Under the pieces are notes generated by a model. It had not been told where the DNA came from. It made no database searches and saw only the letters and a program-made list of their open reading frames with translations. 64,000 bases of DNA from Octopus vulgaris. Lineage: Eukaryota. A program made the position numbers and the translations under genes. Numbering within the stretch: the stretch's first letter is position 1; each line of letters opens with the position of its first letter. Shown here piece after piece: positions 1-64,000 of the stretch. Location of the stretch: assembly GCA_951406725.2 (NCBI GenBank), contig OX597814.1:66278001-66342000 (forward strand). The letters run 5' to 3'.

Positions 1-19
1 AAAGACTCATTGATGTATA

Positions 20-100
20 TGTGTGTGTGTGTGTGTGTGTGTTTGTGTGTGTAACGTGTGTATATAATGTTTGCGCCTATGTAAATGTGCGAATGCATAC

Positions 101-150
<50 letters not shown>

Positions 151-180
151 CACACACACACACACACACATATATATGTA
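20..180. repeat. (GT)n/(TA)n/(CA)n microsatellite cluster
   Basis: Dinucleotide runs read directly; overlapping ORFs are low-complexity artefacts. Confidence 0.95.
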
Positions 181-1182
181 TATGGATGGGTGGATGTATA
201 TTGGTATGCATACATGTACGTATATGTAGTACGCAAACGCATATAGTAAATATCTGACCAAAAGAATTCTGTGATATAACACATAACCAAGTATTCATGA
301 TGCTCGTTTTGTTAATATTCAACTTTATTTTTTTCTTTATTTATACTTCTTTTACTGATACAACCCCATCTCCGCATCCTCTTTAACCTGGCACCCTCCA
401 TGTCTTTCTTGTTCCCCTCCACCTTCTCCCCATTGCATATTTACATAAATAAATACACCAACGTAAGTAGGTGAATGTGTTTTGTTATACGATAATAATT
501 TATTTCTTCTATCAGGCATCTAGTACTTTCACATAGTCTCTGTTTGTACGGGTTAGCATTTTGGGGTTGTTTTTTCTTGTTTTTGTTTTTGCTGGATTTT
601 GTTGGGAAGAGGGGGCAGTTTTTGTTGTTATGATGATGCTAGTGGTGTTGCTTGTTATGGTAGTGGTGGTGATGGTGGTGGTGGTGGTGCTGATGGTAGA
701 GATGATGGTGGTGATGATGGTGGTGATGATGGTGATTGGTGGGTGGGATGGAAGATGGTCTGAAGAATGGGGTGTTATTTTTTACAATCTTTTGTTTGTT
801 TTTCATTCTTTTCAGTATATTTATATGGAGAGGGTTGTGAGAGGTTCTGTTATGGTGTCGTTTGTTTTCGTTGTTGCTGTTTAATTTTATTTTTATCTTG
901 GCCAGTTTTGATAATTTGCGTTAACGATTGAGTTTTTATCTGTCGTAAAGAAAATAATAATAATAATAATAATGAGGAGGAGGAGGAGAATAAGAATGAT
1001 GGTGGTGGTGGTGGTGAAGATGACGATAGTTGTTGCTGGTATTGGGGGTGAGGTGGTGGGGGGGTGTGGTGGAGGTGAAGGTGGTGGTGGTGGTTGAGTA
1101 GGTGATAACAATGAATATGATAATTTGGGTGAGTAGAATGATGCTAACATAGTAATGATGAAAATAAATATGCTGCTGCTAT

Positions 1183-1229
<47 letters not shown>

Positions 1230-2360
1230 CAGACGCCATTAAAAATAGTCATTTCAACTTCCACGTGTTAGACGTACCAATAGAACAAAATATATGGGAG
1301 AGCAAAATACAAAACAAACAAAAAAACCCACAAATGAAAATCAAAACAAAAATACTCAAATAAACCGACGAACCTACGAATTCCTGGAAATTTTCTGTGT
1401 GAGGGCGGAGTTTTGTTTTCCATGCATATAGTAAGGAGTGTAAGTATATGCATCCAGTCTCTGTTTAGCATAACCAATAAAAAGCAAACGGACACAAATT
1501 CAAACAAGGAATTCTTTGAGTTATTTTGAGATAGATGAGAAGTGAAAGGCAATAATATGAGACGAAATAATAACAGACAGACATGAAGGGGTGAAATATT
1601 TCTTCCAAATCTAGTCAGGAGAGAAAAAAATGCATTAAAGACCCGGAAGTGTTGTTGCACCGAGGGAACGTATCATTCAACTACGGTAGTAGTTGAATAA
1701 TATTCGTAAGGCCGCAATTTACTCACATGCAGCATCTTTCAGAGCTTGTTGCTAATTCAGTTCTTAACCAGATTGAAAACTGTTAACAATTTTGAAGAGG
1801 AGTGGTCCCTAGCTACAATTTTGGCATAAAAATATTAAAAGTTTACATCAAACTTTGTAGCAACGTTATAGGAGAGTAAGTAACGCCACCAATCAAGTTT
1901 AAATCTAAATAACTGTTTTATTTTAAAAGCAAAATATATTTATCTTAGCTTCACTAATAGAAGAAAGCATGAAGAATTTCATAGTTTTGGTCCCATACGA
2001 CAAAAAATTGTATCAAAAAAGTTGTGAGGTAAAATATATAAAAGATATAAGACAAAAAATTGGATTTAAATTTAATTAATTTTTTCATTTTAAAAAACTA
2101 TATTTTAATTAAGCTTTGAAGATAGAGCCCAATTCGAGGAATTACATGGTATCAATTTCATGCAATGAAGTTTTAAAGGAAAACAGTCATGAGTGTTTGT
2201 TTCTCAAATTTTGGGGGTGACAATATAGTTCTATACTTTTTTATGAAAATAGTTCTAGAAAGGGACTTTTAATATATGTCACCGGCGTCATTGAGGTAAG
2301 GAAAAAATTATCAACTACACGTTATTAATTAGCATAATAGCATAACCTGAAAAATCATGG

Positions 2361-3672
2361 ATTACATGAAAAATGCGAGCAAAAGAAATAATAGTCTTAA
2401 AATAAATTGGAAAATTACAGGACAAGTTATTACACTTGGAAAAGTTCAGGACAACTTATTACATCTCGTACAGAACAAGAAAATTTTTATTTAAAACTAG
2501 CAGTATCGCCCGGCGTTGCTCGGGTTTGTAAGGGAATTAACTATATAAGCATTTTTAGATATGTAAAGTATAATAGCCATCTCAATATGGCTAACCACAA
2601 AGGGGGGTGTTACTGTAGCTTTTTACGTTCTGAGATTTAATAATACATTTTTAGAGAGTTACTTCCTTTATATATGCCAAAAATGCATTAACAATGGGAA
2701 AAAATTATGGTAAATTTTTTTTAAATCGTAGACTAATCGTAGACTAATCGTAGACTCATCGTAGACGCGCGCTAATACCCAGAAGGGCTCGATATGAATC
2801 ACGACTATAAGATACCCGCTTTTGGTTAAACTGCACCGCAAAATGTGGGAGTAGTTAGGAATCTAAATCGTAGGAGACAGACACCACACAACCTCACTTT
2901 TATATATTTAAAATATAGCAGCTAAGGTTAAAATTTGAAAATTAAGAATTATTTGATTTTAATTTACAAAGTAAGAATATAATTGAAAAAGGTACCATCA
3001 TTTTATTAAAATATTGACACACTAGAATACTTAGATATAAAATAAAATATATAACATAAAATACAAAAATAAAAGTACCAATATAGCGTAAGTTTTATGC
3101 AAAGTAGAATAGTATATATGGTAGGCAAATTCATTATGTAAAAAACAGGCATTGGGTCAAGACTAAAAATGTGAAGATTTGGCAATAGCTTAAACAATAA
3201 CTCAAGCAAATTTTACTGTGTATTTGTTGTTATAGATAGATTTTACTAATTTTGTATCATTCTATTTATTGTACTAACTAATTATATACTACTATTATTT
3301 TTATATTATTTATTATGTACTATTATTACTTTTATAACCTATTTTCAAATTTCTAATTATTAATTAATAATTAAGAAAATTAATTTTTTAAGGGGCAAAA
3401 AATATTTTGAGTTTTTTTAATAGAAGTAACAAGTAATAACAAGTAATAAAAAATTTTAATTTTAATAAAAGCTAATATTTTCTAAATTTAAAAATTTTAT
3501 TTGAAATTTTATCCTCAGCTGCAATATTTTAAGTATAAATTTTCTTATTCTGTACTTTACCAGATGTAATAAGTTGTCCTGAGCTTTTCCAAGTGTCATA
3601 ACTTGTCCTGTAATTTTCCAGGTTTATAATCTTAAGAATATTATTTCTCTTGCTCGTATTTTTCTATGTAAT
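2361..3672. mobile_element. Foldback/long-TIR non-autonomous element (~200-bp imperfect inverted arms); left arm interrupted by a Helitron-like insertion
   Basis: 2361-2496 + 2908-2960 (…ggaaaattacaggacaagttattacacttggaaaagttcaggacaacttattacatct…) is the reverse complement of ~3485-3672 (…agatgtaataagttgtcctgagcttttccaagtgtcataacttgtcctgtaattttcc…). Confidence 0.6.
2497..2906 (-). mobile_element. Non-autonomous Helitron-like element
   Basis: Minus-strand 3' end cccgagcaacgccggg-cgatactg-CTAG|T (hairpin + CTAG); same terminus as 53402-53833. Confidence 0.7.
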
Positions 3673-3929
3673 AAAATATAGATGAAGGAATACATGCATT
3701 CTTATGTTATTCATGTTGTCCTTGTATCAGATATAGTCGGTGGACTTGGAATTCAGTTGTATATTGGTACTTACCAACAAAGAAAATGGATAACCGAGTC
3801 AGACTTGAACCAGAGAACGAGTACCTGTTTGTCTCATAATATTTTGATAGCTTTTTCAATGAACACAATTCTTTAATTCTAAACAGTACTTAGTAAGTTG
3901 TTGTTGCTGTCATCGTCGTAGTGGTCGTC

Positions 3930-3970
<41 letters not shown>

Positions 3971-4699
3971 GGAGGAGGAGGAGGAGGAGGAGGCTGACAG
4001 GACAGACCTAAAAAATCGGAGAATTCAAACGATTTAAATGCCATTTAGACATCCCTAGCTCCATATACAAAGGGCCGCTCAAAAGAAATCGGAATTTTGC
4101 AATAGTATTTTATTCACTTATGTTGTGTCTGAGGAGAGTCTTATTGTCTTAATGCCCTATTATCTAATATACTCACCTGTTCGATTTCCACTCATTTATT
4201 ATTATTTATACATTTTTCTTCCAAAATTTTCGTTGCATTTTGCAACCTTGCCAGTGGATGTTGACTGTCCGTTATTGGAGCTGCGTTCTTTTTTTGTCTG
4301 TGCGCATGTGTGTATGTCAGCGTGCATGTGTGCTTGTGTATGCTCATATGCATGTATGTATGTGTGTGTATCCATATATGTATGTATCTATGTATGTATG
4401 TATGTATGTATTCTGCATAGTCATGATTTGTGTGTGCACCTCTGTCTCCTTGTGTGTGTGTGTGTGTGTGTGTACTTACATATCCATTTACCTACCTATA
4501 TTACCTATATATATGTATGTGTGTGTGTATGTATGTATGAATGTATGTGTATAAGCCACAACATATGCCATGATGGTTCTGAGGTGTAAGTACAGGAGGT
4601 GCTCAAACTCTGCATAAGTAGACAATCACCATATATATATATGTATATATTTGCCTACATAACAGCCAATTAGCAAATGTACTTATTTATGTATATTCT

Positions 4700-5401
4700 G
4701 TGGGTATTGGGGTATCACTACCTTCTACTTGTATTTCTTATTTAGTTCGGGGGAACGTTTCATTTATGAGTACGTACTCCTGTATTTGTCTGAGTGATGA
4801 GTCCTTCGGGTGCTTGGTTCAAAATGCGTATGTCAAGTCGGTTGTGTGTGCCTCCATGTTGGCCTTTGGCATGTTATATCGGTCAAAGATGTGTCGGAGT
4901 CTATTTCTAGCTAAAGAAATCTTTGCCTCTCTCTCACTGTCAGTCTTGCCGTTGAGGTTATAGAAGACGAGGTTATAGACTCTAGGGTACTATCGGTGTT
5001 ACTATTGTTGTAGTTGTTCTTGTTATGGTTGCCAGCGTTGTTGTTGCTGCTGGTGTTGTGTTCATTGTTGATGTTATTATTGTTGTTGTTGAGGTCGTTG
5101 CTGTTGTTGTTATTGTGGATGTTGATGGTGTTGAAAGTGGTGCTGGTGCTGGTGGCGGTGTGGGTGATGTTGTGGTTGGTATTATTGTTTGCGTGTGGGG
5201 TGTTGTGGTTGTCATTGTTATTGTCATACTTTTTCTTATTATCATTGATATTGTTGTTCTTGTTGTTTTTGTTGTTGTTGTTTTGATTTCGTATGTTTGT
5301 GTTGTTGTTATAGTTGTTTGTGTGGGAGATGTTGTAGTTATTGTCACTATTGTTGTTGCCACTATTACTGCTTTTGTTGCTCTTTTGGTTTCGTATGTTT
5401 G

Positions 5402-5453
<52 letters not shown>

Positions 5454-5610
5454 CTAATCTCCATCTTATTTTTAAGAATGCGTTTTCAATCTCAGACAGA
5501 CAATCAGTTTTTCTGACCTTCTTATATGTCGTGAATTTCTGTGGTAACAGTAAGGCATGCAATTCATCCGTACCTAGATGTACTGCGCCGTATATTCCAG
5601 GAGTGTAATT
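4700..5610 (-). mobile_element. Possible internally deleted Penelope-like remnant with expanded (CAA)n
   Basis: Minus-strand peptides ALLLPQKFTTYKK…EIENAFLKIRW and SLRQIQEYVLINETFPELNKKY resemble PLE ORF N- and C-termini; judged by eye. Confidence 0.35.
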
Positions 5611-5639
5611 GTTGTTGTTGATGGTGGTATTGCTTTTTG

Positions 5640-6920
5640 GTGTCCCGGCGTCGAAGTCCTTAGTTTTACATGTTTACACTTTTAATAACTTCAAAGTATT
5701 TTCCATTTGAAGCAATGCCTCAATCCATATGTGTTTTCCACTGTTCGAAGCAGTCCTGGAGATCTTGCGAAGTGATGCTTTTAAAATGCTTCCGTCGTTT
5801 TTTGTTTTTCTTCATGTCTTCCACATCTGCAAAATGTTTTCCCTTAAGTACTTTTTTCATTCGGGTGAAGAAAAAGAGCCACAGGGAATAAGGTCGGATG
5901 AATAAGGAGGATGGGTAAGCTGGGTCATGCCATTTTTGGTCAAAAACTGTCTCACATTCAAGGCTGTGTGCATAGGCGCATTGACGTGATGAAACCACCA
6001 CTCATCACTTTGCCACAGGTAGGCGCGTTTCGTTTCACCGTGTCTCACAGACGCTTCAGAACTGCTAAGTAAAATATCTTGTTAGCAATTTGACCAGGAG
6101 GAACAAATTCTGTGTGGACAATTCCTTTTGCCTTGATGAAAGAAATCAGCATCGTCTTGACATTGGACGCTTTTTGATGCGCTTTTTGGAGGCGTGGTGA
6201 CATTGGATGCTTCCACCGACTTGATTGCTATTTCATTTCTGGGTCGTAGCCGTAGCGCCAGCTCCGTCACCAGTGGTGACCTTTCGAAGAAGATCTGGAT
6301 CAACTTCCAACTGTTCTTTAAGTTCATGCCAATCATTCAGTCATGGCTGCTTTTGATCTTCCGTGAGCAAGCGAGGCACAAATGTTGCTGCAACTATTTT
6401 CATTTACAATTTCTCACTTAAAGTTCGTTGGAAAGAGCTCCAGGAACACCAACCATATCAACACATCCGTCAGTTTTTCGGCGACGGTCCTCCAAGATCA
6501 GTTCATGAATTTTCGTGATGTTTTCATTCGTTCGGGAAGTCGACAGTCGCCCTGAGCGAGGTTGGCCCTCAAGTGACAAGTGTCCATTCCTAAAGCGCGA
6601 AAACCACTCATAAACTTGTGTCTTGTTCATGACAGCGTCTTTGTAAACTGTTTGAAGCATGACGATTGTTTCGGCCGCCGTTTTCCCCAGCAGAAAACAG
6701 AATTTCGCGGAAGCACGCTATTCCTTCGTTACAGCCATCGCAAAACAAAGAAGCACTGCAAAACAAAGAATCACCATGTGGCAGTATGAACCCATAGAAC
6801 GCCGCCGGTCGGCAGACTGATGCCTGAGGGTTGCATCAAGTGGCTTCTTGTGGCAGAAACCTGAACTACAACGGGCTTGTCCCACAGAGAACGTTTCCGG
6901 TTACTTTTGGGTACAAGGAT
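5640..6920 (-). mobile_element. Degenerate mariner transposon (transposase pseudogene)
   Basis: Fragmented frames with WFSRFRNG…PRSGR (HTH), HHVNAPMH, HPPYSSDLIPC, LKGKHFADVED; TIR-like gtacccaaaagtaaccggaa on the minus strand near 6895-6914; left TIR eroded. Confidence 0.88.
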
Positions 6921-8086
6921 CATCATTTCACCATTCGTGCACTACTACATGCATTAGCAACTTGCGCCCTTCAATAGACTCCACCTTCATGGTGATCACC
7001 ACCACTAGACCTTACAAGCTAAACTTAGTTGCCGCACATTGAAGACTAGTTTGCATTATAGCTGGATTAAAAGAAGCATTCAATTTTGTACTCCCGTCGT
7101 GAGTGCTCAAGACCCTTCTACTTCTTGATGTTTCAGAATTCATAATCAAAACCAGGCACAAACTTGCATCATCCACCACCCTGAAGTGGTTGCACTGTCA
7201 TCGATTGAATATGGTACCGCAGACCGCAAAGATACTATTTATAATTTCAATGAATCGTGTGTTTTTTTTTTTCATTTTTTGATTTGTTTTTTTTTCGGAT
7301 GATGGGGTCCAAAAGAGACCTGATAATTGGTTCATATGAGACAAACACCAACCTGACACATTCCTGAATGAATAAACAAAAGAATGTGGATAATAGAAGA
7401 CCCTTAACGTGATTACAATATTTTCAGAGAATATAGGGATGGAATTTGTCCAAGATAGATCTACGAGCCGCTCTAGCAACAGTATTGCCAATGACTTCGC
7501 TATTTCTCCAGTATCTTGCGAAGAATCCTGCAGGTGAAGGACAGAAATATATTCCTTGAAGTACTCGTAATATAGAAAGCGTAAACACATGGTGTTCCGA
7601 GCTATCCGTTTACAATTAATCAATTGCTTAAAATGAGTTTGCTAAATCAGTACTCATACCAACGTTTAAATCAATCGGTTTCATGAAATCCGGCATTCGA
7701 TAATGAAACCTAAAAACTACTAACTACATTCAGAAATGTCCATATTCTGTATCTAAAATGAAAAGGAGACAAGGGTTTAACATAGACTCGCATTATATCA
7801 TTTCGACAGTGTCTGTTGACTGAACTGAATCTGCACCTGAGACAAATAGCGTCTTGAAAATTGGAAAGGTGTTTCACGGAAAGATGACCGGGACAGAAAA
7901 TTCTTTCTGAGGAGCACCTTTACAATTTATGACGTAGAAAAATTGCACAACTCTTACGCAACAGATCATCAACGGCGCCCTTTCTATCAGCAGAAGACCA
8001 TGCATGGCTCTCTTTTGAAAAGATTTCAAAATGAAAGTAACAAAGAAAACCAAATAGTTTACCTTGGATCAACAAACGTTGTATTA

Positions 8087-9367
8087 CGAGGGACCTTCAA
8101 TAAGTAATGCCCCTGACCCACTTGCAGTTGTTTGATCTAGCTGAAATTTTGCATGTGTAATCATTTATATCTCTATAGAGTAAGTGGCAAATTACAGCTC
8201 TGAATTAATTGTGGTTTCTGATTTACAGGTGTTTGAACCGAGTCAAGTGTGAAATGGAGCCTGTTGAGTGTCGAGCAGTGATCCGGTTTTTGTATTTGAA
8301 AGGACGCACACCACGGGAGACTTTTGATGAAATGAAAGTAACATATGGTGATGATGCCCCATCACATGACCTTGTAAAACGCTGGCATCGTGAATTCAAA
8401 CATGGTCGGAACTCTGTGGAAACAGCTCCCAGATCTGGTCGCCCCTTCTGCCATTGATGAGGCATCTGTCCGACTGCCATTTTGGAAGATCGACGCATAA
8501 TTATTCGCCAAATAGCCCATGAGGTCAAGATTAGTACCGGGTCTGTGGAAACTATCATTCATGACCATTTGCATATGCAAAAGGTGTCTGCCAGATGGAT
8601 TCCCAGGTTGCTCACGCCTTTCCAGAAGCAAGAACGCGTCGAGTGCTCGAGAGTGAATTTGGAGATGTGCCAAGATGAGTCAAAATTTTTCTAAAGACTG
8701 ATTACACAGGATGAAACCTGGGTCCATCGCGATGATCCAGAGACCAAAGCCCAGTCAATGCAGTGGAAGCACCGTGACTCACCCCCCCCCCCCAAAGAAG
8801 GCAAGGGTGCAGCCCTCCGCTGGCAAGGTCATGCTCACAGTCTTCTGGGACCAGGACGGAGTAGTGATGACAGATTTCTTGGCAAAGGGTACCACAATTG
8901 CAGGAGCCTATTATGCTTCACTTTTGAGGAAATTAAGAGAAGTTATCAAAATCAAGAGGCGGGGCAAGATCAGCAAAGGCATCCTCCTCCTGCAGGACAA
9001 CGCTCCGGTCCACAACACGCTTGTCGCCAGATCAGAACCACAGGTGTATGGCTATGAACTCTTCCCCCATCCCCCTACTTTCCTGACCTTGCACCCTCTG
9101 ATTTTCACCTCTTCCCAGTCATGAAGTTGTTTTTGAAAGGAAAGCGTTTCCCAGATGATGCAGCCTTGATTTCTGAAGTCACGCTCAGGTTGGAGGTCCA
9201 AACTGGGGTCTTCTACAAAAACGGTCTCCAGAGCTGCATCAAACAATGGGAGAAATGCGTAACTCTGGGTGGTTCCTATGTAGAAAAAGACTAATAACTG
9301 TGCCAAGTTTCGTTGCTCTACAGCTATAGGAAGTGGGTCAGGGGCATTACTTATTGAACGCCCCTCG
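8087..9367 (+). mobile_element. Full-length mariner element (1281 bp) with TIRs and TA TSD
   Basis: TA|cgagggaccttcaataagtaatgcccctgacccact … agtgggtcaggggcattacttattgaacgcccctcg|TA. Confidence 0.95.
8254..9294 (+). pseudogene. Mariner DD34D transposase pseudogene
   Basis: MEPVECRAVIRF…, KVSARWIPRLL, QDETWVH, LQDNAPVH, PDLAPSDFHLF; several frameshifts and stops. Confidence 0.92.
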
Positions 9368-9975
9368 TAGTTATCACTTTGAAGAGTGTTCTTCTGCAAT
9401 TCAGTGACAGAAAATAACAAAATATCACCTGATTCATAAAATTAATAGGAATACTTAAACGTGACAACCGATGCAGTGTCTGAGGAATTACTACTGAAAG
9501 TATGATTCACATCATAGGAAGATCAACAATACACCATTTGTTTTTCAAAACAAAGAAGGGAAATGGCCATAACCTCAACTGATATACGCAGTTTTTTTTT
9601 TCTGCCGTATGATGAAAACTCAAAAAAATATGCTGGAACCCTGGAGCCTCAAGGACCAAGTTTATAATTCTAATTTTAATATCATTTCACAGAAGAAATC
9701 ACTTCCTGGATCAGATGCCACGCTTTCCTGAATAAGTTTTCGAGGTGAGTTAACAAGGTATACGATCTAAGTGAAATTTACCCGTCTCCGCCATTTTTTT
9801 ACTACATATCGTCATCGTCATTACCTCTCCCAACGCTAACACTATCATTCCGACCCCTAAAATTGCAACGCATTTCTTTACAGCGTTGACTACCTCTATT
9901 ACAACTACAACTATCACTTTCTCTTGCCACTACTATATTTACAACGCCGCCACTACCACAACTCCCACAAACAAT

Positions 9976-10007
<32 letters not shown>

Positions 10008-10379
10008 TCACCAACACCCTACAACCACTACAATCAGCCTCACTTTCTTACACAGTGGGAGTTATAACAAACCATTCTTTTCTTGTTCATTTGTTGCTCC
10101 ACGTCCCATTATACGGGAGTCGATTGATATCTTAACTCGTTCATAAAGAAGAATCGATGACTGTCTAGATTTTGTTATTGTTGTTACTGATGTAGTCATT
10201 ATGGCGATAGCGGCTGTTGACGGGTCTACTAATATTGTTCATATCTAACATAAACATGCAACATCAAAGGGGAATCTAAAATCTGTCGGTGACAAAAACT
10301 TGTGGACCACCCAGTCATTCAGTAGACGCCGTTCTTCACACACAAATACGTGCGTGAGCGTATATAAATAAATATATTC

Positions 10380-10725
10380 TTTTAATCCTTTAGTTGTTTC
10401 AGTCATATGACTGCGGTCATGCTGGAGCACCGATTTTGGTCGAACAAATGGACCTCAGAACTTATTTTTTTGTAAGCCTAGTACTTATTCTATCGGTCTC
10501 TATTGCCGAACCGCTAGTTTACGGGGACATAAACACACCAACATCGGTGTGTCAAGCGCTGGTGGGGGACAAACACAGACACAAATACATACATACGTAT
10601 ATATATATATATATACGACGGGCTTCCTTCAGTTTCCGTCTACCAAATCTACTCACAAGGCTTTGGTCGGCCGGAGGTTATAGTAGAAGACACTTGCCCA
10701 AGATGCCATGCAGTAAGACTGAATC
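10380..10725 (-). mobile_element. tRNA-derived SINE family B (CORE-like), 5'-truncated
   Basis: Matches 55938-56275 and 61825-62541 (cttgggcaag core, internal microsatellite). Confidence 0.8.
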
Positions 10726-10726
10726 C

Positions 10727-10738
10727 TATATATATGTA

Positions 10739-10798
<60 letters not shown>

Positions 10799-10806
10799 CA
10801 TACATA

Positions 10807-10879
<73 letters not shown>

Positions 10880-10992
10880 TATAGAGAGAGTGAGAATTAC
10901 ACACAAGCACACACACACTCACACATATATAATATCTAAATTAAATGTCTTTGTCAAGTCATGCCAAACGGTTTGGCTTTTCATTTCTGTTT

Positions 10993-11048
<56 letters not shown>
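10727..11048. repeat. (TA)n,(GA)n,(GT)n microsatellites
   Basis: Read directly. Confidence 0.95.
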
Positions 11049-11050
<2 letters not shown>

Positions 11051-11051
11051 A

Positions 11052-11217
11052 TAGTCCTTTCTATTATAGGCACAAAGCCGGAAATTTGGGAAGGGGGATA
11101 GTCGATTATATCGACTCCAGTGTTTCACTGGTACTCAATTTATCGACCCCGAAAGAATGAAAGACGAAGACGACCTCGGCGGAATTTGAACTCAGAACGT
11201 AACGGCAGACGAAATAC
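11052..11217 (-). mobile_element. SINE family A, 3' part (split by Tx1 LINE; 5' head at 16537-16600)
   Basis: Variant of the family core gccgaggtcgactttgcctttcatcctttcggggtcgata on the minus strand; continues in register after the LINE. Confidence 0.88.
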
Positions 11218-11466
11218 GAATTTCTTTATTGCCCACCGGGGGCCAAACATAGATATGGACAGTACAACTGATGGGATCAGTAAATCGATATGATTTTACA
11301 TAAATGTGACATCAAAAATAAAATACAATACATAAAAATCGAATGGAATACACAGTACAAAAACAATACAAATGAAGCGATGATCAAGTTACGCTCCGAT
11401 CCCACAAGCACCGATCTACCGCTGATACCTTTTTATTTTTCCTTTTATTTATTTTTTTTTTCTCGT

Positions 11467-14400
11467 CTATTCACACGGTTCCTTGCACGCACAACACTCG
11501 TGCAACATACTTCCATCTCTTTTGGAACGTACACTCTGACAGACACCTCTTCTCTTCAAATGAAAAGAAAAAAAGGATCGTAAATTGTCACCAGAGATAA
11601 AGTTGCCTGTCTTAATTCCTTTTATCCTAGTCTTCCATACAGCCTCTTTTGCTATTGCTACAACCGTGAGAAAACAATTCTTACCTTCGTTCGTTAGAAC
11701 TCCCGGTGGGTCAATTTTTATAATTGACTCAGTCGACAGCCGTACTCTTCCTTCGCCGGACAACAGATGTTCAGCATAAGCCCACATAAGCCCACATTTC
11801 AGTTATCTCCGGACACTGAACAATAGCGTGAGGGACGGTTTCCCTGTCCCCCCCGCATCTTGGACAGGTCGGCGACTGACGTTTACCATGTCTTGCGAGC
11901 TTATCCCAAACGGGCAAGGCACCTCTGTAGCATTGCCAGGTTAAGGACTTTTGGAAGTTGTCCAACGTTCTCAACCCGAATGTACGATGAAACAAGCTGT
12001 CCAGTTGAATAAATCCGAGACCTAGAGTCGACCCCAGGCCATCGTCGCATTCAGACTCTACCAACCCACTATATAAAATCCGTGTGGAACCCCCACCGCT
12101 GGCGTTGCCCGAGCGCCGGAACAGCAAGAGGGCCTTACGGCACTCTTTATGCCACTCACTCGACCTCGGTCTACGAGAACACCAGGCTTCCTGTTCGCAA
12201 AAACTCTTGAACTCAGGGAACATTTGTCTGGCCAGCGGAGACCACACCCGTTCACTATCCAGGAGAATCCAGAGGTGCCTCAACCTCAACGCATGTCTGC
12301 GCATCATTAACCAAGGCATCCCTAAACCTCCATTTAAAGGCTTTTGACAGCAGACAGAGCGTTTCACAAGTGGCGACCTGCCCTTCCACAAAAAGCGAAA
12401 GAGCTGTCTCTCCAACCTGATCAACCACGAATCCGGACAGGGCACGACGGTCAGGCGGTAGGTAATGACCGATGCGATAAACACATTGGCCACTTCCGCC
12501 CTCCCTTTCAGGGATAGCCACCGCCAAGACCAGGTCTTGACTACTGCAGCCACCCTGCTCAATACCTCCGTCCAGTTCTTCTCTATCTGGAGGCCTGGTC
12601 CAAACCAGACTCCCAGCAACTTAACCGGTCCCTCCGTCCAGCGCCTAACAACACTGTCTGATGGCATCGACTTGCCAACCCAGGTGCCGAGCTGCAAGCC
12701 GACCGACTTTTCCCGGTTAATCTTTGCTCCTGCTACCTCCTCGTAAGCCTCAATAGTCTTACCTACTTCACGTAGGCGTGTCACTGTGGTTACACTGATA
12801 GTGATATCATCCGCGAAAGCCGTAACAAACTCCTCTAGTCCTGGTTCTCTCGGGATGCCACTCAACCTTTGCAGTAATGGCTCGAGAGCCATCACATACA
12901 AAAGTGGTGAAAGCGGACATCCTTGACGAACCGAGCGTCTGATGCAGAACGGCTTCGAAAGGAAACCGTTCACCCGAACTATCGAGTCAATGTTGTGGTA
13001 CAAAGCGATAAACCACCTGAGGAAGCCAAGGCCCAGGCCAAACCGCGCAAGTACAGTCGCTAGGTATCGATGGTCAACCCTATCAAAAGCTTTAGACTGG
13101 TCCAAATGCACCAACGCCCCACCTTTGCCAGATTTATTACCAAACCTCTCTATGGTATAGCGAATAAGATGGAGGGTATCCTGAATGGTTCTGCCTGGGA
13201 TGGCACATGTCTGTGCCTCCCCGACTATACCATTCACGACACGCGCCAACCTTTTTGCTAGAACCTTGGCCAAAATCTTCACTTCTGCGTTTAACAGAGT
13301 GATGGGCCTGAAATTCTCTAGAACGTCCCCCTTGTCCGGGTCCTTTCTGACCAACGTCACTACTCCCCGGCGCACAGATCTGGGGATAAACCCATTCTGT
13401 TTCCAGTTCGCGTACACGTCAGTCAGTAGTTGCCCGAACAAGTCTGGCATACATTTATACAGCTCGTACGGAAGACCATCAAGTCCCGGTGACTTACCCG
13501 CTTTACAATCAGCCAAATCCTCCATCACCTCCTCAGGTGTGATTGGCCCTTCGCAAGACTCCGCATCCGACCCCGAGAGGCACGGCAGCCCGGTAAGAAA
13601 GTCCTCGAGGGCTCTCCCACCACCAGGACCGCCGTCACCCCCGAACAGCTGGGCGAAGGACTCCCGAAAGACCTCACACATTTTCTCGGGTTCGTTTATC
13701 AAGACACCATTTTGATTCGTCAAAGACCGAATAGAGGAACTATTTCCTTGCCGAGCTTCCACCACTCGGGCCCATCCAGCGGCTTTGATTCTTTCACTTC
13801 TCATTGCACGTAACTTAGCTCTGGTAATACTTCCCATGTGGTGGGCTTCAAGATGCTGGTTTAACTCCAGTCTTTTCACCCTCGCTTGGTCTGTATTACC
13901 AGTCCTCCAGGCTTCTTCTAGTTCCTTAACTAGACCATCTCCTATTTTACGTCCCTTCTTAGCTAAACTTATGCTAAACCTAATAGACTCATATTTGATG
14001 GCTCTTTTTAGGGCGTACCACCATTTGTTATTAATGATGGTACCTGTTAATGCCCTCTGTATTAACATCTTGATCCGCTTTCTGTACTCCTCAATCGCCA
14101 AAAGGGACGTATTGAGTTTCCAGTAGCCAGATCCCTGTCTATGCAACTTATCTACCGTCAGTTTACAGGTAACCATCTTGTGGTCACTGTAGCTGACTAG
14201 AAAAAACTGTGGACACTCAACTATGGACTTATCTTTTTCTCTAATTAAAATCCTATCTAGATATGTTCTGGTAGACCCGTCACTATTTGATCACGTCCAC
14301 TGTGGAGTGTTCGGGTGCTCCAACCTATATGGATCTGCTAGCTGAAATTGACTTAGCAGATCCCGAAAGCCTGGGTTACATTTTCTGTTCATGTTCGAGT

Positions 14401-14866
14401 TTGAGCCAACACAATCTGTGTGTGCTGCACATATTGTATTAGAGTCTCCTAACACTACTAGTGAATGCGACGTGGCTAGGAACTTTCCTAGGCCACGAAA
14501 ATATTCAGTTTGCGGGCCAATAATGTTTGGTGCGTAAATAGCGACCAGCCTGATTGTCTTGCCACAACTGAATGTCAAGTCGAGAACGACCAGCCTGCCT
14601 TCTGGGTCAGAAAAAACCAACTTTTTCTCGGCTACCCGGTTTCTTTTTAGTAGGACCAACATTCCACCCCCACCTCCTGCCCGACTCGGAGAAACGTATT
14701 TCTCGTAGCCGTTCAGGAGGGGGAGCAGATCTCTTGGCCCCTTCACCCGGGTTTCCGTTGCAACAATTACATCCAAATTTCTCGACCTGATGTCATTCAG
14801 AAAGCATCCTTGCTTCCAGCTTGACAACAGGCCATGAACATTTAAACAACCAATGTGAATAGCCAT
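11467..14866 (-). pseudogene. Tx1-type ORF2 (APE endonuclease + reverse transcriptase + C-terminal Zn motif), two visible lesions
   Basis: GCLNVHGL, ATETR, SDH, GYWKLN, PGLDGLP, RPITLLN, LDQSKAFDRV, RQGCPLSP, AFADD, CPRC…H…C; in-frame TGA at 14291-14293; 10-bp tandem duplication (cataagccca, 11775-11794). Confidence 0.93.
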
Positions 14867-16396
14867 CACTTACCCTCCACCTTTTTTTGATCCAGGGTCG
14901 GAGGTGGACGGTCTTGGGAAATAGATTTGTCAAAATCCCGTCTCACCACCGACACAGAGTTATCAGGTGGAGGGGGAATCTCCACCTTTTCCTTTTCTCG
15001 CGGGATCGAAGCTGGTAATCCCTGAAATATCGACTTGTTAAAATATAATCTCAATGAAGATACAGTCTTTCTGTACTTATTTTGTAGAATTCTATAAGTC
15101 TTATTTGAGACTTCATATATGTCGTAATTGATAAATTCCTCTGAAAGGTTATCAATTTTTTTACAGTCTTTATGAGTTGAATGTCTCTCATGAGCTCAGT
15201 ATCTTTAGTGTACACAGCTATTATGCCTTTTTCTTCTTTTTCTCTTCTGGCAGTCTTTTTTGGTCGTTGTTCTGTAGTAGTCGCCACTCTCGGTTGGGTT
15301 GCTGGTTGTATTTTTCTTTTGTTTGTTGTTTTTTCCTCATCTGTTTCTTCTTTATCTTCTTCCTCTTTGTCTTTTTTCTCCTCTTCCTCCTCTTCATTTT
15401 CCTTGCAGTTCCTTCGAATGTGGCCTAACTGACCACATAAAAAACATCGAGGTTTTCGGCCCTCAACAAACACCACGAGGTTCTCCTCCCCTACCTCAAT
15501 TGTCTCAGGAATTGTTTGAATTATTTTAGGGTCCGCTTGAATGAGAAGATTAATTGTTTGACCATCCCAGCGTGGGTTTTCCGTAGCGGTAGCCTGGAGG
15601 AGAGTAATTTTTTCTACCTCTTTGATTAGGACTGCCGCCAACAACCACATAGGTTCGACCTCTGGCGGGACCCTTGTAATTTTTATTCGCGACGTCCTCA
15701 TCCCCATATAATAGGGAATTAACTCCACGTCGTTTGTTTTCAGCGTTTCAACTGAGTTCTTGTGTGCTATTTCTTTATTGGTGAACCTTACTTCCACCGT
15801 TCCGAATTTTTTCCTCTTCTCAGAAATACTACGTCGCCCAATATTGGCTTTAAGCACTTTTCTATTTTCTCTTCTGACATTCTTTCAATTTTTCTTTTTT
15901 GTAGACAATATATTTTGAAAATTATTGTTTTTTGCTTTTCTTCCTGTAATAACTTTTGCGGAGGTTCAATTTTCACACCGTTGTCAGTTATTTCCATCAT
16001 TTTGCTGTATTTCATAATTTCGCTTTTATTCGTCGACAGTATCTGGGTTCCACCCCCAGCAGCCAACGCAAAACTTTTTTTTCCATTTTTTGGTTCTATC
16101 TGGATGCTAGGCACATCAATTATTCTCTTCGACACAATGCCTTTGTTCTCTGGCAAAGTCGGAAACTCTTCTGGTGAAAGTTCTGACGAGCTCTCAGACA
16201 CATCTCCAAAAATATCAAATATATTATCCTCTCTGCTATTCCTTCTTGTAGCGGGGGAAACCCCTATTTCCTTGTCTGTATTTGGCTCCTCGCCGGACAT
16301 GTATTTCCTCCTCTCAACAGGAGAAACAAGTATTTCTGCTCCAACGGTAGGCTCCATGCTAGACGACATTCTTCCCCCCAAAGGGGGAATGAACAA
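14866..16396 (-). pseudogene. Tx1-type ORF1 (Gag-like, CCHC knuckle), frameshifted
   Basis: FGTVEVRF, RIKITRVPPE, CFLCGQLGHIRRNC, K/E-rich linker; three frames (15788-16396, 15051-15857, 14866-15054). Confidence 0.88.
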
Positions 16397-16536
16397 TGCG
16401 TGCTACCACAAGCACTAAGTGTTTTCAATTGAAAACTCCAACAGTTAAGTTATTCAACAGTTTACCAAGAAACAACAGTTGTTAACAATATTAACACCAC
16501 GAAACAGCAATTCTTACTTCACGAACACATGTGCGA

Positions 16537-16600
16537 CAGACGAAATACGGCTACGCATTTCGCACCATGTTCTAACGTTTCTGCCAGCTCGCCGCCTTAA
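16537..16600 (-). mobile_element. SINE family A 5' head (other half of the interrupted SINE)
   Basis: Minus strand taaggcggcgagctggcagaaacgttag…gtatttcgtctg. Confidence 0.85.
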
Positions 16601-16666
16601 TAATAATAATAATAATGATGATGATGATGATAATAATAATAATAATAATAATCCTTTCTACTATAG

Positions 16667-17316
16667 CAGTGGTTCCCAACATGTGGTACGCGAGCACTTT
16701 CGGCGTAACATGCGATTTTTAGTTTGGGCTGTTTTCAATATGAATTTGCCCAAGAAATCGTCCGTCACTTCTCACTGCACAAGACTGAGTTGATATCTTA
16801 CTTCCCGGACGTGACATGTTGCGCCAAATCATTCTCTGTTGAACCAGCCGAACTGCCTGTCGGGGCCAGGGAACAAGATGGACTGACAAATATCCAGGCT
16901 CACGAAACAGCAAAGACGAAGCACAAAGAATGCTCTCCTATAAACTTCTGGCTAAGCATAGCTTTCTCGTATCCGACGCTAGCCCGTCAAGCTGTTCCCC
17001 AGCAACTGATTTTTCCCTCTACGTGGGAGTGTGAGCAGGGGTTCTCAGATTTACTGGCCACCAAGTCGGAACCGTCTTGCTGCGCCCGGCCATGATTTCC
17101 GATGCGCCGTAAGCAAGGTTATGCCTTGATTTGACCAGCTAGTGGAGAAGAAACAGATTCAGCTCTCGCATTAAACTGAGTTGTGTTCTTTATTGTTAGT
17201 TCATTTGTGTTTTCTACTTGTGATTAAATTGATATCTGATCGAACTGAGTTTTTCTAGAACCAGGTGTACGGAACCTCCACGAAGTACACGATCACAAAA
17301 AGGTTGGGAACCATTG
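16667..17316 (+). mobile_element. Internally deleted hAT element (650 bp) inserted into a SINE A tail
   Basis: TIRs cagtggttcccaac/gttgggaaccattg; 8-bp TSD tactatag (16659-16666, 17317-17324); hAT C-terminal dimerisation motif FW…YPTLARQA…FPSTWECEQGFS. Confidence 0.92.
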
Positions 17317-17756
17317 TACTATAGGCACAAAGCATGACATTTGGGTGGGGGAGATATTCGATTATATCGGCCCCAGTACTCAGCTGGTACTTAGTTTATC
17401 GAACCCGAAAGGATGAAAGACAAAGTCGACCTCGACAGAATTTGAACTCAGAACGTAGTGACGGACTAAATACCGCTATGCTTTTTTCCCGGCGTGCTAT
17501 TATTATTATTATTTTATTTATTTTTTATTATTATTATTATTGTTGTTGTTGTTGTTGTTATTGTTTCAAATTTTGCCACAAGGACAGCAATTTTGGGAAA
17601 GGGGATGAGTCGATTACATCGATACTAGTGTTTAACTGGTACTTATTTTATCGACCCCGAAGGGATGAAAGGTAAAGTCGAACTCAGAAAGTAGCGACGG
17701 GCGAAATACCGCTAAGCATTTCGTCCAGCGCGCAAATGATTCTGCAGCTCGCCGCA
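17317..17756 (-). mobile_element. Two degenerate SINE family A copies
   Basis: Core motif at ~17390-17460 and ~17635-17690; head gcggcgagctg near 17750. Confidence 0.75.
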
Positions 17757-17775
17757 AATAATAATAATAATGATG

Positions 17776-17839
<64 letters not shown>

Positions 17840-17880
17840 TGATAATAATAATAATGATGATGATAATAATAATAATAATG

Positions 17881-17929
<49 letters not shown>
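17757..17929. repeat. (TAA)n/(TGA)n trinucleotide repeat
   Basis: Read directly. Confidence 0.95.
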
Positions 17930-17930
<1 letters not shown>

Positions 17931-19658
17931 GGCCACTTTCCAGAAAGGGAAACTGAAGACCTCACATTCAGTGGTGTTGGATGTTGACACAGTCATAAAA
18001 GAACTCGAGCAGGAACAAACTTACAAGTACCTCGAAATAAATTAGTGTTATGGCATTCAACATGCAAGTATGTAAAAGAAGATTAGGTAGGAGTGTTACA
18101 GGAGAGTTCGAGCAGTCCTAAAATCCAAGTTAAATGCATGTAACAAGATGTTAGCTATAAATTCCTCAGCAGTTTCGGTTATTTAGTTTCAGTATGTTGA
18201 ACTAGAATATGCGCGAAATAAGGAAAATTGGCAGGAAAATCCGTAAGCTGCTGATTTGCAATAAGATGCACCACCCAAAGGCAGACGCAGATCGTCTTTA
18301 CCTACCCGAACTCAAGGAGGTCGAGGCTTGATCCAATGTGAAATTTCCTACAAAACCACAATTTGACTAGCAAAATATCTTGAAACATCTAACGACTGGA
18401 TACTAAAGCTCGTTGAAAACCATGAAAGACATAAGAAGCTACATTCTGTTATGAAGGAGAGCAAAAAATTTTCAGGTGAGTTAATGCATAATACCCAGGC
18501 TGAACAGTAGAGGGAGGTGCAGCAAATGTAGTTGCAAAGAAGATGAAATCAATAGCAAATCAAAATGCGCTTGAACAGTTGGCTGATAGTTGGGAACAAA
18601 AATCTCTGCATGGCAAATATGTGGCCTGTAGCAAACAAGCTAATGTAGACCAGAAGCACACACATCAGTGGCTACGGAGCTCAATGCTAAAGGCAGAGAG
18701 TGGAGGCTTTATCTTGGCTGCCCAAGATCAGAGCTTATTGACCCAGAACTATCAAGTCAATGTGATGAAAAATGCTGTATACCCAAAGTGCCGATACTGC
18801 AACGATAGGATAGAAACAGTCGATCACTTAATCTCTGGATGTAAGGTTTTAGCACCCGTAGAGTACAAATCAATACATGATAGAGTTGACTAATATATAC
18901 AATGGATAAGGCGGCGAGCTGGCAGAAACATTAACACGCCGGGCGAAATGCTTAGCGGTATTTCGTCTGCTGCTACGTTCTGAGTTCAAATTCCGCCGAG
19001 GTCGACTTTGCCTTTCATCCTTTCAAGGTCGATTAAATAAGTACAAGTTACGCACTGGGGTCGATATAATCGACTCAATCCGTTTGTCTGTCCTTGTTTG
19101 TCCTGACTGTGTTTAGCTACTTGTGGGTGTTAAAAAAATTAGAGCAAATAAACCAGATATTGTTGTGAAAGACAAAAGCATACCCTGTGACCATAACATC
19201 TCGGCAAAAGAATTTGATAAGTTCAAATCTACTAAAGATCTGCTAATCGAAATCGAAAAGATGTGGCATCTCAAGACGGTTACAATACCAGTGATTGCAG
19301 GAGCACTTGGAATTATCAAAAAAAGGAACTGAAAATTATTTAACAATCATCTCTGATTTACCATTCATGCAGGAAGTGCAAAAGTTTGTCTTAACTGGTA
19401 CGTCACACGTACTGAGAAGAGCATTGTCGCTGTGAATTTTCTTTTCTTTTTCCCCTTTATTTTATGTTTACTTTTCTATTTTTAATTTTTCTGTTTCTCT
19501 CTGTCTTCCCCTTTACTCTATCGCCTGACTCTATAAATGAACAATCTGGTGTGTTCGTTTTCATGGGTGATAATGTATACAGTTCGTTTCTCTGCCCTAG
19601 GTGTCAGGAAGACACTCGGCAAGAAATAGAAACAGAATCGAAAGAAGATGCTAAGGAA

Positions 19659-19660
<2 letters not shown>
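17930..19660 (+). mobile_element. 5'-truncated R4/Dong-like LINE (restriction-like endonuclease), degenerate, between (TAA)n tracts
   Basis: TYKYL, DRLYLP…GGRGL, FILAAQDQ, CRYC…ETVDHLISGC…HDRV, NKPDIVV…EIEKMW…PVIAGALG; TAA arrays on both sides. Confidence 0.85.
18908..19130 (+). mobile_element. SINE family A (Tx1-type tail) inserted into the R4/Dong-like LINE
   Basis: aaggcggcgagctggcagaa…gagttcaaattcc (B-box-like)…core…ttaatc/tcaatccgtttgtctgtcc tail. Confidence 0.88.
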
Positions 19661-19709
<49 letters not shown>

Positions 19710-19789
19710 TGATGAATAATTGTGCGTAAATTTGAATCTTTTATTATTATTATCATTATTATTACTATTATTATTATTATTATTATTAT

Positions 19790-20345
19790 TGAGTGAGAGA
19801 GTAGTGCCTGCCATCAAAGTGGCACTGGAGTAAAATATACGAAACCCAGTATACCCATCATGACTAACCATCTGATAAGGGTACACCAGGCACATGCATC
19901 ACAACCATATGTGAGCGACACGGTGATCTCATATCAAGATAAACAGCACATGACCTTTCAGGTGAAGCCTAGTTAGAATTTTCTTCAAGTCGAGCCCATC
20001 CACAAGTAGCTCAAAAGGTGCCGGAATAAGGGTTGTTTGAGGATGTTAAACGAAACACCCACATTTCCAAAGGTGAATTATCCAAACTCCAAAGATTTCC
20101 TCTCTACACATGGCTGTGATGTTCCCCTTCTGCTCGTGATCAAAGATGCACATATCGTCAGCTACTAAGGGACATGCTCAATTGGTTATGGTCAAACAAC
20201 TGACAAGCAAATCTGTGGTATTGAGCAGAACATTTGCTGTAGCCCATCTTTTATACAAAGACAAAACGATGTACATGATAACACTGCCAATCAGTTAAGA
20301 TAAAAGCCATGAGAGCCACTGCCTAGTACTGCATTAAAGCATTAT
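19790..20345. repeat. ~550-bp non-coding interspersed repeat abutting (TTA)n
   Basis: Sharp composition change at a TTA tract; no ORF; only one copy in the window, so repeat status is inferred. Confidence 0.4.
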
Positions 20346-20669
20346 TTTTTTCTTAAATTTTGGAGCAATTTTAGAGGAGGAGGGGAAAGTTGATTATATC
20401 GAACGGGTGAAATTTGAACTTAGAATGTAGAGACGAACGAAATGCCGCTAAGCATTTTGCTCGGCGTGCTAACGATTCTGTCAGCTCGCCGCCTTATATA
20501 TAGTGGTAGTAATATTGTCAGTTGGAAATTCAATCACATTCATTTATTTGTTTCTGTTGGAGCAAAAACAATGAAGTTAAACTTGACCATATTTGAACGC
20601 AAAACCTAGAGAAAAATTTAAAACTAAATACTGCAGAGCATTTAATGACAGTCATTTCTCTGAGTAAAT

Positions 20670-20926
20670 CAGTGGTTTTCAACCATTCTTTGGCTGTGGA
20701 CCCCTTTGATTCCTATTTAACTCCAATAGGAGCCTTATAACCATCAGAAGTTTTTAAAAAACCTATTATATTTCTATAACTAAAATATTATTAGGAATTG
20801 CCTTTAAAAATTGTTTAAATGTTTTGTGTATTGTAGAAGCATAGCCAATTTAGTGCACATAATTTTTAACAACAAAATCTTATAAGGAACCCCAAAGGTC
20901 ATGTGGATCCCAGTTGAGAACCACTG
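20670..20926 (+). mobile_element. hAT-type MITE
   Basis: TIRs cagtggttttcaac/gttgagaaccactg; imperfect 8-bp TSD gagtaaat/gtctaaat; inverted second copy at ~58715-58986. Confidence 0.8.
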
Positions 20927-21194
20927 GTCTAAATACTTTAAATATTATCTGATTTCCATGGCAACAATGTAATATGCGATTTATCTCTGTTATCCTGCAC
21001 GATGTACTTATACTTCTTACAGAAGCAGTTTGCACGGACATGCTTCGCACGAGCATATTTCCACGGATTCTCAGCTCGGCATTATAATTTACTTTTTACG
21101 ATAAAAAAAATTCTTAACTTGCTCGTGTTCAGGATTTGTACGCGCTTTTATTTAAGACAAATGGAAACCAGATTCCTTTCTAAGCCATTTAGGT

Positions 21195-23137
21195 TACTGG
21201 ATGCTGTCAGTGTCAAGACGTTATTTTTTGTGAGAAAGAGTGTGAAAAATTGTAGAGAAAGACATAATAAGATCGAATCGCGCGAGGCGCTTGCCGCTAC
21301 TTGTCGTTACTTTTTTTTAGAAAGAACGTCGACCCTCCGTCATGGAGACATATGCGAGGGTTACCGCAACGAGAAATGGCGCGTCGCTTGTGAAAAGAAA
21401 TGTAACGTTTAAGACGGAAGAAATGAAGAAATATGAAAAATACGTAAAAAGGGAGGGTGAAAGCGTCAAGCTGATCCCTCCAGCAGAAACAACGAAGGAG
21501 AGGAACAACAAAACGATTACATACAGGATACAGGATAGAAACTCGAGGAAATTAACACGAATATCGGTAGAAGATATAGAAAAGTGTCTTGGAGAGATAA
21601 TGGATAAAGCGACATACGTAAGTAGAGGGAAGAAGTATGGTACGGTAGAAGTGAGGTTTGCCACAAGTGAAGAGGCGGCCTCGCTATCTTCCGCTGTCCT
21701 AAGAGCGGAAGATTTCACAATGCTACCAACATACAAAGGAAGACGAGGCAAAAGGATTAAGATCCCAAACATACCGCCGGAGATAAAAACGGAATGGCTG
21801 GTGACAGCCATTCTAGGGTCGGCTGAAGACGAACCAGAACTGGGGTCTATTACAGAAACCAATATTGTGAACTGGAAGGAATTCAGTGTCGAGTTGCGGC
21901 TGATGGCCACAATAGAAGATATTGAACGAGTTCCCTTTCAAATAGAAGAGGAAAACGGATCAACAATTAGCGTAATTGTAGAAAGAAGACCGAATTGTTA
22001 CTTGTGTGGAGCGAGAGGCCATATAAAGGCGAGTGCCCATTATATGAATTTACAGTGGAGAAAGAAATAGCAGAAAAGGAGCAAAATAAGACACAGAGTG
22101 GAGAGACAACAGAAGAGGAACAGAGAGAGAGGGGGGAAAAAAGAGCAGGAGAAAGGGAAAAACAGCGCACTAAAGGAGAAAGAAGACAAGGAAAAAGAAA
22201 CAACAGAAAGGCGAAAAGAGAAAGGAAAAGGCAGTACGCTGAAGGAAAAAGAAACAACAGAAAAGGAACAAAAGATACAAGGTAGAGAAACAATAGAAAA
22301 AGAACTAAAGAGAGAACAGAGACAAGAGAAAGGAAAAGGCAGTACACTGAAGGAAAAAGAAAACAAGGAAAAAGGAACAACAGAAAAAGAACAAAAGACA
22401 CAAGGTAGAGAGACAACAGATAAAGAACTAAAAATACAAGAGAAAGAGAAAATCAGCACACTGAAAGAAAAAGAAAATAAGGAAGGCAAGAAGAGAGAAA
22501 GAGATAAACCAAGGGAGGAGAACAAAGAAGCAACCAGTCCTAAAAGGAAGACAAGAGAAATTACAGGATGGAACTGGCATTACAGATTCTATGGAGCATT
22601 TGTAATACACAGGACCTGCCCTGAAATGATCGAAATAATAAAGAGAACAAAAGGACATTCATGGGTTAGGATGGGAACCGAGTTTGAAAAAGATGAAACG
22701 GGTGCTCTAATCCATGAGGACAGTGTCGATGGGTTTATCGAGGCCGCCGGAGAGAACGTGATAGACCACTGGATGTGCCGATTGGTAGAGCGTCCAGATC
22801 ACGTGGATCATTACGATCACCTGATGCACAAAATAGAACTTATCTAAAAGTGTTAAAAAAGAAGGACTCTGTTAGCGAAATGTATTTCGAGATTCTGTGG
22901 AATTTTTGTATTGTAAGATTTTGTGGATTCAGTAGTAATTTTTGGAAAAACCATTGGACGAAATGTAACCACCCGATTTCGGGAATCGAGTGGGCATTGC
23001 ACCGCATTGTAATATCTTTTCATGACTCATTATTTTTTAAAATTTTCTTCGTCTTATTTCATCCGCTTTTATTATTTTTAAGTTCCCCGATTCTATCGTC
23101 CCCATCTATGTTCAGTCCTTTATGGACAATAAAGAAA
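21195..23137 (+). mobile_element. ORF1-only non-autonomous Tx1-related retroelement (HAL1-like, ~1.95 kb) with TSD
   Basis: TSD ttctaagccatttaggt at 21178-21194 and 23138-23154; single ORF1; 3' end cccatctatgttcagtcctttatggacaataaagaaat matches the LINE 3' ends; no ORF2 remnant recognised. Confidence 0.88.
21342..22847 (+). pseudogene. ORF1 (Gag-like, CCHC knuckle, K/E tandem repeats, ~90-aa C-terminal region); two 1-nt frameshifts in homopolymers
   Basis: GKKYGTVEVRF, RIKIPNIPPE, CYLCGARGHIK/GEC; shifts at ~22025 (aaa) and ~22135 (ggggggaaaaaa). Confidence 0.82.
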
Positions 23138-26100
23138 TTCTAAGCCATTTAGGTCACTAATTTCACTTGAGTAAAACAGACATCACTCTTTCCTAATTAA
23201 TACACTCTACCGTAAAACCGCAGGTTTTTAGCACGTAATCAAAAAGAGAAAAAAGTTGTAGAGTGTGACTAATGTAAGAATTAACTACCTCAAGCAAATG
23301 CAGTGACCCACGTCGAATATCCCCTTTATTCTTGCTCTTCGTGGTTAACAGGAATTGCTCCACAAGTGTTTTTGAGAGCGATTAATTGTCGGAAAAATTA
23401 CAAACTAAATACATAACTTTAATTTATTTCGTAATTCTACAGTCTGTGTTCAATTTCTACCAAAGCGGTATTTATCATTTGGAAGTATTTATCATTGAAT
23501 AATACAAAGAACAGATTCTTCTGTCCATAGACAAAGATAACTTTCTGCCTAAGCAATGTTCTATTGTTTTCAATACCGCAACCATAGATAAATTATTTTA
23601 ATTAAAAAATATATTTATCTCTTTCTTGAATTATTTTTTTATTCACTAAATATTTTATTGCAATACATACATACTTTTTTTTTGTAATATTGCTGAAGAA
23701 ACGGAAATTTGACACCTGTTTTTCTTTTCAAAATTCAGCGGTAAATTATCACGTGACTTAAATTGGGTTGTACTTTCATAAATACTACATTTGTCAGTAA
23801 TGATTGTATTTCTAGACTTCAATGTCACTGCTTTATATATATAACCGCAATTAATATCTAGAACCTTCAATAGTCGAAAGGAAATTGATTTTACTTCGAT
23901 GGATATTGATGATATTGTATGCGAGTTTGAAATTGGTTTCGATCAAGTGGTAGGTGTTGTCTTTTGCTCTTAACTATGTAACGACCGTATAGAAAAAAAA
24001 ATTGTGTCGAATGGGCTAGTAATTTCATTTCAGTTTCCACTTATTCACCTTTTATTCATTGTTTTATAGCCTTCCATGAATACATCTCTTTTAGGTGTAA
24101 TTTGCTAAATTTAAAACTTAAATACCATGTCCTGTATTATAGTTTTTAAAGTATGCTTCAGAAAATCAAAGGTTTATTAAACTACCCGTAAAATTCAAGT
24201 TTGCTTTCAACAATTCTCTTATATTTACTTTTATGAGTACATTATATATGCAAACCATTTTTTTTTCTTATGTCTTGCTATATTGCCATGTATTGAAAGA
24301 CAGGAATGGTTTTGGGTGTTCTTTTAATCTTATAAATTGTAGTACTTTTGGCATTTTGTATTAAAATGTATTAATGATATTTTGTAAGGTTATCTTCTCA
24401 CGCTAACAGCCAGTCTTCAACGAATGGAGCCTTAACTGCATAAGCGTATACCCCACATCTTTGTTTCCCTATGACTTCCTTTAAAATGCTATTGTTCCGT
24501 AAAATTTTCCGGAGATATATTCAAATTTATCTTCATAAAATTTAAAAACCTTAATCGTAGTGCATCCCATAGAAAACGTATCTATGGAAAATTTCTTTTA
24601 AAAAGTGTTTAAGAAATACATGAGGAAACAAGGTATGCAGGGCACACTTTTTAGTTACGCTGAATTTGAAATATACGTGTAGCAGTTTTACTTAAGTTTT
24701 TACAATAATGATGTAGAGTTAAAGGTGGGCTCCAAGGAAGAAGGTAAAGCGAAGCATTTTCAATTCCCGATTAAATGTTTACCACTTAGCGGCATTTAGG
24801 GGGCAGGAGAATGGATGTCACACTTCTGAATTTCGAAACCTACCCAGTGTTCTATATCAAATCTGCTATCTTTGCTGTCACGTTTTCTTTTTTTTTTTCC
24901 CCCCTTTTTGTTCCACTTGTTTTCAAATCGAGAGTACTGATAAAGTTTTCTATACTAATTCTGAAGATGAAATTCATTTTTACCATAAATGAATGAATAA
25001 AAAGTCAATGGCTTTTAAAGTTTGCAAATTTTGGGTAATTTTAGTCGAAAGCTACGGGCACATTGATGCCGGTTTCCATTGTAACAAGCAAGCTGTTTAC
25101 TATAAGCACCTAAAGCGCTAAAAACTACCACCACGTGTATTTTTTTTGCCTGCGTATTTTCTTTGACGAGTGACTATTTTCTGAACTTCCGTTTTTGAAT
25201 TGTCGTTACAAAAAATGTACTTTGTTTACAAGAACTGAACTATTACTACACTATAATATAGTTTCTTTTTTCTGTAATTTTTCTTTTTTAAATAATTTAC
25301 TTGCCTATTCAATCGTTTGAACCCTTACCCTACACCCTAACTTTAACCTTAAACACTAACGTACATTTTTTTTGTAATTTTTCGCAAAATTTCGTTTTTT
25401 CCTTTTGGAATTATTTACATATCTGTTCGATCTTTTCACATTATTTCAGTCCTTAAAACTTCAACTTTTGTCGTTGTAATGTTTTGCTTTTATTTTATTA
25501 AATAAAAATTCATCGTTGTAATGTTTTTGATTTCATTCTGTAATAAATAGGCAGCTATCACGTAGAAAATACCAGATTCCAAATTCTTTCTTTTTTTTTT
25601 TTTTTTTTTTTTTTGCTGGAGTAAAAATGATCAAACTTTAAATCTCTAACGTTTTCCTAAAATTTTTCTGGAATAAGTGTATAACAATCAGATTCAATGT
25701 GAAAAATTATGCTAATATTTGAAATTTGAAAATTTTCACTTTATTTTAAAATTTCAAAACTTGTGATAGCTACAGATAATAAACCTGATTGAACAAACCT
25801 ATGATCAAAAGCATTCCACCCATGCCCACTCCAGTTGGTACTTAACACAAAAAGCGCGACGGGCCACAATCGCGGCCGTCAGGTACAGGTTGACAGGCTA
25901 CGATCGAGGCCTAGATAGATGCATTTACTTTATGGGCATTTGTTGGAGTCTAATGTCGCTCAAACGCTCCGATACTCCACCACCCACCCACCCCCAGAAT
26001 GCAAGAGGGCTAATAGTTCAACTAATGACTTCAGATGATGTAAAACTTGCCACCATTATATACAAAGAAGATATTTTAACTTTGATAAACGTCAAACTTT

Positions 26101-26584
26101 TAGGAGTGTTGTTACATCAATAATTCCGTTTCTATTATAGAGTGAAACACATTGTCTACCTTTTTCTTTTTTTCTCGGTGTTGGGGTTCTCCGCAGAAGT
26201 ATTACCCATTTGTAATCATTAGCCGTCATAAGCGGTTTGTGTTCCTTATATTAAGCAACACTTTCTACTGGTACTTATTTACAGCCAGATTTGTATCATT
26301 CAGTGTAATTTGCTGGGACGCACTACGAATTTTCACATGTCACAGAGGGCAAAAAGGAGGGGTCCTCAAACTTGATATCTGATAAAAAAAATTCGCAACA
26401 GAATGGACGGTGTAGTTTAGTTAAACTGGGTGATAAATCTACCATGCAAGTAGACTATGGCCGAATTTGAAATCAGCATAACAAATACCGCAAAGCAACC
26501 TGTCAAATGTTCTTACACTTCTCACCAATCCACCAACATGGTTTTTTATCAACTCCGACAGAATGAAAAGCAAGGTGAACTCCA

Positions 26585-27119
26585 TATTTCTTTATTATGA
26601 TTATACAATCGTTACATAGAAGGACAAATACAGGACATACATGCAAAAAACAGTTAGGAGGTTCGATTAAAAATTTTCCATAACATTTGGATTATTCATT
26701 ATAAAAATTCGTCTGTAAATTGTCCTTTACATGACCAATAGAATATTATAACATTACATAAACGTTCGATCTTACCGAAGTTTTAAACCCCGGCAATTTA
26801 TAAGGCCCCGCAGCTTTTGTTTCCTCTCCTCCCTCCATAGTTAAGCTGGGTTTCTGACACCCACCTTTTTTTCCACTTCCTTCCATATTTTCTCATACAC
26901 ACCCCGTGGTAAGATCCTCTTTTCCAGCCCCATTTTGCTCTTCAGATGATATCTGAAGTAAGTGAGCAAGCCGGGGCCCGAGACAAAGGATCCTATCGCG
27001 ACTCCTTCCATTCTTGTTCGCCACATGCATTCTTTTACTACTGCAACCGTGCAGTGAAAACATGCCTCACCTTCCTTCGAGAGTCCAGTTGGCGGTATCA
27101 TCTTAATCGTAGACTCAGC
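26585..27119 (-). mobile_element. 5'-truncated Tx1 LINE 3' fragment with 17-bp TSD, inside a degenerate SINE A
   Basis: TSD aagcaaggtgaactcca at 26568-26584 and 27120-27136; peptide …VAVVKECMWRTR…SGPGLLTYFRYHLKSKMGLE homologous to the ORF2 C-termini; ends aataaagaaata. Confidence 0.9.
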
Positions 27120-27702
27120 AAGCAAGGTGAACTCCAAGAATTGAACTCAATGTGCTGAGATATATATATATACTGCGCAGTATACTAACCGACGCCCTTT
27201 ACAACTCTACCAGTTCGTCGCCAAGTTGGCATTGCAAAACGAACTTCAACCGGCACCATTGTTTTTTACCCTGGCCACGGCATCACTCGTCAATGGGATT
27301 TGATAGACGGAAACTATCATTCATTCATACATACAATTTACGATAAACACTCTATCATTTGTTCCAAACAGCGACAATGGTGAAACGTACGTAGGAAAGA
27401 ATAATATAAACCTGTTCTACATTTGCTCTGCATAACTAGTAATACTACTAAGTAGGTTGGTTGCTCAACTACTAGGATCAGATTGAATGATGATAATCTA
27501 CGTAGTGCTCTAAACTTAACAGTATCAGTCGTATATCTTTTTGTACACACAAGATACAGTATATATAACGGTTATGTATATTTCAACGAGGAGACTGAAA
27601 AACCAATACTTTAGAAAACAATATCCCGAGCAGTTTTTTTTTTTTTTCCGTCGAGTTACAGTTTCTGGTCCCTTGCACTTTTAGAAATATAGTGAGCCGG
27701 TG

Positions 27703-27753
27703 ATTGGTCCGCTGGAAGCCTACAACCATTCATGCTTTTAGCCCAGTATAAAA
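27703..27753 (+). promoter_or_regulatory. Candidate Pol II core promoter (inverted CCAAT + TATAAAA) for the SOHLH-like gene
   Basis: ATTGG at 27703-27707 and TATAAAA at 27747-27753; ATG at 27789 with a weak phase-0 donor after 27815; motif evidence only. Confidence 0.3.
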
Positions 27754-28539
27754 TTAGCTGTCGTCTGTAATTCTACCAGCTAAACCCTATGAATAGACGT
27801 GCGACTAATCTCAAAGTCCGTTTGAGTAAACTTGAAACTGTCGTTTAAATTTGTTGTCGAGGAACGTTGACAGTTTTCTTCATGAAGCTTTAAGTCTGAA
27901 ATTTAACACCACCTTATTACCAGTGCAACCTACGGAGCTTATTCCTAGATACTACTGTATTCATCTATATTTAGATGTATTGGATCATTTTATAATTAAG
28001 TTGTTGGCCGCACAGCTGGTGTATAGATGAATCTTCGACTTTCCTCTCGATTGTCTGATGTGTTAACTCATTTACAATCTGAAAGTCTGTTATATGCTTC
28101 TAAAACGCAAAGATTGGAGAGACCGATGTTCATCACCGGTTTTGAGAGCGCCATTCAAATATTGCAACAAATAAAGTTCTCAGTGTCGTTCCAACAGCAC
28201 CAGATTGTATTGTAACATTGTCAAGAAAATTTAATTCTCTATGGTCACAGTACAGCTTGCTCAAAATGTTTCATGAGCTTTACTGCTGAATTCACGAGTC
28301 ATCCTTCAAAGTATTATCAGGCGAACAACCTTTAAAATATCGATTGTAAACTCGGCCGAATCACTTATACAATTGGGTAGGCTGAAAAATGCAACACCGT
28401 ATCAATGCTGTGACCCTGTCTAGATATCCCACCGCTGTTATATTTGTTAAGTGATTCTTAACGTATTGAATGTAGTGAATCAAAAAATGGCAATAAAAAT
28501 ATACCTGTAGTGAACCTCAATTATTAATAGCACTCCGAT

Positions 28540-28827
28540 GATTGCGACGACTAGTGTTCTTGTTGATCTGATCAACGAAACAGCGTCCTCGTGAAATTAA
28601 CATGCGTGTGGCTGAGCACTCCACAGACACACATACTCTTAATGTAGTTCTCGGGGATATTCAGCGTGTCACAGTATGTGATAAGGCTGGCCCTTTGAAA
28701 TACCTGTACTACTCATTTTCACCAAATGAGCGAACTAGAGCAACGGGAATAAGGCGCCACCGGGAACTGAACTCGCGTCCTTATGATCGTGAAGCGAATA
28801 TCCTAATCACTAAGCCTCACGCCTTCA
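28540..28827 (-). mobile_element. tRNA-derived SINE (family C)
   Basis: Minus strand begins gaaggcgtgaggcttagtgattagg (A-box-like)…gagttcagttccc (B-box-like), then a ~230-bp body. Confidence 0.65.
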
Positions 28828-30038
28828 ACTTCATTATTAATTTTAATGATAAAAGACTAGAAAACAACACCGAAGTGTATATGAATTGAAAAGGAATGTT
28901 TTCTATATCATTGTTGAAACATCATTGAGGACTTTCCAAATTCTTGCATCATTCCATATCGGTATATTGGTGAGAGAATTTCAGCTCAGTAGTGCATAAA
29001 GAAGAAATGTGTGCAATCAATGATATACAGATTACAGCTGTATATTTTTACTTATCAACAACTAGGTGGATGGAGCCATTGAGAATTAATGAATACTACT
29101 CGGCACCAAGGAGGATATTTTTTAACTCCAGATTATCTCTAACCAAGGAGATTTATAATCATAGGCATGCTAGCCATCTCTGTTAAAACAATTAATGTCC
29201 CTCTCAAAATAAAATATAAACGGTAGAGTGCTATTTCAGAAAGTTATGGATCTATTTCTAGCAAATCAAACAACTGCGTTGAGAGTGTAATTCTATTTGC
29301 GTTCCAGCTCTTCATACTCTTCAAACTATAAAAAGATGATACTATAAGTCTGACGTGACGTGTAACAAAGGTAGGAACCACTATGTAATCACTCAGCTTA
29401 CGAAAGATAGCAATCATCACTCATTGAAACCATATCCAATACCCTTAAAAACACAGTGTTTATAAGACCATGTGGTCATAAATATACGAAAAGACGAAAC
29501 AGTCACAATTGGAACGTCAATGATCATAGGCGTGTCCAGTGAGGGTTAGCCTAGGGTTAAATAGTTACAAACTATAAGATGTTGACTTTAGTCGTCAGCT
29601 AACAATCAACTTTTATCATGTTTAATACTGGCAAAAAATAATATCAAGGGAGAAAACTTAGAATTATAAATTATAATTATCTCCCTTAAACGCTAAACTT
29701 TTCCGTACCCAAAATATCTGCATTTTATTTTTCTCAGTCTATTTTTAATTAGTTATAATATACATTTTTTAATCGTTTACTTGTTTCAGTCATTAGACTG
29801 CAGCCATGCTGAAGTACCACCTTGAAGAACGATTTGATCGCGTAATTTTTTGTACGTCTGGTATTTATTTTATCGGTGACTTTTTAATCACTAGTTTACG
29901 AACACTCAGATTAATTATTTCCTTATTTTTCTTGGTTTTAATTAATTCTTGATATTCGAATAGTTATAACGGTAATGAATTCTATTGGAAAACTTAATAT
30001 ATATGTCTTCTGGCTACGAAAATATCGTCTATCCTTTA

Positions 30039-30270
30039 TTTCTTTATTGCCTACAGGGGGCTAAACACAGACGGGGACAAACAAGGACAGACAAACGGAT
30101 TAAGTCGATTATATCAACCCCAGTGCATAACTGGTACTTATTTAATCGACCCCGAAAGGATGAAAGGCAAAGTCGACCTCGGCGGAATTCGAACTCAGAA
30201 CGTAACGGCAGACGAAATACCGCTAAACATTTCGCCCGGCGTGCTAACGATACTGCCAGCTCACCGCCCT
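30039..30270 (-). mobile_element. Full-length SINE family A with Tx1-type tail and 12-bp TSD
   Basis: TSD gtctatccttta at 30027-30038 and 30271-30282; ends …tttagccccctgtaggcaataaagaaat. Confidence 0.92.
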
Positions 30271-30539
30271 GTCTATCCTTTAATATAAATGTTCGATGGA
30301 ATGAGGGATGTAGTAGTAGTAACAACGAAGGAAAGCAGTATCAGACACCAGCTGGAAAGTTGTTGGTTGGTATTTTGTAGCAGCATAGGTTGTATAAATA
30401 AGACAGTTATCTTCCAACAACCTTCAATGGCGGTGGCGCTTGGTTCTGGTGAGGATTCTGTCGATTCGCAAAGTGGAAAAAGTTATTTGCTATATACTAC
30501 CGTCCTTCCCAAGAGAATGCAATATTTACTATTGTGACC

Positions 30540-30950
30540 GGATTCCAACCCGGGATGCAGCAACAAAGTCCAGCCGCCATATTTCTTTGCCCTACCTCAC
30601 TGCCTCGAGGTCTTGGATACATTCCAGGCTAGTGTCTGCAATCAAATTGTTGATGTGTGACGACGTTTTCCTCTTCTTACATCCCCATGAAGTGGATTCT
30701 ACAAGACTAATTTGGATGCTCCCAATTCAGGGCAGTGCGCACAACGACCAGTTAATCGCAGCCGTTTTTGCCTGATCTTCTTGCTAACTTTCGGCCAGTT
30801 TCCACAAAAGCATTCGTTTGTCATAGCACGGGAAACGGGAGATATGTACAATGCAAATGTCAGCAGCATCGCAACTGGAGGGTAAATCATTTTCATCCGG
30901 TCACTGGCGTTTTCGGGTATCTACGATCAACAGACAAACTTAACTGACGA
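30540..30950 (-). mobile_element. Degenerate RTE-like LINE 3' fragment
   Basis: KVSKKIRQKRLRLTGRC…SKLVL resembles the RTE-type ORF2 C-terminus (RRLRxAGH…); by eye. Confidence 0.5.
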
Positions 30951-31243
30951 CGATTGTGCCTTCTAAAGATGCCTTGATAAGTACAGCTATGTACTGCCCC
31001 GACTATTGCAACACCTTAAGTTAAAGGCCTCCTGGGAGGCAGTGTTAACGAACGGGGACGTAACTACAGTCTCGTCTCTTAGAATATTATAACATTGGAT
31101 TTGAGATCTTGTTCTGATTACGAGATACAAGAGTTTTCGTTCATAGCTTTTCAGCTAATGCTTAACGTGCCACACACTGTTTTCGCTAAAAGAACTTAAT
31201 CAATTTAAACTAGAAGTCATTTATTATGCACTTTCTTGTTTAG

Positions 31244-31740
31244 GTCAACGATGGCAATGAAAAAAATCATACTTGTGCCGATTATTCCAGTCCTGAAACT
31301 TCAGATGATTCTTCGTCAGATTTGATTCAAACAAGCACAGAGGTATTGTGTGATTCAGGACCATTCAAAGATAAGTGTCCCAGTTGCCTTAATAATTCAA
31401 CTTCACAATCACCACTTTCAGCTCAGTCACTTTCTCCAATCTCAACACTTGCGGCTACTCAACGGAAAACCTCAGATTGCTCACCAATTTCAACTGCCTC
31501 ATCATCATCACAATCAACTCCGTTGTGCTCAGCCGGTGTCTCTTTAGTGATAGGCAGCTTGAAATGGTGTACAGAACTAACTGAAATAATAGCCCGGCTC
31601 ACTATTGGTCATCAAGTGCAAGTATGTATGGATGATGAAAGTGCGTATGAGATGTGCAACAGGCAAGCCTATAGCTTGATATGGCTTCTAGTAAACTCAC
31701 CAGTCAATCAAGAATTACTTAGTCTTACAACTTCCATTAG
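31244..31740 (+). CDS. SOHLH2: SOHLH2-like bHLH TF, exon A (Ser-rich N-terminus, start of receiver-like domain); upstream exon missing
   Basis: cttgtttag|GTC…ATTAG|gtaagt; open in phase 0, exits in phase 2; VNDGNEKN…SLVIGSLKW…TTSIR. Confidence 0.8.
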
Positions 31741-32606
31741 GTAAGTCGTTTTCAGGAAAATATTTTCCTAAATTTTGTCTAGTTTGCTTTATTTGTGTAA
31801 TATAGATTTTATGTAATGCTGCTGAGTGGTTTGGTTTAGTCGTTCATTATTGATTGGTCTGTAGAGCACGTGGCGGTGTCTTTCATCAAAACATTGTAAA
31901 AGCACTCCTCTCGTTTGTAAAGTAGAAGCTTGTAAGGAAGAACATATAATTCACTTCATGCAACTTAGTGTCTTGAGGATGTAGCACTTGCTTCTCAAAC
32001 TAATACAAAAATTAACTGTAATCTTAAATATCGTGGTATATTAATCATAGACTGGCTGAATGAAAATCGCTAAGACATGGAGTTAGACTCGGTTCTTATA
32101 GGCAATTCACCAAAACCTTATGAAATGATAGCATTAGTTACGAGACTTACAGCGTTACTTTTTAATTTGGACATTTTCCTTATAATACCCCCTACTGCAT
32201 CGCTAAGATTTTTTTGTGAAGATTATCTAAACACAAAATTTCTACAGTAGCTATTCATTATCAATCAAACCACCTACATACTTAAGTTTATCCATTAATG
32301 TATCCAGTCGATTCTCTTAGTATAATTTCATCAATTTTTCAAGAAAATACTTAGGAAGCTGTTTAACTTCCAGTACAGGATTGTCTTGCAGATCTTTCTC
32401 CAAAATATCTAAAAGATTTAGTGCATTCTTTGCTACAATCATATCTCGAAAGTTTAATTATCAACTGTACATAGCGCACTGTTGCATAGGAAAAGAATAT
32501 CAGAAAGTTATAAGATAAAAGTCTGCTATTTTTGTTTGAAAACAGTTGTATTTTGTCCGTTGTTGTTAATTTCGTTTTGATGTAGAAAATCTCTCTTGTT
32601 TTTTAG

Positions 32607-32668
32607 ATATGTCAGTAAATATAACAAAAATGCTATCGTTATCGGAGTCTCTCCCACTGAAATTGATG
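32607..32668 (+). CDS. SOHLH2: SOHLH2-like exon B
   Basis: ttttag|A…GATG|gtaagt; YVSKYNKNAIVIGVSPTEID; phases 2 to 1 fit. Confidence 0.82.
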
Positions 32669-33350
32669 GTAAGTTTTTCTAAAGTTTATTATATTTATTA
32701 TTGAATTACATGAGCCGTCATCTCTGTACCAGTTCCTTGATAAAGACGCTTCAAGTATTCATCCCTCATGCTTCTCAAATAGCCCAATCCATCTTGTTTT
32801 AAACATGCGCCACCAATCGAACACTGTACAAATGAGTTCCGGTATTGGTATAATAGGTTAAGGAAATCTGATTGCTTAGAATAATTGATACTAGCACAAG
32901 TAAGGTACTTATTTTCATTGACCTCATAAGACAAGCAACGACAATCCTCGGCATGATCTGAACGCGGTATATATGTAATATTTGCCGAAAAGCTACTACA
33001 AATGCTATAGTTTCCTTATCTTTCTATAGGCTCTTGTGTTAATTCATCTTCTCTCATTAATAAAATTTGCGTTAAATGACCTGAAAAGTAAAATTACTCT
33101 CAGTCACTTGAAGTGATGAAAACTGGAATAAATCCCAACACTCTTTGTCTTCAAAATCATGGATTATATGATTGATTCTGCAAATTAATTGATAAATGTC
33201 ACTGATACAAACGTCCTTCTGATTTCATTTTTCGTGTAATATAATATTGCATGATTCTGCCGAGGTTGACTTTGCCTTTCATCCTTTCGGGGTCGATAAA
33301 TTAAGTACCAGTTACGCACTGGGTCGATATAATCAACTTAATCCGTTTGT

Positions 33351-36300
33351 GAAACCACCCCTCCCAGAGTGAACTTAAAAAAGAAAAGAGAGTCGATGAA
33401 CTCGTATATGGCCGTTAAGGCATCAAATAACAGACTTGGAAACGTACTGGCAGCTATGGCCAAAGTGGAGAGAATAGGGAAAAAGAACGACTATGTAGTT
33501 TACAGGATAGGCCGGAAGGATTACGGACGGATAAAATCCGAATTCTTCCATGACGTAGGCCCACTTAGAATGGATGTGACATCTCCACATATATTCGAGG
33601 GCCTACGTCAGACTCCCCACGAGGCCCTGAAAAAGAGTTAAACAAAGAAGAGAAAGAGAAAACCGAACCACTGATATAAAGGTAAGTAATGGATTACATT
33701 TATGTTGGTTGTTTGAATGTGCGCGGCCTGGGAGCAGGCTGGAAGCAAGGTCGCTTCCTGCATGATATCAGGTCGCGTAATTTAGATGTTATTGTTGCTA
33801 CAGAAACCCGGTTAGAGGGGCCAAGAGGTCTACTCCCGCTGTTTGACGGCTACGAGAGTTTTTTCTCTCCTGGCAGTCCTACTGGCGGAAGTGGGGTGTT
33901 GTTCCTAATAAAAAGAAACCGGGTTTCTGAGAAAAAGTTAATTTTTGCAGATCCAGAAGGTAGGCTGGTCGTCATGGATTTGACGTTCAGTAACGGTAAA
34001 GTTATCAGACTGGTTGCAATTTACGTACCCACCCATACAGGGCAAAGTGATTATTTTCGTGAACTAGAAAACTTTCTTAGTACTTCGCATTCATTAGTTG
34101 TGCTAGGAGACTTTAACACAATTTGCAAAGCGGATGTAGATTGTGTTGGCTCGCGTTCAGATAGAAAAGGTAACAGTGGCTTCATGGAACTACTAAGCCG
34201 CTTTGAGCTAGCAGATCCTTATAGGCTGGAATTTCCGAACGCTCCATTGTGGACATGGTCAAACAGCGACGGATCTTCCAGGTCATATTTAGATAGAATA
34301 CTAATTAGAAAAGTAGACAGAAAAATAGCTAAGTGTCCACAGTTTTACCCGATCAGCTACAGTGATCATAAAATGGTCACCTGTAAGCTTGACATAGATA
34401 AGGTTAAAAATAGAGGATCCGGTTACTGGAAACTTAATACGTCCCTTTTGGCGATTAAGGAGTACAAAGACCGGATTAGGACTATAATTCAGAGGGCACT
34501 ATCTGGTACCATCATTAATAATAAATGGTGGTACGCCCTCAAACGAGCCATCAAGTTCGAGTCAATTAGATATAGCATAGGAGTAGTGGCTAGAGAGGCT
34601 AGGAGGGAAACTACTCTAGTTAAGGAATTAGAGGAAGCCTTGAAAACTGGCTCTGCGGCTCAGGTGGCGTCCAAGAGACTGGTGTTAAACCAGCACCTCG
34701 AGGCCAAACACATGGGCTGCATTGTCAGGGCTAGGATCCGCGCAATAGGATGTGAAGGAATCAACGCCGTGAGATGGGCCCGAGTGGTGGAAGCCAAGCG
34801 TGGTAACGATGCCACGATTCGATCTTTGACGAACCAACAAGGTTAGTTGATAAACGAACCCGAGGAGATGTGTGAGGCCTTTCAGGAGCACTTCGCTCAG
34901 CTTTTCGGTGAGTGCGGCGGACTGGACAGGAGGAGGGCCTATACGGACCTACTCGATGGGCTGCCGCGCTTATCGGGGCGAGATGCGGAGGGCTGTGAAG
35001 GGCCAATCACGCCTGAGGAGGTGGTTGAGGCAATGGCGGACTGCGGCGCGGGCAAGGCGCCGGGTTTGGATGGTCTACCCTATGAGTTATATAAGAGTAT
35101 GCCAGACTTGTTCGGGCACCTACTGGCGGAGGTCTATACGAACTGGCAGCAGAACGGGCTCATACCCAGATCTGTGCGCCGGGGAGTAGTGACACTCGTC
35201 AGAAAGGACCCGAGCAAGGGGAGTGCATTGATAATTTCAGGCCCATCACTCTGCTAAACACAGAGTTGAAGATTTTGGCCAAAGTGTTATCGAAAAGATT
35301 GGCGCGTGTCGCGGATGGTCTGATCGGGGAGGCACAGACATGTGCCGTTCCGGGCAGAACCATTCAGGATAATCTCCATCTAATGCGGTACACTATAGAG
35401 GGGTTTAATAACGATTCTGGCAAGGGTGGGGCTCTGGTCCATTTAGACCAATCTAAAGCATTTGATAGGGTCGACCATCGTTACCTGGTATCTGCTCTGG
35501 CACAGTTCGGGCTGAGCCTTGGCTTCCTCAGGTGGATTATCCAAATTTATGATAACATCGACTCGGTAGTTCGGGTGAACGGCTTCTTGTCGAAGCCGTT
35601 CAAAATCAGACCTCCAAATAGAGAAGAATTGGGGCGAGGTAACGAGCAAGGTGGCTGCAGTAGCCAAGACCTGGTCTTGGCGTTGGCTATCCCTGAAAGG
35701 GAGGGCGGAGGTGGCCAATGTGTTTATCACATCGGTTATCACCTACCGCCTTTCCGTCGTTCCTTGCCCTGATTCGTGGTTGATCAAGTTGGAAAGACAG
35801 CTCTTCTACTTCTTGTGGAAGGGCGGGAAACCACTTGTGAAACGCTCTACTTGCTGTCAACAACCGTTAAAGGGTGGGCTAGGGATGCCTTGGCTGATGA
35901 TGCGCAGACATGCGCTGAGGTTAAGACATCTGTGGCTCTATCTGGATGGTGAACGGGTGTGGTCTCCGCTAGCAAAACTGATGTTTCCCAAGTTCACTAG
36001 TTTCGGTGGATGGGAAACCTGGCTGAATCGTAGATCGAAACTTGGTACTTGGTACACGGAGTGTCGCAAGGCTCTCCTGCTAGTCCGTCGCTCGGGTAAC
36101 GCCTGCGGTGGGGGTTCCACCACATTCTTCTATAGAGGGTTGGTAGAGGCGGAATGTGAAGATACCTTGGGGGAAACCCTAGGTCTCGACGATAATCAGC
36201 TGGCCAGTCTGTTCCGACGTACGTTCAAGCCGAAGACACTGGACAACTTCCAGAAGTCTCTGGCATGGCAATGCTACAGAGGAGCTCTACCTGTTCGGGA

Positions 36301-36984
36301 TAAACTCGCAAGGCACGGTGGCCGAGACAATCCGATATGTCCAAGATGCGGGCGGGACAGGGAAACCGTCCCGCACGCTATTGTTCATTGTCCGGACGTG
36401 TCTGAGGTGTGGGTTTATGCCGAACAGCTGTTGTCAAGTACACGAAGAGTACAGCTGTCGACTGAGTCGATTACAAAAATTGACCCACCGGATTTCCTCG
36501 CGAATGAAGGTAAGTTTCGTTTTCTCGTTGTAGTAGCAATTGCGAAAGAGGTGATATGGAAGACGAGAATGAAAGGTCTACAGTCAGGCAAGTTCATCTC
36601 CGGCCCTGGTTTGATGAATTATTTCATCTTTCACCTGAAAAGGAAGATAGGGCTGGAGAGAATATGCCTGACTAAGAGAGTGTATGAAGAACGATGGAAA
36701 GATGTAGCACGAAAGTTGCGAGTGAATGATACAACATAAATGTAAAACCAAACGAAACCAAAAGTATCAGTGGGGAGGCGGGGCTCGTGGGGTCAGAGCT
36801 AAACCCGCACCCACTCCACCCGTAATGTCTTCCGGTCTGTTCCAACATTCGATTTCTTGCTATTTTTGTAAATTTCTGTAAATTTTTAAAATTCGCTTTT
36901 TTGTAAAACCCATTCGTGTGTCTGACCCCATCATCAGATTGTATTGTCCCATCTATGTTCGCCCCTAGTGGGTAATAAAGAAAT
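33351..36984 (+). mobile_element. 5'-truncated Tx1 LINE (ORF1 tail + ORF2) with 16-bp TSD
   Basis: TSD aacttaatccgtttgt at 33335-33350 and 36985-37000; ends gcccctagtgggtaataaagaaat. Confidence 0.95.
33689..36739 (+). pseudogene. Tx1 ORF2 pseudogene (stop, frameshift, ~345-bp deletion removing QGCPLSP-FADD)
   Basis: Colinear with 11467-14866; stop at 34844-34846; shift at ~35230; deletion junction KPFKIR|… at ~35610. Confidence 0.92.
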
Positions 36985-37512
36985 AACTTAATCCGTTTGT
37001 CTGTCCTTGTTTGTCCCCTCTGTGTTTAGCCCTTTGTGGGTAGTAAAGAAATAAATATAATATTGCATAACTTCAGATTTGTTATTCAGACACTTAAAAA
37101 GTTCCACCAAAACTGATGTTCATCGCAGCTTTTTCAATTGTTTGTCTGTGAGAGTCAAAAGGATGATTCAACAATAAAGTTTGACCCACTTGTTTTGCTC
37201 AGTTCTTTGAATTAATCCGAAACTTTATCGGGTGAATAAAAGTCAGGTACCTCCACCAGAACTTTTGACTTTATTGTTTGAATTCTTGGCCATCTCTATC
37301 AGATGTAATTGAAAGATAATATATAAGGTGTGACTGTGCAAAGAAAAGTATTTCATGTAAATCCCTTTGTTTGATACATAAGCAAATCAAAAGAAAACAA
37401 TTTCCGTAAAAAATAGGAACTGAGGAAATTATGTTCGTTTATTTTATTAATATTTGTTAATTTGAAGCTATGGCCTAATTAATCGAAACTTCATTATTTC
37501 ATTTTTTTTCAG

Positions 37513-37617
37513 TTGATCTTAAACTCCATGGTATTGATGAAACCGTTGTTCAGCCGGTCACTAAGTCCATTGTCAAAAATAAATACAGCAAATTGACATC
37601 TGTTCAACTGAATCCAG
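37513..37617 (+). CDS. SOHLH2: SOHLH2-like exon C (end of receiver-like domain)
   Basis: ttttttcag|TT…CCAG|gttagt; VDLKLHGIDETVVQPVTKSIVKNKYSKLTSVQLNP; phases 1 to 1. Confidence 0.82.
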
Positions 37618-38055
37618 GTTAGTTGTGTGTGTCTTTATAGGAATTAATCTGGGCTTGGATTTTCACTCATTTAAATATAATACAAGTGATTTATTTCTGA
37701 TATGCGCAGTCACACTTTGTTGCGAGAAAATACTCAAGTATATCAAAACCAGTACTTATTTATTTCATCGAATCTCGAAGAATAAATCGGAATTTGAACT
37801 CGGAACGTAATAGGAAGCAACTATAATTCGCAAGACATTTTGTCCATCCCTAGAATGATTCTATGGTTCATTGCCTTCAAATATTATATAAATGACGAAT
37901 GTTTAATTGAACTGAACTTCTATTCAAGTCAATGAAACAATCGTTATTGTTTGAAGAAAGAAAGTATACATAAGTATTTCTTTTATTTTTATTTCATGTA
38001 TTTGTTGATATATTCAAGTTGTAACATACTTTAAAAAATGTATATTTCCTTAAAG

Positions 38056-38107
38056 CGGAACAAGTGACTGAAGAGACTTGCTCAGAGAATTCTACCAATC
38101 TATCAGA
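38056..38107 (+). CDS. SOHLH2: SOHLH2-like exon D
   Basis: tttccttaaag|CG…GA|gtaagt; AEQVTEETCSENSTNLS; bridges phase 1 to phase 2. Confidence 0.72.
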
Positions 38108-39930
38108 GTAAGTATATCGAATTGAAATAGTTCTTATTAAGGTACTGGCCTAAAATTCGTACAAATGCTTTGTGGTATCTTCAATCATGCTTCTATTATT
38201 CTATAAACGTCTATCCACATAACTTTCAAGAGAAATGGTGTTTGATGGAGTCGTAGAAGCACTATTGAAACATACGTTGTAACCTAGTATTTTAAAACTG
38301 GTAGTTTTAAAATAGCCAGAGTTGCAGCCGATTTCTTCCAGAGAGAAAGGGTAAGAGAGAAGAATTGCCCTCGTATCTGGATTGTTCTTTATTTATTGAC
38401 CCCTAGAAAATAAAAAACAAATTGACCGCAGCGGCATTTGAACTCAGAGCGTAGCGAGCCGAAACCTGTATCGTAAGGCACTCAATTTGACGCTTTAGAG
38501 ACTGCTAAAACACCACTTTTTCAAGTGTATCAAAGCCCTTTAAAGTGGTTTCTTTAAAAAAACAAATATTGTCTTTTATTTTTTATGAGAACTTGTTGAC
38601 AGGATTCGAATTCTAGCTCTAGCCACTTCATTTGTGTCGTTAATACCCTAACTGAAGTCTGCGAGTAGCAGAATCGTTAGCATACCGGATAAAAAGCTTA
38701 GCGACATTTCTTTCAACTTCACGTTCTTTGTTCAATTCTGCCGGGGTCGACTTTGCCATTTATTCTTTCGGAGTTCTAACCCACGACTGCTGGCATTGTT
38801 CCAAAATTTGAAACTAATATCTTAATTGCATAATAATGAGCCATTTTAGTACATGCTTTATGGTAGGGTGTGACTGTATGACTCGAAGCCTAAATTAACT
38901 ACATTGGTTTTCCCTTGAAATGAAGGCTGTCGCGCAGGACACGCTGTATTATGGTAATGATTTAAGAGGTAACGATCCCTTCTGTCTTCTTTCGATCAAC
39001 AATAGTAATTAAATCCTGTGTGGTAAGATGTATTCACTCTAGATCGGGACGGGTTATATGGAGCATTTGTATAGTCAGAGAATCAGGTGAGGGGGCAGAT
39101 TTAGCATGTCACAGGCTAGTGTCACTCTATAAGTATGCAAGGATCACGGCCAAAGATATTGACACAAGCATTGACATCTGGCTTGTTGATGCCATTGTGC
39201 AAGTATATTGACAGGTTGTAAGCATGGAAGTGCAACAACATGGCTGAGTAGGGTATGCAGGAAACTCAATGTCCAGATCGATTATCACAAGACTACGCCC
39301 TTGAACTGTATTAAATTGAGGGAACAGAGAGGTCAATCAGAATGGATGTGCAAGGCAGACGGTCATATGAAGGCCTTCTGTCCAAAATAGGTAATGGGGA
39401 AAAAAAGCAGGAGGCAAACAGCAACGACAGTTGGGCCCTAGAGGTCGAGGCCATGGCTGTTGCCAAACGGCATTTCTAGAGCATTACTGGTCACAGCCAG
39501 AATGGAAGAAAACGAAATCGATTCATCTTTAGTACTACTACATTCGGGTCGAGAGTCTGGTGGATCTCCTCTTCCAGCGCAGCACAGGAGAGGTCAGAGG
39601 TTATAAATAGCACTTGATGTGATAAGGAGTTGGAAACTGAAGTTTGGTTATTAATTATCACTTACTCTGGGAAAGAGGAGACAAAAGTGTGAGTTATAGT
39701 AAAAAGGATTATTATTTGTTGTTACAATCATTTCAGCGCTGAACTAAATACTTGTGATATTACTTCATTTTTACATTTGATTTTAAAACTTGCTGTGGAT
39801 CTACTTTCAAGAGTAGATAATATAGGTGCGATTTAAAATACTAGAATGGATATTATCCATTATAACTTACTCAAAATATGTAACTCTGTATTAGTAATCA
39901 CTTTTTTTTTTCTTTTCAAACTGGTTTCAG

Positions 39931-40086
39931 TGTTGATGGCAATGAAGGAATTCCGCCTCATATCCGTGATTACGACCAATATGCTATCAGGCTAGACCAA
40001 ACAAATATAACTACAGTCACTGCTCAGTTGAAATCTCCAAACATTTCTAACGGACATGATCATACAGCCAAGGAAAAGTTACGTCG
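39931..40086 (+). CDS. SOHLH2: SOHLH2-like exon E (bHLH basic region)
   Basis: tttcag|T…CG|gtacgt; …NGHDHTAKEKLR. Confidence 0.87.
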
Positions 40087-40657
40087 GTACGTAGAACATT
40101 GTTTGCAGTTTTATGTGGTATCCTTAATCATTACTCGTTAAGAGTGAGCATTGATAGTTGAGTTAATACATTACCAGACAGTCAGCCAGAAGGTTCATAT
40201 TTTGTTGTAAACATTGTACAACGTCGGCGTCGAATGCAATCCCTTAACTGTATTCTTTGACTTAAATATATACTAAAGGACATCTTAACTGAACGTGTTG
40301 AATTTGATGTGTGAATCATTAGTTTAGTGTGCTAAGTCCAGTTTTTCTTGTTAGAGAATTTACTTGGCATCATATCTAGAATAAGATTTCCCTTTATCCA
40401 TTTCACCACAATAATTGTCAAATGAATCATCAACGAAATGAACTGAGAAATTTGACCTCAAACTAATTTCCTGAACAATATTTCCCATATATTGCCTGGA
40501 GACGACCTCTCTATCATTGGATTAAACATTAACAATCTGGACGATATATAATAATATGTAATTCTGAACACCACTGAAAGTTTTCTTTTTGCCTCATATA
40601 ATGTACGATGCTCCAGAATGACTCTTTTCACGTTGCCTTCTTCGTAGGACAAAGTGC

Positions 40658-40796
40658 ATTTAGGGTATTCGAACTCAGTCAAAACAAATCAGCATTAGGA
40701 ACTTGAACTTCTAATAGTTTCACCCTGCAATCTTCAAGTTTGCTGATACACCATTGAAATGACCATTGAAAAGAGGAAACATCTTGCTCTTGTTTG
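40658..40796 (+). repeat. Local direct repeat, copy 1 (copy 2 at 42308-42467)
   Basis: atttagggtattcg…ctgatacaccattgaaatgac near-identical in both introns flanking exon F. Confidence 0.85.
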
Positions 40797-41243
40797 CTCA
40801 GGCTGATGTTTAGCTTGAAATGTGTTCCATTTCAGTCTCCTTGGCGGGAAATGTTGGCAAATAGTTTCCAGAAGGATGATTTGCTTCATATGGAGGTTTA
40901 TGCAAAGCAATCAATGTGGACCTTGAGTAGTGGGACCCACTATTGATGACAAGTGGAGAAGATGGAAGTGAGTCAGGTGGACCTGCCTATATGTGATGGA
41001 CATGTTACCAGCTCAGGCAGTTTTAGTAGTTACTCTTAAGACAGATGGAAGTGAGTATGTTACTTAGTTGTAACAAGTTGGTAAATGAGTCGTTACCAAA
41101 CAACTAAAAGTTCTATTTTGGCATACGATCTAAGAATTTGATATCCATGCATTAGAGCAGTACCGTCTTAGATTTGTATGTAGTACTAAACCGTTAATTC
41201 ATCGCTTTGGATTTTATTAACGTATTTATTCATTCATTTCCAG

Positions 41244-41391
41244 AGAACGCATTAAAGAAAGCTGTAGTCAATTAAGAGTACTACTACCATACGTAAGAGG
41301 CAGGAAAACTGACATGGCGTCCATTTTAGAATTAGGTGTTAGTTACATAAAAGTAGTCAACACTATCTTACCACAAGAATTACAGTCTCAG
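41244..41391 (+). CDS. SOHLH2: SOHLH2-like exon F (helix-loop-helix)
   Basis: tttccag|A…CAG|gtaaaa; RERIKESCSQLRVLLPYVRGRKTDMASILELGVSYIK closely resembles the vertebrate SOHLH2 bHLH (recalled as KEKLRRERIKxCCEQLRTLLPYVKGRKND). Confidence 0.9.
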
Positions 41392-42887
41392 GTAAAAAAA
41401 ATCATAATCTGCTTATTTAAAAATTTTTTTATTAATGTTTCTATATATCAAATTATTAATGAAGCAATGTATTAAAAAATAACTGATTAGGCTATTCTGC
41501 CTTTCTGCTACATATTACACATGGGTAAAGAAATTGAGGTTGGTTGGGATCTTTTAATGAATCGAGTTCACTTTCGCTGCATTTCAGTGTTTTTTCTCTT
41601 CATCAGTTGTAGCAGCCCATGCATGAAAGCTGCTCTTCAATAAGTTGTTAAGACTATTTGTGTTGTAACAAACAGCTAATTGACCAATTTCAGTATATTA
41701 CTGTTAAGTTAATGCCTTCATTATGACTAGTTTGTTGTCAACAATAACTTCTCTGAATGACGCGATTACTTCTATTACTCTAAAACTATTAGAATAGTGT
41801 CAAGGTATCCATCACCTCTGGAAAATATATGATGTTTTAGATTGAAGATAGAACAAGCAGTAGCTTCTGATGAATTCTAGAATTTGATTTGGCTTCGATT
41901 GTCAGCTGGCTCAAGTTTCCTTCGACTATAGCGCTAACAGAGTTCGGTAAGTGCTGAAATACAGATTTGTTAGTGCTGAGTCGATAGGATAAATCTTACT
42001 CAGGTCCATGACGCTACCCTGCTGGATGTGACTTCCTTGAAAAAACCAGTAAGCCAACAAAATATTTCTGAATTCCATAACTCTGCTACCGTGTAGTTTA
42101 CAAATACACTTGTGACAGTTTTTGGATTTATTTATTTAGGTGTTCCCGGATACTGAAAATATTATCTTGACCACAAATAAAACTCTAATGACAGGGTACA
42201 AATTTGCTATCTGGTATCAATCAGGAGTTCAACTACCCAAAGATATTTTTATGCCATTGGCAAATTCATAACACTTAACGTGTATTTCATTTCTTTCATT
42301 CCTAAATATTTAGGGTATTCGCACTCAGTCAAAAACAAACCAGCATTAGAAACTTGAACTTCTAATAGTTTCACTCTGCAATCTTCAAGTTTGCTGATAC
42401 ACCATTGAAATGACTGTCCAATCACTTCTGTGACTGGAAAAAAGAGGGAACATTTTGCTCTTGTTTGATCTGCTAGAGATAGCAGTCAGAACTCTTTCAA
42501 ATAACACTTTTCTAATGAATGCATTTGAATAACGTAGTCACAGAGACTGTATATCTAAACAATAAAGATACTCATCTGGTGCTACAATGCTATTTCCAGG
42601 AAGCCACTCTTCTCATTACTTCTAAGACATACGAAATATATTTTAAAGAACTTCAATAGTATCAATAGTGTACATCCTAAAACTGTTTCATGTAACTATT
42701 ACTTATACTGATTAGCTCACCATGTACCTCATTCAATATGGTACACAATTGTATTGAGTATGGTGCAGCAAGGTGGATGCACATTGTTCAAAAGTACTGC
42801 ATTAATGACATTGTATGAACTTATTCGCATAATCGCCTTCGTAGTTTGTAAATTTGTATGGATTCAAGTCGTTTATTTTCATTGCAG

Positions 42888-43057
42888 ATTACAAATATTC
42901 TCAGTAAAGACTACGTAGTGAAAGAGAATACAATGAAATGTAATCAGCCGAATATGGCATCATCCAGAGAAACAACGGCTCCGGTGCAAAAAGTTATCAA
43001 AACAAATAAAGATCAAGATTACACGTCGAATAAACTAACTCCAGTCTCCGAATTTGG
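42888..43057 (+). CDS. SOHLH2: SOHLH2-like exon G
   Basis: attgcag|ATT…GG|gtattt; ITNILSKDY…VSEF; phases 0 to 2. Confidence 0.78.
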
Positions 43058-43924
43058 GTATTTTTGCTGTTTCCTGTCGCTTTTTTTTTTTCATTGTACT
43101 TACATCCAATAACATTCTCTGAAAGCCACAGCTGTATCGGACATAATTCATACAGAAGGTAGTTCGTATCTTTCCATTGATCTTGTGCGGTTTCTGCTCT
43201 GAAAGATGCTTAAATCTCAATGGCCCAGTTTACTTGTCAGTAAATAGCGTATGTCACGACTGTAAGAACTATCAAGAGTAAAACTGAGTACTTTTGTGAC
43301 ATGCATGTCCTAGTTCAATTTCTGCCGTCTTATTTCAGGAGGAGGGTTTGGTCGAAGGATTTCAATCTATCAAGGTAAATCGCACAAGTATACAAAAAGC
43401 TATTAATGTGTTTGTTGGAAAAAAAGACGAAGATAAACATGCTCTAGCGCAGCGGCGAAATAGTTATTAGCGTTCTAGTTCATGGATCGGGATTTCAAGT
43501 CATCTGCTACCATGTTGCGTTTCAGATCTTTTACGAGCCTTAGTTCACTAATGAGTTGCAGATAGCTGACTGAATATGAAGTCGGTCTACTAATGAATGA
43601 ACTAATAGTGTATAATCGCATGAACGTTATACAATCTATTTTAACTATGAGACAGAAAGATACAAACTGTTAATATCTCTGAACATGATATGAAAACTTC
43701 TGTGGATGCTACCCAATTTAGTTGAAAATGAATACCATGAATAAATACAATTCATATCGAATTAATAATATAGATGCAGGATCATCTCATGTTTCAGTGC
43801 TAAGTTCAAATCCTCCCTTGAGCTTTAGCCATTGTTAAACAATTTACTTCGCATACGAGTTAGAAGCCGTTATTCTTATTCTTTTTTCTTATTGTTTATC
43901 CTCTCTCTCTTTCTCTCTCTCTCT

Positions 43925-43976
<52 letters not shown>

Positions 43977-45492
43977 CACACACACTAATTCCATTTGTCT
44001 AGCCATGAAGAACAAGTACAACGGCTCGATACAAAAAGTGTGTCCAATAATAGTTCGGCAAATGTTGCAACGTCACCAGTCAAGAGACCTAATTACGAAA
44101 TGGATGGAACTACAAGTTCTAAGTACCTGGAGACAAATGGTGAGATCCTTTACTAATTATGCTATAATTATTTTATATCCCATAAAATAATTAATGACAT
44201 TTTTATATATGGCGGTGCCCCAGCAAAATGGCGGTGCCCCAGCATGGCCACAGCTCATAAGCTGAAACTGGAAAAATCAAAATCATATGTGTATGGAGTG
44301 GGGGTTAATGCCTTTAAGTAATATTTCCAGGGGTTAACATGTGAGTAAATGATTTCTTACATTGAGAATATAAAACATAAGTTTGCTTTTCATCACCAGC
44401 GCTGCTTTTATTCCAGAGGCAAAAACGCTTAAGTTTTTCTTGTACATAATTGTTAATAAGTGTTAATCTGGGCTGACAGAATGTGATATAAAATTATATG
44501 AATCGCTTTATTTTTTCATAAAATTACAACAAAAAGTAATCAGTGATGTCTCTACTGAGGCATTACAATTTTACCTTTCGGTATCGTATTTTTTAACAAA
44601 TTAAAACAAAAATTATTGTTAACCCGGGTGTTCCAAACATGATGATCAATTTTTTTAGGCATAGTATACCTAGAATTACATTATCCAATGTGTCCCTCCT
44701 CTATAAAAAACAATATAGAATTATACTTTACTGTCTTTCTAATAAGCAGAAGAATATACTAGTTATACTAATCTTAGAATGTAATAAGAAATTATCTGAA
44801 TCACTTTATTTTTTCCTTAAAAGTATCAACAACCAGTTAAAAGTTCCCTTGTTGGTTCCTACATTAAAAATTGAAACGGGTTGCGGCTGAAGTGTATTTT
44901 TAAATACATAAATATCGATATAATAATACATACTAATGACTAAAACGAATTGGTTTCAAATTTTGACACCAGACCAGCAATTTCGAGGGAGCGCGTAAGT
45001 TGATTACATCAACCCAAGTGTTCAACTGCTACTTGTTTTATCGAAAGGATGAAAGGCAAAGTCGACCTCGGTGGTATTTCAACTCAGAACATAAAGTTAG
45101 ACAAAATGCCGCTAATAATTTTACCCGGCGCTTTATTTTGATAAATCAGTATTCCGTAATGAGTTATGCAGAAAAAAATTTCCAAAGCACAGCCAATTTC
45201 CTAATATAGGTATTAACAGTATACTTCCAACCGCCTTTCATCTAATATACAAGCTTTATATGTTCATTAAAGTCAAACCAAAGGTTCTAATACCCAAAAT
45301 AGTATTGAACAAGACTATATACTCATTAGGAATTTACATGCCAATCCTGTCGGAGTTACCTTGTCATTGGTAAAAAATAAAATACCAGTAATAAACTGAA
45401 AATTATCTTTCTTCTGAGCGATCTTTGAATCAGCTTTCCATTGTTAATCAAACGCATTAATTTTTATTTGTTTCTTCGAATCCTATTTATAG

Positions 45493-45716
45493 TATGCTAT
45501 ATAAAATAACGTGCCAAACACTTTCAGATACACATCTACAATATGCTATCCGTAAAGAACCTCGATTAGAAATGACTGGAACTGCAGAGAGTGACGAAAT
45601 AACACTTCTTGAATACAAGAAAAACTTCAAAGATCATTCCATTCCCAGTCGACTGACCACCACTGTCTCAACAAACTCGAAACCTATACAAAGTGGCATT
45701 TTAAATCCAGAAATCC
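45493..45716 (+). CDS. SOHLH2: SOHLH2-like exon H
   Basis: tttatag|T…C|gtaagt; GMLYKITCQ…LNPEI; phases 2 to 1. Confidence 0.72.
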
Positions 45717-45879
45717 GTAAGTATTTCAATGATTTATTGACATAAATCATTAGTTAACACGTGGCGAAGACATGTAATGACACGATACAGTCAACTTTAT
45801 CAACTTTAATGCTCATCTAGTGCTTATTTGGTCGGTTCCTGAACGATGATAGATACAGGGTACCCAGGAAAGATTTGAA

Positions 45880-47204
45880 ATTTCGTGGGGACAAGTGCGG
45901 TAATGGTTATGAGACATATCAGAGGCCTACTGTTGGATTATGCGGTTAATTCTTATTGTGTCGTCTGACACAATTTTCTCTGTCTCAAATTCGCTGTCTC
46001 ATTTTCATTCTTCTGTCGTGCTTCTTCTTCCTTACTGGTTGAAGGCAACGGTTCCTGAGTTCGCATTTTACTTGATTTTTTCATTTGATTTTTCTTTTCT
46101 TTCTTCTCTTCTTCGTTTCTTTTTCTTTCTTCTCTTCTTCGTTTCTTTTTCTTTCTTCTCTTCTTCGTTTCTTTTTCTTTTTTTTCCTTGGGGCTTTTAG
46201 GTGGTGATTCTAAATTCTTTTTTCTTTTCACCACCGTAAATTACTCGTCCATTTTCTCCTCTGCTACAACTGTACTCTCTTCTTGGATTTCTGTTTCTAT
46301 TATTTCCTCCTCGTGTTTCTGGGGACACTTGGCCTTCATGTGTCCCCTTAATCCACACGCAAAACATATTGGAAGTCTAACCTCCACAACAATCCTTAAT
46401 CTGGTCTCGTCTGGCAACACCAGCTCTTCCACAATCTTGTGGAGGTCTGGCAGCCTTATATGGACTATTGATTCTAGCCCGTATCCCTATCAGTTCATCT
46501 CCGTAGTCTTTGACATTTTAAAAACTTCTGCTTCTTCCTCTGTATGATAGAGTATGGCTGCCACCAGCCATGCCTCGTCAATTTCAGGGGGCATTCTACC
46601 TATCCTTACTCTGGTCGCACGTTTGCTACAGTAAGTAGGTAGTATTGCCCACTCCGCTGATTTCAAGGCTACAGTGGAGTGCTTTTTTGCTTCATTTTCG
46701 TTTGCGAAGCGCACCTCTATCGGCCGAACTTCCGTCCTCTGGTGTAGAAGGTAGTCGATTCTGTCACCTCTTTCAAACATCCCTCTACCGCTTCTACGGC
46801 TGCTATCTCTACTTTCTCCGACGCTATGTTTAGCGTTCTATAGATGATAGTTCTCTTTTCCGTATTCTCAATAACTTCTTTGGGAGGCGTCAGTCTGAGA
46901 CTGTCTCCCTCCTTTCTCAACAAGGTGTTGTATTTCTTGAAGTCCTTGTCTTTGACTTCTATTTCATGGACCTGCAGTAGCTCCGCTGACAGGCTTTTGC
47001 CAGTCACTGCAGCATAACTGCCTGTTTGCAATTGTCTATTCTTCGTAGTAATGTTCTTCGCAACTTCGCCCATAAATGGGGAAGACAAATAAAATTTCCA
47101 ACAAATTCAAGTAATAATAATAATTCAACAATTCAAGAAATAACAGGTTAACAATAACGGAACTCACATGTAGCGTACACACTTTCTACTCAAAAACAAC
47201 GACA
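45880..47204 (-). mobile_element. Tx1-related ORF1-bearing element, 3'-truncated, abutting a SINE A head
   Basis: SYAAVTG, RGRKFG/IEVRF, RVRIGRMPPE, CFACGLRGHMKAKC in broken frames; SINE head aaggcggcgagctggcagaatcgtt on the minus strand at 47205-47229. Confidence 0.82.
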
Positions 47205-47506
47205 AACGATTCTGCCAGCTCGCCGCCTTGGAAGGATAAGATTCTGAGTAGAAAGTATGTGCATGTATGATTAGTCAAGGCAACCAATAATACAGAAATA
47301 TTCAATTCGCATGTAACTATGTTAGATCTGTTTTCATCGGTTTGAAACTTTCAAGGTAATTTATAGTGGGGATTTTGATATTTTCGACCGTTTAAGTTCA
47401 AATCATGCTTATTGATTAAAATATCGATAACAAATATGAATGAGAAATAGATTTTTGTTTCTTTGTATTATTTTTTTTAATATTTTCTTTTTCTTTTAAA
47501 CTAAAG

Positions 47507-48030
47507 GATTAATTCCTGTGGTTAATGCAAGCAACAAAAATTACGTGGAGCAGGAACCACCTATGCATATGTGTCCATATTCATTACCTGTATACCAAGC
47601 AAACGAGTGTTCTGTTCATAAACAGATTGCACCAGTTGGACCACAATTATTTTGTCCACCAAGACAGTACCTCAGCTACCCAAACCTTTGTGTATATCCA
47701 TCTAGCTATTTTGGCCATTCGGAAATCGGGCAAACGGATGGTAATTTTGTAGCTGGAAAATATAACTTCAATGACAATGAATTTGAGCATTCAAACATCC
47801 CCATGTATTATCATTGTTCAAATAATGAAGCACCAAAATCTAACTCCACAGAAATCGTGCAGATGTCAAATTCAACCCAGTCATCTTTCTATAGATCTAT
47901 AGTTGATAAGCCATTACCTGCTGATTACCCTTTAAACACTCATATGGATACATTGCCCAGTAATGAAACAAACGAATTGTTTAACGGCTTCATAACAGTG
48001 GCAAACACACCAACCTCTGATACTTCATAG
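47507..48030 (+). CDS. SOHLH2: SOHLH2-like terminal exon I
   Basis: Pyrimidine tract + aag|GA TTA ATT CCT GTG…; open to TAG at 48028-48030; exons total 1938 nt = 645 aa + stop; AATAAA at 48134 and ~49008. Confidence 0.75.
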
Positions 48031-50659
48031 ATTCACGTTAGCAGCAATAAGAATGAGGACAGTGTCAACAACAGCAATGATAACAGCTACACTACAAATC
48101 AAAATCAGACATTCAGTAATTTTGAGGCTTTCCAATAAATAGCAGGATATAGTCCTAAGCTTAGCGAAGATTGAGAAGATTTACTTCAAGACTAACAAAT
48201 CATATGTGCTAAGGTATAAATGAACTTACGACTACCATTATGGTATCACATTTTGACATTGTGAAAGCCATACTTCGAGCCAAAGACAGCAAGTTATAGC
48301 TAATTATTCCCCAAGAGGAGAAACTATTCTGAAAATATCAGATTCACCTGATATTTATAGCCATCACTAACAAACAGTTAAAACTTATAAATAAATAATT
48401 TTTTCCCTTTCGTAAACTCTCGTTTACTTCACTTATTCTCCTGTGTTTGAACGGTGTACGTGAGAGGGTGAGCTTATTCGAGTCATAGCTAATGTATGCA
48501 TATATGGCCAACGCACCAACAATGAGCATCGTAATGTGAGATTAAACAACAGGAAGATTCAGTTATACGTCAAAGTGCACTTCAGTAACTCTTGAGACCA
48601 GTAGATAATTTATAAGATAACCTGACAGACAAAAATCAGCTTCTCGGGATGCGAAGATGTGTGGAAATGACAACTATATGTCGTTGCACGAATTATTGCC
48701 GACGTTCAGTCAAGAGATAAACCTGCATTTTCAGATTATCAGGCAGGTTTGCAATGGTACCTTTTACCTAAAGCTCATTTAAGTACAGCTTGTTTAATAG
48801 ATATGTTTGTTTTGCTATGCAATCTTACATATACACTACCTATAGAAGTTTGTGTGTTCTATTGAACTATGCATTTATACGCCAATATTGAAATGGGTAT
48901 CAGGATTTAATTATTAAGATTTTTGCTTCGTGAAATTTTAAAACTCTCAAATGTGCTTGGTGATTGTAGATTAATTTCGTTCTTCATTTACCAATCTGTC
49001 TGGATATAATAAATAGTATCTTAAGTTCGTATAATTTCAGTGATATGTCTACTGAAGCATTGAAAATGTGGAATAAAAATACTTAGGTAAATCTTTTGAG
49101 AAAAAAAAATATTATGTCGTGATAGAAACATTACAAAAGAGTATATTAAGATAAATATTTCGTTCTCTTTAGCTTTATTATAATAAATCGTGTGTGTGTG
49201 TGTTGCTAAAATAGTCAGAGGAAGGATGACAAAGAGAAGATATAAAGAGAAAGAGAGATAAATGATAGAAAGAAGAGAGTAAAATATAAATAGTGATTGT
49301 GAGAGGAGAGAAATTGAGAGAAGGGACGCTTGTATGCAACAACAAGATACGCACATACGAAAGCACTCACAAACGTAAACATAAGCACATAAGACATACG
49401 GTCATACACATACAAGCATTCCTTCCATATTTAATAATGTCAGCTTTTGTTTAATCATTTGTGTGGGGGTGGGTAGTTTCCTGGGTTGATCTGTTTAATA
49501 GCATTTTCTGACTTCCTTTAAGATTATGATCCATTTTTTTTTCTTTCGGTAACATGGTTTTCTTGAATGTTCTTACCTATTATGGATAGATTTGAAAAAG
49601 GTTCAATGAAATACATCTTCCAGTATAACATATGTAGAGAAGAGAGGAGCACTCATTTGTTGGCAAGAGAAAAATAATACATGTTTGAACAAGTTGTAAA
49701 TCGTCTTGGAGTCATTTTTTTTTCCCTCAAAAGCTATTTGAAAATCTGTATATAAACAACCATTACATGTTCGTCATTACCTTTAGTTCTCTTTGCAAAA
49801 TCGATTTAAACTTTCTAACGTTCCTTTCAACTGAAATTAAGGTCGATAAATTCCCTGTGTAATTTATGCTTGATGTCTTGAAGCTCAGATATTTCTGAAT
49901 TACTTCTATCGAATCCAACTTTATGGTCGTGTGTCATGAAGCCGATTACAATGGCAGTGGCAGCATATAAAATTTTGTTTGAATTTTGACTGCGACCCAT
50001 CAGACGATAAATCTGCTAGAACTCCGCGAAAATAATACTGAATCTTGCGGTCAACAACCATTTCAGAACTTTCATGTTATTTGTTGTATACTTTTCCATA
50101 CGATTAGCTTAAGCCTTGCTCTTACTAAATAGTTCAGGTCAGCTTTAACGCTGTAGGTCACGAATGACATGAGTCCGTATCATGACAAAGTGAATATGAT
50201 GAACTTGTTTCAAACTAGGATGATCCAGGTAACACACCTGCCACCGGAGAAGACCACTATTATTTTATTTGTGCTGAGGTGTCCCAAACTAGATTAAGTT
50301 TGGCAATTGCAACATATTTTGGCATGAAGTGAAGCACTGGAAAAAGCAGTCTACGCAGCTGTTGAAAATAACATGCTCATAAAGTAAGCACTTGAGTTAT
50401 TTACGACCCCGTAAAGATGAAAAGCAAAGTCAATCTCGGCAGAATTTGAACTCAAGAATGCTGCTACGCATTTTGCCCGACGCACTAAATATAGGTTTAT
50501 GGTTCTGTTATCATATATTTTAATAACAATGAATACATAAGTAAATTCTGTGCTCTAAATGTTTGAATCATCCCAATCAATGATACCCTATAATATGTAG
50601 GTTGCCTGCGTTTGAACCAAAGAGATTATGGTAAGCTATATATAAATATACATACATAT

Positions 50660-51190
50660 GTATAAATACAGTGTACATTTAAACACATAAGAGGTATCCG
50701 TCATAGAATTCCTGACACGCTAGAAGGAACAGCCAAAATCCAAACCGCTATTAGGGATAAACTTCGAAGGGAATGAAGAATAAAAACTTTTACCATCTAT
50801 CTCCTGGACCATGGTTTCTGACTTTTATTAGCAAATAAAATAATTTTCTAGGCGAAGTTTTCATCAACATATAAGTACGAGGCAATCCAGCATGTGCCCC
50901 GTGCTTATACATTATAATTTTTCAAATCCACCGGGCAAGCGCAGTTTTTTGTCAGCAGCAAATAAAATGTCGGCGTTACTTCGAAAATTTTCTATATCTT
51001 ATTTCTACTTTCATTCTCATATTTCCCTCTATATTCCCGATCTTTTCCATCATAATTCCAACTCAAATATTTTCTCACACCGTCTCTGATGAAAAGATAT
51101 CCATAATATTCCAGAAACAGCTGTAAGACTATTTCCTTATAAATGTCCTGAAAACTCCTCTCAGCCTTGGATTTGCTATCTCATTCGGTC
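50660..51190 (+). mobile_element. Short non-coding PLE/retrozyme-like element between (TA)n tracts
   Basis: Contains a minimal hammerhead; boundaries approximate. Confidence 0.5.
51082..51129 (+). ncRNA. Minimal type I hammerhead ribozyme motif
   Basis: gtct-CTGATGA-aaagatat/atattcca-GAAAC-agct-GTA-agac; stem I gtct/agac; palindromic agct in stem III. Confidence 0.7.
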
Positions 51191-51301
51191 TAATATATAT
51201 ATATTTATATGTATGTATGTTTATGTATATATATAACTACATATATATACATATATATATATATGTGTGTGTATGTGTATTTGGACAGTATATATATGTA
51301 T

Positions 51302-53230
51302 CCTTCATGAGTTAGCTGACCAATTCCCAAACATCAATGGAGGTCTATATCGTAACGATTGTTTATTCTACCTTCAAAATGTTTTTAACCAAAAACTAGT
51401 ATTAAAAACAGGTTAGTTAAATTTTTCCAAAGCATGGGCCTAAGCATTGTTTTCGACGATAATATAACTAAAGCCAACTTATATAAAGATTCATATTTCC
51501 CTTACTGTAAACCCTCAACTAATTAAAAATATATTAGCTCTTTCAGTAATTATTCATAAATAGATTCACGTTAGCAGCAATAAGAATGAGGACAGTGACA
51601 ACAACAGCAATGATAACAGCAACACTACAAATCAAAATCAAACATTCAGTAATTTTGAGGCTTGAAACATTTCACTTAGACTTCCTAGATTATCTGCTAA
51701 TGTTGATATCTTCAACGATAAAGCTGAATTACTTAAAGCAGGCTATAAAGAAAAATTACCGATATTAACCCCATTGACATTAATTCTACCTCTATTAACC
51801 AGGACATGAAAACAGTAATAACAGTAATAACAATATAAATTTTAGTTCGAATAACAACAATAAATCGAAAACTGTAATTTTGCAGCGTAAGGGAGATAAC
51901 CGTTCTTTAAGACCCTCTTTTCGTTATAAAAGTACATGTAGGACTTTTAAAGATAATTACCCTAATAAGAAGGCATGTCCTAGTAAAACAGTTTGGTTGA
52001 TAATTCCATATGGTATGCAGATTAAATCCAACCTCCCTTACCAGTTTCGTGAAAAATTCAAGATACCATTCTATTATCAATTCACACTGATTCAGAATAG
52101 GGTTTTTAAACACCAAAAACCTTTCACAAATCATCTCTTCGCATAACAATAAGTTGTCTAATACAAAACCACTTAATTAAAATAATAACAGTGATATTAT
52201 TAACGCTAACCATTCTTTGAACAATAATAACAATAATATTAATATTTCTGATATAAATTCCAATCGCATTCGTTTCTTTAGCAGTAATTCTAAGACTAGA
52301 AACTCTGTTTATCAATGTAAAATTACTTCGGATTCTGGCGTCTTTTTTTTTTTTTTTTTTTTTTTTTTTACATAGGTAGTTCTTCATCTCAGTTATCCAA
52401 AAGAATATCAAAACATTACTGTACATTTAGAAATAGCAATAAACGCAACAATGCTAGGCTTAGTATATTAATTTGGTCTCTGAAGGAACATAATCAATTT
52501 GATTTGGAATGGAATATTCTTTCTAGGTCCTTTCCATGTGATAAATGTAAATCTTCTTGCCCGCTCTGTAACGAAGAACACTCTCTCATCCTGTTCTCAG
52601 ATAATTCTCTTGTAAACACATTTAAAGAACGCGTGTATCGTTGCAAACATTAGTAAAAACATACCTTTAGTTCCTATAAGTAATTTCTATAAATCTATAA
52701 AATTCGACCTTTAACTGTCTTCTTACATTTCATTTCCACTAAATATATCTATTTCCACACCTTTAAGCTTTATTCCCTTTCATCTATCGCACTATATTTC
52801 TCCACTCTTAGTTTTCTGCTAATTTCTTTCGTTCTCCTCCTCTTTCTCTAAATTGCATTTGACATTAAATCTATTAACATTTTTTTAAGAGCTTGCCAGC
52901 GTTCCCTTCATCATATACGCAGTAATCACATTCGGTGAAAATGGCTTATTGATGTATTTTGTTTCTCTTTTTGCTCCTGATGAGAAGATCGCATCGTTCT
53001 ACATCCTTTTATTCCCTCTGGAATAATACCAATGTTTTCTCCGAAACATATTTCGGAAGTATAAATATTTGAATAACACCTGAATTTAACTACACACTAT
53101 CTGTTATACAAAAACATTTTACTAAACCCTTGAATTTCTACATTTATAAGTAGGCTGTAACATCCTTGGTACTTATGTGAATTCTTTGCTACCCTGGTAA
53201 CTATTTATTTATTTTTTCGTGTTATTTGTA
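51302..53230 (+). mobile_element. Degenerate Penelope-like element (RT end, GIY-YIG region, terminal non-coding repeat)
   Basis: GGLYRND, NISLRLPRLSANVDIFNDKAE…AGYKEK, EWNILSRSFP…CPLCNEE; eroded hammerhead core at 52977-53059. Confidence 0.7.
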
Positions 53231-53336
53231 CACATTGAAAAAATACACATACATTTACATATATACATATAAACCTATAGATATATATACATCTATACAT
53301 ATACATCTATATATACACATATATATAGACATATAT

Positions 53337-53371
<35 letters not shown>

Positions 53372-53401
53372 CGTATATATATATATATACGTGTATATAT
53401 A

Positions 53402-53833
53402 TCTCTCTATATATAAACGGCAGTTTGTCTGTGTGTGTGTCTGTCAGGTTGTACTCTCACCCTGACCACGGCTTTCAACTGATTCTGATGAAACTTGACA
53501 CACACATAGCCCAATGTCATAATTCAAAACTAACGCAGCGAAAATTTTGAAAAGTTCCCACAGTTCTGAACAAAATCGATAAATTCGACATGGGGTCGAG
53601 AATCTAAGCTTTTTATATGCAACACATTTTCTGTCTAGGGGACACAACTCGACCTTTTTATCGCCCAAAGGGACAGCTAGGAACATCGTATACACAGAAG
53701 TATTCGAGTGAAGAGAAGACATTGCAACCTACACATGCGCCCTCATTCCCTAGAGGGAAAGGACTAGATTGGGATTAGTCGTTGCCTACTAGGGGCTCTT
53801 ACATACCCGGGCAACGCCGGGCTATGCTGCTAG
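53402..53833 (+). mobile_element. Non-autonomous Helitron-like element
   Basis: A|TC…tatatataaacgg 5' end; cccgg-gcaacg-ccggg hairpin + CTAG|T 3' end; in a TA tract. Confidence 0.78.
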
Positions 53834-54829
53834 TATATATATATATATATATACGTGTATATATATATATACGTGTGTATATATATATATATATATAAAT
53901 TAACACAATATATCTGATTAATTATATCTGTTATGATTGAGCGGTGGTGGTGGTGGTGGTGGGCGATGATAATTTACACCGTTCTAAAAGACCTGTGGCG
54001 GGAATATTTAAACTTTTGCGGCTGTCAACGCTTTCTCTCTATAGATACAGACAGACGTACAGTGAGAGAGGTGGTGAGAGAAAGAGTGACAGAGAGACGG
54101 CGAAGGCGGAGAGGGAATGAGAGTGGAAGTTGTCAAACGTCGTTGTGGAGGGAAGGAAGGAAAGAGAGAGATCGAGGAAGACAGGTGATATCTGAATGGG
54201 TGAAACGACAAACACTTGTCAAATTCTGGATTTTGTTGCCCTAGTAACCACAGGTTTTGAGATAGGGGTTTCTAGCCTAGTCCAGTCGCTTCCTCACCTC
54301 TTTTTACATGTCCCTGTAAATTTTGGCGCCATCTGACCCCATTTTAAACCGTTCCCATCCCAAAATGAGACAAACAACCAAGAAATCAAACAACTTTTTC
54401 GCATTTCAGCTTTATAGATATTGATTGATCCAGCGGTTTGGCTGTGTAGAACAATAGGCCGTATGGCTAGGGGAAAATTGTAGATTCGATTCGAATCTGA
54501 GGTAGGACCAATATCCAAGTAGAACTAGTCACATTTGATTTAAATATGAAAGATTGAGTGTACTCCAGCTAATTTTATCAAGTTCATTCCACGAACAATT
54601 ATTTGAATAACTCGTGTTGATATCTCTAACTTACGTCACAGGAATATTGAACTTTGAAATTTATAAAGTTTATCGTATAAACTGAAAGATATCCTACAGT
54701 GTATAGGCAAGTGTCCGTATGAACGAATACCTTTCATTATTTAGAAACCATATTGTTTCTTTTTCTTTAAATCTCTTGTTTCATTATCACAATTAAAAAG
54801 CGAAAAAGCAAAACCGACGTATTTTCCAT

Positions 54830-54882
54830 ACAGCCAAATTTGGTACAGGTTGATCCAGTGGTTTGGCCGTGCATAGAGGAAA

Positions 54883-54923
<41 letters not shown>

Positions 54924-55170
54924 TAAGAATAAATGTGAAACTATAGCGTTATGAAAAGTGAAATTATACCGCCGAAAAAATAATCGGAAGGGTCGTACAG
55001 TGAGGCGGCTACAGCCCCCTAAATGAGCAAGGGCCAAAATTTGACCACCCCCGAAAACCTTCCCGTGTAATGAAAAACCTTCATGCCAAATTTGGTACAA
55101 ATTGATCCAGTGGCTTGGCCGTACATAGAGGAACCACACACATACACATCGAGGATTTTATATAGAGAGA
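54830..55170 (-). mobile_element. Helitron-like 5' fragment with ~55-bp internal direct repeat
   Basis: gccaaatttggtac…tgatccagtgg…catagagg occurs twice; minus strand starts tctctctatataaaatc. Confidence 0.45.
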
Positions 55171-55415
55171 TTATACAGTTAATCTGAAAGAAGATAAAGT
55201 TGACATACTGTAACAACATTGAGTTTACATGCAGTTTACATACCCCTACGCAAGTAAATACAGTGGTTTCCTTTTATTATATATGTTAGTTGTCTGATTT
55301 GGGGTTGTGGTTTCCAGCAATTATACTGTACCTTTTGCGTCCCATCTTCTAATAAAAAAAGGTTACGAACTAGGTAAGTGATATTAATAAATATAAAAAC
55401 ACACTTTAAAAGATA

Positions 55416-55497
55416 CGCTGTGGGCAGGATTCGAACCTGCGCGGGGATTGCCCATTGGATTTCAAGTCCAACGCCTTAACCACTCGGCCACCACAGC
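55416..55497 (-). tRNA. tRNA-Ser (anticodon UGA)
   Basis: GCTGTGGTGGCCGAGTGGTTAAGGCGTTGGACTTGAAATCCAATGGGCAATCCCCGCGCAGGTTCGAATCCTGCCCACAGCG; 82 nt; long variable arm; G73; TTTT downstream. Confidence 0.96.
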
Positions 55498-55937
55498 GGC
55501 TGTGAATAGGTACTGCTATATTTATATATATATATGTATTTTTTTTTAATAAGTAATTATCAATAACACCGGTAAGATCTATTCCGTAAGCATATGACCG
55601 CAAATGATCGGCCTTAATGATATTCACTTAGTTATAGATATCGCCTGCTTATCGCAGTTTCTGTAGTGACCGGGAGGTGGAGACAATGAATTTGAAATCA
55701 AATGGGCGGTGTCCCCGTGCGTTGTCATTATTGAAAGTTTTTAGATGAACAGCTCACTGTACTTATCTTTAAAATCTGGTATTTATTTTATCGGTCTCTT
55801 TTTTCGAACGTCTAAGCTACGGGGACGTAAACAAGCCAATACTGGTTGCACTTACACGCGCACGCACACACGCACACATACATACATACATACATACATA
55901 CATACATACATACATACATACACATATATAAATATAT

Positions 55938-56275
55938 GGGTTCAGTCCCACTGTGTGGCACCTAGGGCAAGTGTCTTTTGCTATAGCCTAGGGCCGACCA
56001 AAGCCTTGTGAGTGGACTTAATAGACGGAAAGTGAAAGAATCCTGTCGTGTATATATATGTGTGCGTGTGTATGTGTGTGTTTGTCCACCCCACCCCCGC
56101 CATCGCTTGGCAACCGATGTTAGTGTGTTTATGTCCCTGAAACTTAGCGGTTTGGCAAAAGAGGCCGATAGAATAAGTACTAGGCTTACAAAAATAAGTC
56201 CTGTAGTCGATTTGTTCGACTAAAAGTGGTGCTCCAGTATGGCAGCAGTCAAATAACTGAAAGAAGTAAAAGAAT
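55938..56275 (+). mobile_element. SINE family B, 5'-truncated
   Basis: gggttcagtcccactgtgtggcacctagggcaagtgtc… matches 61825-62541. Confidence 0.8.
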
Positions 56276-56390
56276 AACAAAACTATATATATGCAAGATT
56301 CGCTACATATATATATATATGTGTGTGTGCGTGTATGTATGTGTGTGTGTGTAGCGAATCTTGCATGCATGAAGTGGATTAAATTAACAC

Positions 56391-56983
56391 TGCTACAGAA
56401 CTTTTCCCACGATGGAACAATGGTTTTTCTCTGACAGCAGTTTTACATTTTCCAGATGCCTTTAGCTAGGCCGAAATATTGTCTTCACCACTTGACCCTT
56501 TCTAATCTCTTCTACTTCACCAAAAGCTAGAATAGATAACAAGACCACCGACTAAATCTATTGTTCTCAATGATATATCTATCCTTCTGGATCTTTATAT
56601 AAGCAAGCATACCCCAAGCAAAAATCAGTTAGTCACCTTGGTAACAAACTCGCGAGTTGAGAGAGAGCTAACATCAGTTAGTGAATCGACCACTAGAATC
56701 ATGGAAGCAGGCAGACAAAACAGCCAGAGGGAAAAAGAAAGACAACGTCCCACACTCTCTCACTAGCTCTAATTCTGTTCTCTTACAACATCATTCCATC
56801 TGTCTCAGCAACTACTACTCAACAATGAAGAGAACCCAAACTCAAATTTTACTTCGCATGCTTTTGGATGTATCACAACTTGCCCGTCGAGGCAAGGTAT
56901 TTCAAACGTAACGGTAAATAAATACTTTATTAAAACTTCATGCATTGTCTATCTTTCACATCTGACAACATCCAATTATAACA
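56391..56983 (+). mobile_element. Probable solo LTR (593 bp)
   Basis: TG(c)TA…TAACA termini; 4-bp TSD acac; internal TATA-like tttatataag and AATAAA. Confidence 0.55.
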
Positions 56984-57559
56984 ACACATTTCTATCGTCA
57001 CACCAGGTGCCTCCAACATATCACAATATTGTTTACACATCAATTTTAACCGTTACATATATGACAACCGTTACATATATGATCTGTCTTGGGATGCAGT
57101 GAAGTATGTCTGTGTTGTAGCATTTCAGCTTTGTAAAAGGTTAATAGTTATTGGAGATGAACCTATTGCAGTGTTAGTAACTAATTACTGTGTAAGTGGC
57201 TGAATATTCCATGTGTAGTCATAGAAATGTAATCGGGAGATATAACGTACTTTGAGATTCTAAACCTGCTTGAGTTCATCATTCTCCAAATTTGACCTCA
57301 CCTGACAGTTTATTTTTTTGTCTTTTGTTTTTTCAGAGAAAAAGAAGAACCTTCTACAAAATTTGCCCTATTTTTTTAATAAACCCAACGAGATAACAGG
57401 CAAAGATACCTCGGTGGGATTTGAGCTCTGAGCGCAGAGAAATGGATACCTCAAAGTATCCTACCTGACAGTCTAAGTATTTTGCCAGCATGCCACCTTA
57501 ATTATAGTTGTTAACCTATTCTTCAGTCAAAATATGTGTGACAGTAGCAGCCATTTTAA

Positions 57560-57961
57560 GGCGGCGAGCTGGCAGAAATGTTAGCACGCCGGTCGAGATG
57601 CTTAGTGGTATTTCGTCTGTCTTTATGTTCTGAGTTCAAATTCCGCCGAGGTTGACTTTGCCTTTTATCCTTTCAGGGTTGATAAATTAAGTGCCAGTTA
57701 CGCACTGGGGTCGATATAATCGACTTAATCCGTTTGTCTGTCCTTGTTTGTCCTCTCTGTGTTTAGCCCCTTGTGGGTAGTAAAGAAATAGGTATTTCGT
57801 CTCTCTTTACGTCCTGGGTTCAAATTCCGCCGAGGTCGACTTTGCCTTTCATCCTTTCAGGGTCTATAAATTAAGTGCCAGTTGTGTACTGGGGTCGATC
57901 TAATCGACTAGCCCCCTCCCCCAAAATTTCGGACTTTATGTCTAGAGTAGAAAAGAATATT
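57560..57961 (+). mobile_element. Dimeric SINE A (Tx1-tailed unit followed by a second unit with a different tail), 11-bp TSD
   Basis: TSD agccattttaa at 57549-57559 and 57962-57972; ggtatttcgtct repeated at 57607 and 57791. Confidence 0.88.
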
Positions 57962-58714
57962 AGCCATTTTAATTATTGGTCTATCCCATTCAGTGGCGGC
58001 TCGTAGATAAAATTAGTGGGGGTGCTGCTTCAGAAAATTTTCAGCTGCTGTTTTAATATTGTGTAAAACAAACATATAAAAAGGAAATTTATGCATAAAC
58101 TTGATCGGTTCGCGTTTTAGCCACTGCCGGGTAGTGTGTTTAATTTGTTCACTGAACACTTCCGCGAATTACCCCTTGGTTTTCAAAAATCCCCACTAAA
58201 TCATAAAATGGAGGTGGGGGGGTAAATCTACCCTATTTTTCAAATGCTGGCAGCATCACTGTAGCTGGAAGCAGGATAATAATATAATTCTACACTTTAT
58301 CACATTCAAGAATATAAACAAGTTTTTTAAGCACAACACACATGGAGTCAAAAAGAAACACTACCTTTCACCAGCACACCAGGGTCGGCACTGCGTGAAC
58401 AACAGTACTCTCTCTCCCTAGCGTGCGGCTTCCGATCTCGGACATGTGAGCATGCACACAACAGCCAAACACCGCCTCGCTGGAACTGTGAAGCGCACAG
58501 TTCTATACAAGGACTATTGTATCTTTTTCATAAACTAGGGGATGGTTACTGACATTAAGCTTAAGGATTATACAATGTACAAGTATAAAGAAAGAAATAA
58601 AGAAAAAGGGACTCATTATATTGAACCTTATCAATAATATCGTGTGGAAATAGTCGGTACTGCAGTTCCGCAGTGCCTATACACACGGATTGTGTATAGG
58701 CACGGTGGTCCATA

Positions 58715-58986
58715 AGACTCTTAGAGGTCCATATGACCCTTAAGGATCCATATGACTATTAGGGGTTCGTGTAAGATTTTGTTGGTAAAACTTATGTGCA
58801 ACAAATTGGTTATACTTGTACAATACACAAAGTATTTTAACAATTTTTTTTATTTTGCAATTCCAAATAATATCTAATTATAAAAATATAACAGGAGTTT
58901 TTAAAAACCCGAATGGCTATGAGTGTCCAGTGGAGTAAACAAGGAATTAAAGGAGTCCATAAGTAAAAAATGGTTGGGAACTACTG
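58715..58986 (-). mobile_element. hAT-type MITE, same family as 20670-20926
   Basis: Reverse-complement similarity; right TIR gttgggaactactg. Confidence 0.7.
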
Positions 58987-59115
58987 GTCTGTCTTCAAAT
59001 TCAGTTACGAGGCTATAGACGAAAACAGTTTATTAAATTACTGCACAATAGGATTGAACTTGAAACTTCGTGATTTAGAAGCGGATGTATCAACCTCTTT
59101 GCCATGCTCCGATAT

Positions 59116-59188
<73 letters not shown>

Positions 59189-59290
59189 ATAGACATACGC
59201 GCGCGTCTCACACACGCACGTGATAAAGTCTGACTTGTGCAACAGATACTAACTACTTTACTATAGTAAAACACATTTTTCAGCCACTGA

Positions 59291-59372
59291 GCTGTGGTGG
59301 CCGAGTGGTTAAGGCGTTGGACTCGAAATCCAATGGGTTATTCCCGCACAGGTTCGAATCCTGTCTGCAGCG
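59291..59372 (+). tRNA. tRNA-Ser (anticodon CGA)
   Basis: GCTGTGGTGGCCGAGTGGTTAAGGCGTTGGACTCGAAATCCAATGGGTTATTCCCGCACAGGTTCGAATCCTGTCTGCAGCG; 82 nt; T6 terminator just downstream. Confidence 0.95.
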
Positions 59373-61008
59373 TAATATCTTTTTTATTTTCTATAATTAA
59401 ATTCTAGTATAGTAACTAACAAAATAAAGCACCGCCTTTGTAAGATTATTCAGATTGAGAGGCTTTACGAAATAACATTTGTGTTTGGTCAAGTAAAACA
59501 ATTATTTCCTCGTAAAAATGCGCACCGATGGGCTATTCACACGAGTTCAGTTTCTGTCAACGGTGTGATTAATTTACTTCGCAGTCATTTGATTTTATAG
59601 TATCATTTACTTTGAAATGTAATTTTCATGCCTCCGAATATATTTCAATGGGACCTTCGTATATGTGACTTTGATGCCCCTCCCCCACCCCCAGCTGTTT
59701 CACATAAGTTGATTAATATGTTCTTCGCGTGAATGTAGGTTTGGTTCAAAATGTCGCCCAATTTAAAACCACCTGTCACCTTGGTAACTTTAGCGGAGTG
59801 CACGCTATTGTAAGCATTCGGGATCTGGTTTTCGTTTTGAGGATACTTTCTCCTCACGGTCGGAGTCTCCTTTCCCTTCTGATGTAAACATAAAATAAAA
59901 ATTACTTTGGAAAGATTTGCTGCCAAAACGATACTAGATTCATTATGTTTAGGTGATATTTTTGCTATTTAAATCAGTGAAACTTGACCTGACTTTTTGG
60001 GGAGGGCGGTGGACTAAGATGTACTGGACTTCAGTGCATACACGAACTGGCTATCGCGAATCGTTTCGAGTGAAATTAAGTACTGCGAAAGGACATTATA
60101 CCAGCTGAGATATGGAGTGATACTGAGTGATTATGCAAGGAGTAAAATACCATGTTCTAATTAGCTCTATGTTTAAAGTACCAGGCTTGTTCTCTACCAT
60201 CTTGGTAGATTTTTGTGAGATGGGTACAGGCGGAGCTGTTTTTTCTTTGTTTTTTTTTTTTCTAGATGTAAACTAGAGGAATGTCATTAATTATTTCAGG
60301 CGCAAACTGTGCTGAATTTTGAGTTAAATAATTTGTCTTCCCTTGGCTGTGGGGTATGATTTGAGAAAGTTTAGTTGCTATTTCTAACTGGTTAGATAAC
60401 CACATAGAAGCCATTTCGAGTAGTCCCTGTGTTTTTCAATGTTGAGCATGAAAGACTTAGAACATGCGACGCCCATTTAAAAAAAAAGTGGGGACATTAG
60501 CAATATGTATTCCGAGTCAAACCTGATCGTGCCAAAACTACCAAAGACAAATAATATCACTCTATTCTTTCGAGATTAAATTTATCCATCCCTTTTAAAA
60601 GTGGTATGGAACTTTGGCGGCAATTTCTTCTTGCACTTCGAGGGGACTCGAGGGGACTAATTTATTATGTTCATTGTTATTTAGTGATGTGTAATTGATG
60701 TCGCTGAAATAGAAATGGACTCTTTATTTGATTCGATCGAACTTGACAAATTATGCTATGTTGAATACAAATATTTTTAACATCAATAAATAATATATTC
60801 AATAGTATGATGAAGATTTCCTTATGATACGTCCGTATTTGTAATCCGTACACGCGGGGGAAACAAGCGATGTTTTTTCTCAAAATATCTATCTTTCCAT
60901 GCATTAAATATTTGCTTATTCTGCTTTATCATTCCTCGCTCTCCTCTTTCTCTTTCTTTCTTTCTTTTTCACACTCTGTCTCTTTCTTTTATCTCTCTCT
61001 TGCTCTCT

Positions 61009-61043
<35 letters not shown>

Positions 61044-61824
61044 TTGCTCTGTAACTGATAACTGTACTAGCTCCTCTTTCTATTCTTACTTGTGTCCATT
61101 AAAAACCCTAATCAGCTTTCTCCCCACTTGTAATACATACATCGTGCTATACTTTCCACTCCGAGTTTCCTTCACTTCGTCCACTCAACTTCAAAAATTC
61201 AACTCAATCCTAAACTTCATCTTTTATTGTTTTCCAACTCACTCGAGAAGTGCTTGAAAAGACTTTTAATACTAACCAGCCTCAATCTCTTGGATTTAAG
61301 GAATGAGAATTAACTCTATCTTTTTAAAGCTCTGACTTGAACAAAATGTAGTACCGTTGAGAAAAATACGAACTCTCAATATTTCAGCTGAGACGACAGA
61401 TTAACTTGCAAGTAATTTCTATTCCTTGACTGATTATTATAATCAAAGTGTGTTCGAAAAGATCATGCTGGGCTAACGATGGTCAGGTAATATTTGACAC
61501 GAAATTACACAGACTGAAATGAAGTAAAAGCGTATGAAATATCGGATTCGCATCTGTCGTACATTAAATGGGAAAATATTTACTGAACCAGAAATCCGAG
61601 AATTAGATCAATAATAATTCAGTAATTAATTTGCTCTGTACATGAAGGTACAAACAGGGAAGGACAGAAGCAGCTGCCTTCTCAAATTCCGGCAAAATAG
61701 CAATGTGATTTGATCAAAGCAAGAAGAAAGAAATAGAACAATACCGACGTAAATGAATTAATGATGACAAATTACAGGCTAATTATAAGCAACAGATGTT
61801 TTTCGTAAAAAAAAGTTTATCTTC

Positions 61825-62320
61825 TATCTTTTACTTGTTGCAGTCATTTAACTGTGGCCATGTTGGGGCATCACCTTGAAGGGTTTTAGTCGAACAAATG
61901 GACCCCAGAACTTATTTTTTGAAGCCACGTATTTATTCTATCGGTCGTTTTTGCCTAGTCGCTAAGTTACGGGGACGTAAACACCAGCACTGGTTATAAA
62001 GTGGTAGTGGGGAAAACAAATACAGACACAAAAATCGCACACTTATACGAGGGCGTGCTGAAAAGTTCCAGGCTTTAAAGGTATTGCGAAAGGCCTACCC
62101 GGCAACCCAACCTTCTAAGTTCTTTTACAGGGCTTAGAAAAACTGAAGGACCGCTGCAATAATAGTGTGAATCTGAGCAGGGAATATGTTGAATAAAATC
62201 CTAGTTAACTGATCCTCCTGTATTTTCTTTTACCCTAAACCAGGAACTTTTCAGCACACCTCGTACACGCATGCGCGCACACACACACACACGCACGCAC
62301 ACGCACACACACACATACAT

Positions 62321-62353
<33 letters not shown>

Positions 62354-62541
62354 TGCATACATACATACATACTTATGCAACGAGCTGCTTACAGTTTCCG
62401 TTTACAAAATCGATTTACAAGGCTTTGGTTGGCTCGAGGCTATAGCATAAAACACTTGCCCAAGGTTTCACACTGTGGGACTGAGCCCGAGACGATGTGG
62501 TTTGGAAGCAAGCTTCTTACCACATTGCCACGCCTGCGCCT
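61825..62541 (-). mobile_element. Full-length SINE family B (tRNA head, CORE-like, internal microsatellite)
   Basis: Minus strand aggcgcaggcgtggcaatgtggtaag…gggctcagtcccacagtgtgaaaccttgggcaagtg…. Confidence 0.82.
62048..62263. mobile_element. Mariner-type MITE (216 bp) nested in SINE B
   Basis: TA|cgagggcgtgctgaaaagttcc…ggaacttttcagcacacctcg|TA. Confidence 0.9.
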
Positions 62542-64000
62542 ATGTTTCTTAATTTTGTCCTCATTAGATTTCCTTATTTTTTTCACCCCTAGAGCAGAAA
62601 ATGTATTCCCTTAACCCCAGTTAACTTCCTTGTTGCACTTTATTCGTTTCCGCTCTAATTTTTCGGCATTTAGTTATTGATATAACATCACACGACTTCT
62701 AGCGATGGAAAAGTGATTACATTCACTCTGAAATACATTTAATCTACAGTGGCATCGACCAGTGTTATTTGGAGCACTCTTTCAGAGCATGCTCTGTTCT
62801 TGTTGGACACTAAATCTAAACTGAGTACATTAAATCATGTAAAAATAAAGAAGAAAGAAGTACGCACACGGTCTCATCGTCCATGTATCAAATGTGCAAA
62901 ACGTTAGATGACAGAGAGACTGATTGCAAAGAAACATATAAGGACTGTTAATGCCGGTCAGATTGTGACTTTTACATCAATACCGAAAAATTGTGGCAGG
63001 CGGAGTTCTTTTTGTTTTGTCATCTTTGTTTTTTTAATACTCACCGTCACCTATTTCAGATGAACAATTAAAGAGTGATAATGGAGAAAGCAATATATCT
63101 ATGATCCATACAACTTCCAAAAACTATCATCGTGAACAGTTTTGTTGACAGTGGACAATTAGACTATCTCAAAAACAAAAACATCGAGTCTCTACAGAGC
63201 CTGGTCTCCTCTGAATCTGAAAATACTTCAAGTGATGAAAATAACGATAATGTGAATATTAATTAACTTCCACTGGCTTGTATGTACGAAGACGTAAAAG
63301 ACGTGATAGCACATTTATCTCACATCTCATAGACATTATTGATTTGATATGTGGTCAAGATCCACGAATGACTGCATAATTGAATGCTACATGCGATTTT
63401 GGTGTCAAATTCAAGCGGCCTTGGCAGATACTTCTAGAGAGAAACTGCTGGTATAACGGGGAGAAGGACAGTTACACGTCTCTATTAAGTGGCGAAATGA
63501 AGAAAATATTAAAGACGTTGTGAAAGATGCATGAAAAGTTACATGAAAATATCCAAGTCACATGATATTTTTTTCATTTATGGAAGTTAGAGTTACATGA
63601 ACAGCAAAATGGTGCCTTGTTGATTACAAGTTTTACTGAGTAAGCAACGGAAGTGCTGCTGGATCAAACTGCCTAAGACTACCATCGCATATCTATATGG
63701 TTAATGGTTAGTGGAAACAGAATCACTCTTTCATTACCAAGACAACATTATTTCCTTTGTTATATTATAATAAACACTGATGCTTAGATGATTTAGTACT
63801 AAAAACTTGTTGTACCACATTATTATGTTACTATGGATCTTTCAAAGATAAAAAATAAAGTTTGTCACGAACCATACACCTTTAAAGTTCACGTGCAAAT
63901 GAAGCAAATTTTGTTGCAATTGATTACAAGAATGATCTTCAACAAATTCGCTGATATCTTGACAGTTTTTCTTGTTATGTCATGTTTTATAAAGTACTTC

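What the first reader, a model, noticed from the sequence alone, without database searches (positions are those of the whole stretch)
11052..47229. Tx1-clade LINEs insert repeatedly, in sense orientation, into SINE family A
Seen: four of five Tx1-related insertions are in SINE family A and co-oriented with it. (1) 11219-16536, TSD cagacgaaatacg, ~nt 50-62 of the SINE. (2) 26585-27119, 17-bp TSD, in the central core. (3) 33351-36984, 16-bp TSD, near the tail. (4) 45880-47204, abutting the first ~25 nt of a SINE head; no TSD because it is 3'-truncated. SINE A covers only roughly 5% of the window by eye, and the elements are mutually divergent. The cut sites differ, so this looks region-directed rather than single-site. 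Established: Tx1-clade elements often target repeats (Xenopus Tx1L/Tx2L into DNA transposons; others into snRNA/tRNA genes or microsatellites), and Dictyostelium TREs home to Pol III genes. Inference: a LINE family homing to the SINE family it mobilises, possibly via Pol III factors or SINE-RNA/R-loop guidance, giving a safe harbour and perhaps a brake on the SINE.
Basis: partly seen in the sequence, partly recalled or inferred. Interest (0 to 1): 0.8.

Follow-up and report, generated by a model that had tools for sequence, protein, structure and literature searches.

The report
LINE that cuts its own SINE
In this animal genome one lineage of LINE retrotransposons lands at a single fixed base inside a very common short repeat that shares its tail and that it likely helps to spread; the repeat lands in itself at the same base, and a one-letter variant of the site was spared at first and is the one the youngest LINE copies occupy, a likely chase between a parasite and its own parasite.

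Summary
Only two of the four window elements belong to families that home to SINE A, and each uses one fixed site. E1 lineage (e1): 41 of 41 young loci end on the same 13-mer at SINE nt 50-62, in sense. Full-length copies are 1.0% apart while their host SINEs are 9.8% apart, so the insertions are independent. E4 is an ORF1-only family at nt 8-25. e2 and e3 are strays: their families and sibling lineages hit SINE A at background rate (2 of 110; coverage 3.8%). The SINE that shares the LINE tail inserts into nt 50 too: 20,831 exact junctions genome-wide, forming 184-bp arrays. Older E1 copies and SINE self-insertions use the G allele at nt 50. The C allele is 45% of perfect targets but 0.9% of SINE junctions, and a derived young E1 clade sits only in C-allele hosts (36 of 36). 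Off-SINE insertions keep a relaxed N-R-T-A motif and avoid a first C, which points to endonuclease sequence recognition rather than Pol III tethering. Closest precedent: Tx1-Mar/SINEU targeting a Mariner. New variant of a known kind.

The parts
11219..16536 (-). e1: full-length (5,318 bp) young E1-lineage LINE; ORF1 with CCHC knuckle, ORF2 with APE endonuclease, RT and zf-RVT; this copy carries stops and frameshifts
   Evidence: relatives
16537..16598 (-). host SINE A head, nt 1-62 (A-box-like motif, C allele at nt 50); 16537-16549 is the upstream TSD copy
11051..11218 (-). host SINE A body from nt 50 (B-box-like motif, core, second tail type T2); 11206-11218 is the downstream TSD copy
26585..27119 (-). 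e2: 535-bp 3' fragment of a different lineage; 17-bp TSD at 26568-26584 and 27120-27136, in a decayed SINE A copy (stray insertion)
33351..36984 (+). e3: 5'-truncated LINE of a third lineage; 16-bp TSD at 33335-33350 and 36985-37000, at SINE nt ~166 (stray insertion)
33254..37054 (+). host of e3: 5'-truncated SINE A (nt 83-232) with the LINE-like tail T1, split by e3
45880..47204 (-). e4: 3'-deleted copy of an ORF1-only non-autonomous family (about 1.75 kb) whose site is SINE nt 8-25
47205..47229 (-). host SINE A head, nt 1-25, upstream of e4
21195..23138 (+). fifth element: ORF1-only non-autonomous element with the shared tail and a 16-bp TSD; not in SINE A
57558..57960 (+). SINE-in-SINE dimer: T1-tailed copy nt 1-232 joined to a T2-tailed copy that starts at nt 50, the E1 site
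18908..19139 (+). free T1-tailed SINE A copy (G allele), used as the numbering reference

Best explanation
The E1 lineage of L1/Tx1-type LINEs inserts at one fixed base (nt 50) of SINE A in sense with a 13-bp duplication, likely because its APE endonuclease recognises that sequence, and the same machinery likely carries the tail-sharing SINE into the same site. SHOWN: site, strand, TSD, independence of the insertions, SINE-in-SINE arrays at the same site, and the G-to-C change of host allele between the older copies and a derived young clade. INFERRED steps: (1) the endonuclease nicks the bottom strand at the start of the duplication, with a relaxed preference for N-R-T-A-T-T; in the older lineage N is rarely C, and SINE nt 50 is the commonest ideal match. 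(2) Target-primed reverse transcription from the shared tail fixes the sense orientation. (3) For SINE RNA, the cDNA end pairs with the homologous host head and replaces it, giving [1-232][50-end] arrays without a doubled head. (4) The insertion parts the A box from the B box and would silence the host SINE, at little cost to genes. (5) The C allele was nearly immune to the older enzyme, and a later E1 clade changed its preference to C. An ORF1-only family uses a second site at nt 8-25, SINE copies also land at nt 17, and sibling lineages aim elsewhere.
For: Young E1: 30 of 30 top DNA hits (query stopped 21 bp short of the 3' end) have the 13-mer directly after the tail, 29 continuing into the SINE. 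With 11 further loci all 41 do, 40 continuing. Tail-only pattern: 75 matches, first 30 read; 27 run into SINE nt 50, 1 has the 13-mer only, 1 is off-target, 1 is a SINE tail. 5' side: 37 of 40 loci have SINE nt 1-62 abutting LINE nt 1; 28 of 31 among loci not chosen by their 5' end. Independence: 17 LINEs are 1.0% apart, their hosts 9.8%; Mantel p 0.18 (2 loci with deleted hosts left out, 1 not parsed); hosts carry either tail type (28 T1, 3 T2, 5 unclear of 36). Older E1: 13 of 20 run into SINE nt 50, 2 have the 13-mer only, 2 are off-target, 3 lack a tail; 5 of 5 visible heads carry G. Internal control: sibling lineages with the same tail, 1 of 38 in SINE A; with E2 and E3, 2 of 110, P 0.20 against 3.84%. 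SINE junctions: G 20,831, C 197, against free perfect targets G 21,013, C 17,209. Host haplotype beyond the TSD follows the allele: G-type haplotypes in 2 of 29 young-E1 hosts, 1 of 31 free C copies, 22 of 67 free G copies (p 0.009 against young hosts), 14 of 24 old-E1 hosts and 25 of 58 SINE hosts. Tree of 48 3' ends: SINE-targeting copies form one clade (100/100), and 12 C-site copies form a clade (100/99) nested among 25 G-site copies; 2.0% against 11.9% apart. Off-SINE insertions of the SINE start with N-R-T-A in 53 of 77 (background 9%); the letters are target-derived where a TSD is visible (15 of 24 listed); first base C in 2 of 77, P 4e-5, or 0.011 on a stricter background. Adjacent array units are 9.8% apart (median, n = 81) against 10.7% between loci.
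Against: No biochemistry. That E1 mobilised the SINE rests on the shared tail and site: the tail is shared by all sibling lineages, and the SINE's last base differs from E1's. About half of SINE T1 insertions are not at a SINE site (9 of 16 in the unbiased sample plus window). Hints that RNA flanks are copied in: two hosts share a double variant found only 20 times in the genome, although the two LINEs were no longer sisters in the larger tree; 2 of 36 C-headed hosts have a G-type haplotype seen in 73 of 17,209 free C copies (P 0.02); TSD copies differ at 12 of 455 bases, more than the LINE age suggests. 11% of adjacent array units are under 3% apart, so local duplication adds to the arrays. 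Tree rows were picked by their junction, so off-target E1 copies are absent from it. One of the two low-ranking hits assigned to E1 (L313) was assigned by identity and position only; as a sibling it would make the control 2 of 39.
Confidence: 0.8

Rival explanations
1. RNA-guided choice: the LINE is transcribed with host SINE sequence at both ends; these flanks pair with the target, choose the site and overwrite about 25 nt of the host, so the allele 'preference' is partly inherited with the RNA.
For: Near-universal precise 5' junctions (37 of 40). Host nt 38-49 are more conserved than in free C copies (4 of 396 against 11 of 319, p 0.03). Shared rare variant in two hosts. Two hosts with mismatched haplotype. 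C-headed first units are followed by a G junction in 8 of 8 readable arrays.
Against: Host haplotypes outside the junction match the C subfamily. Off-SINE insertions show the motif in target-derived TSDs that differ between loci. One 5'-truncated young copy (L371) still sits in a C head, though a later deletion could mimic this.
Confidence: 0.13
2. Tethering by Pol III factors (TFIIIC/TFIIIB), as for Dictyostelium TRE elements (recalled), places the cut at a fixed distance from the A/B boxes.
For: All three used sites (nt 8, 17, 50) lie in the presumed promoter region.
Against: A single-base allele changes usage about 87-fold. The motif persists at sites with no SINE. Array units that lack the A box still mark the same junction. 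No tRNA gene was found at any junction: ARAGORN gave 4 calls in about 1.7 Mb held, a weak test.
Confidence: 0.05
3. Hitch-hiking: one SINE-LINE-SINE composite was copied as a unit, primed from the downstream SINE's tail.
For: The downstream SINE ends in a LINE-like tail, and young copies are mostly full length.
Against: Hosts are ten times more divergent than the LINEs, distances are uncorrelated, and hosts differ in tail type.
Confidence: 0.01
4. Random insertion followed by survival bias in harmless repeats.
For: Explains e2 and e3, whose families are at background rate.
Against: Cannot give one nucleotide and one strand in 41 of 41 loci.
Confidence: 0.01

Closest known systems
Tx1-Mar LINEs and SINEU in crocodilians (Kojima 2015, PMC4494074; passages and part 3 of 5 of the text read)
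   Same: Tx1 LINEs and the SINEs they likely mobilise share a target inside another transposon, use fixed positions and orientation, and form tandem insertions.
   Different: There the target is a third element (Mariner-N4_AMi). Here the target is the head of the partner SINE itself, with more than 20,000 self-insertions and an allele switch between LINE generations.
Xenopus Tx1 in Tx1D; Keno (U2 snRNA), Kibi/Koshi (microsatellites), as listed in PMC4494074 (passages)
   Same: APE-type elements with one sequence-defined site in a multicopy target; that paper says the endonuclease mainly determines target choice.
   Different: Those targets are DNA transposons, RNA genes or microsatellites, not a SINE that depends on the LINE.
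Zepp nested clusters in Coccomyxa/Chlorella (PMC3446292, passages)
   Same: LINE-type elements piling up inside related retroelements.
   Different: Zepp nests in Zepp, one cluster per chromosome; here the target is a dispersed SINE.
Tandem SINE arrays in bivalves (PMC11481361, passages) and SINE-derived satellites of squamates (PMC10702118, search listing only)
   Same: Head-to-tail SINE multimers.
   Different: The bivalve paper suggests unequal recombination between TSDs. Here units are about 10% apart and start at the LINE's cut site, which points to targeted retrotransposition as the seed.
Octopus tRNA-derived SINEs OR1/OR2 (name recalled from Ohshima and Okada 1994; no call tested it)
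   Same: SINE A has one head and core with two tail types, in what is probably an octopod genome (nearest named ORF2 relative: Argonauta hians, 62%).
   Different: The identity was not tested, and I recall no report of targeting.

Membership tests
Tx1 clade (L1 group) non-LTR retrotransposon | ORF2 with N-terminal APE endonuclease, RT and C-terminal zinc finger | tested here: met
   Pfam PF03372, PF00078, PF13966; best solved relative is human L1 ORF2p, E 8e-64, with catalytic positions aligned
Tx1 clade (L1 group) non-LTR retrotransposon | separate ORF1 with CCHC zinc knuckle | tested here: met
   PF00098 in window 15051-15884; 451-residue open frame in L186
Tx1 clade (L1 group) non-LTR retrotransposon | RT phylogeny places it with curated Tx1 rather than other L1-group clades | tested here: inconclusive
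   No curated reference set was available. Of 120 listed hits 5 are named, and one is auto-named 'Transposon TX1 uncharacterized 149 kDa protein' (34-37% identity)
Target-specific Tx1 family (criterion in PMC4494074: one target in more than 20% of flanks) | recurrent target with TSD | tested here: met
   E1 young 41 of 41, E1 old 13 of 20. E4: 8 of the 8 relatives at 84% or more that reach the 5' end follow a SINE nt 17-25 motif; the SINE resumes at nt 8 in 4 of 6 with a visible tail. Not met for SINE A by E2 or E3
Tx1-Mar/SINEU system | target is Mariner-N4_AMi; SINE head derived from U1/U2 | tested here: not met
   Target is SINE A; no U1/U2 Rfam match on a full SINE copy
tRNA-derived SINE | tRNA-like head with A and B boxes | tested here: inconclusive
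   Box-like motifs by eye at nt ~14-26 and ~76-87; ARAGORN and Rfam did not call the head
SINE with LINE-derived tail (stringent partner) | 3' tail homologous to the LINE 3' end | tested here: met
   SINE nt 187-232 match the e3 3' end at 81-86% and e1 at 79% over 34 nt; the tail is shared by all sibling lineages
SINE with LINE-derived tail (stringent partner) | mobilisation of the SINE by that LINE's proteins | not testable with these tools
   Inferred from the shared tail and shared site only

The most novel reading that the evidence does not exclude
A closed arms race between a LINE and its own SINE, recorded in one genome. The LINE's endonuclease evolved to cut the promoter region of the SINE that exploits it, so the SINE was driven into itself tens of thousands of times and seeded 184-bp arrays. 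A SINE subfamily with C at the cut base spread because it escaped cutting, and a new LINE clade then re-aimed its endonuclease at the escape allele, possibly through one or two residue changes (Ser to Thr at 202 in the predicted hairpin loop; Phe to Ser at 143).
Probability: 0.4. Interest if true: 0.85.

Novelty: new variant of a known kind. Interest (0 to 1): 0.68.

Why it matters
It offers a dated, within-genome series for two open questions: how APE-type retrotransposons gain and change sequence specificity, and whether LINEs and the SINEs that parasitise them are in direct conflict. Old and young endonucleases, both target alleles and non-targeting sister lineages are all present, so a one-base specificity switch can be tested in a tube. 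It also gives a route by which SINE-derived tandem repeats arise, and it means SINE counts and ages in this genome are shaped by self-insertion.

Tried and rejected
Region-directed homing by all four elements: rejected. Composite hitch-hiking: rejected. Slippage as the main source of arrays: rejected, though 9 of 81 adjacent pairs are under 3% apart. A search for an autonomous LINE at the nt 17 site returned 21 matches, all SINE tails. The nt 8 pattern gave only 2 matches, both E4. So the enzymes serving these two sites were not found. E2's apparent recurring flank lies in segmental duplicates that share over 1 kb, so it is no evidence of a target. Rfam found nothing in 11 loci of other lineages. 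Expression: no RNA holder listed; four runs held only as contigs cover the element but cannot show start, strand or level, so no conclusion. Earlier findings of this scan: none. Literature: eight full-text searches found no description of a LINE targeting its partner SINE or of these arrays in octopods. Repbase/Dfam entries, subscription journals and supplements were not seen and could already note the target. No structure prediction was run.
Full report
Observation. The window is G000:C1:66278001-66342000 in a 2.8-Gb assembly. The nearest named relative of ORF2 is from Argonauta hians (62%), so it is probably an octopod. The three TSDs and the e4 junction are as described, and all four elements are sense to SINE A. 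SINE A has one head and core with two tails: T1, whose last 45 nt resemble the LINE 3' end, and T2. It covers 3.84% of 20 evenly placed 10-kb stretches (45 blocks) and 3.77% of the window. e1 and e3 encode APE endonuclease, RT and zf-RVT, and e1 has an ORF1 knuckle. Their placement in Tx1 rather than another L1-group clade is likely but was not tested against curated references.

The four elements are four families. The 3' ends of e1, e2 and e3 are only 45-65% identical at protein level, so I followed each family through the genome. E1: the top 30 DNA hits, found with a query that stopped short of the junction, all end on the same 13-mer at SINE nt 50-62 in sense; 29 continue into the SINE. 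Eleven more loci agree, giving 41 of 41, two of which are a local duplication. A tail-only pattern gave 75 matches; of the first 30, 27 run into nt 50, one has the 13-mer only, one is an off-target LINE and one is a SINE. On the 5' side 37 of 40 loci have SINE nt 1-62 abutting LINE nt 1 (28 of 31 when loci chosen by their 5' end are left out). The other three are one truncated copy still behind a SINE head, one deletion over the junction, and one that lacks its 5' 1.1 kb.

E4: the 8 closest relatives that reach the 5' end all follow a SINE nt 17-25 motif. Complete copies are ORF1-only, about 1.75 kb long, and the SINE resumes at nt 8 in 4 of 6 with a visible tail. E2: only the window copy is in SINE A (1 of 28 distinct flanks). 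E3: 2 of 46, counting the window copy; most E3 copies sit at a 14-bp site in another 500-bp repeat and form head-to-tail arrays. Sibling lineages at 62-71% with the same tail: 1 of 38 in SINE A (two further low-ranking hits were assigned to E1, one by tree and one by identity and position only). Leaving out the two window copies, 2 of 110 is at background (P 0.20). So homing is single-site and lineage-specific, and e2 and e3 are strays.

Independence. Seventeen full-length E1 copies are 1.0% apart and their hosts 9.8%, with no correlation (Mantel p 0.18; two deleted hosts left out, one locus not parsed). Hosts carry either tail. A young LINE therefore entered older, pre-existing SINE copies one at a time.

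The SINE targets itself. One exact 29-mer, SINE tail joined to nt 50, occurs 20,831 times, often at 184-bp spacing. In the unbiased sample plus window, 7 of 16 T1 tails are at this site (7 of 17). In all held DNA, which is enriched by my patterns, 212 T1 tails are followed by nt 50-52 in 87 cases, by nt 17 in 24 and by nothing in 97; only 2 have an antisense neighbour. Adjacent units differ by a median 9.8% (n = 81), like copies from different loci, though 11% are near-identical. No doubled head was seen among 44 pieces ending at nt 57-68. First units with a C-allele head are followed by a G junction in 8 of 8 readable cases (3 unreadable). This fits an incoming cDNA replacing the host head by pairing, as I recall for R2 5' junctions.

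An allele switch. Perfect 25-mer targets come as a G allele (21,013) and a C allele (17,209). SINE junctions are 0.9% C (197). Older E1 copies sit at G: 13 of 20 run into the SINE, 2 have the 13-mer only, 2 are off-target, 3 lack a tail, and 5 of 5 visible heads are G. Young E1 heads are C in 36 of 36. The haplotype just past the TSD follows the allele, so this is mostly a choice of host and not overwriting. In a tree of 48 3' ends the SINE-targeting copies form one clade (100/100), and the C-site copies form a derived clade (100/99) nested in the G-site copies, 2.0% against 11.9% apart (rows picked by junction). C-headed and G-headed T1 SINEs and the inserted first units are of similar age (8.7-9.2% pairwise), while hosts of SINE insertions are older (14%). 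So the C allele existed during the G-directed wave, although fewer C copies may have been available early.

Mechanism. SINE insertions outside SINEs begin with N-R-T-A in 53 of 77 cases (background 9%). The letters are target-derived where a TSD is visible (15 of 24 listed), and the first base is C in only 2 of 77 (P 4e-5; 0.011 on a stricter background). A sequence preference that persists away from SINEs and turns on one base is best explained by the endonuclease, in line with PMC4494074 (passages), which attributes target choice mainly to it. Young E1 differs from three older copies at two endonuclease positions: Thr for Ser at 202, which aligns with L1 Ser202 in the hairpin I recall as DNA-contacting, and Ser for Phe at 143. 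These are candidates only. RNA flanks may help: host nt 38-49 are unusually conserved, and TSD copies disagree at 12 of 455 bases. Two hosts share a variant found 20 times in the genome, but their sister relation did not hold in the larger tree. Two hosts have a mismatched haplotype. Expression data were uninformative.

Comparison and novelty. It works like Tx1-Mar/SINEU (PMC4494074; passages and one fifth of the text read) but is not that system: the target is the partner SINE's own promoter region. Nested Zepp clusters (PMC3446292, passages) and tandem SINEs (PMC11481361, passages; PMC10702118, listing only) are partial parallels. PMC8967140 (passages) notes that L1-Tx1 and SINEs are abundant in octopuses without mention of targeting in the passages seen; PMC3747384 (passages) gave only clade background. 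Eight searches found no prior description; Repbase, Dfam, subscription papers and supplements were not seen. Verdict: real, a new variant of a known kind, interest 0.68. Sequence-specific targeting by E1 is shown at the genomic level, endonuclease recognition is likely (0.8), and selection-driven escape and pursuit is possible (0.4).

Noticed in passing
L031-L043 (G000 C27:32.95-32.99 Mb, C3:34.85-34.87 Mb, C4, C12, C19): The main E3 subfamily forms head-to-tail arrays with a period of 5.26-5.29 kb (up to 7 units), with a 14-bp duplication between units. Its site lies in a roughly 500-bp repeat that carries a decayed ORF1 fragment and ends in a hairpin plus CTAG, Helitron-like by recall.
   Followed up: partly
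window 21195-23138; L036:1-1525; L112-L123: Several ORF1-only non-autonomous families share the LINE tail and often sit head-to-tail with full LINEs.
   Followed up: partly
L186 endonuclease domain; window 14291-14869: Young E1 copies read GDSN where L1, E3 and older E1 copies read GDFN beside the catalytic Asp/Asn.
   Followed up: no
L333, L335, L348; L343, L346; L310, L316: Other sibling lineages show recurring 3' flanks of their own, hinting at further lineage-specific targets; duplication was not excluded.
   Followed up: no
L220, L294, L303: Older E1 copies are followed by the target 13-mer and then the 5' end of another element, suggesting stacked insertions at the regenerated site.
   Followed up: no
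L084-L099 (G000 C27:22.8-26.3 Mb, C2:14.65-14.72 Mb): E2 copies lie in near-identical segmental duplicates that share more than 1 kb of flank.
   Followed up: partly
window 55415-55498 (-) and 59291-59372 (+): Two tRNA-Ser calls by ARAGORN; genes or heads of another SINE.
   Followed up: no
L379: The host SINE downstream of E1 carries three tandem copies of an 85-bp piece (nt 14-98).
   Followed up: no

Follow-up and report, generated by a model that had tools for sequence, protein, structure and literature searches.

The SOHLH2 protein of Octopus vulgaris carries, N-terminal to its basic helix-loop-helix (bHLH) region, a domain that by profile comparison and on its predicted structure is a homologue of the receiver (CheY-like) domain. 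We consider it probable that this receiver, which lacks a full active site, was inherited together with the bHLH from a receiver-receiver-bHLH protein of the type found in unicellular holozoans, and that it has been kept as a phosphorylation-independent, putative interaction module that tunes the bHLH.

The window, the whole stretch of 64,000 nucleotides analyzed (contig OX597814.1, positions 66,278,001 to 66,342,000), contains an SOHLH2 gene of 11 exons, whose product is identical to Octopus sinensis LOC115212551 at 695 of 696 residues. The receiver exons, A to C, are exons 2 to 4. In window coordinates, with the evidence in parentheses, the features are:

23899..23949, + strand: exon 1, coding part with the start codon (tblastn with the public protein P0001, open frame)
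31244..31740, + strand: exon 2 (exon A), a Ser-rich stretch, then pseudo-receiver beta1 to alpha3 from 31538 (joints, frame)
31553-31558, + strand: G121-S122, in place of the acidic pair (exon 2)
31688-31690, + strand: L166, in place of the phospho-Asp (exon 2)
32607..32668, + strand: exon 3 (exon B), alpha3-beta4 loop and beta4 (both flanking joints in X1, X2 and X16)
32650-32652, + strand: S198, the retained Thr/Ser position (exon 3)
37513..37617, + strand: exon 4 (exon C), alpha4, beta5 and alpha5 (piece of X2 contig 24; frame)
37551-37556, + strand: Q217-P218, in place of Lys-Pro (exon 4)
38056..38107, + strand: exon 5, linker, with 7 codons fewer than P0001 (open frame)
39931..40086, + strand: exon 6, linker and bHLH basic region, with H-x-x-K-E-x-x-R-R from 40061 (contigs, Pfam, frame)
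41244..41391, + strand: exon 7, helix-loop-helix and the conserved helix after it (Pfam HLH; joints)
42888..43057, + strand: exon 8, C-terminal region (piece of both contigs; frame)
44003..44139, + strand: exon 9 (tblastn, open frame)
45528..45716, + strand: exon 10 (tblastn, open frame)
47507..48030, + strand: exon 11, up to the stop codon (tblastn, open frame)

Exons A to C all have AG/GT ends, with exon A ending at 31740 and the GT directly following, and once joined they read as an open frame whose translation is contained without a mismatch in P0001, where the pseudo-receiver peptide (window 31538-37595) corresponds to residues 116-231. The Pfam HLH match falls on P0001 residues 307-351 (E 1.6e-9). 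The joints 31740/32607, 32668/37513, 40086/41244 and 41391/42888, all GT..AG, are present in read contigs of X1, X2 and X16, where X1 and X2 belong to one study and are RNA by a program's guess only, and X16 belongs to another. The first two are the junctions predicted in the initial annotation, and the link that it drew from these exons to the bHLH exons is likewise present, with a single contig in each of X1 (2477 nt) and X2 (2601 nt) containing exon A and then the bHLH exons in order. This transcript evidence consists of spliced joints, not of read depth, and it is confirmed that exons A to C are spliced to the bHLH exons in one gene. Chance or mis-splicing is excluded by the contig joints and the open joined frame, and bacterial contamination is excluded because two spliceosomal introns interrupt the receiver domain. 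In both contigs, 54 nt separate the piece of exon 4 from that of exon 6, which fits 2 + 52 nt for exon 5; among the read-contig joints listed, neither the joints of exon 5 itself nor the exon 1-exon 2 joint appear. The read-contig comparison covered the stretch upstream of exons 9 to 11, which are placed by tblastn and open frame. A large DNA-like run, X15, contained none of the counted joints (about 76% of the run was read, and some joints were uncounted).

That exons A to C follow a (beta/alpha)5 receiver pattern had been proposed by eye, and both the predicted fold and the profile matches bear this out. The predicted model of the domain (pLDDT 94.5, pTM 0.89) has five beta/alpha units (E-H x5) in a five-stranded receiver fold, and a Foldseek search with it returns receivers in its top rows (TM 0.78-0.83). 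Against solved receivers overall the model scores Z 14-16, reaching 16.3 with the GacS receiver D1 (rmsd 2.2 Å over 120 residues), and receiver-DNA-binding fusions such as ARR1 (8xat) are among the fold matches. Among receiver domains of solved structure, the family profile has matches at E 2.9e-8, 3.3e-6 and 5.5e-5, the best being 3c97_A, a histidine-kinase receiver. A Pfam scan of the octopus proteins gives HLH only, with no Response_reg even at E 10; one of 20 family domain sequences matches Response_reg, at E 0.073, alongside 7 unrelated one-member matches. In the ESM Atlas, residues 112-236 retrieve two clusters of Response_reg and another without a name at 0.86, which is under the 0.9 line and is therefore taken as a lead only. 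Fold, profile matches and exon joining had been set beforehand as the points on which the receiver reading could fail, and none of them came out against it.

The best homologues of the octopus protein are named SOHLH2, and the likeness to the vertebrate SOHLH2 N-terminus proposed at the outset holds: of 84 homologues found in molluscs and mammals, 80 give a match to the profile of the domain, in a few cases a partial one. The proposed range from molluscs to mammals holds for both of these groups but proved too narrow, with the domain also found in Hydra, hagfish, lamprey and chimaera. Its frame is intact from Hydra to mammals, 5 columns are invariant across 20 sequences, and the octopus domain shares 34-50% identity with other molluscs and 15-22% with mammals. 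The four homologues that miss the domain are all from heteroconch bivalves, and in several mammalian records the domain is interrupted by exon-skipping joints, which the octopus introns fit at two junctions. Because some records are without the domain, its role is suggested to be modulating rather than essential.

Receiver-receiver-bHLH proteins occur in choanoflagellates, including Monosiga (for example, Monosiga brevicollis XP_001748279.1), and in two other unicellular holozoans. When 1.84 billion proteins were searched with a receiver-only profile, whose query contained no bHLH, 12 of the 150 matches listed carried both receiver and bHLH (62 and a further set of the 150 were scanned with Pfam, and all 150 with our own bHLH profile). 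The named matches are choanoflagellates and 'Clim'; 'Nk52' comes from a separate search with the holozoan bHLH profile, in which 8000 candidates were scored and the 35 matches listed included no SOHLH2. Profile-profile alignment (hhalign) of the animal domain with holozoan receiver 2 gives a probability of 98% (E 2.9e-13, 103 columns). A profile of 24 animal domains places holozoan receiver 2 at ranks 1-13 among 212 non-animal receivers, with median scores of 62.3 bits for receiver 2, 40.3 for receiver 1 and 33.5 for 173 other receivers, themselves chosen as the best matches among the 1.84 billion proteins. A general receiver profile, partly animal-seeded, was used for domain excision only, and scoring was by separate profiles. 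In the reverse direction, the receiver-2 profile scores above the other-receiver profile in 21 of 24 animal domains, with a near tie for the octopus domain (39.9 vs 39.0 bits). The initial annotation had compared the protein with bacterial, fungal and plant fusions; the predicted fold is still that of a receiver, but the closest relatives found are these unicellular holozoan proteins. By sequence, their intact second receiver is the closest match found to the animal SOHLH2 domain, which is new; our searches returned no function for these proteins, whose UniRef name is 'Response regulatory domain-containing protein'.

The alignment agrees with the residue changes claimed for the octopus domain, in which the acidic pair is G121-S122, the phospho-Asp position L166 and Lys-Pro Q217-P218, and the beta4 Ser is kept as S198. 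A full active site is present in 20/20 receiver 2, 3/19 receiver 1 and 167/173 other receivers, and in 0/24 animal domains from Hydra to mammals. Among these 24, Asp occupies the phospho-Asp position once, in Hydra, Lys after beta5 is never found, and nine, octopus included, have Thr/Ser at the end of beta4. Mammals and one gastropod have Lys at the Asp position and Glu at the Lys position, and across animals the residues at the former active-site positions differ widely. An Arg/Asn/Trp triad is shared by 19/24 animal domains, 17/19 receiver 1 and 20/20 receiver 2, and occurs in 22/173 other domains.

The bHLH provides a second line of comparison. Twelve holozoan sequences share the motif H-x-x-K-E-x-x-R without variation; it is present in 156 of 171 bHLH proteins examined, and is absent from 10/10 outgroup proteins as well as from MYC2 and Max. 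The octopus protein has its receiver N-terminal to a bHLH with this motif, as in holozoans, with one receiver and not two, and the helix that follows the bHLH is conserved across the range from choanoflagellates to mammals. With the holozoan bHLH profile, the octopus scores 41.1 bits, slightly under MYC2 (42.5) and Max (41.5); complete SOHLH2 bHLHs score about 35-55 bits, below a tick bHLH lacking a receiver, which reaches 70 bits. In a bHLH tree with nine outgroups (eight plant, one PAS type) and without animal Myc, Max, USF or MITF, the octopus protein, its bHLH being of the same type, groups with named SOHLH2 proteins (17 rows, 100/98), and SOHLH2 nests with choanoflagellates and the tick protein (85/85).

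Receiver trees are compatible with descent of the animal domain from holozoan receivers, and are not decisive. A 45-row tree (11 animal, 8 receiver-1, 8 receiver-2 and 18 other domains, without the long-branch Hydra, lamprey and hagfish) brings animal and holozoan receivers together (SH-aLRT 98), joining the animal domains with receiver 1 at 84; the grouping with receiver 2 is not rejected (p-AU 0.35). The profile scores favor receiver 2 as the source copy, whereas this tree favors receiver 1. Free 76-row trees (19/24 animal, 13/19 receiver-1 and 14/20 receiver-2 domains, with the best 30 of 173 others) leave the animal clade outside the holozoan receivers, where it branches by a long stem close to hybrid-kinase receivers of bacteria with weak support; forcing animal and holozoan receivers together gives a tree 1.78 lnL above the free tree, and this grouping is not rejected (p-AU 0.63).

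In the explanation that we favor, a histidine-kinase phosphorelay in unicellular holozoans would phosphorylate receiver 2 and so control E-box-type DNA binding. In animals, the kinases would have been lost, one receiver dropped and the other decayed at its active site before the cnidarian-bilaterian split. Selection may then have maintained the folded relic as a surface on which partners or the bHLH dimer still dock, so that it now modulates a germline factor. Animals are described as lacking histidine kinases, with one in Monosiga and 11 in Capsaspora, in the part of PMC6324907 considered here. Given a receiver relic in animals and an intact receiver-bHLH layout in holozoans, SOHLH2 likely derives from a signaling system that animals have otherwise lost. 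A bolder version, to which we give slightly less than an even chance, is that SOHLH2 descends directly from a two-component response regulator: the transcriptional output of the phosphorelay outlived its kinases, retained the dead receiver as a regulatory surface and became a regulator of gametogenesis, possibly with SOHLH1/TCFL5-like receiver-less sisters. If so, the ancestral state would survive in the intact choanoflagellate gene, which may steer the formation of gametes according to external cues.

Those sisters are central to a reading that refines this explanation more than it opposes it, and whose odds we put a little above even: the holozoan gene would be ancestral to the whole SOHLH1/SOHLH2/TCFL5-like group, with an early animal duplication after which one copy lost its receivers (the tick type) and SOHLH2 kept one dead receiver. 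The tick protein, presumably TCFL5-like or an invertebrate SOHLH1, fits in its 70-bit score, its Lys-Glu motif, its place in the same clade and its giving no receiver match. Two SOHLH clades in cnidarians and lophotrochozoans, as reported in part of PMC5381572, also agree with a duplication. However, the sampling here is of one tick lineage, without SOHLH1 or TCFL5 sequences, and a bHLH tree uniting holozoans and SOHLH2 to the exclusion of the tick is not rejected (p-AU 0.28). An independent fusion, in which the receiver donor to an early animal bHLH was a hybrid kinase of bacterial type or a different holozoan gene and the resemblance arose by convergence, would account for the position of the animal clade in the free 76-row trees, for the hybrid-kinase receivers among the best solved-structure matches and for an octopus bHLH that scores no better than Max. 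We regard it as improbable: it requires two same-order fusions of both domains in sister lineages, and would also have to explain why both the Lys-Glu motif and the Arg/Asn/Trp triad are shared and why receiver 2, at ranks 1-13, stands above all 173 other receivers, and the constrained animal-holozoan tree is no worse.

Two further alternatives concern what the relic does. It may act in cis, as an autoinhibitory or a ligand- or phospho-Ser-controlled switch on the bHLH rather than by docking other proteins, which we think rather unlikely. The type-B ARR receiver autoinhibits its own DNA-binding domain, and ARR1 is among the fold matches; the Lys-for-Asp and Glu-for-Lys changes of mammals and the gastropod could lock one state, and the conserved post-bHLH helix would suit such a switch. 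Against this, the linker between receiver and bHLH is variable and of low complexity, about 60-90 residues long in SOHLH2 and reaching roughly 200 in holozoans, and a conserved ligand pocket is disfavored because the former active-site positions vary so widely. Least likely of all, in our judgment, is a functionless or merely stabilizing leftover, to which the four records without the domain, the exon-skipping cuts in mammals and the low octopus-mammal identity could point, but which sits poorly with a frame retained from Hydra to mammals, the identity among molluscs and the five invariant columns.

The preferred reading, a holozoan receiver retained as a putative interaction module, adds to the known history of the family. 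The mollusc Sohlh papers, in the parts considered, cover the bHLH only, place the origin of the family in cnidarians or pre-bilaterians, and contain no mention of a receiver domain or of unicellular relatives; they describe mollusc Sohlh genes as gonad-specific, with germ-cell-specific expression shown in oyster and limpet (PMC6529535, PMC5381572). A literature search of incomplete coverage returned no paper on a receiver, CheY or REC domain in SOHLH2, on bHLH-Response_reg fusions or on a Sohlh bHLH in choanoflagellates. The SOHLH family would originate in the holozoan ancestor instead of in cnidarians. For the two-component system lost from animals, one outcome would likely be that its transcriptional output persisted as a germline factor. 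A mammalian fertility gene gains a predicted folded N-terminal domain not annotated by Pfam, so variants and partners could be mapped on a receiver scaffold.

Comparison with known systems places the octopus protein between several of them. With response regulators (OmpR/NarL, type-B ARR, Skn7) and hybrid-kinase receivers (GacS, Sln1) it shares the predicted (beta/alpha)5 fold, and with those response regulators that have a DNA-binding domain, the N-terminal position of the receiver; unlike them, its output is a bHLH and the Asp, Lys and acidic pair are lost. The holozoan proteins share with SOHLH2 the domain order, the closest receiver, the Lys-Glu motif and the post-bHLH helix, and differ in having a pair of receivers, of which the second has its active site complete, and in being known as database entries. 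Plant pseudo-response regulators (TOC1/PRR) are transcription factors in which a dead receiver serves protein contacts, but they have a CCT output and retain more of the active site, and phosphorelay persists in plants. SOHLH2 is not the only animal protein with a receiver relic, as the N-terminal REC domain of human PDE8 (PDE8A/PDE8B) is another, of uncertain role according to the part of PMC12346295 considered here. Kinship with it found no support, and the two are probably separate relics, because 0/20 SOHLH2 domains match Pfam PF23198 at E 10; in PDE8, unlike SOHLH2, the PF23198 relic is joined to a phosphodiesterase.

The three exons in which the initial annotation read a degenerate receiver (CheY-like) domain lie where it had placed them and belong to the octopus SOHLH2 gene. 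With exon A as query, 19 candidates yielded two proteins, Octopus sinensis LOC115212551 (P0001, 706 aa) and the corresponding protein of O. bimaculoides, and mapping P0001 on the window gives a gene of 11 exons at 23899-48030, which includes:

31244-31740, exon 2 (exon A)
32607-32668, exon 3 (exon B)
37513-37617, exon 4 (exon C)
38056-38107, exon 5, lacking 7 codons present in the O. sinensis record; contigs of runs X1 and X2 agree with this shorter version

The spliced product is a single open frame of 696 residues, of which 695 are identical to P0001 outside the 7-residue exon 5 gap. For splice evidence, four runs were aligned over 23900-43800, namely X1, X2 and X16, which are contigs assigned to RNA by guess only and carry no tissue label, and X15, which is DNA-like. 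GT..AG joints at 31740/32607, 32668/37513, 40086/41244 and 41391/42888 are present in X1, X2 and X16, with none counted in X15, about 76% of which was covered, and exon A and the bHLH exons occur in order on one contig in X1 and one in X2. The first two joints, and the joining of exons A-C to the bHLH exons, had been anticipated and are seen here in presumed-RNA contigs. Exons 1 and 9-11 were placed by protein match only.

Pfam finds the bHLH in the octopus SOHLH2 protein and no other domain. A profile built from a 20-sequence alignment (12 molluscs and 8 mammals) finds receiver domains of known structure at E 2.9e-8 (3c97), 3.3e-6 (Sln1) and 5.5e-5 (GacS), with two-component proteins filling the first 11 of 27 rows. 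The AlphaFold2 model of the octopus domain contains five beta/alpha units (pLDDT 94.5), and receivers rank first for this predicted fold both in Foldseek and in a search of 48,161 chains, where the best structural match reaches Z 16.3 and an rmsd of 2.2 Å over 120 residues. Structure and profile searches thus agree with the receiver fold first proposed by eye, and the SOHLH2 N-terminal domain is almost certainly a receiver homologue. The active site (P0001 numbering) also reads as originally described, with G121-S122, L166 and Q217 marking lost positions and S198 retained, and the octopus pseudo-receiver is a real observation. None of 24 animal domains has a full active site; the phospho-Asp is kept solely in Hydra vulgaris P0212, which has lost the other site residues and is possibly an intermediate, while mammals and one gastropod have Lys in the Asp position and Glu in the Lys position.

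Residues 105-370 as query recovered 84 proteins among 1621 candidates, comprising mollusc proteins and mammalian SOHLH2. An iterated profile detects the N-terminal domain in 80 of the 84, a few partially, and by matching both groups bears out the suggested likeness to the vertebrate SOHLH2 N-terminus, from molluscs to mammals. It is not found in four heteroconch bivalve SOHLH2 records (P0029, P0033, P0034, P0037), possibly reflecting lineage loss or short gene models. Further carriers include Hydra, hagfish, lamprey, chimaera, chiton, and amphibian-type and platypus-type SOHLH2 records; an animal-type dead receiver was also noticed in a partial unnamed protein, P0114. Six mammalian SOHLH2 records (P0078, P0081, P0082, P0120, P0133, P0164) skip receiver-coding exons and retain the bHLH, with joints at the positions of the octopus A/B and B/C introns, and may be natural receiver-less isoforms or annotation artefacts.

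A receiver-only profile was run against 1.84 billion proteins, giving 842 matches at E 0.001 or better, and among the best 150 of these at least 12 proteins combine a bHLH with one or two true receivers. Carriers include Monosiga brevicollis XP_001748279.1, Salpingoeca urceolata, S. infusionum, Didymoeca costata, Mylnosiga fluctuans, Acanthoecidae sp., Choanoflagellata UC4 and Clim_evm32s7; Nk52_evm16s32 and others were added by a separate search. We take Clim to be Corallochytrium and Nk52 to be Chromosphaera. The acidic residue, Asp, Thr/Ser and Lys are all present in the second receiver of these holozoan proteins in 20 of 20 cases and in the first in 3 of 19. Separately, P0102, an unnamed 877-residue protein, has several receivers and no detected kinase domain.

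SOHLH2 very probably descends from such a holozoan receiver-bHLH gene. A profile of the 24 animal domains places the second holozoan receiver at ranks 1-13 of 212 non-animal receivers, and profile-profile alignment of the two gives E 2.9e-13. An Arg/Asn/Trp triad is shared by 19/24 animal and 37/39 holozoan domains, and occurs in only 22/173 other receiver domains. The motif H-x-x-K-E-x-x-R is common to SOHLH2 and holozoan bHLHs and absent from 10 outgroup bHLH proteins, MYC2 and Max, and a bHLH tree, with only nine, distant outgroups, joins choanoflagellates, a tick protein and SOHLH2 at 85/85. In P0113 and P0272 the short helix that follows the bHLH in choanoflagellates and SOHLH2 is replaced by a zipper-like extension.

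The receiver trees are less uniform. Animal and holozoan receivers join at 98 in a quick 45-row tree omitting three long-branch animals, and forcing their clade on the 76-row set gives a slightly better tree (p-AU 0.63), but free 76-row trees place the animal clade outside the holozoan receivers on a long stem with weak support. Together these trees allow the clade, neither proving it nor identifying the surviving copy. A holozoan bHLH profile scores a receiver-less tick bHLH (70 bits) above SOHLH2 (about 35-55 bits), and octopus SOHLH2 at 41.1 bits vs 42.5 for the best solved bHLH. Most simply read, two or more animal bHLHs derive from the unicellular gene, SOHLH2 being the only one to retain a receiver.

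The residues for Asp phosphorylation are missing in the animal domain and present in the second unicellular receiver. In the consulted sections of the respective sources, histidine kinases number none in animals, one in Monosiga and 11 in Capsaspora (PMC6324907), no receiver is found in a two-component context in animal proteomes (PMC4558063), and the SLN1 system is retained in choanoflagellates and missing in animals (PMC6040629). The ancestral protein would have been a phosphorelay-controlled transcription factor, and once the kinases were lost the receiver could have persisted as a contact surface tuning the bHLH. We lean slightly toward a putative partner-docking role for the relic; a switch acting in cis, the alternative to docking, appears rather unlikely. 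From excerpts of the cited works, spermatogonial differentiation in mammals requires SOHLH1 and SOHLH2, which dimerise (10.1101/2021.06.17.448807), and Sohlh genes are gonad-specific in oyster and limpet (PMC6529535, PMC5381572).

In the main texts of the open literature and a small share of subscription journals, no description was found linking SOHLH2 to receivers or to unicellular relatives. Hehenberger et al. in 2017 reportedly described two-component signalling in unicellular holozoans and are said to have reported T-box-receiver fusions, and receiver-bHLH proteins may be listed there or in the supplement. Term look-ups in portions of five papers returned no mention of either link (PMC6792448, PMC7147346, PMC8061703, PMC5560861, PMC11988041), and PDE8 is a known receiver relic in animals according to part of another (PMC12346295). 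The human SOHLH2 domain may already carry a label in automatic structure-based databases.

Mobile elements, labelled by eye from translations, lie around and inside the gene. Much of the exon B-C intron is filled by a LINE-type retroelement at 33686-36736 (+), with endonuclease-like and reverse-transcriptase-like frames in broken pieces, and a similar element lies at 11774-14869 (-). Pieces of mariner-like transposase frames occur at 8209-9291 (+) and 5723-6717 (-). At 46244-47106 (-) and 15054-16402 (-), one of the two segments being within the last SOHLH2 intron, broken frames carry a zinc-knuckle-like motif and probably represent a retroelement's first ORF.
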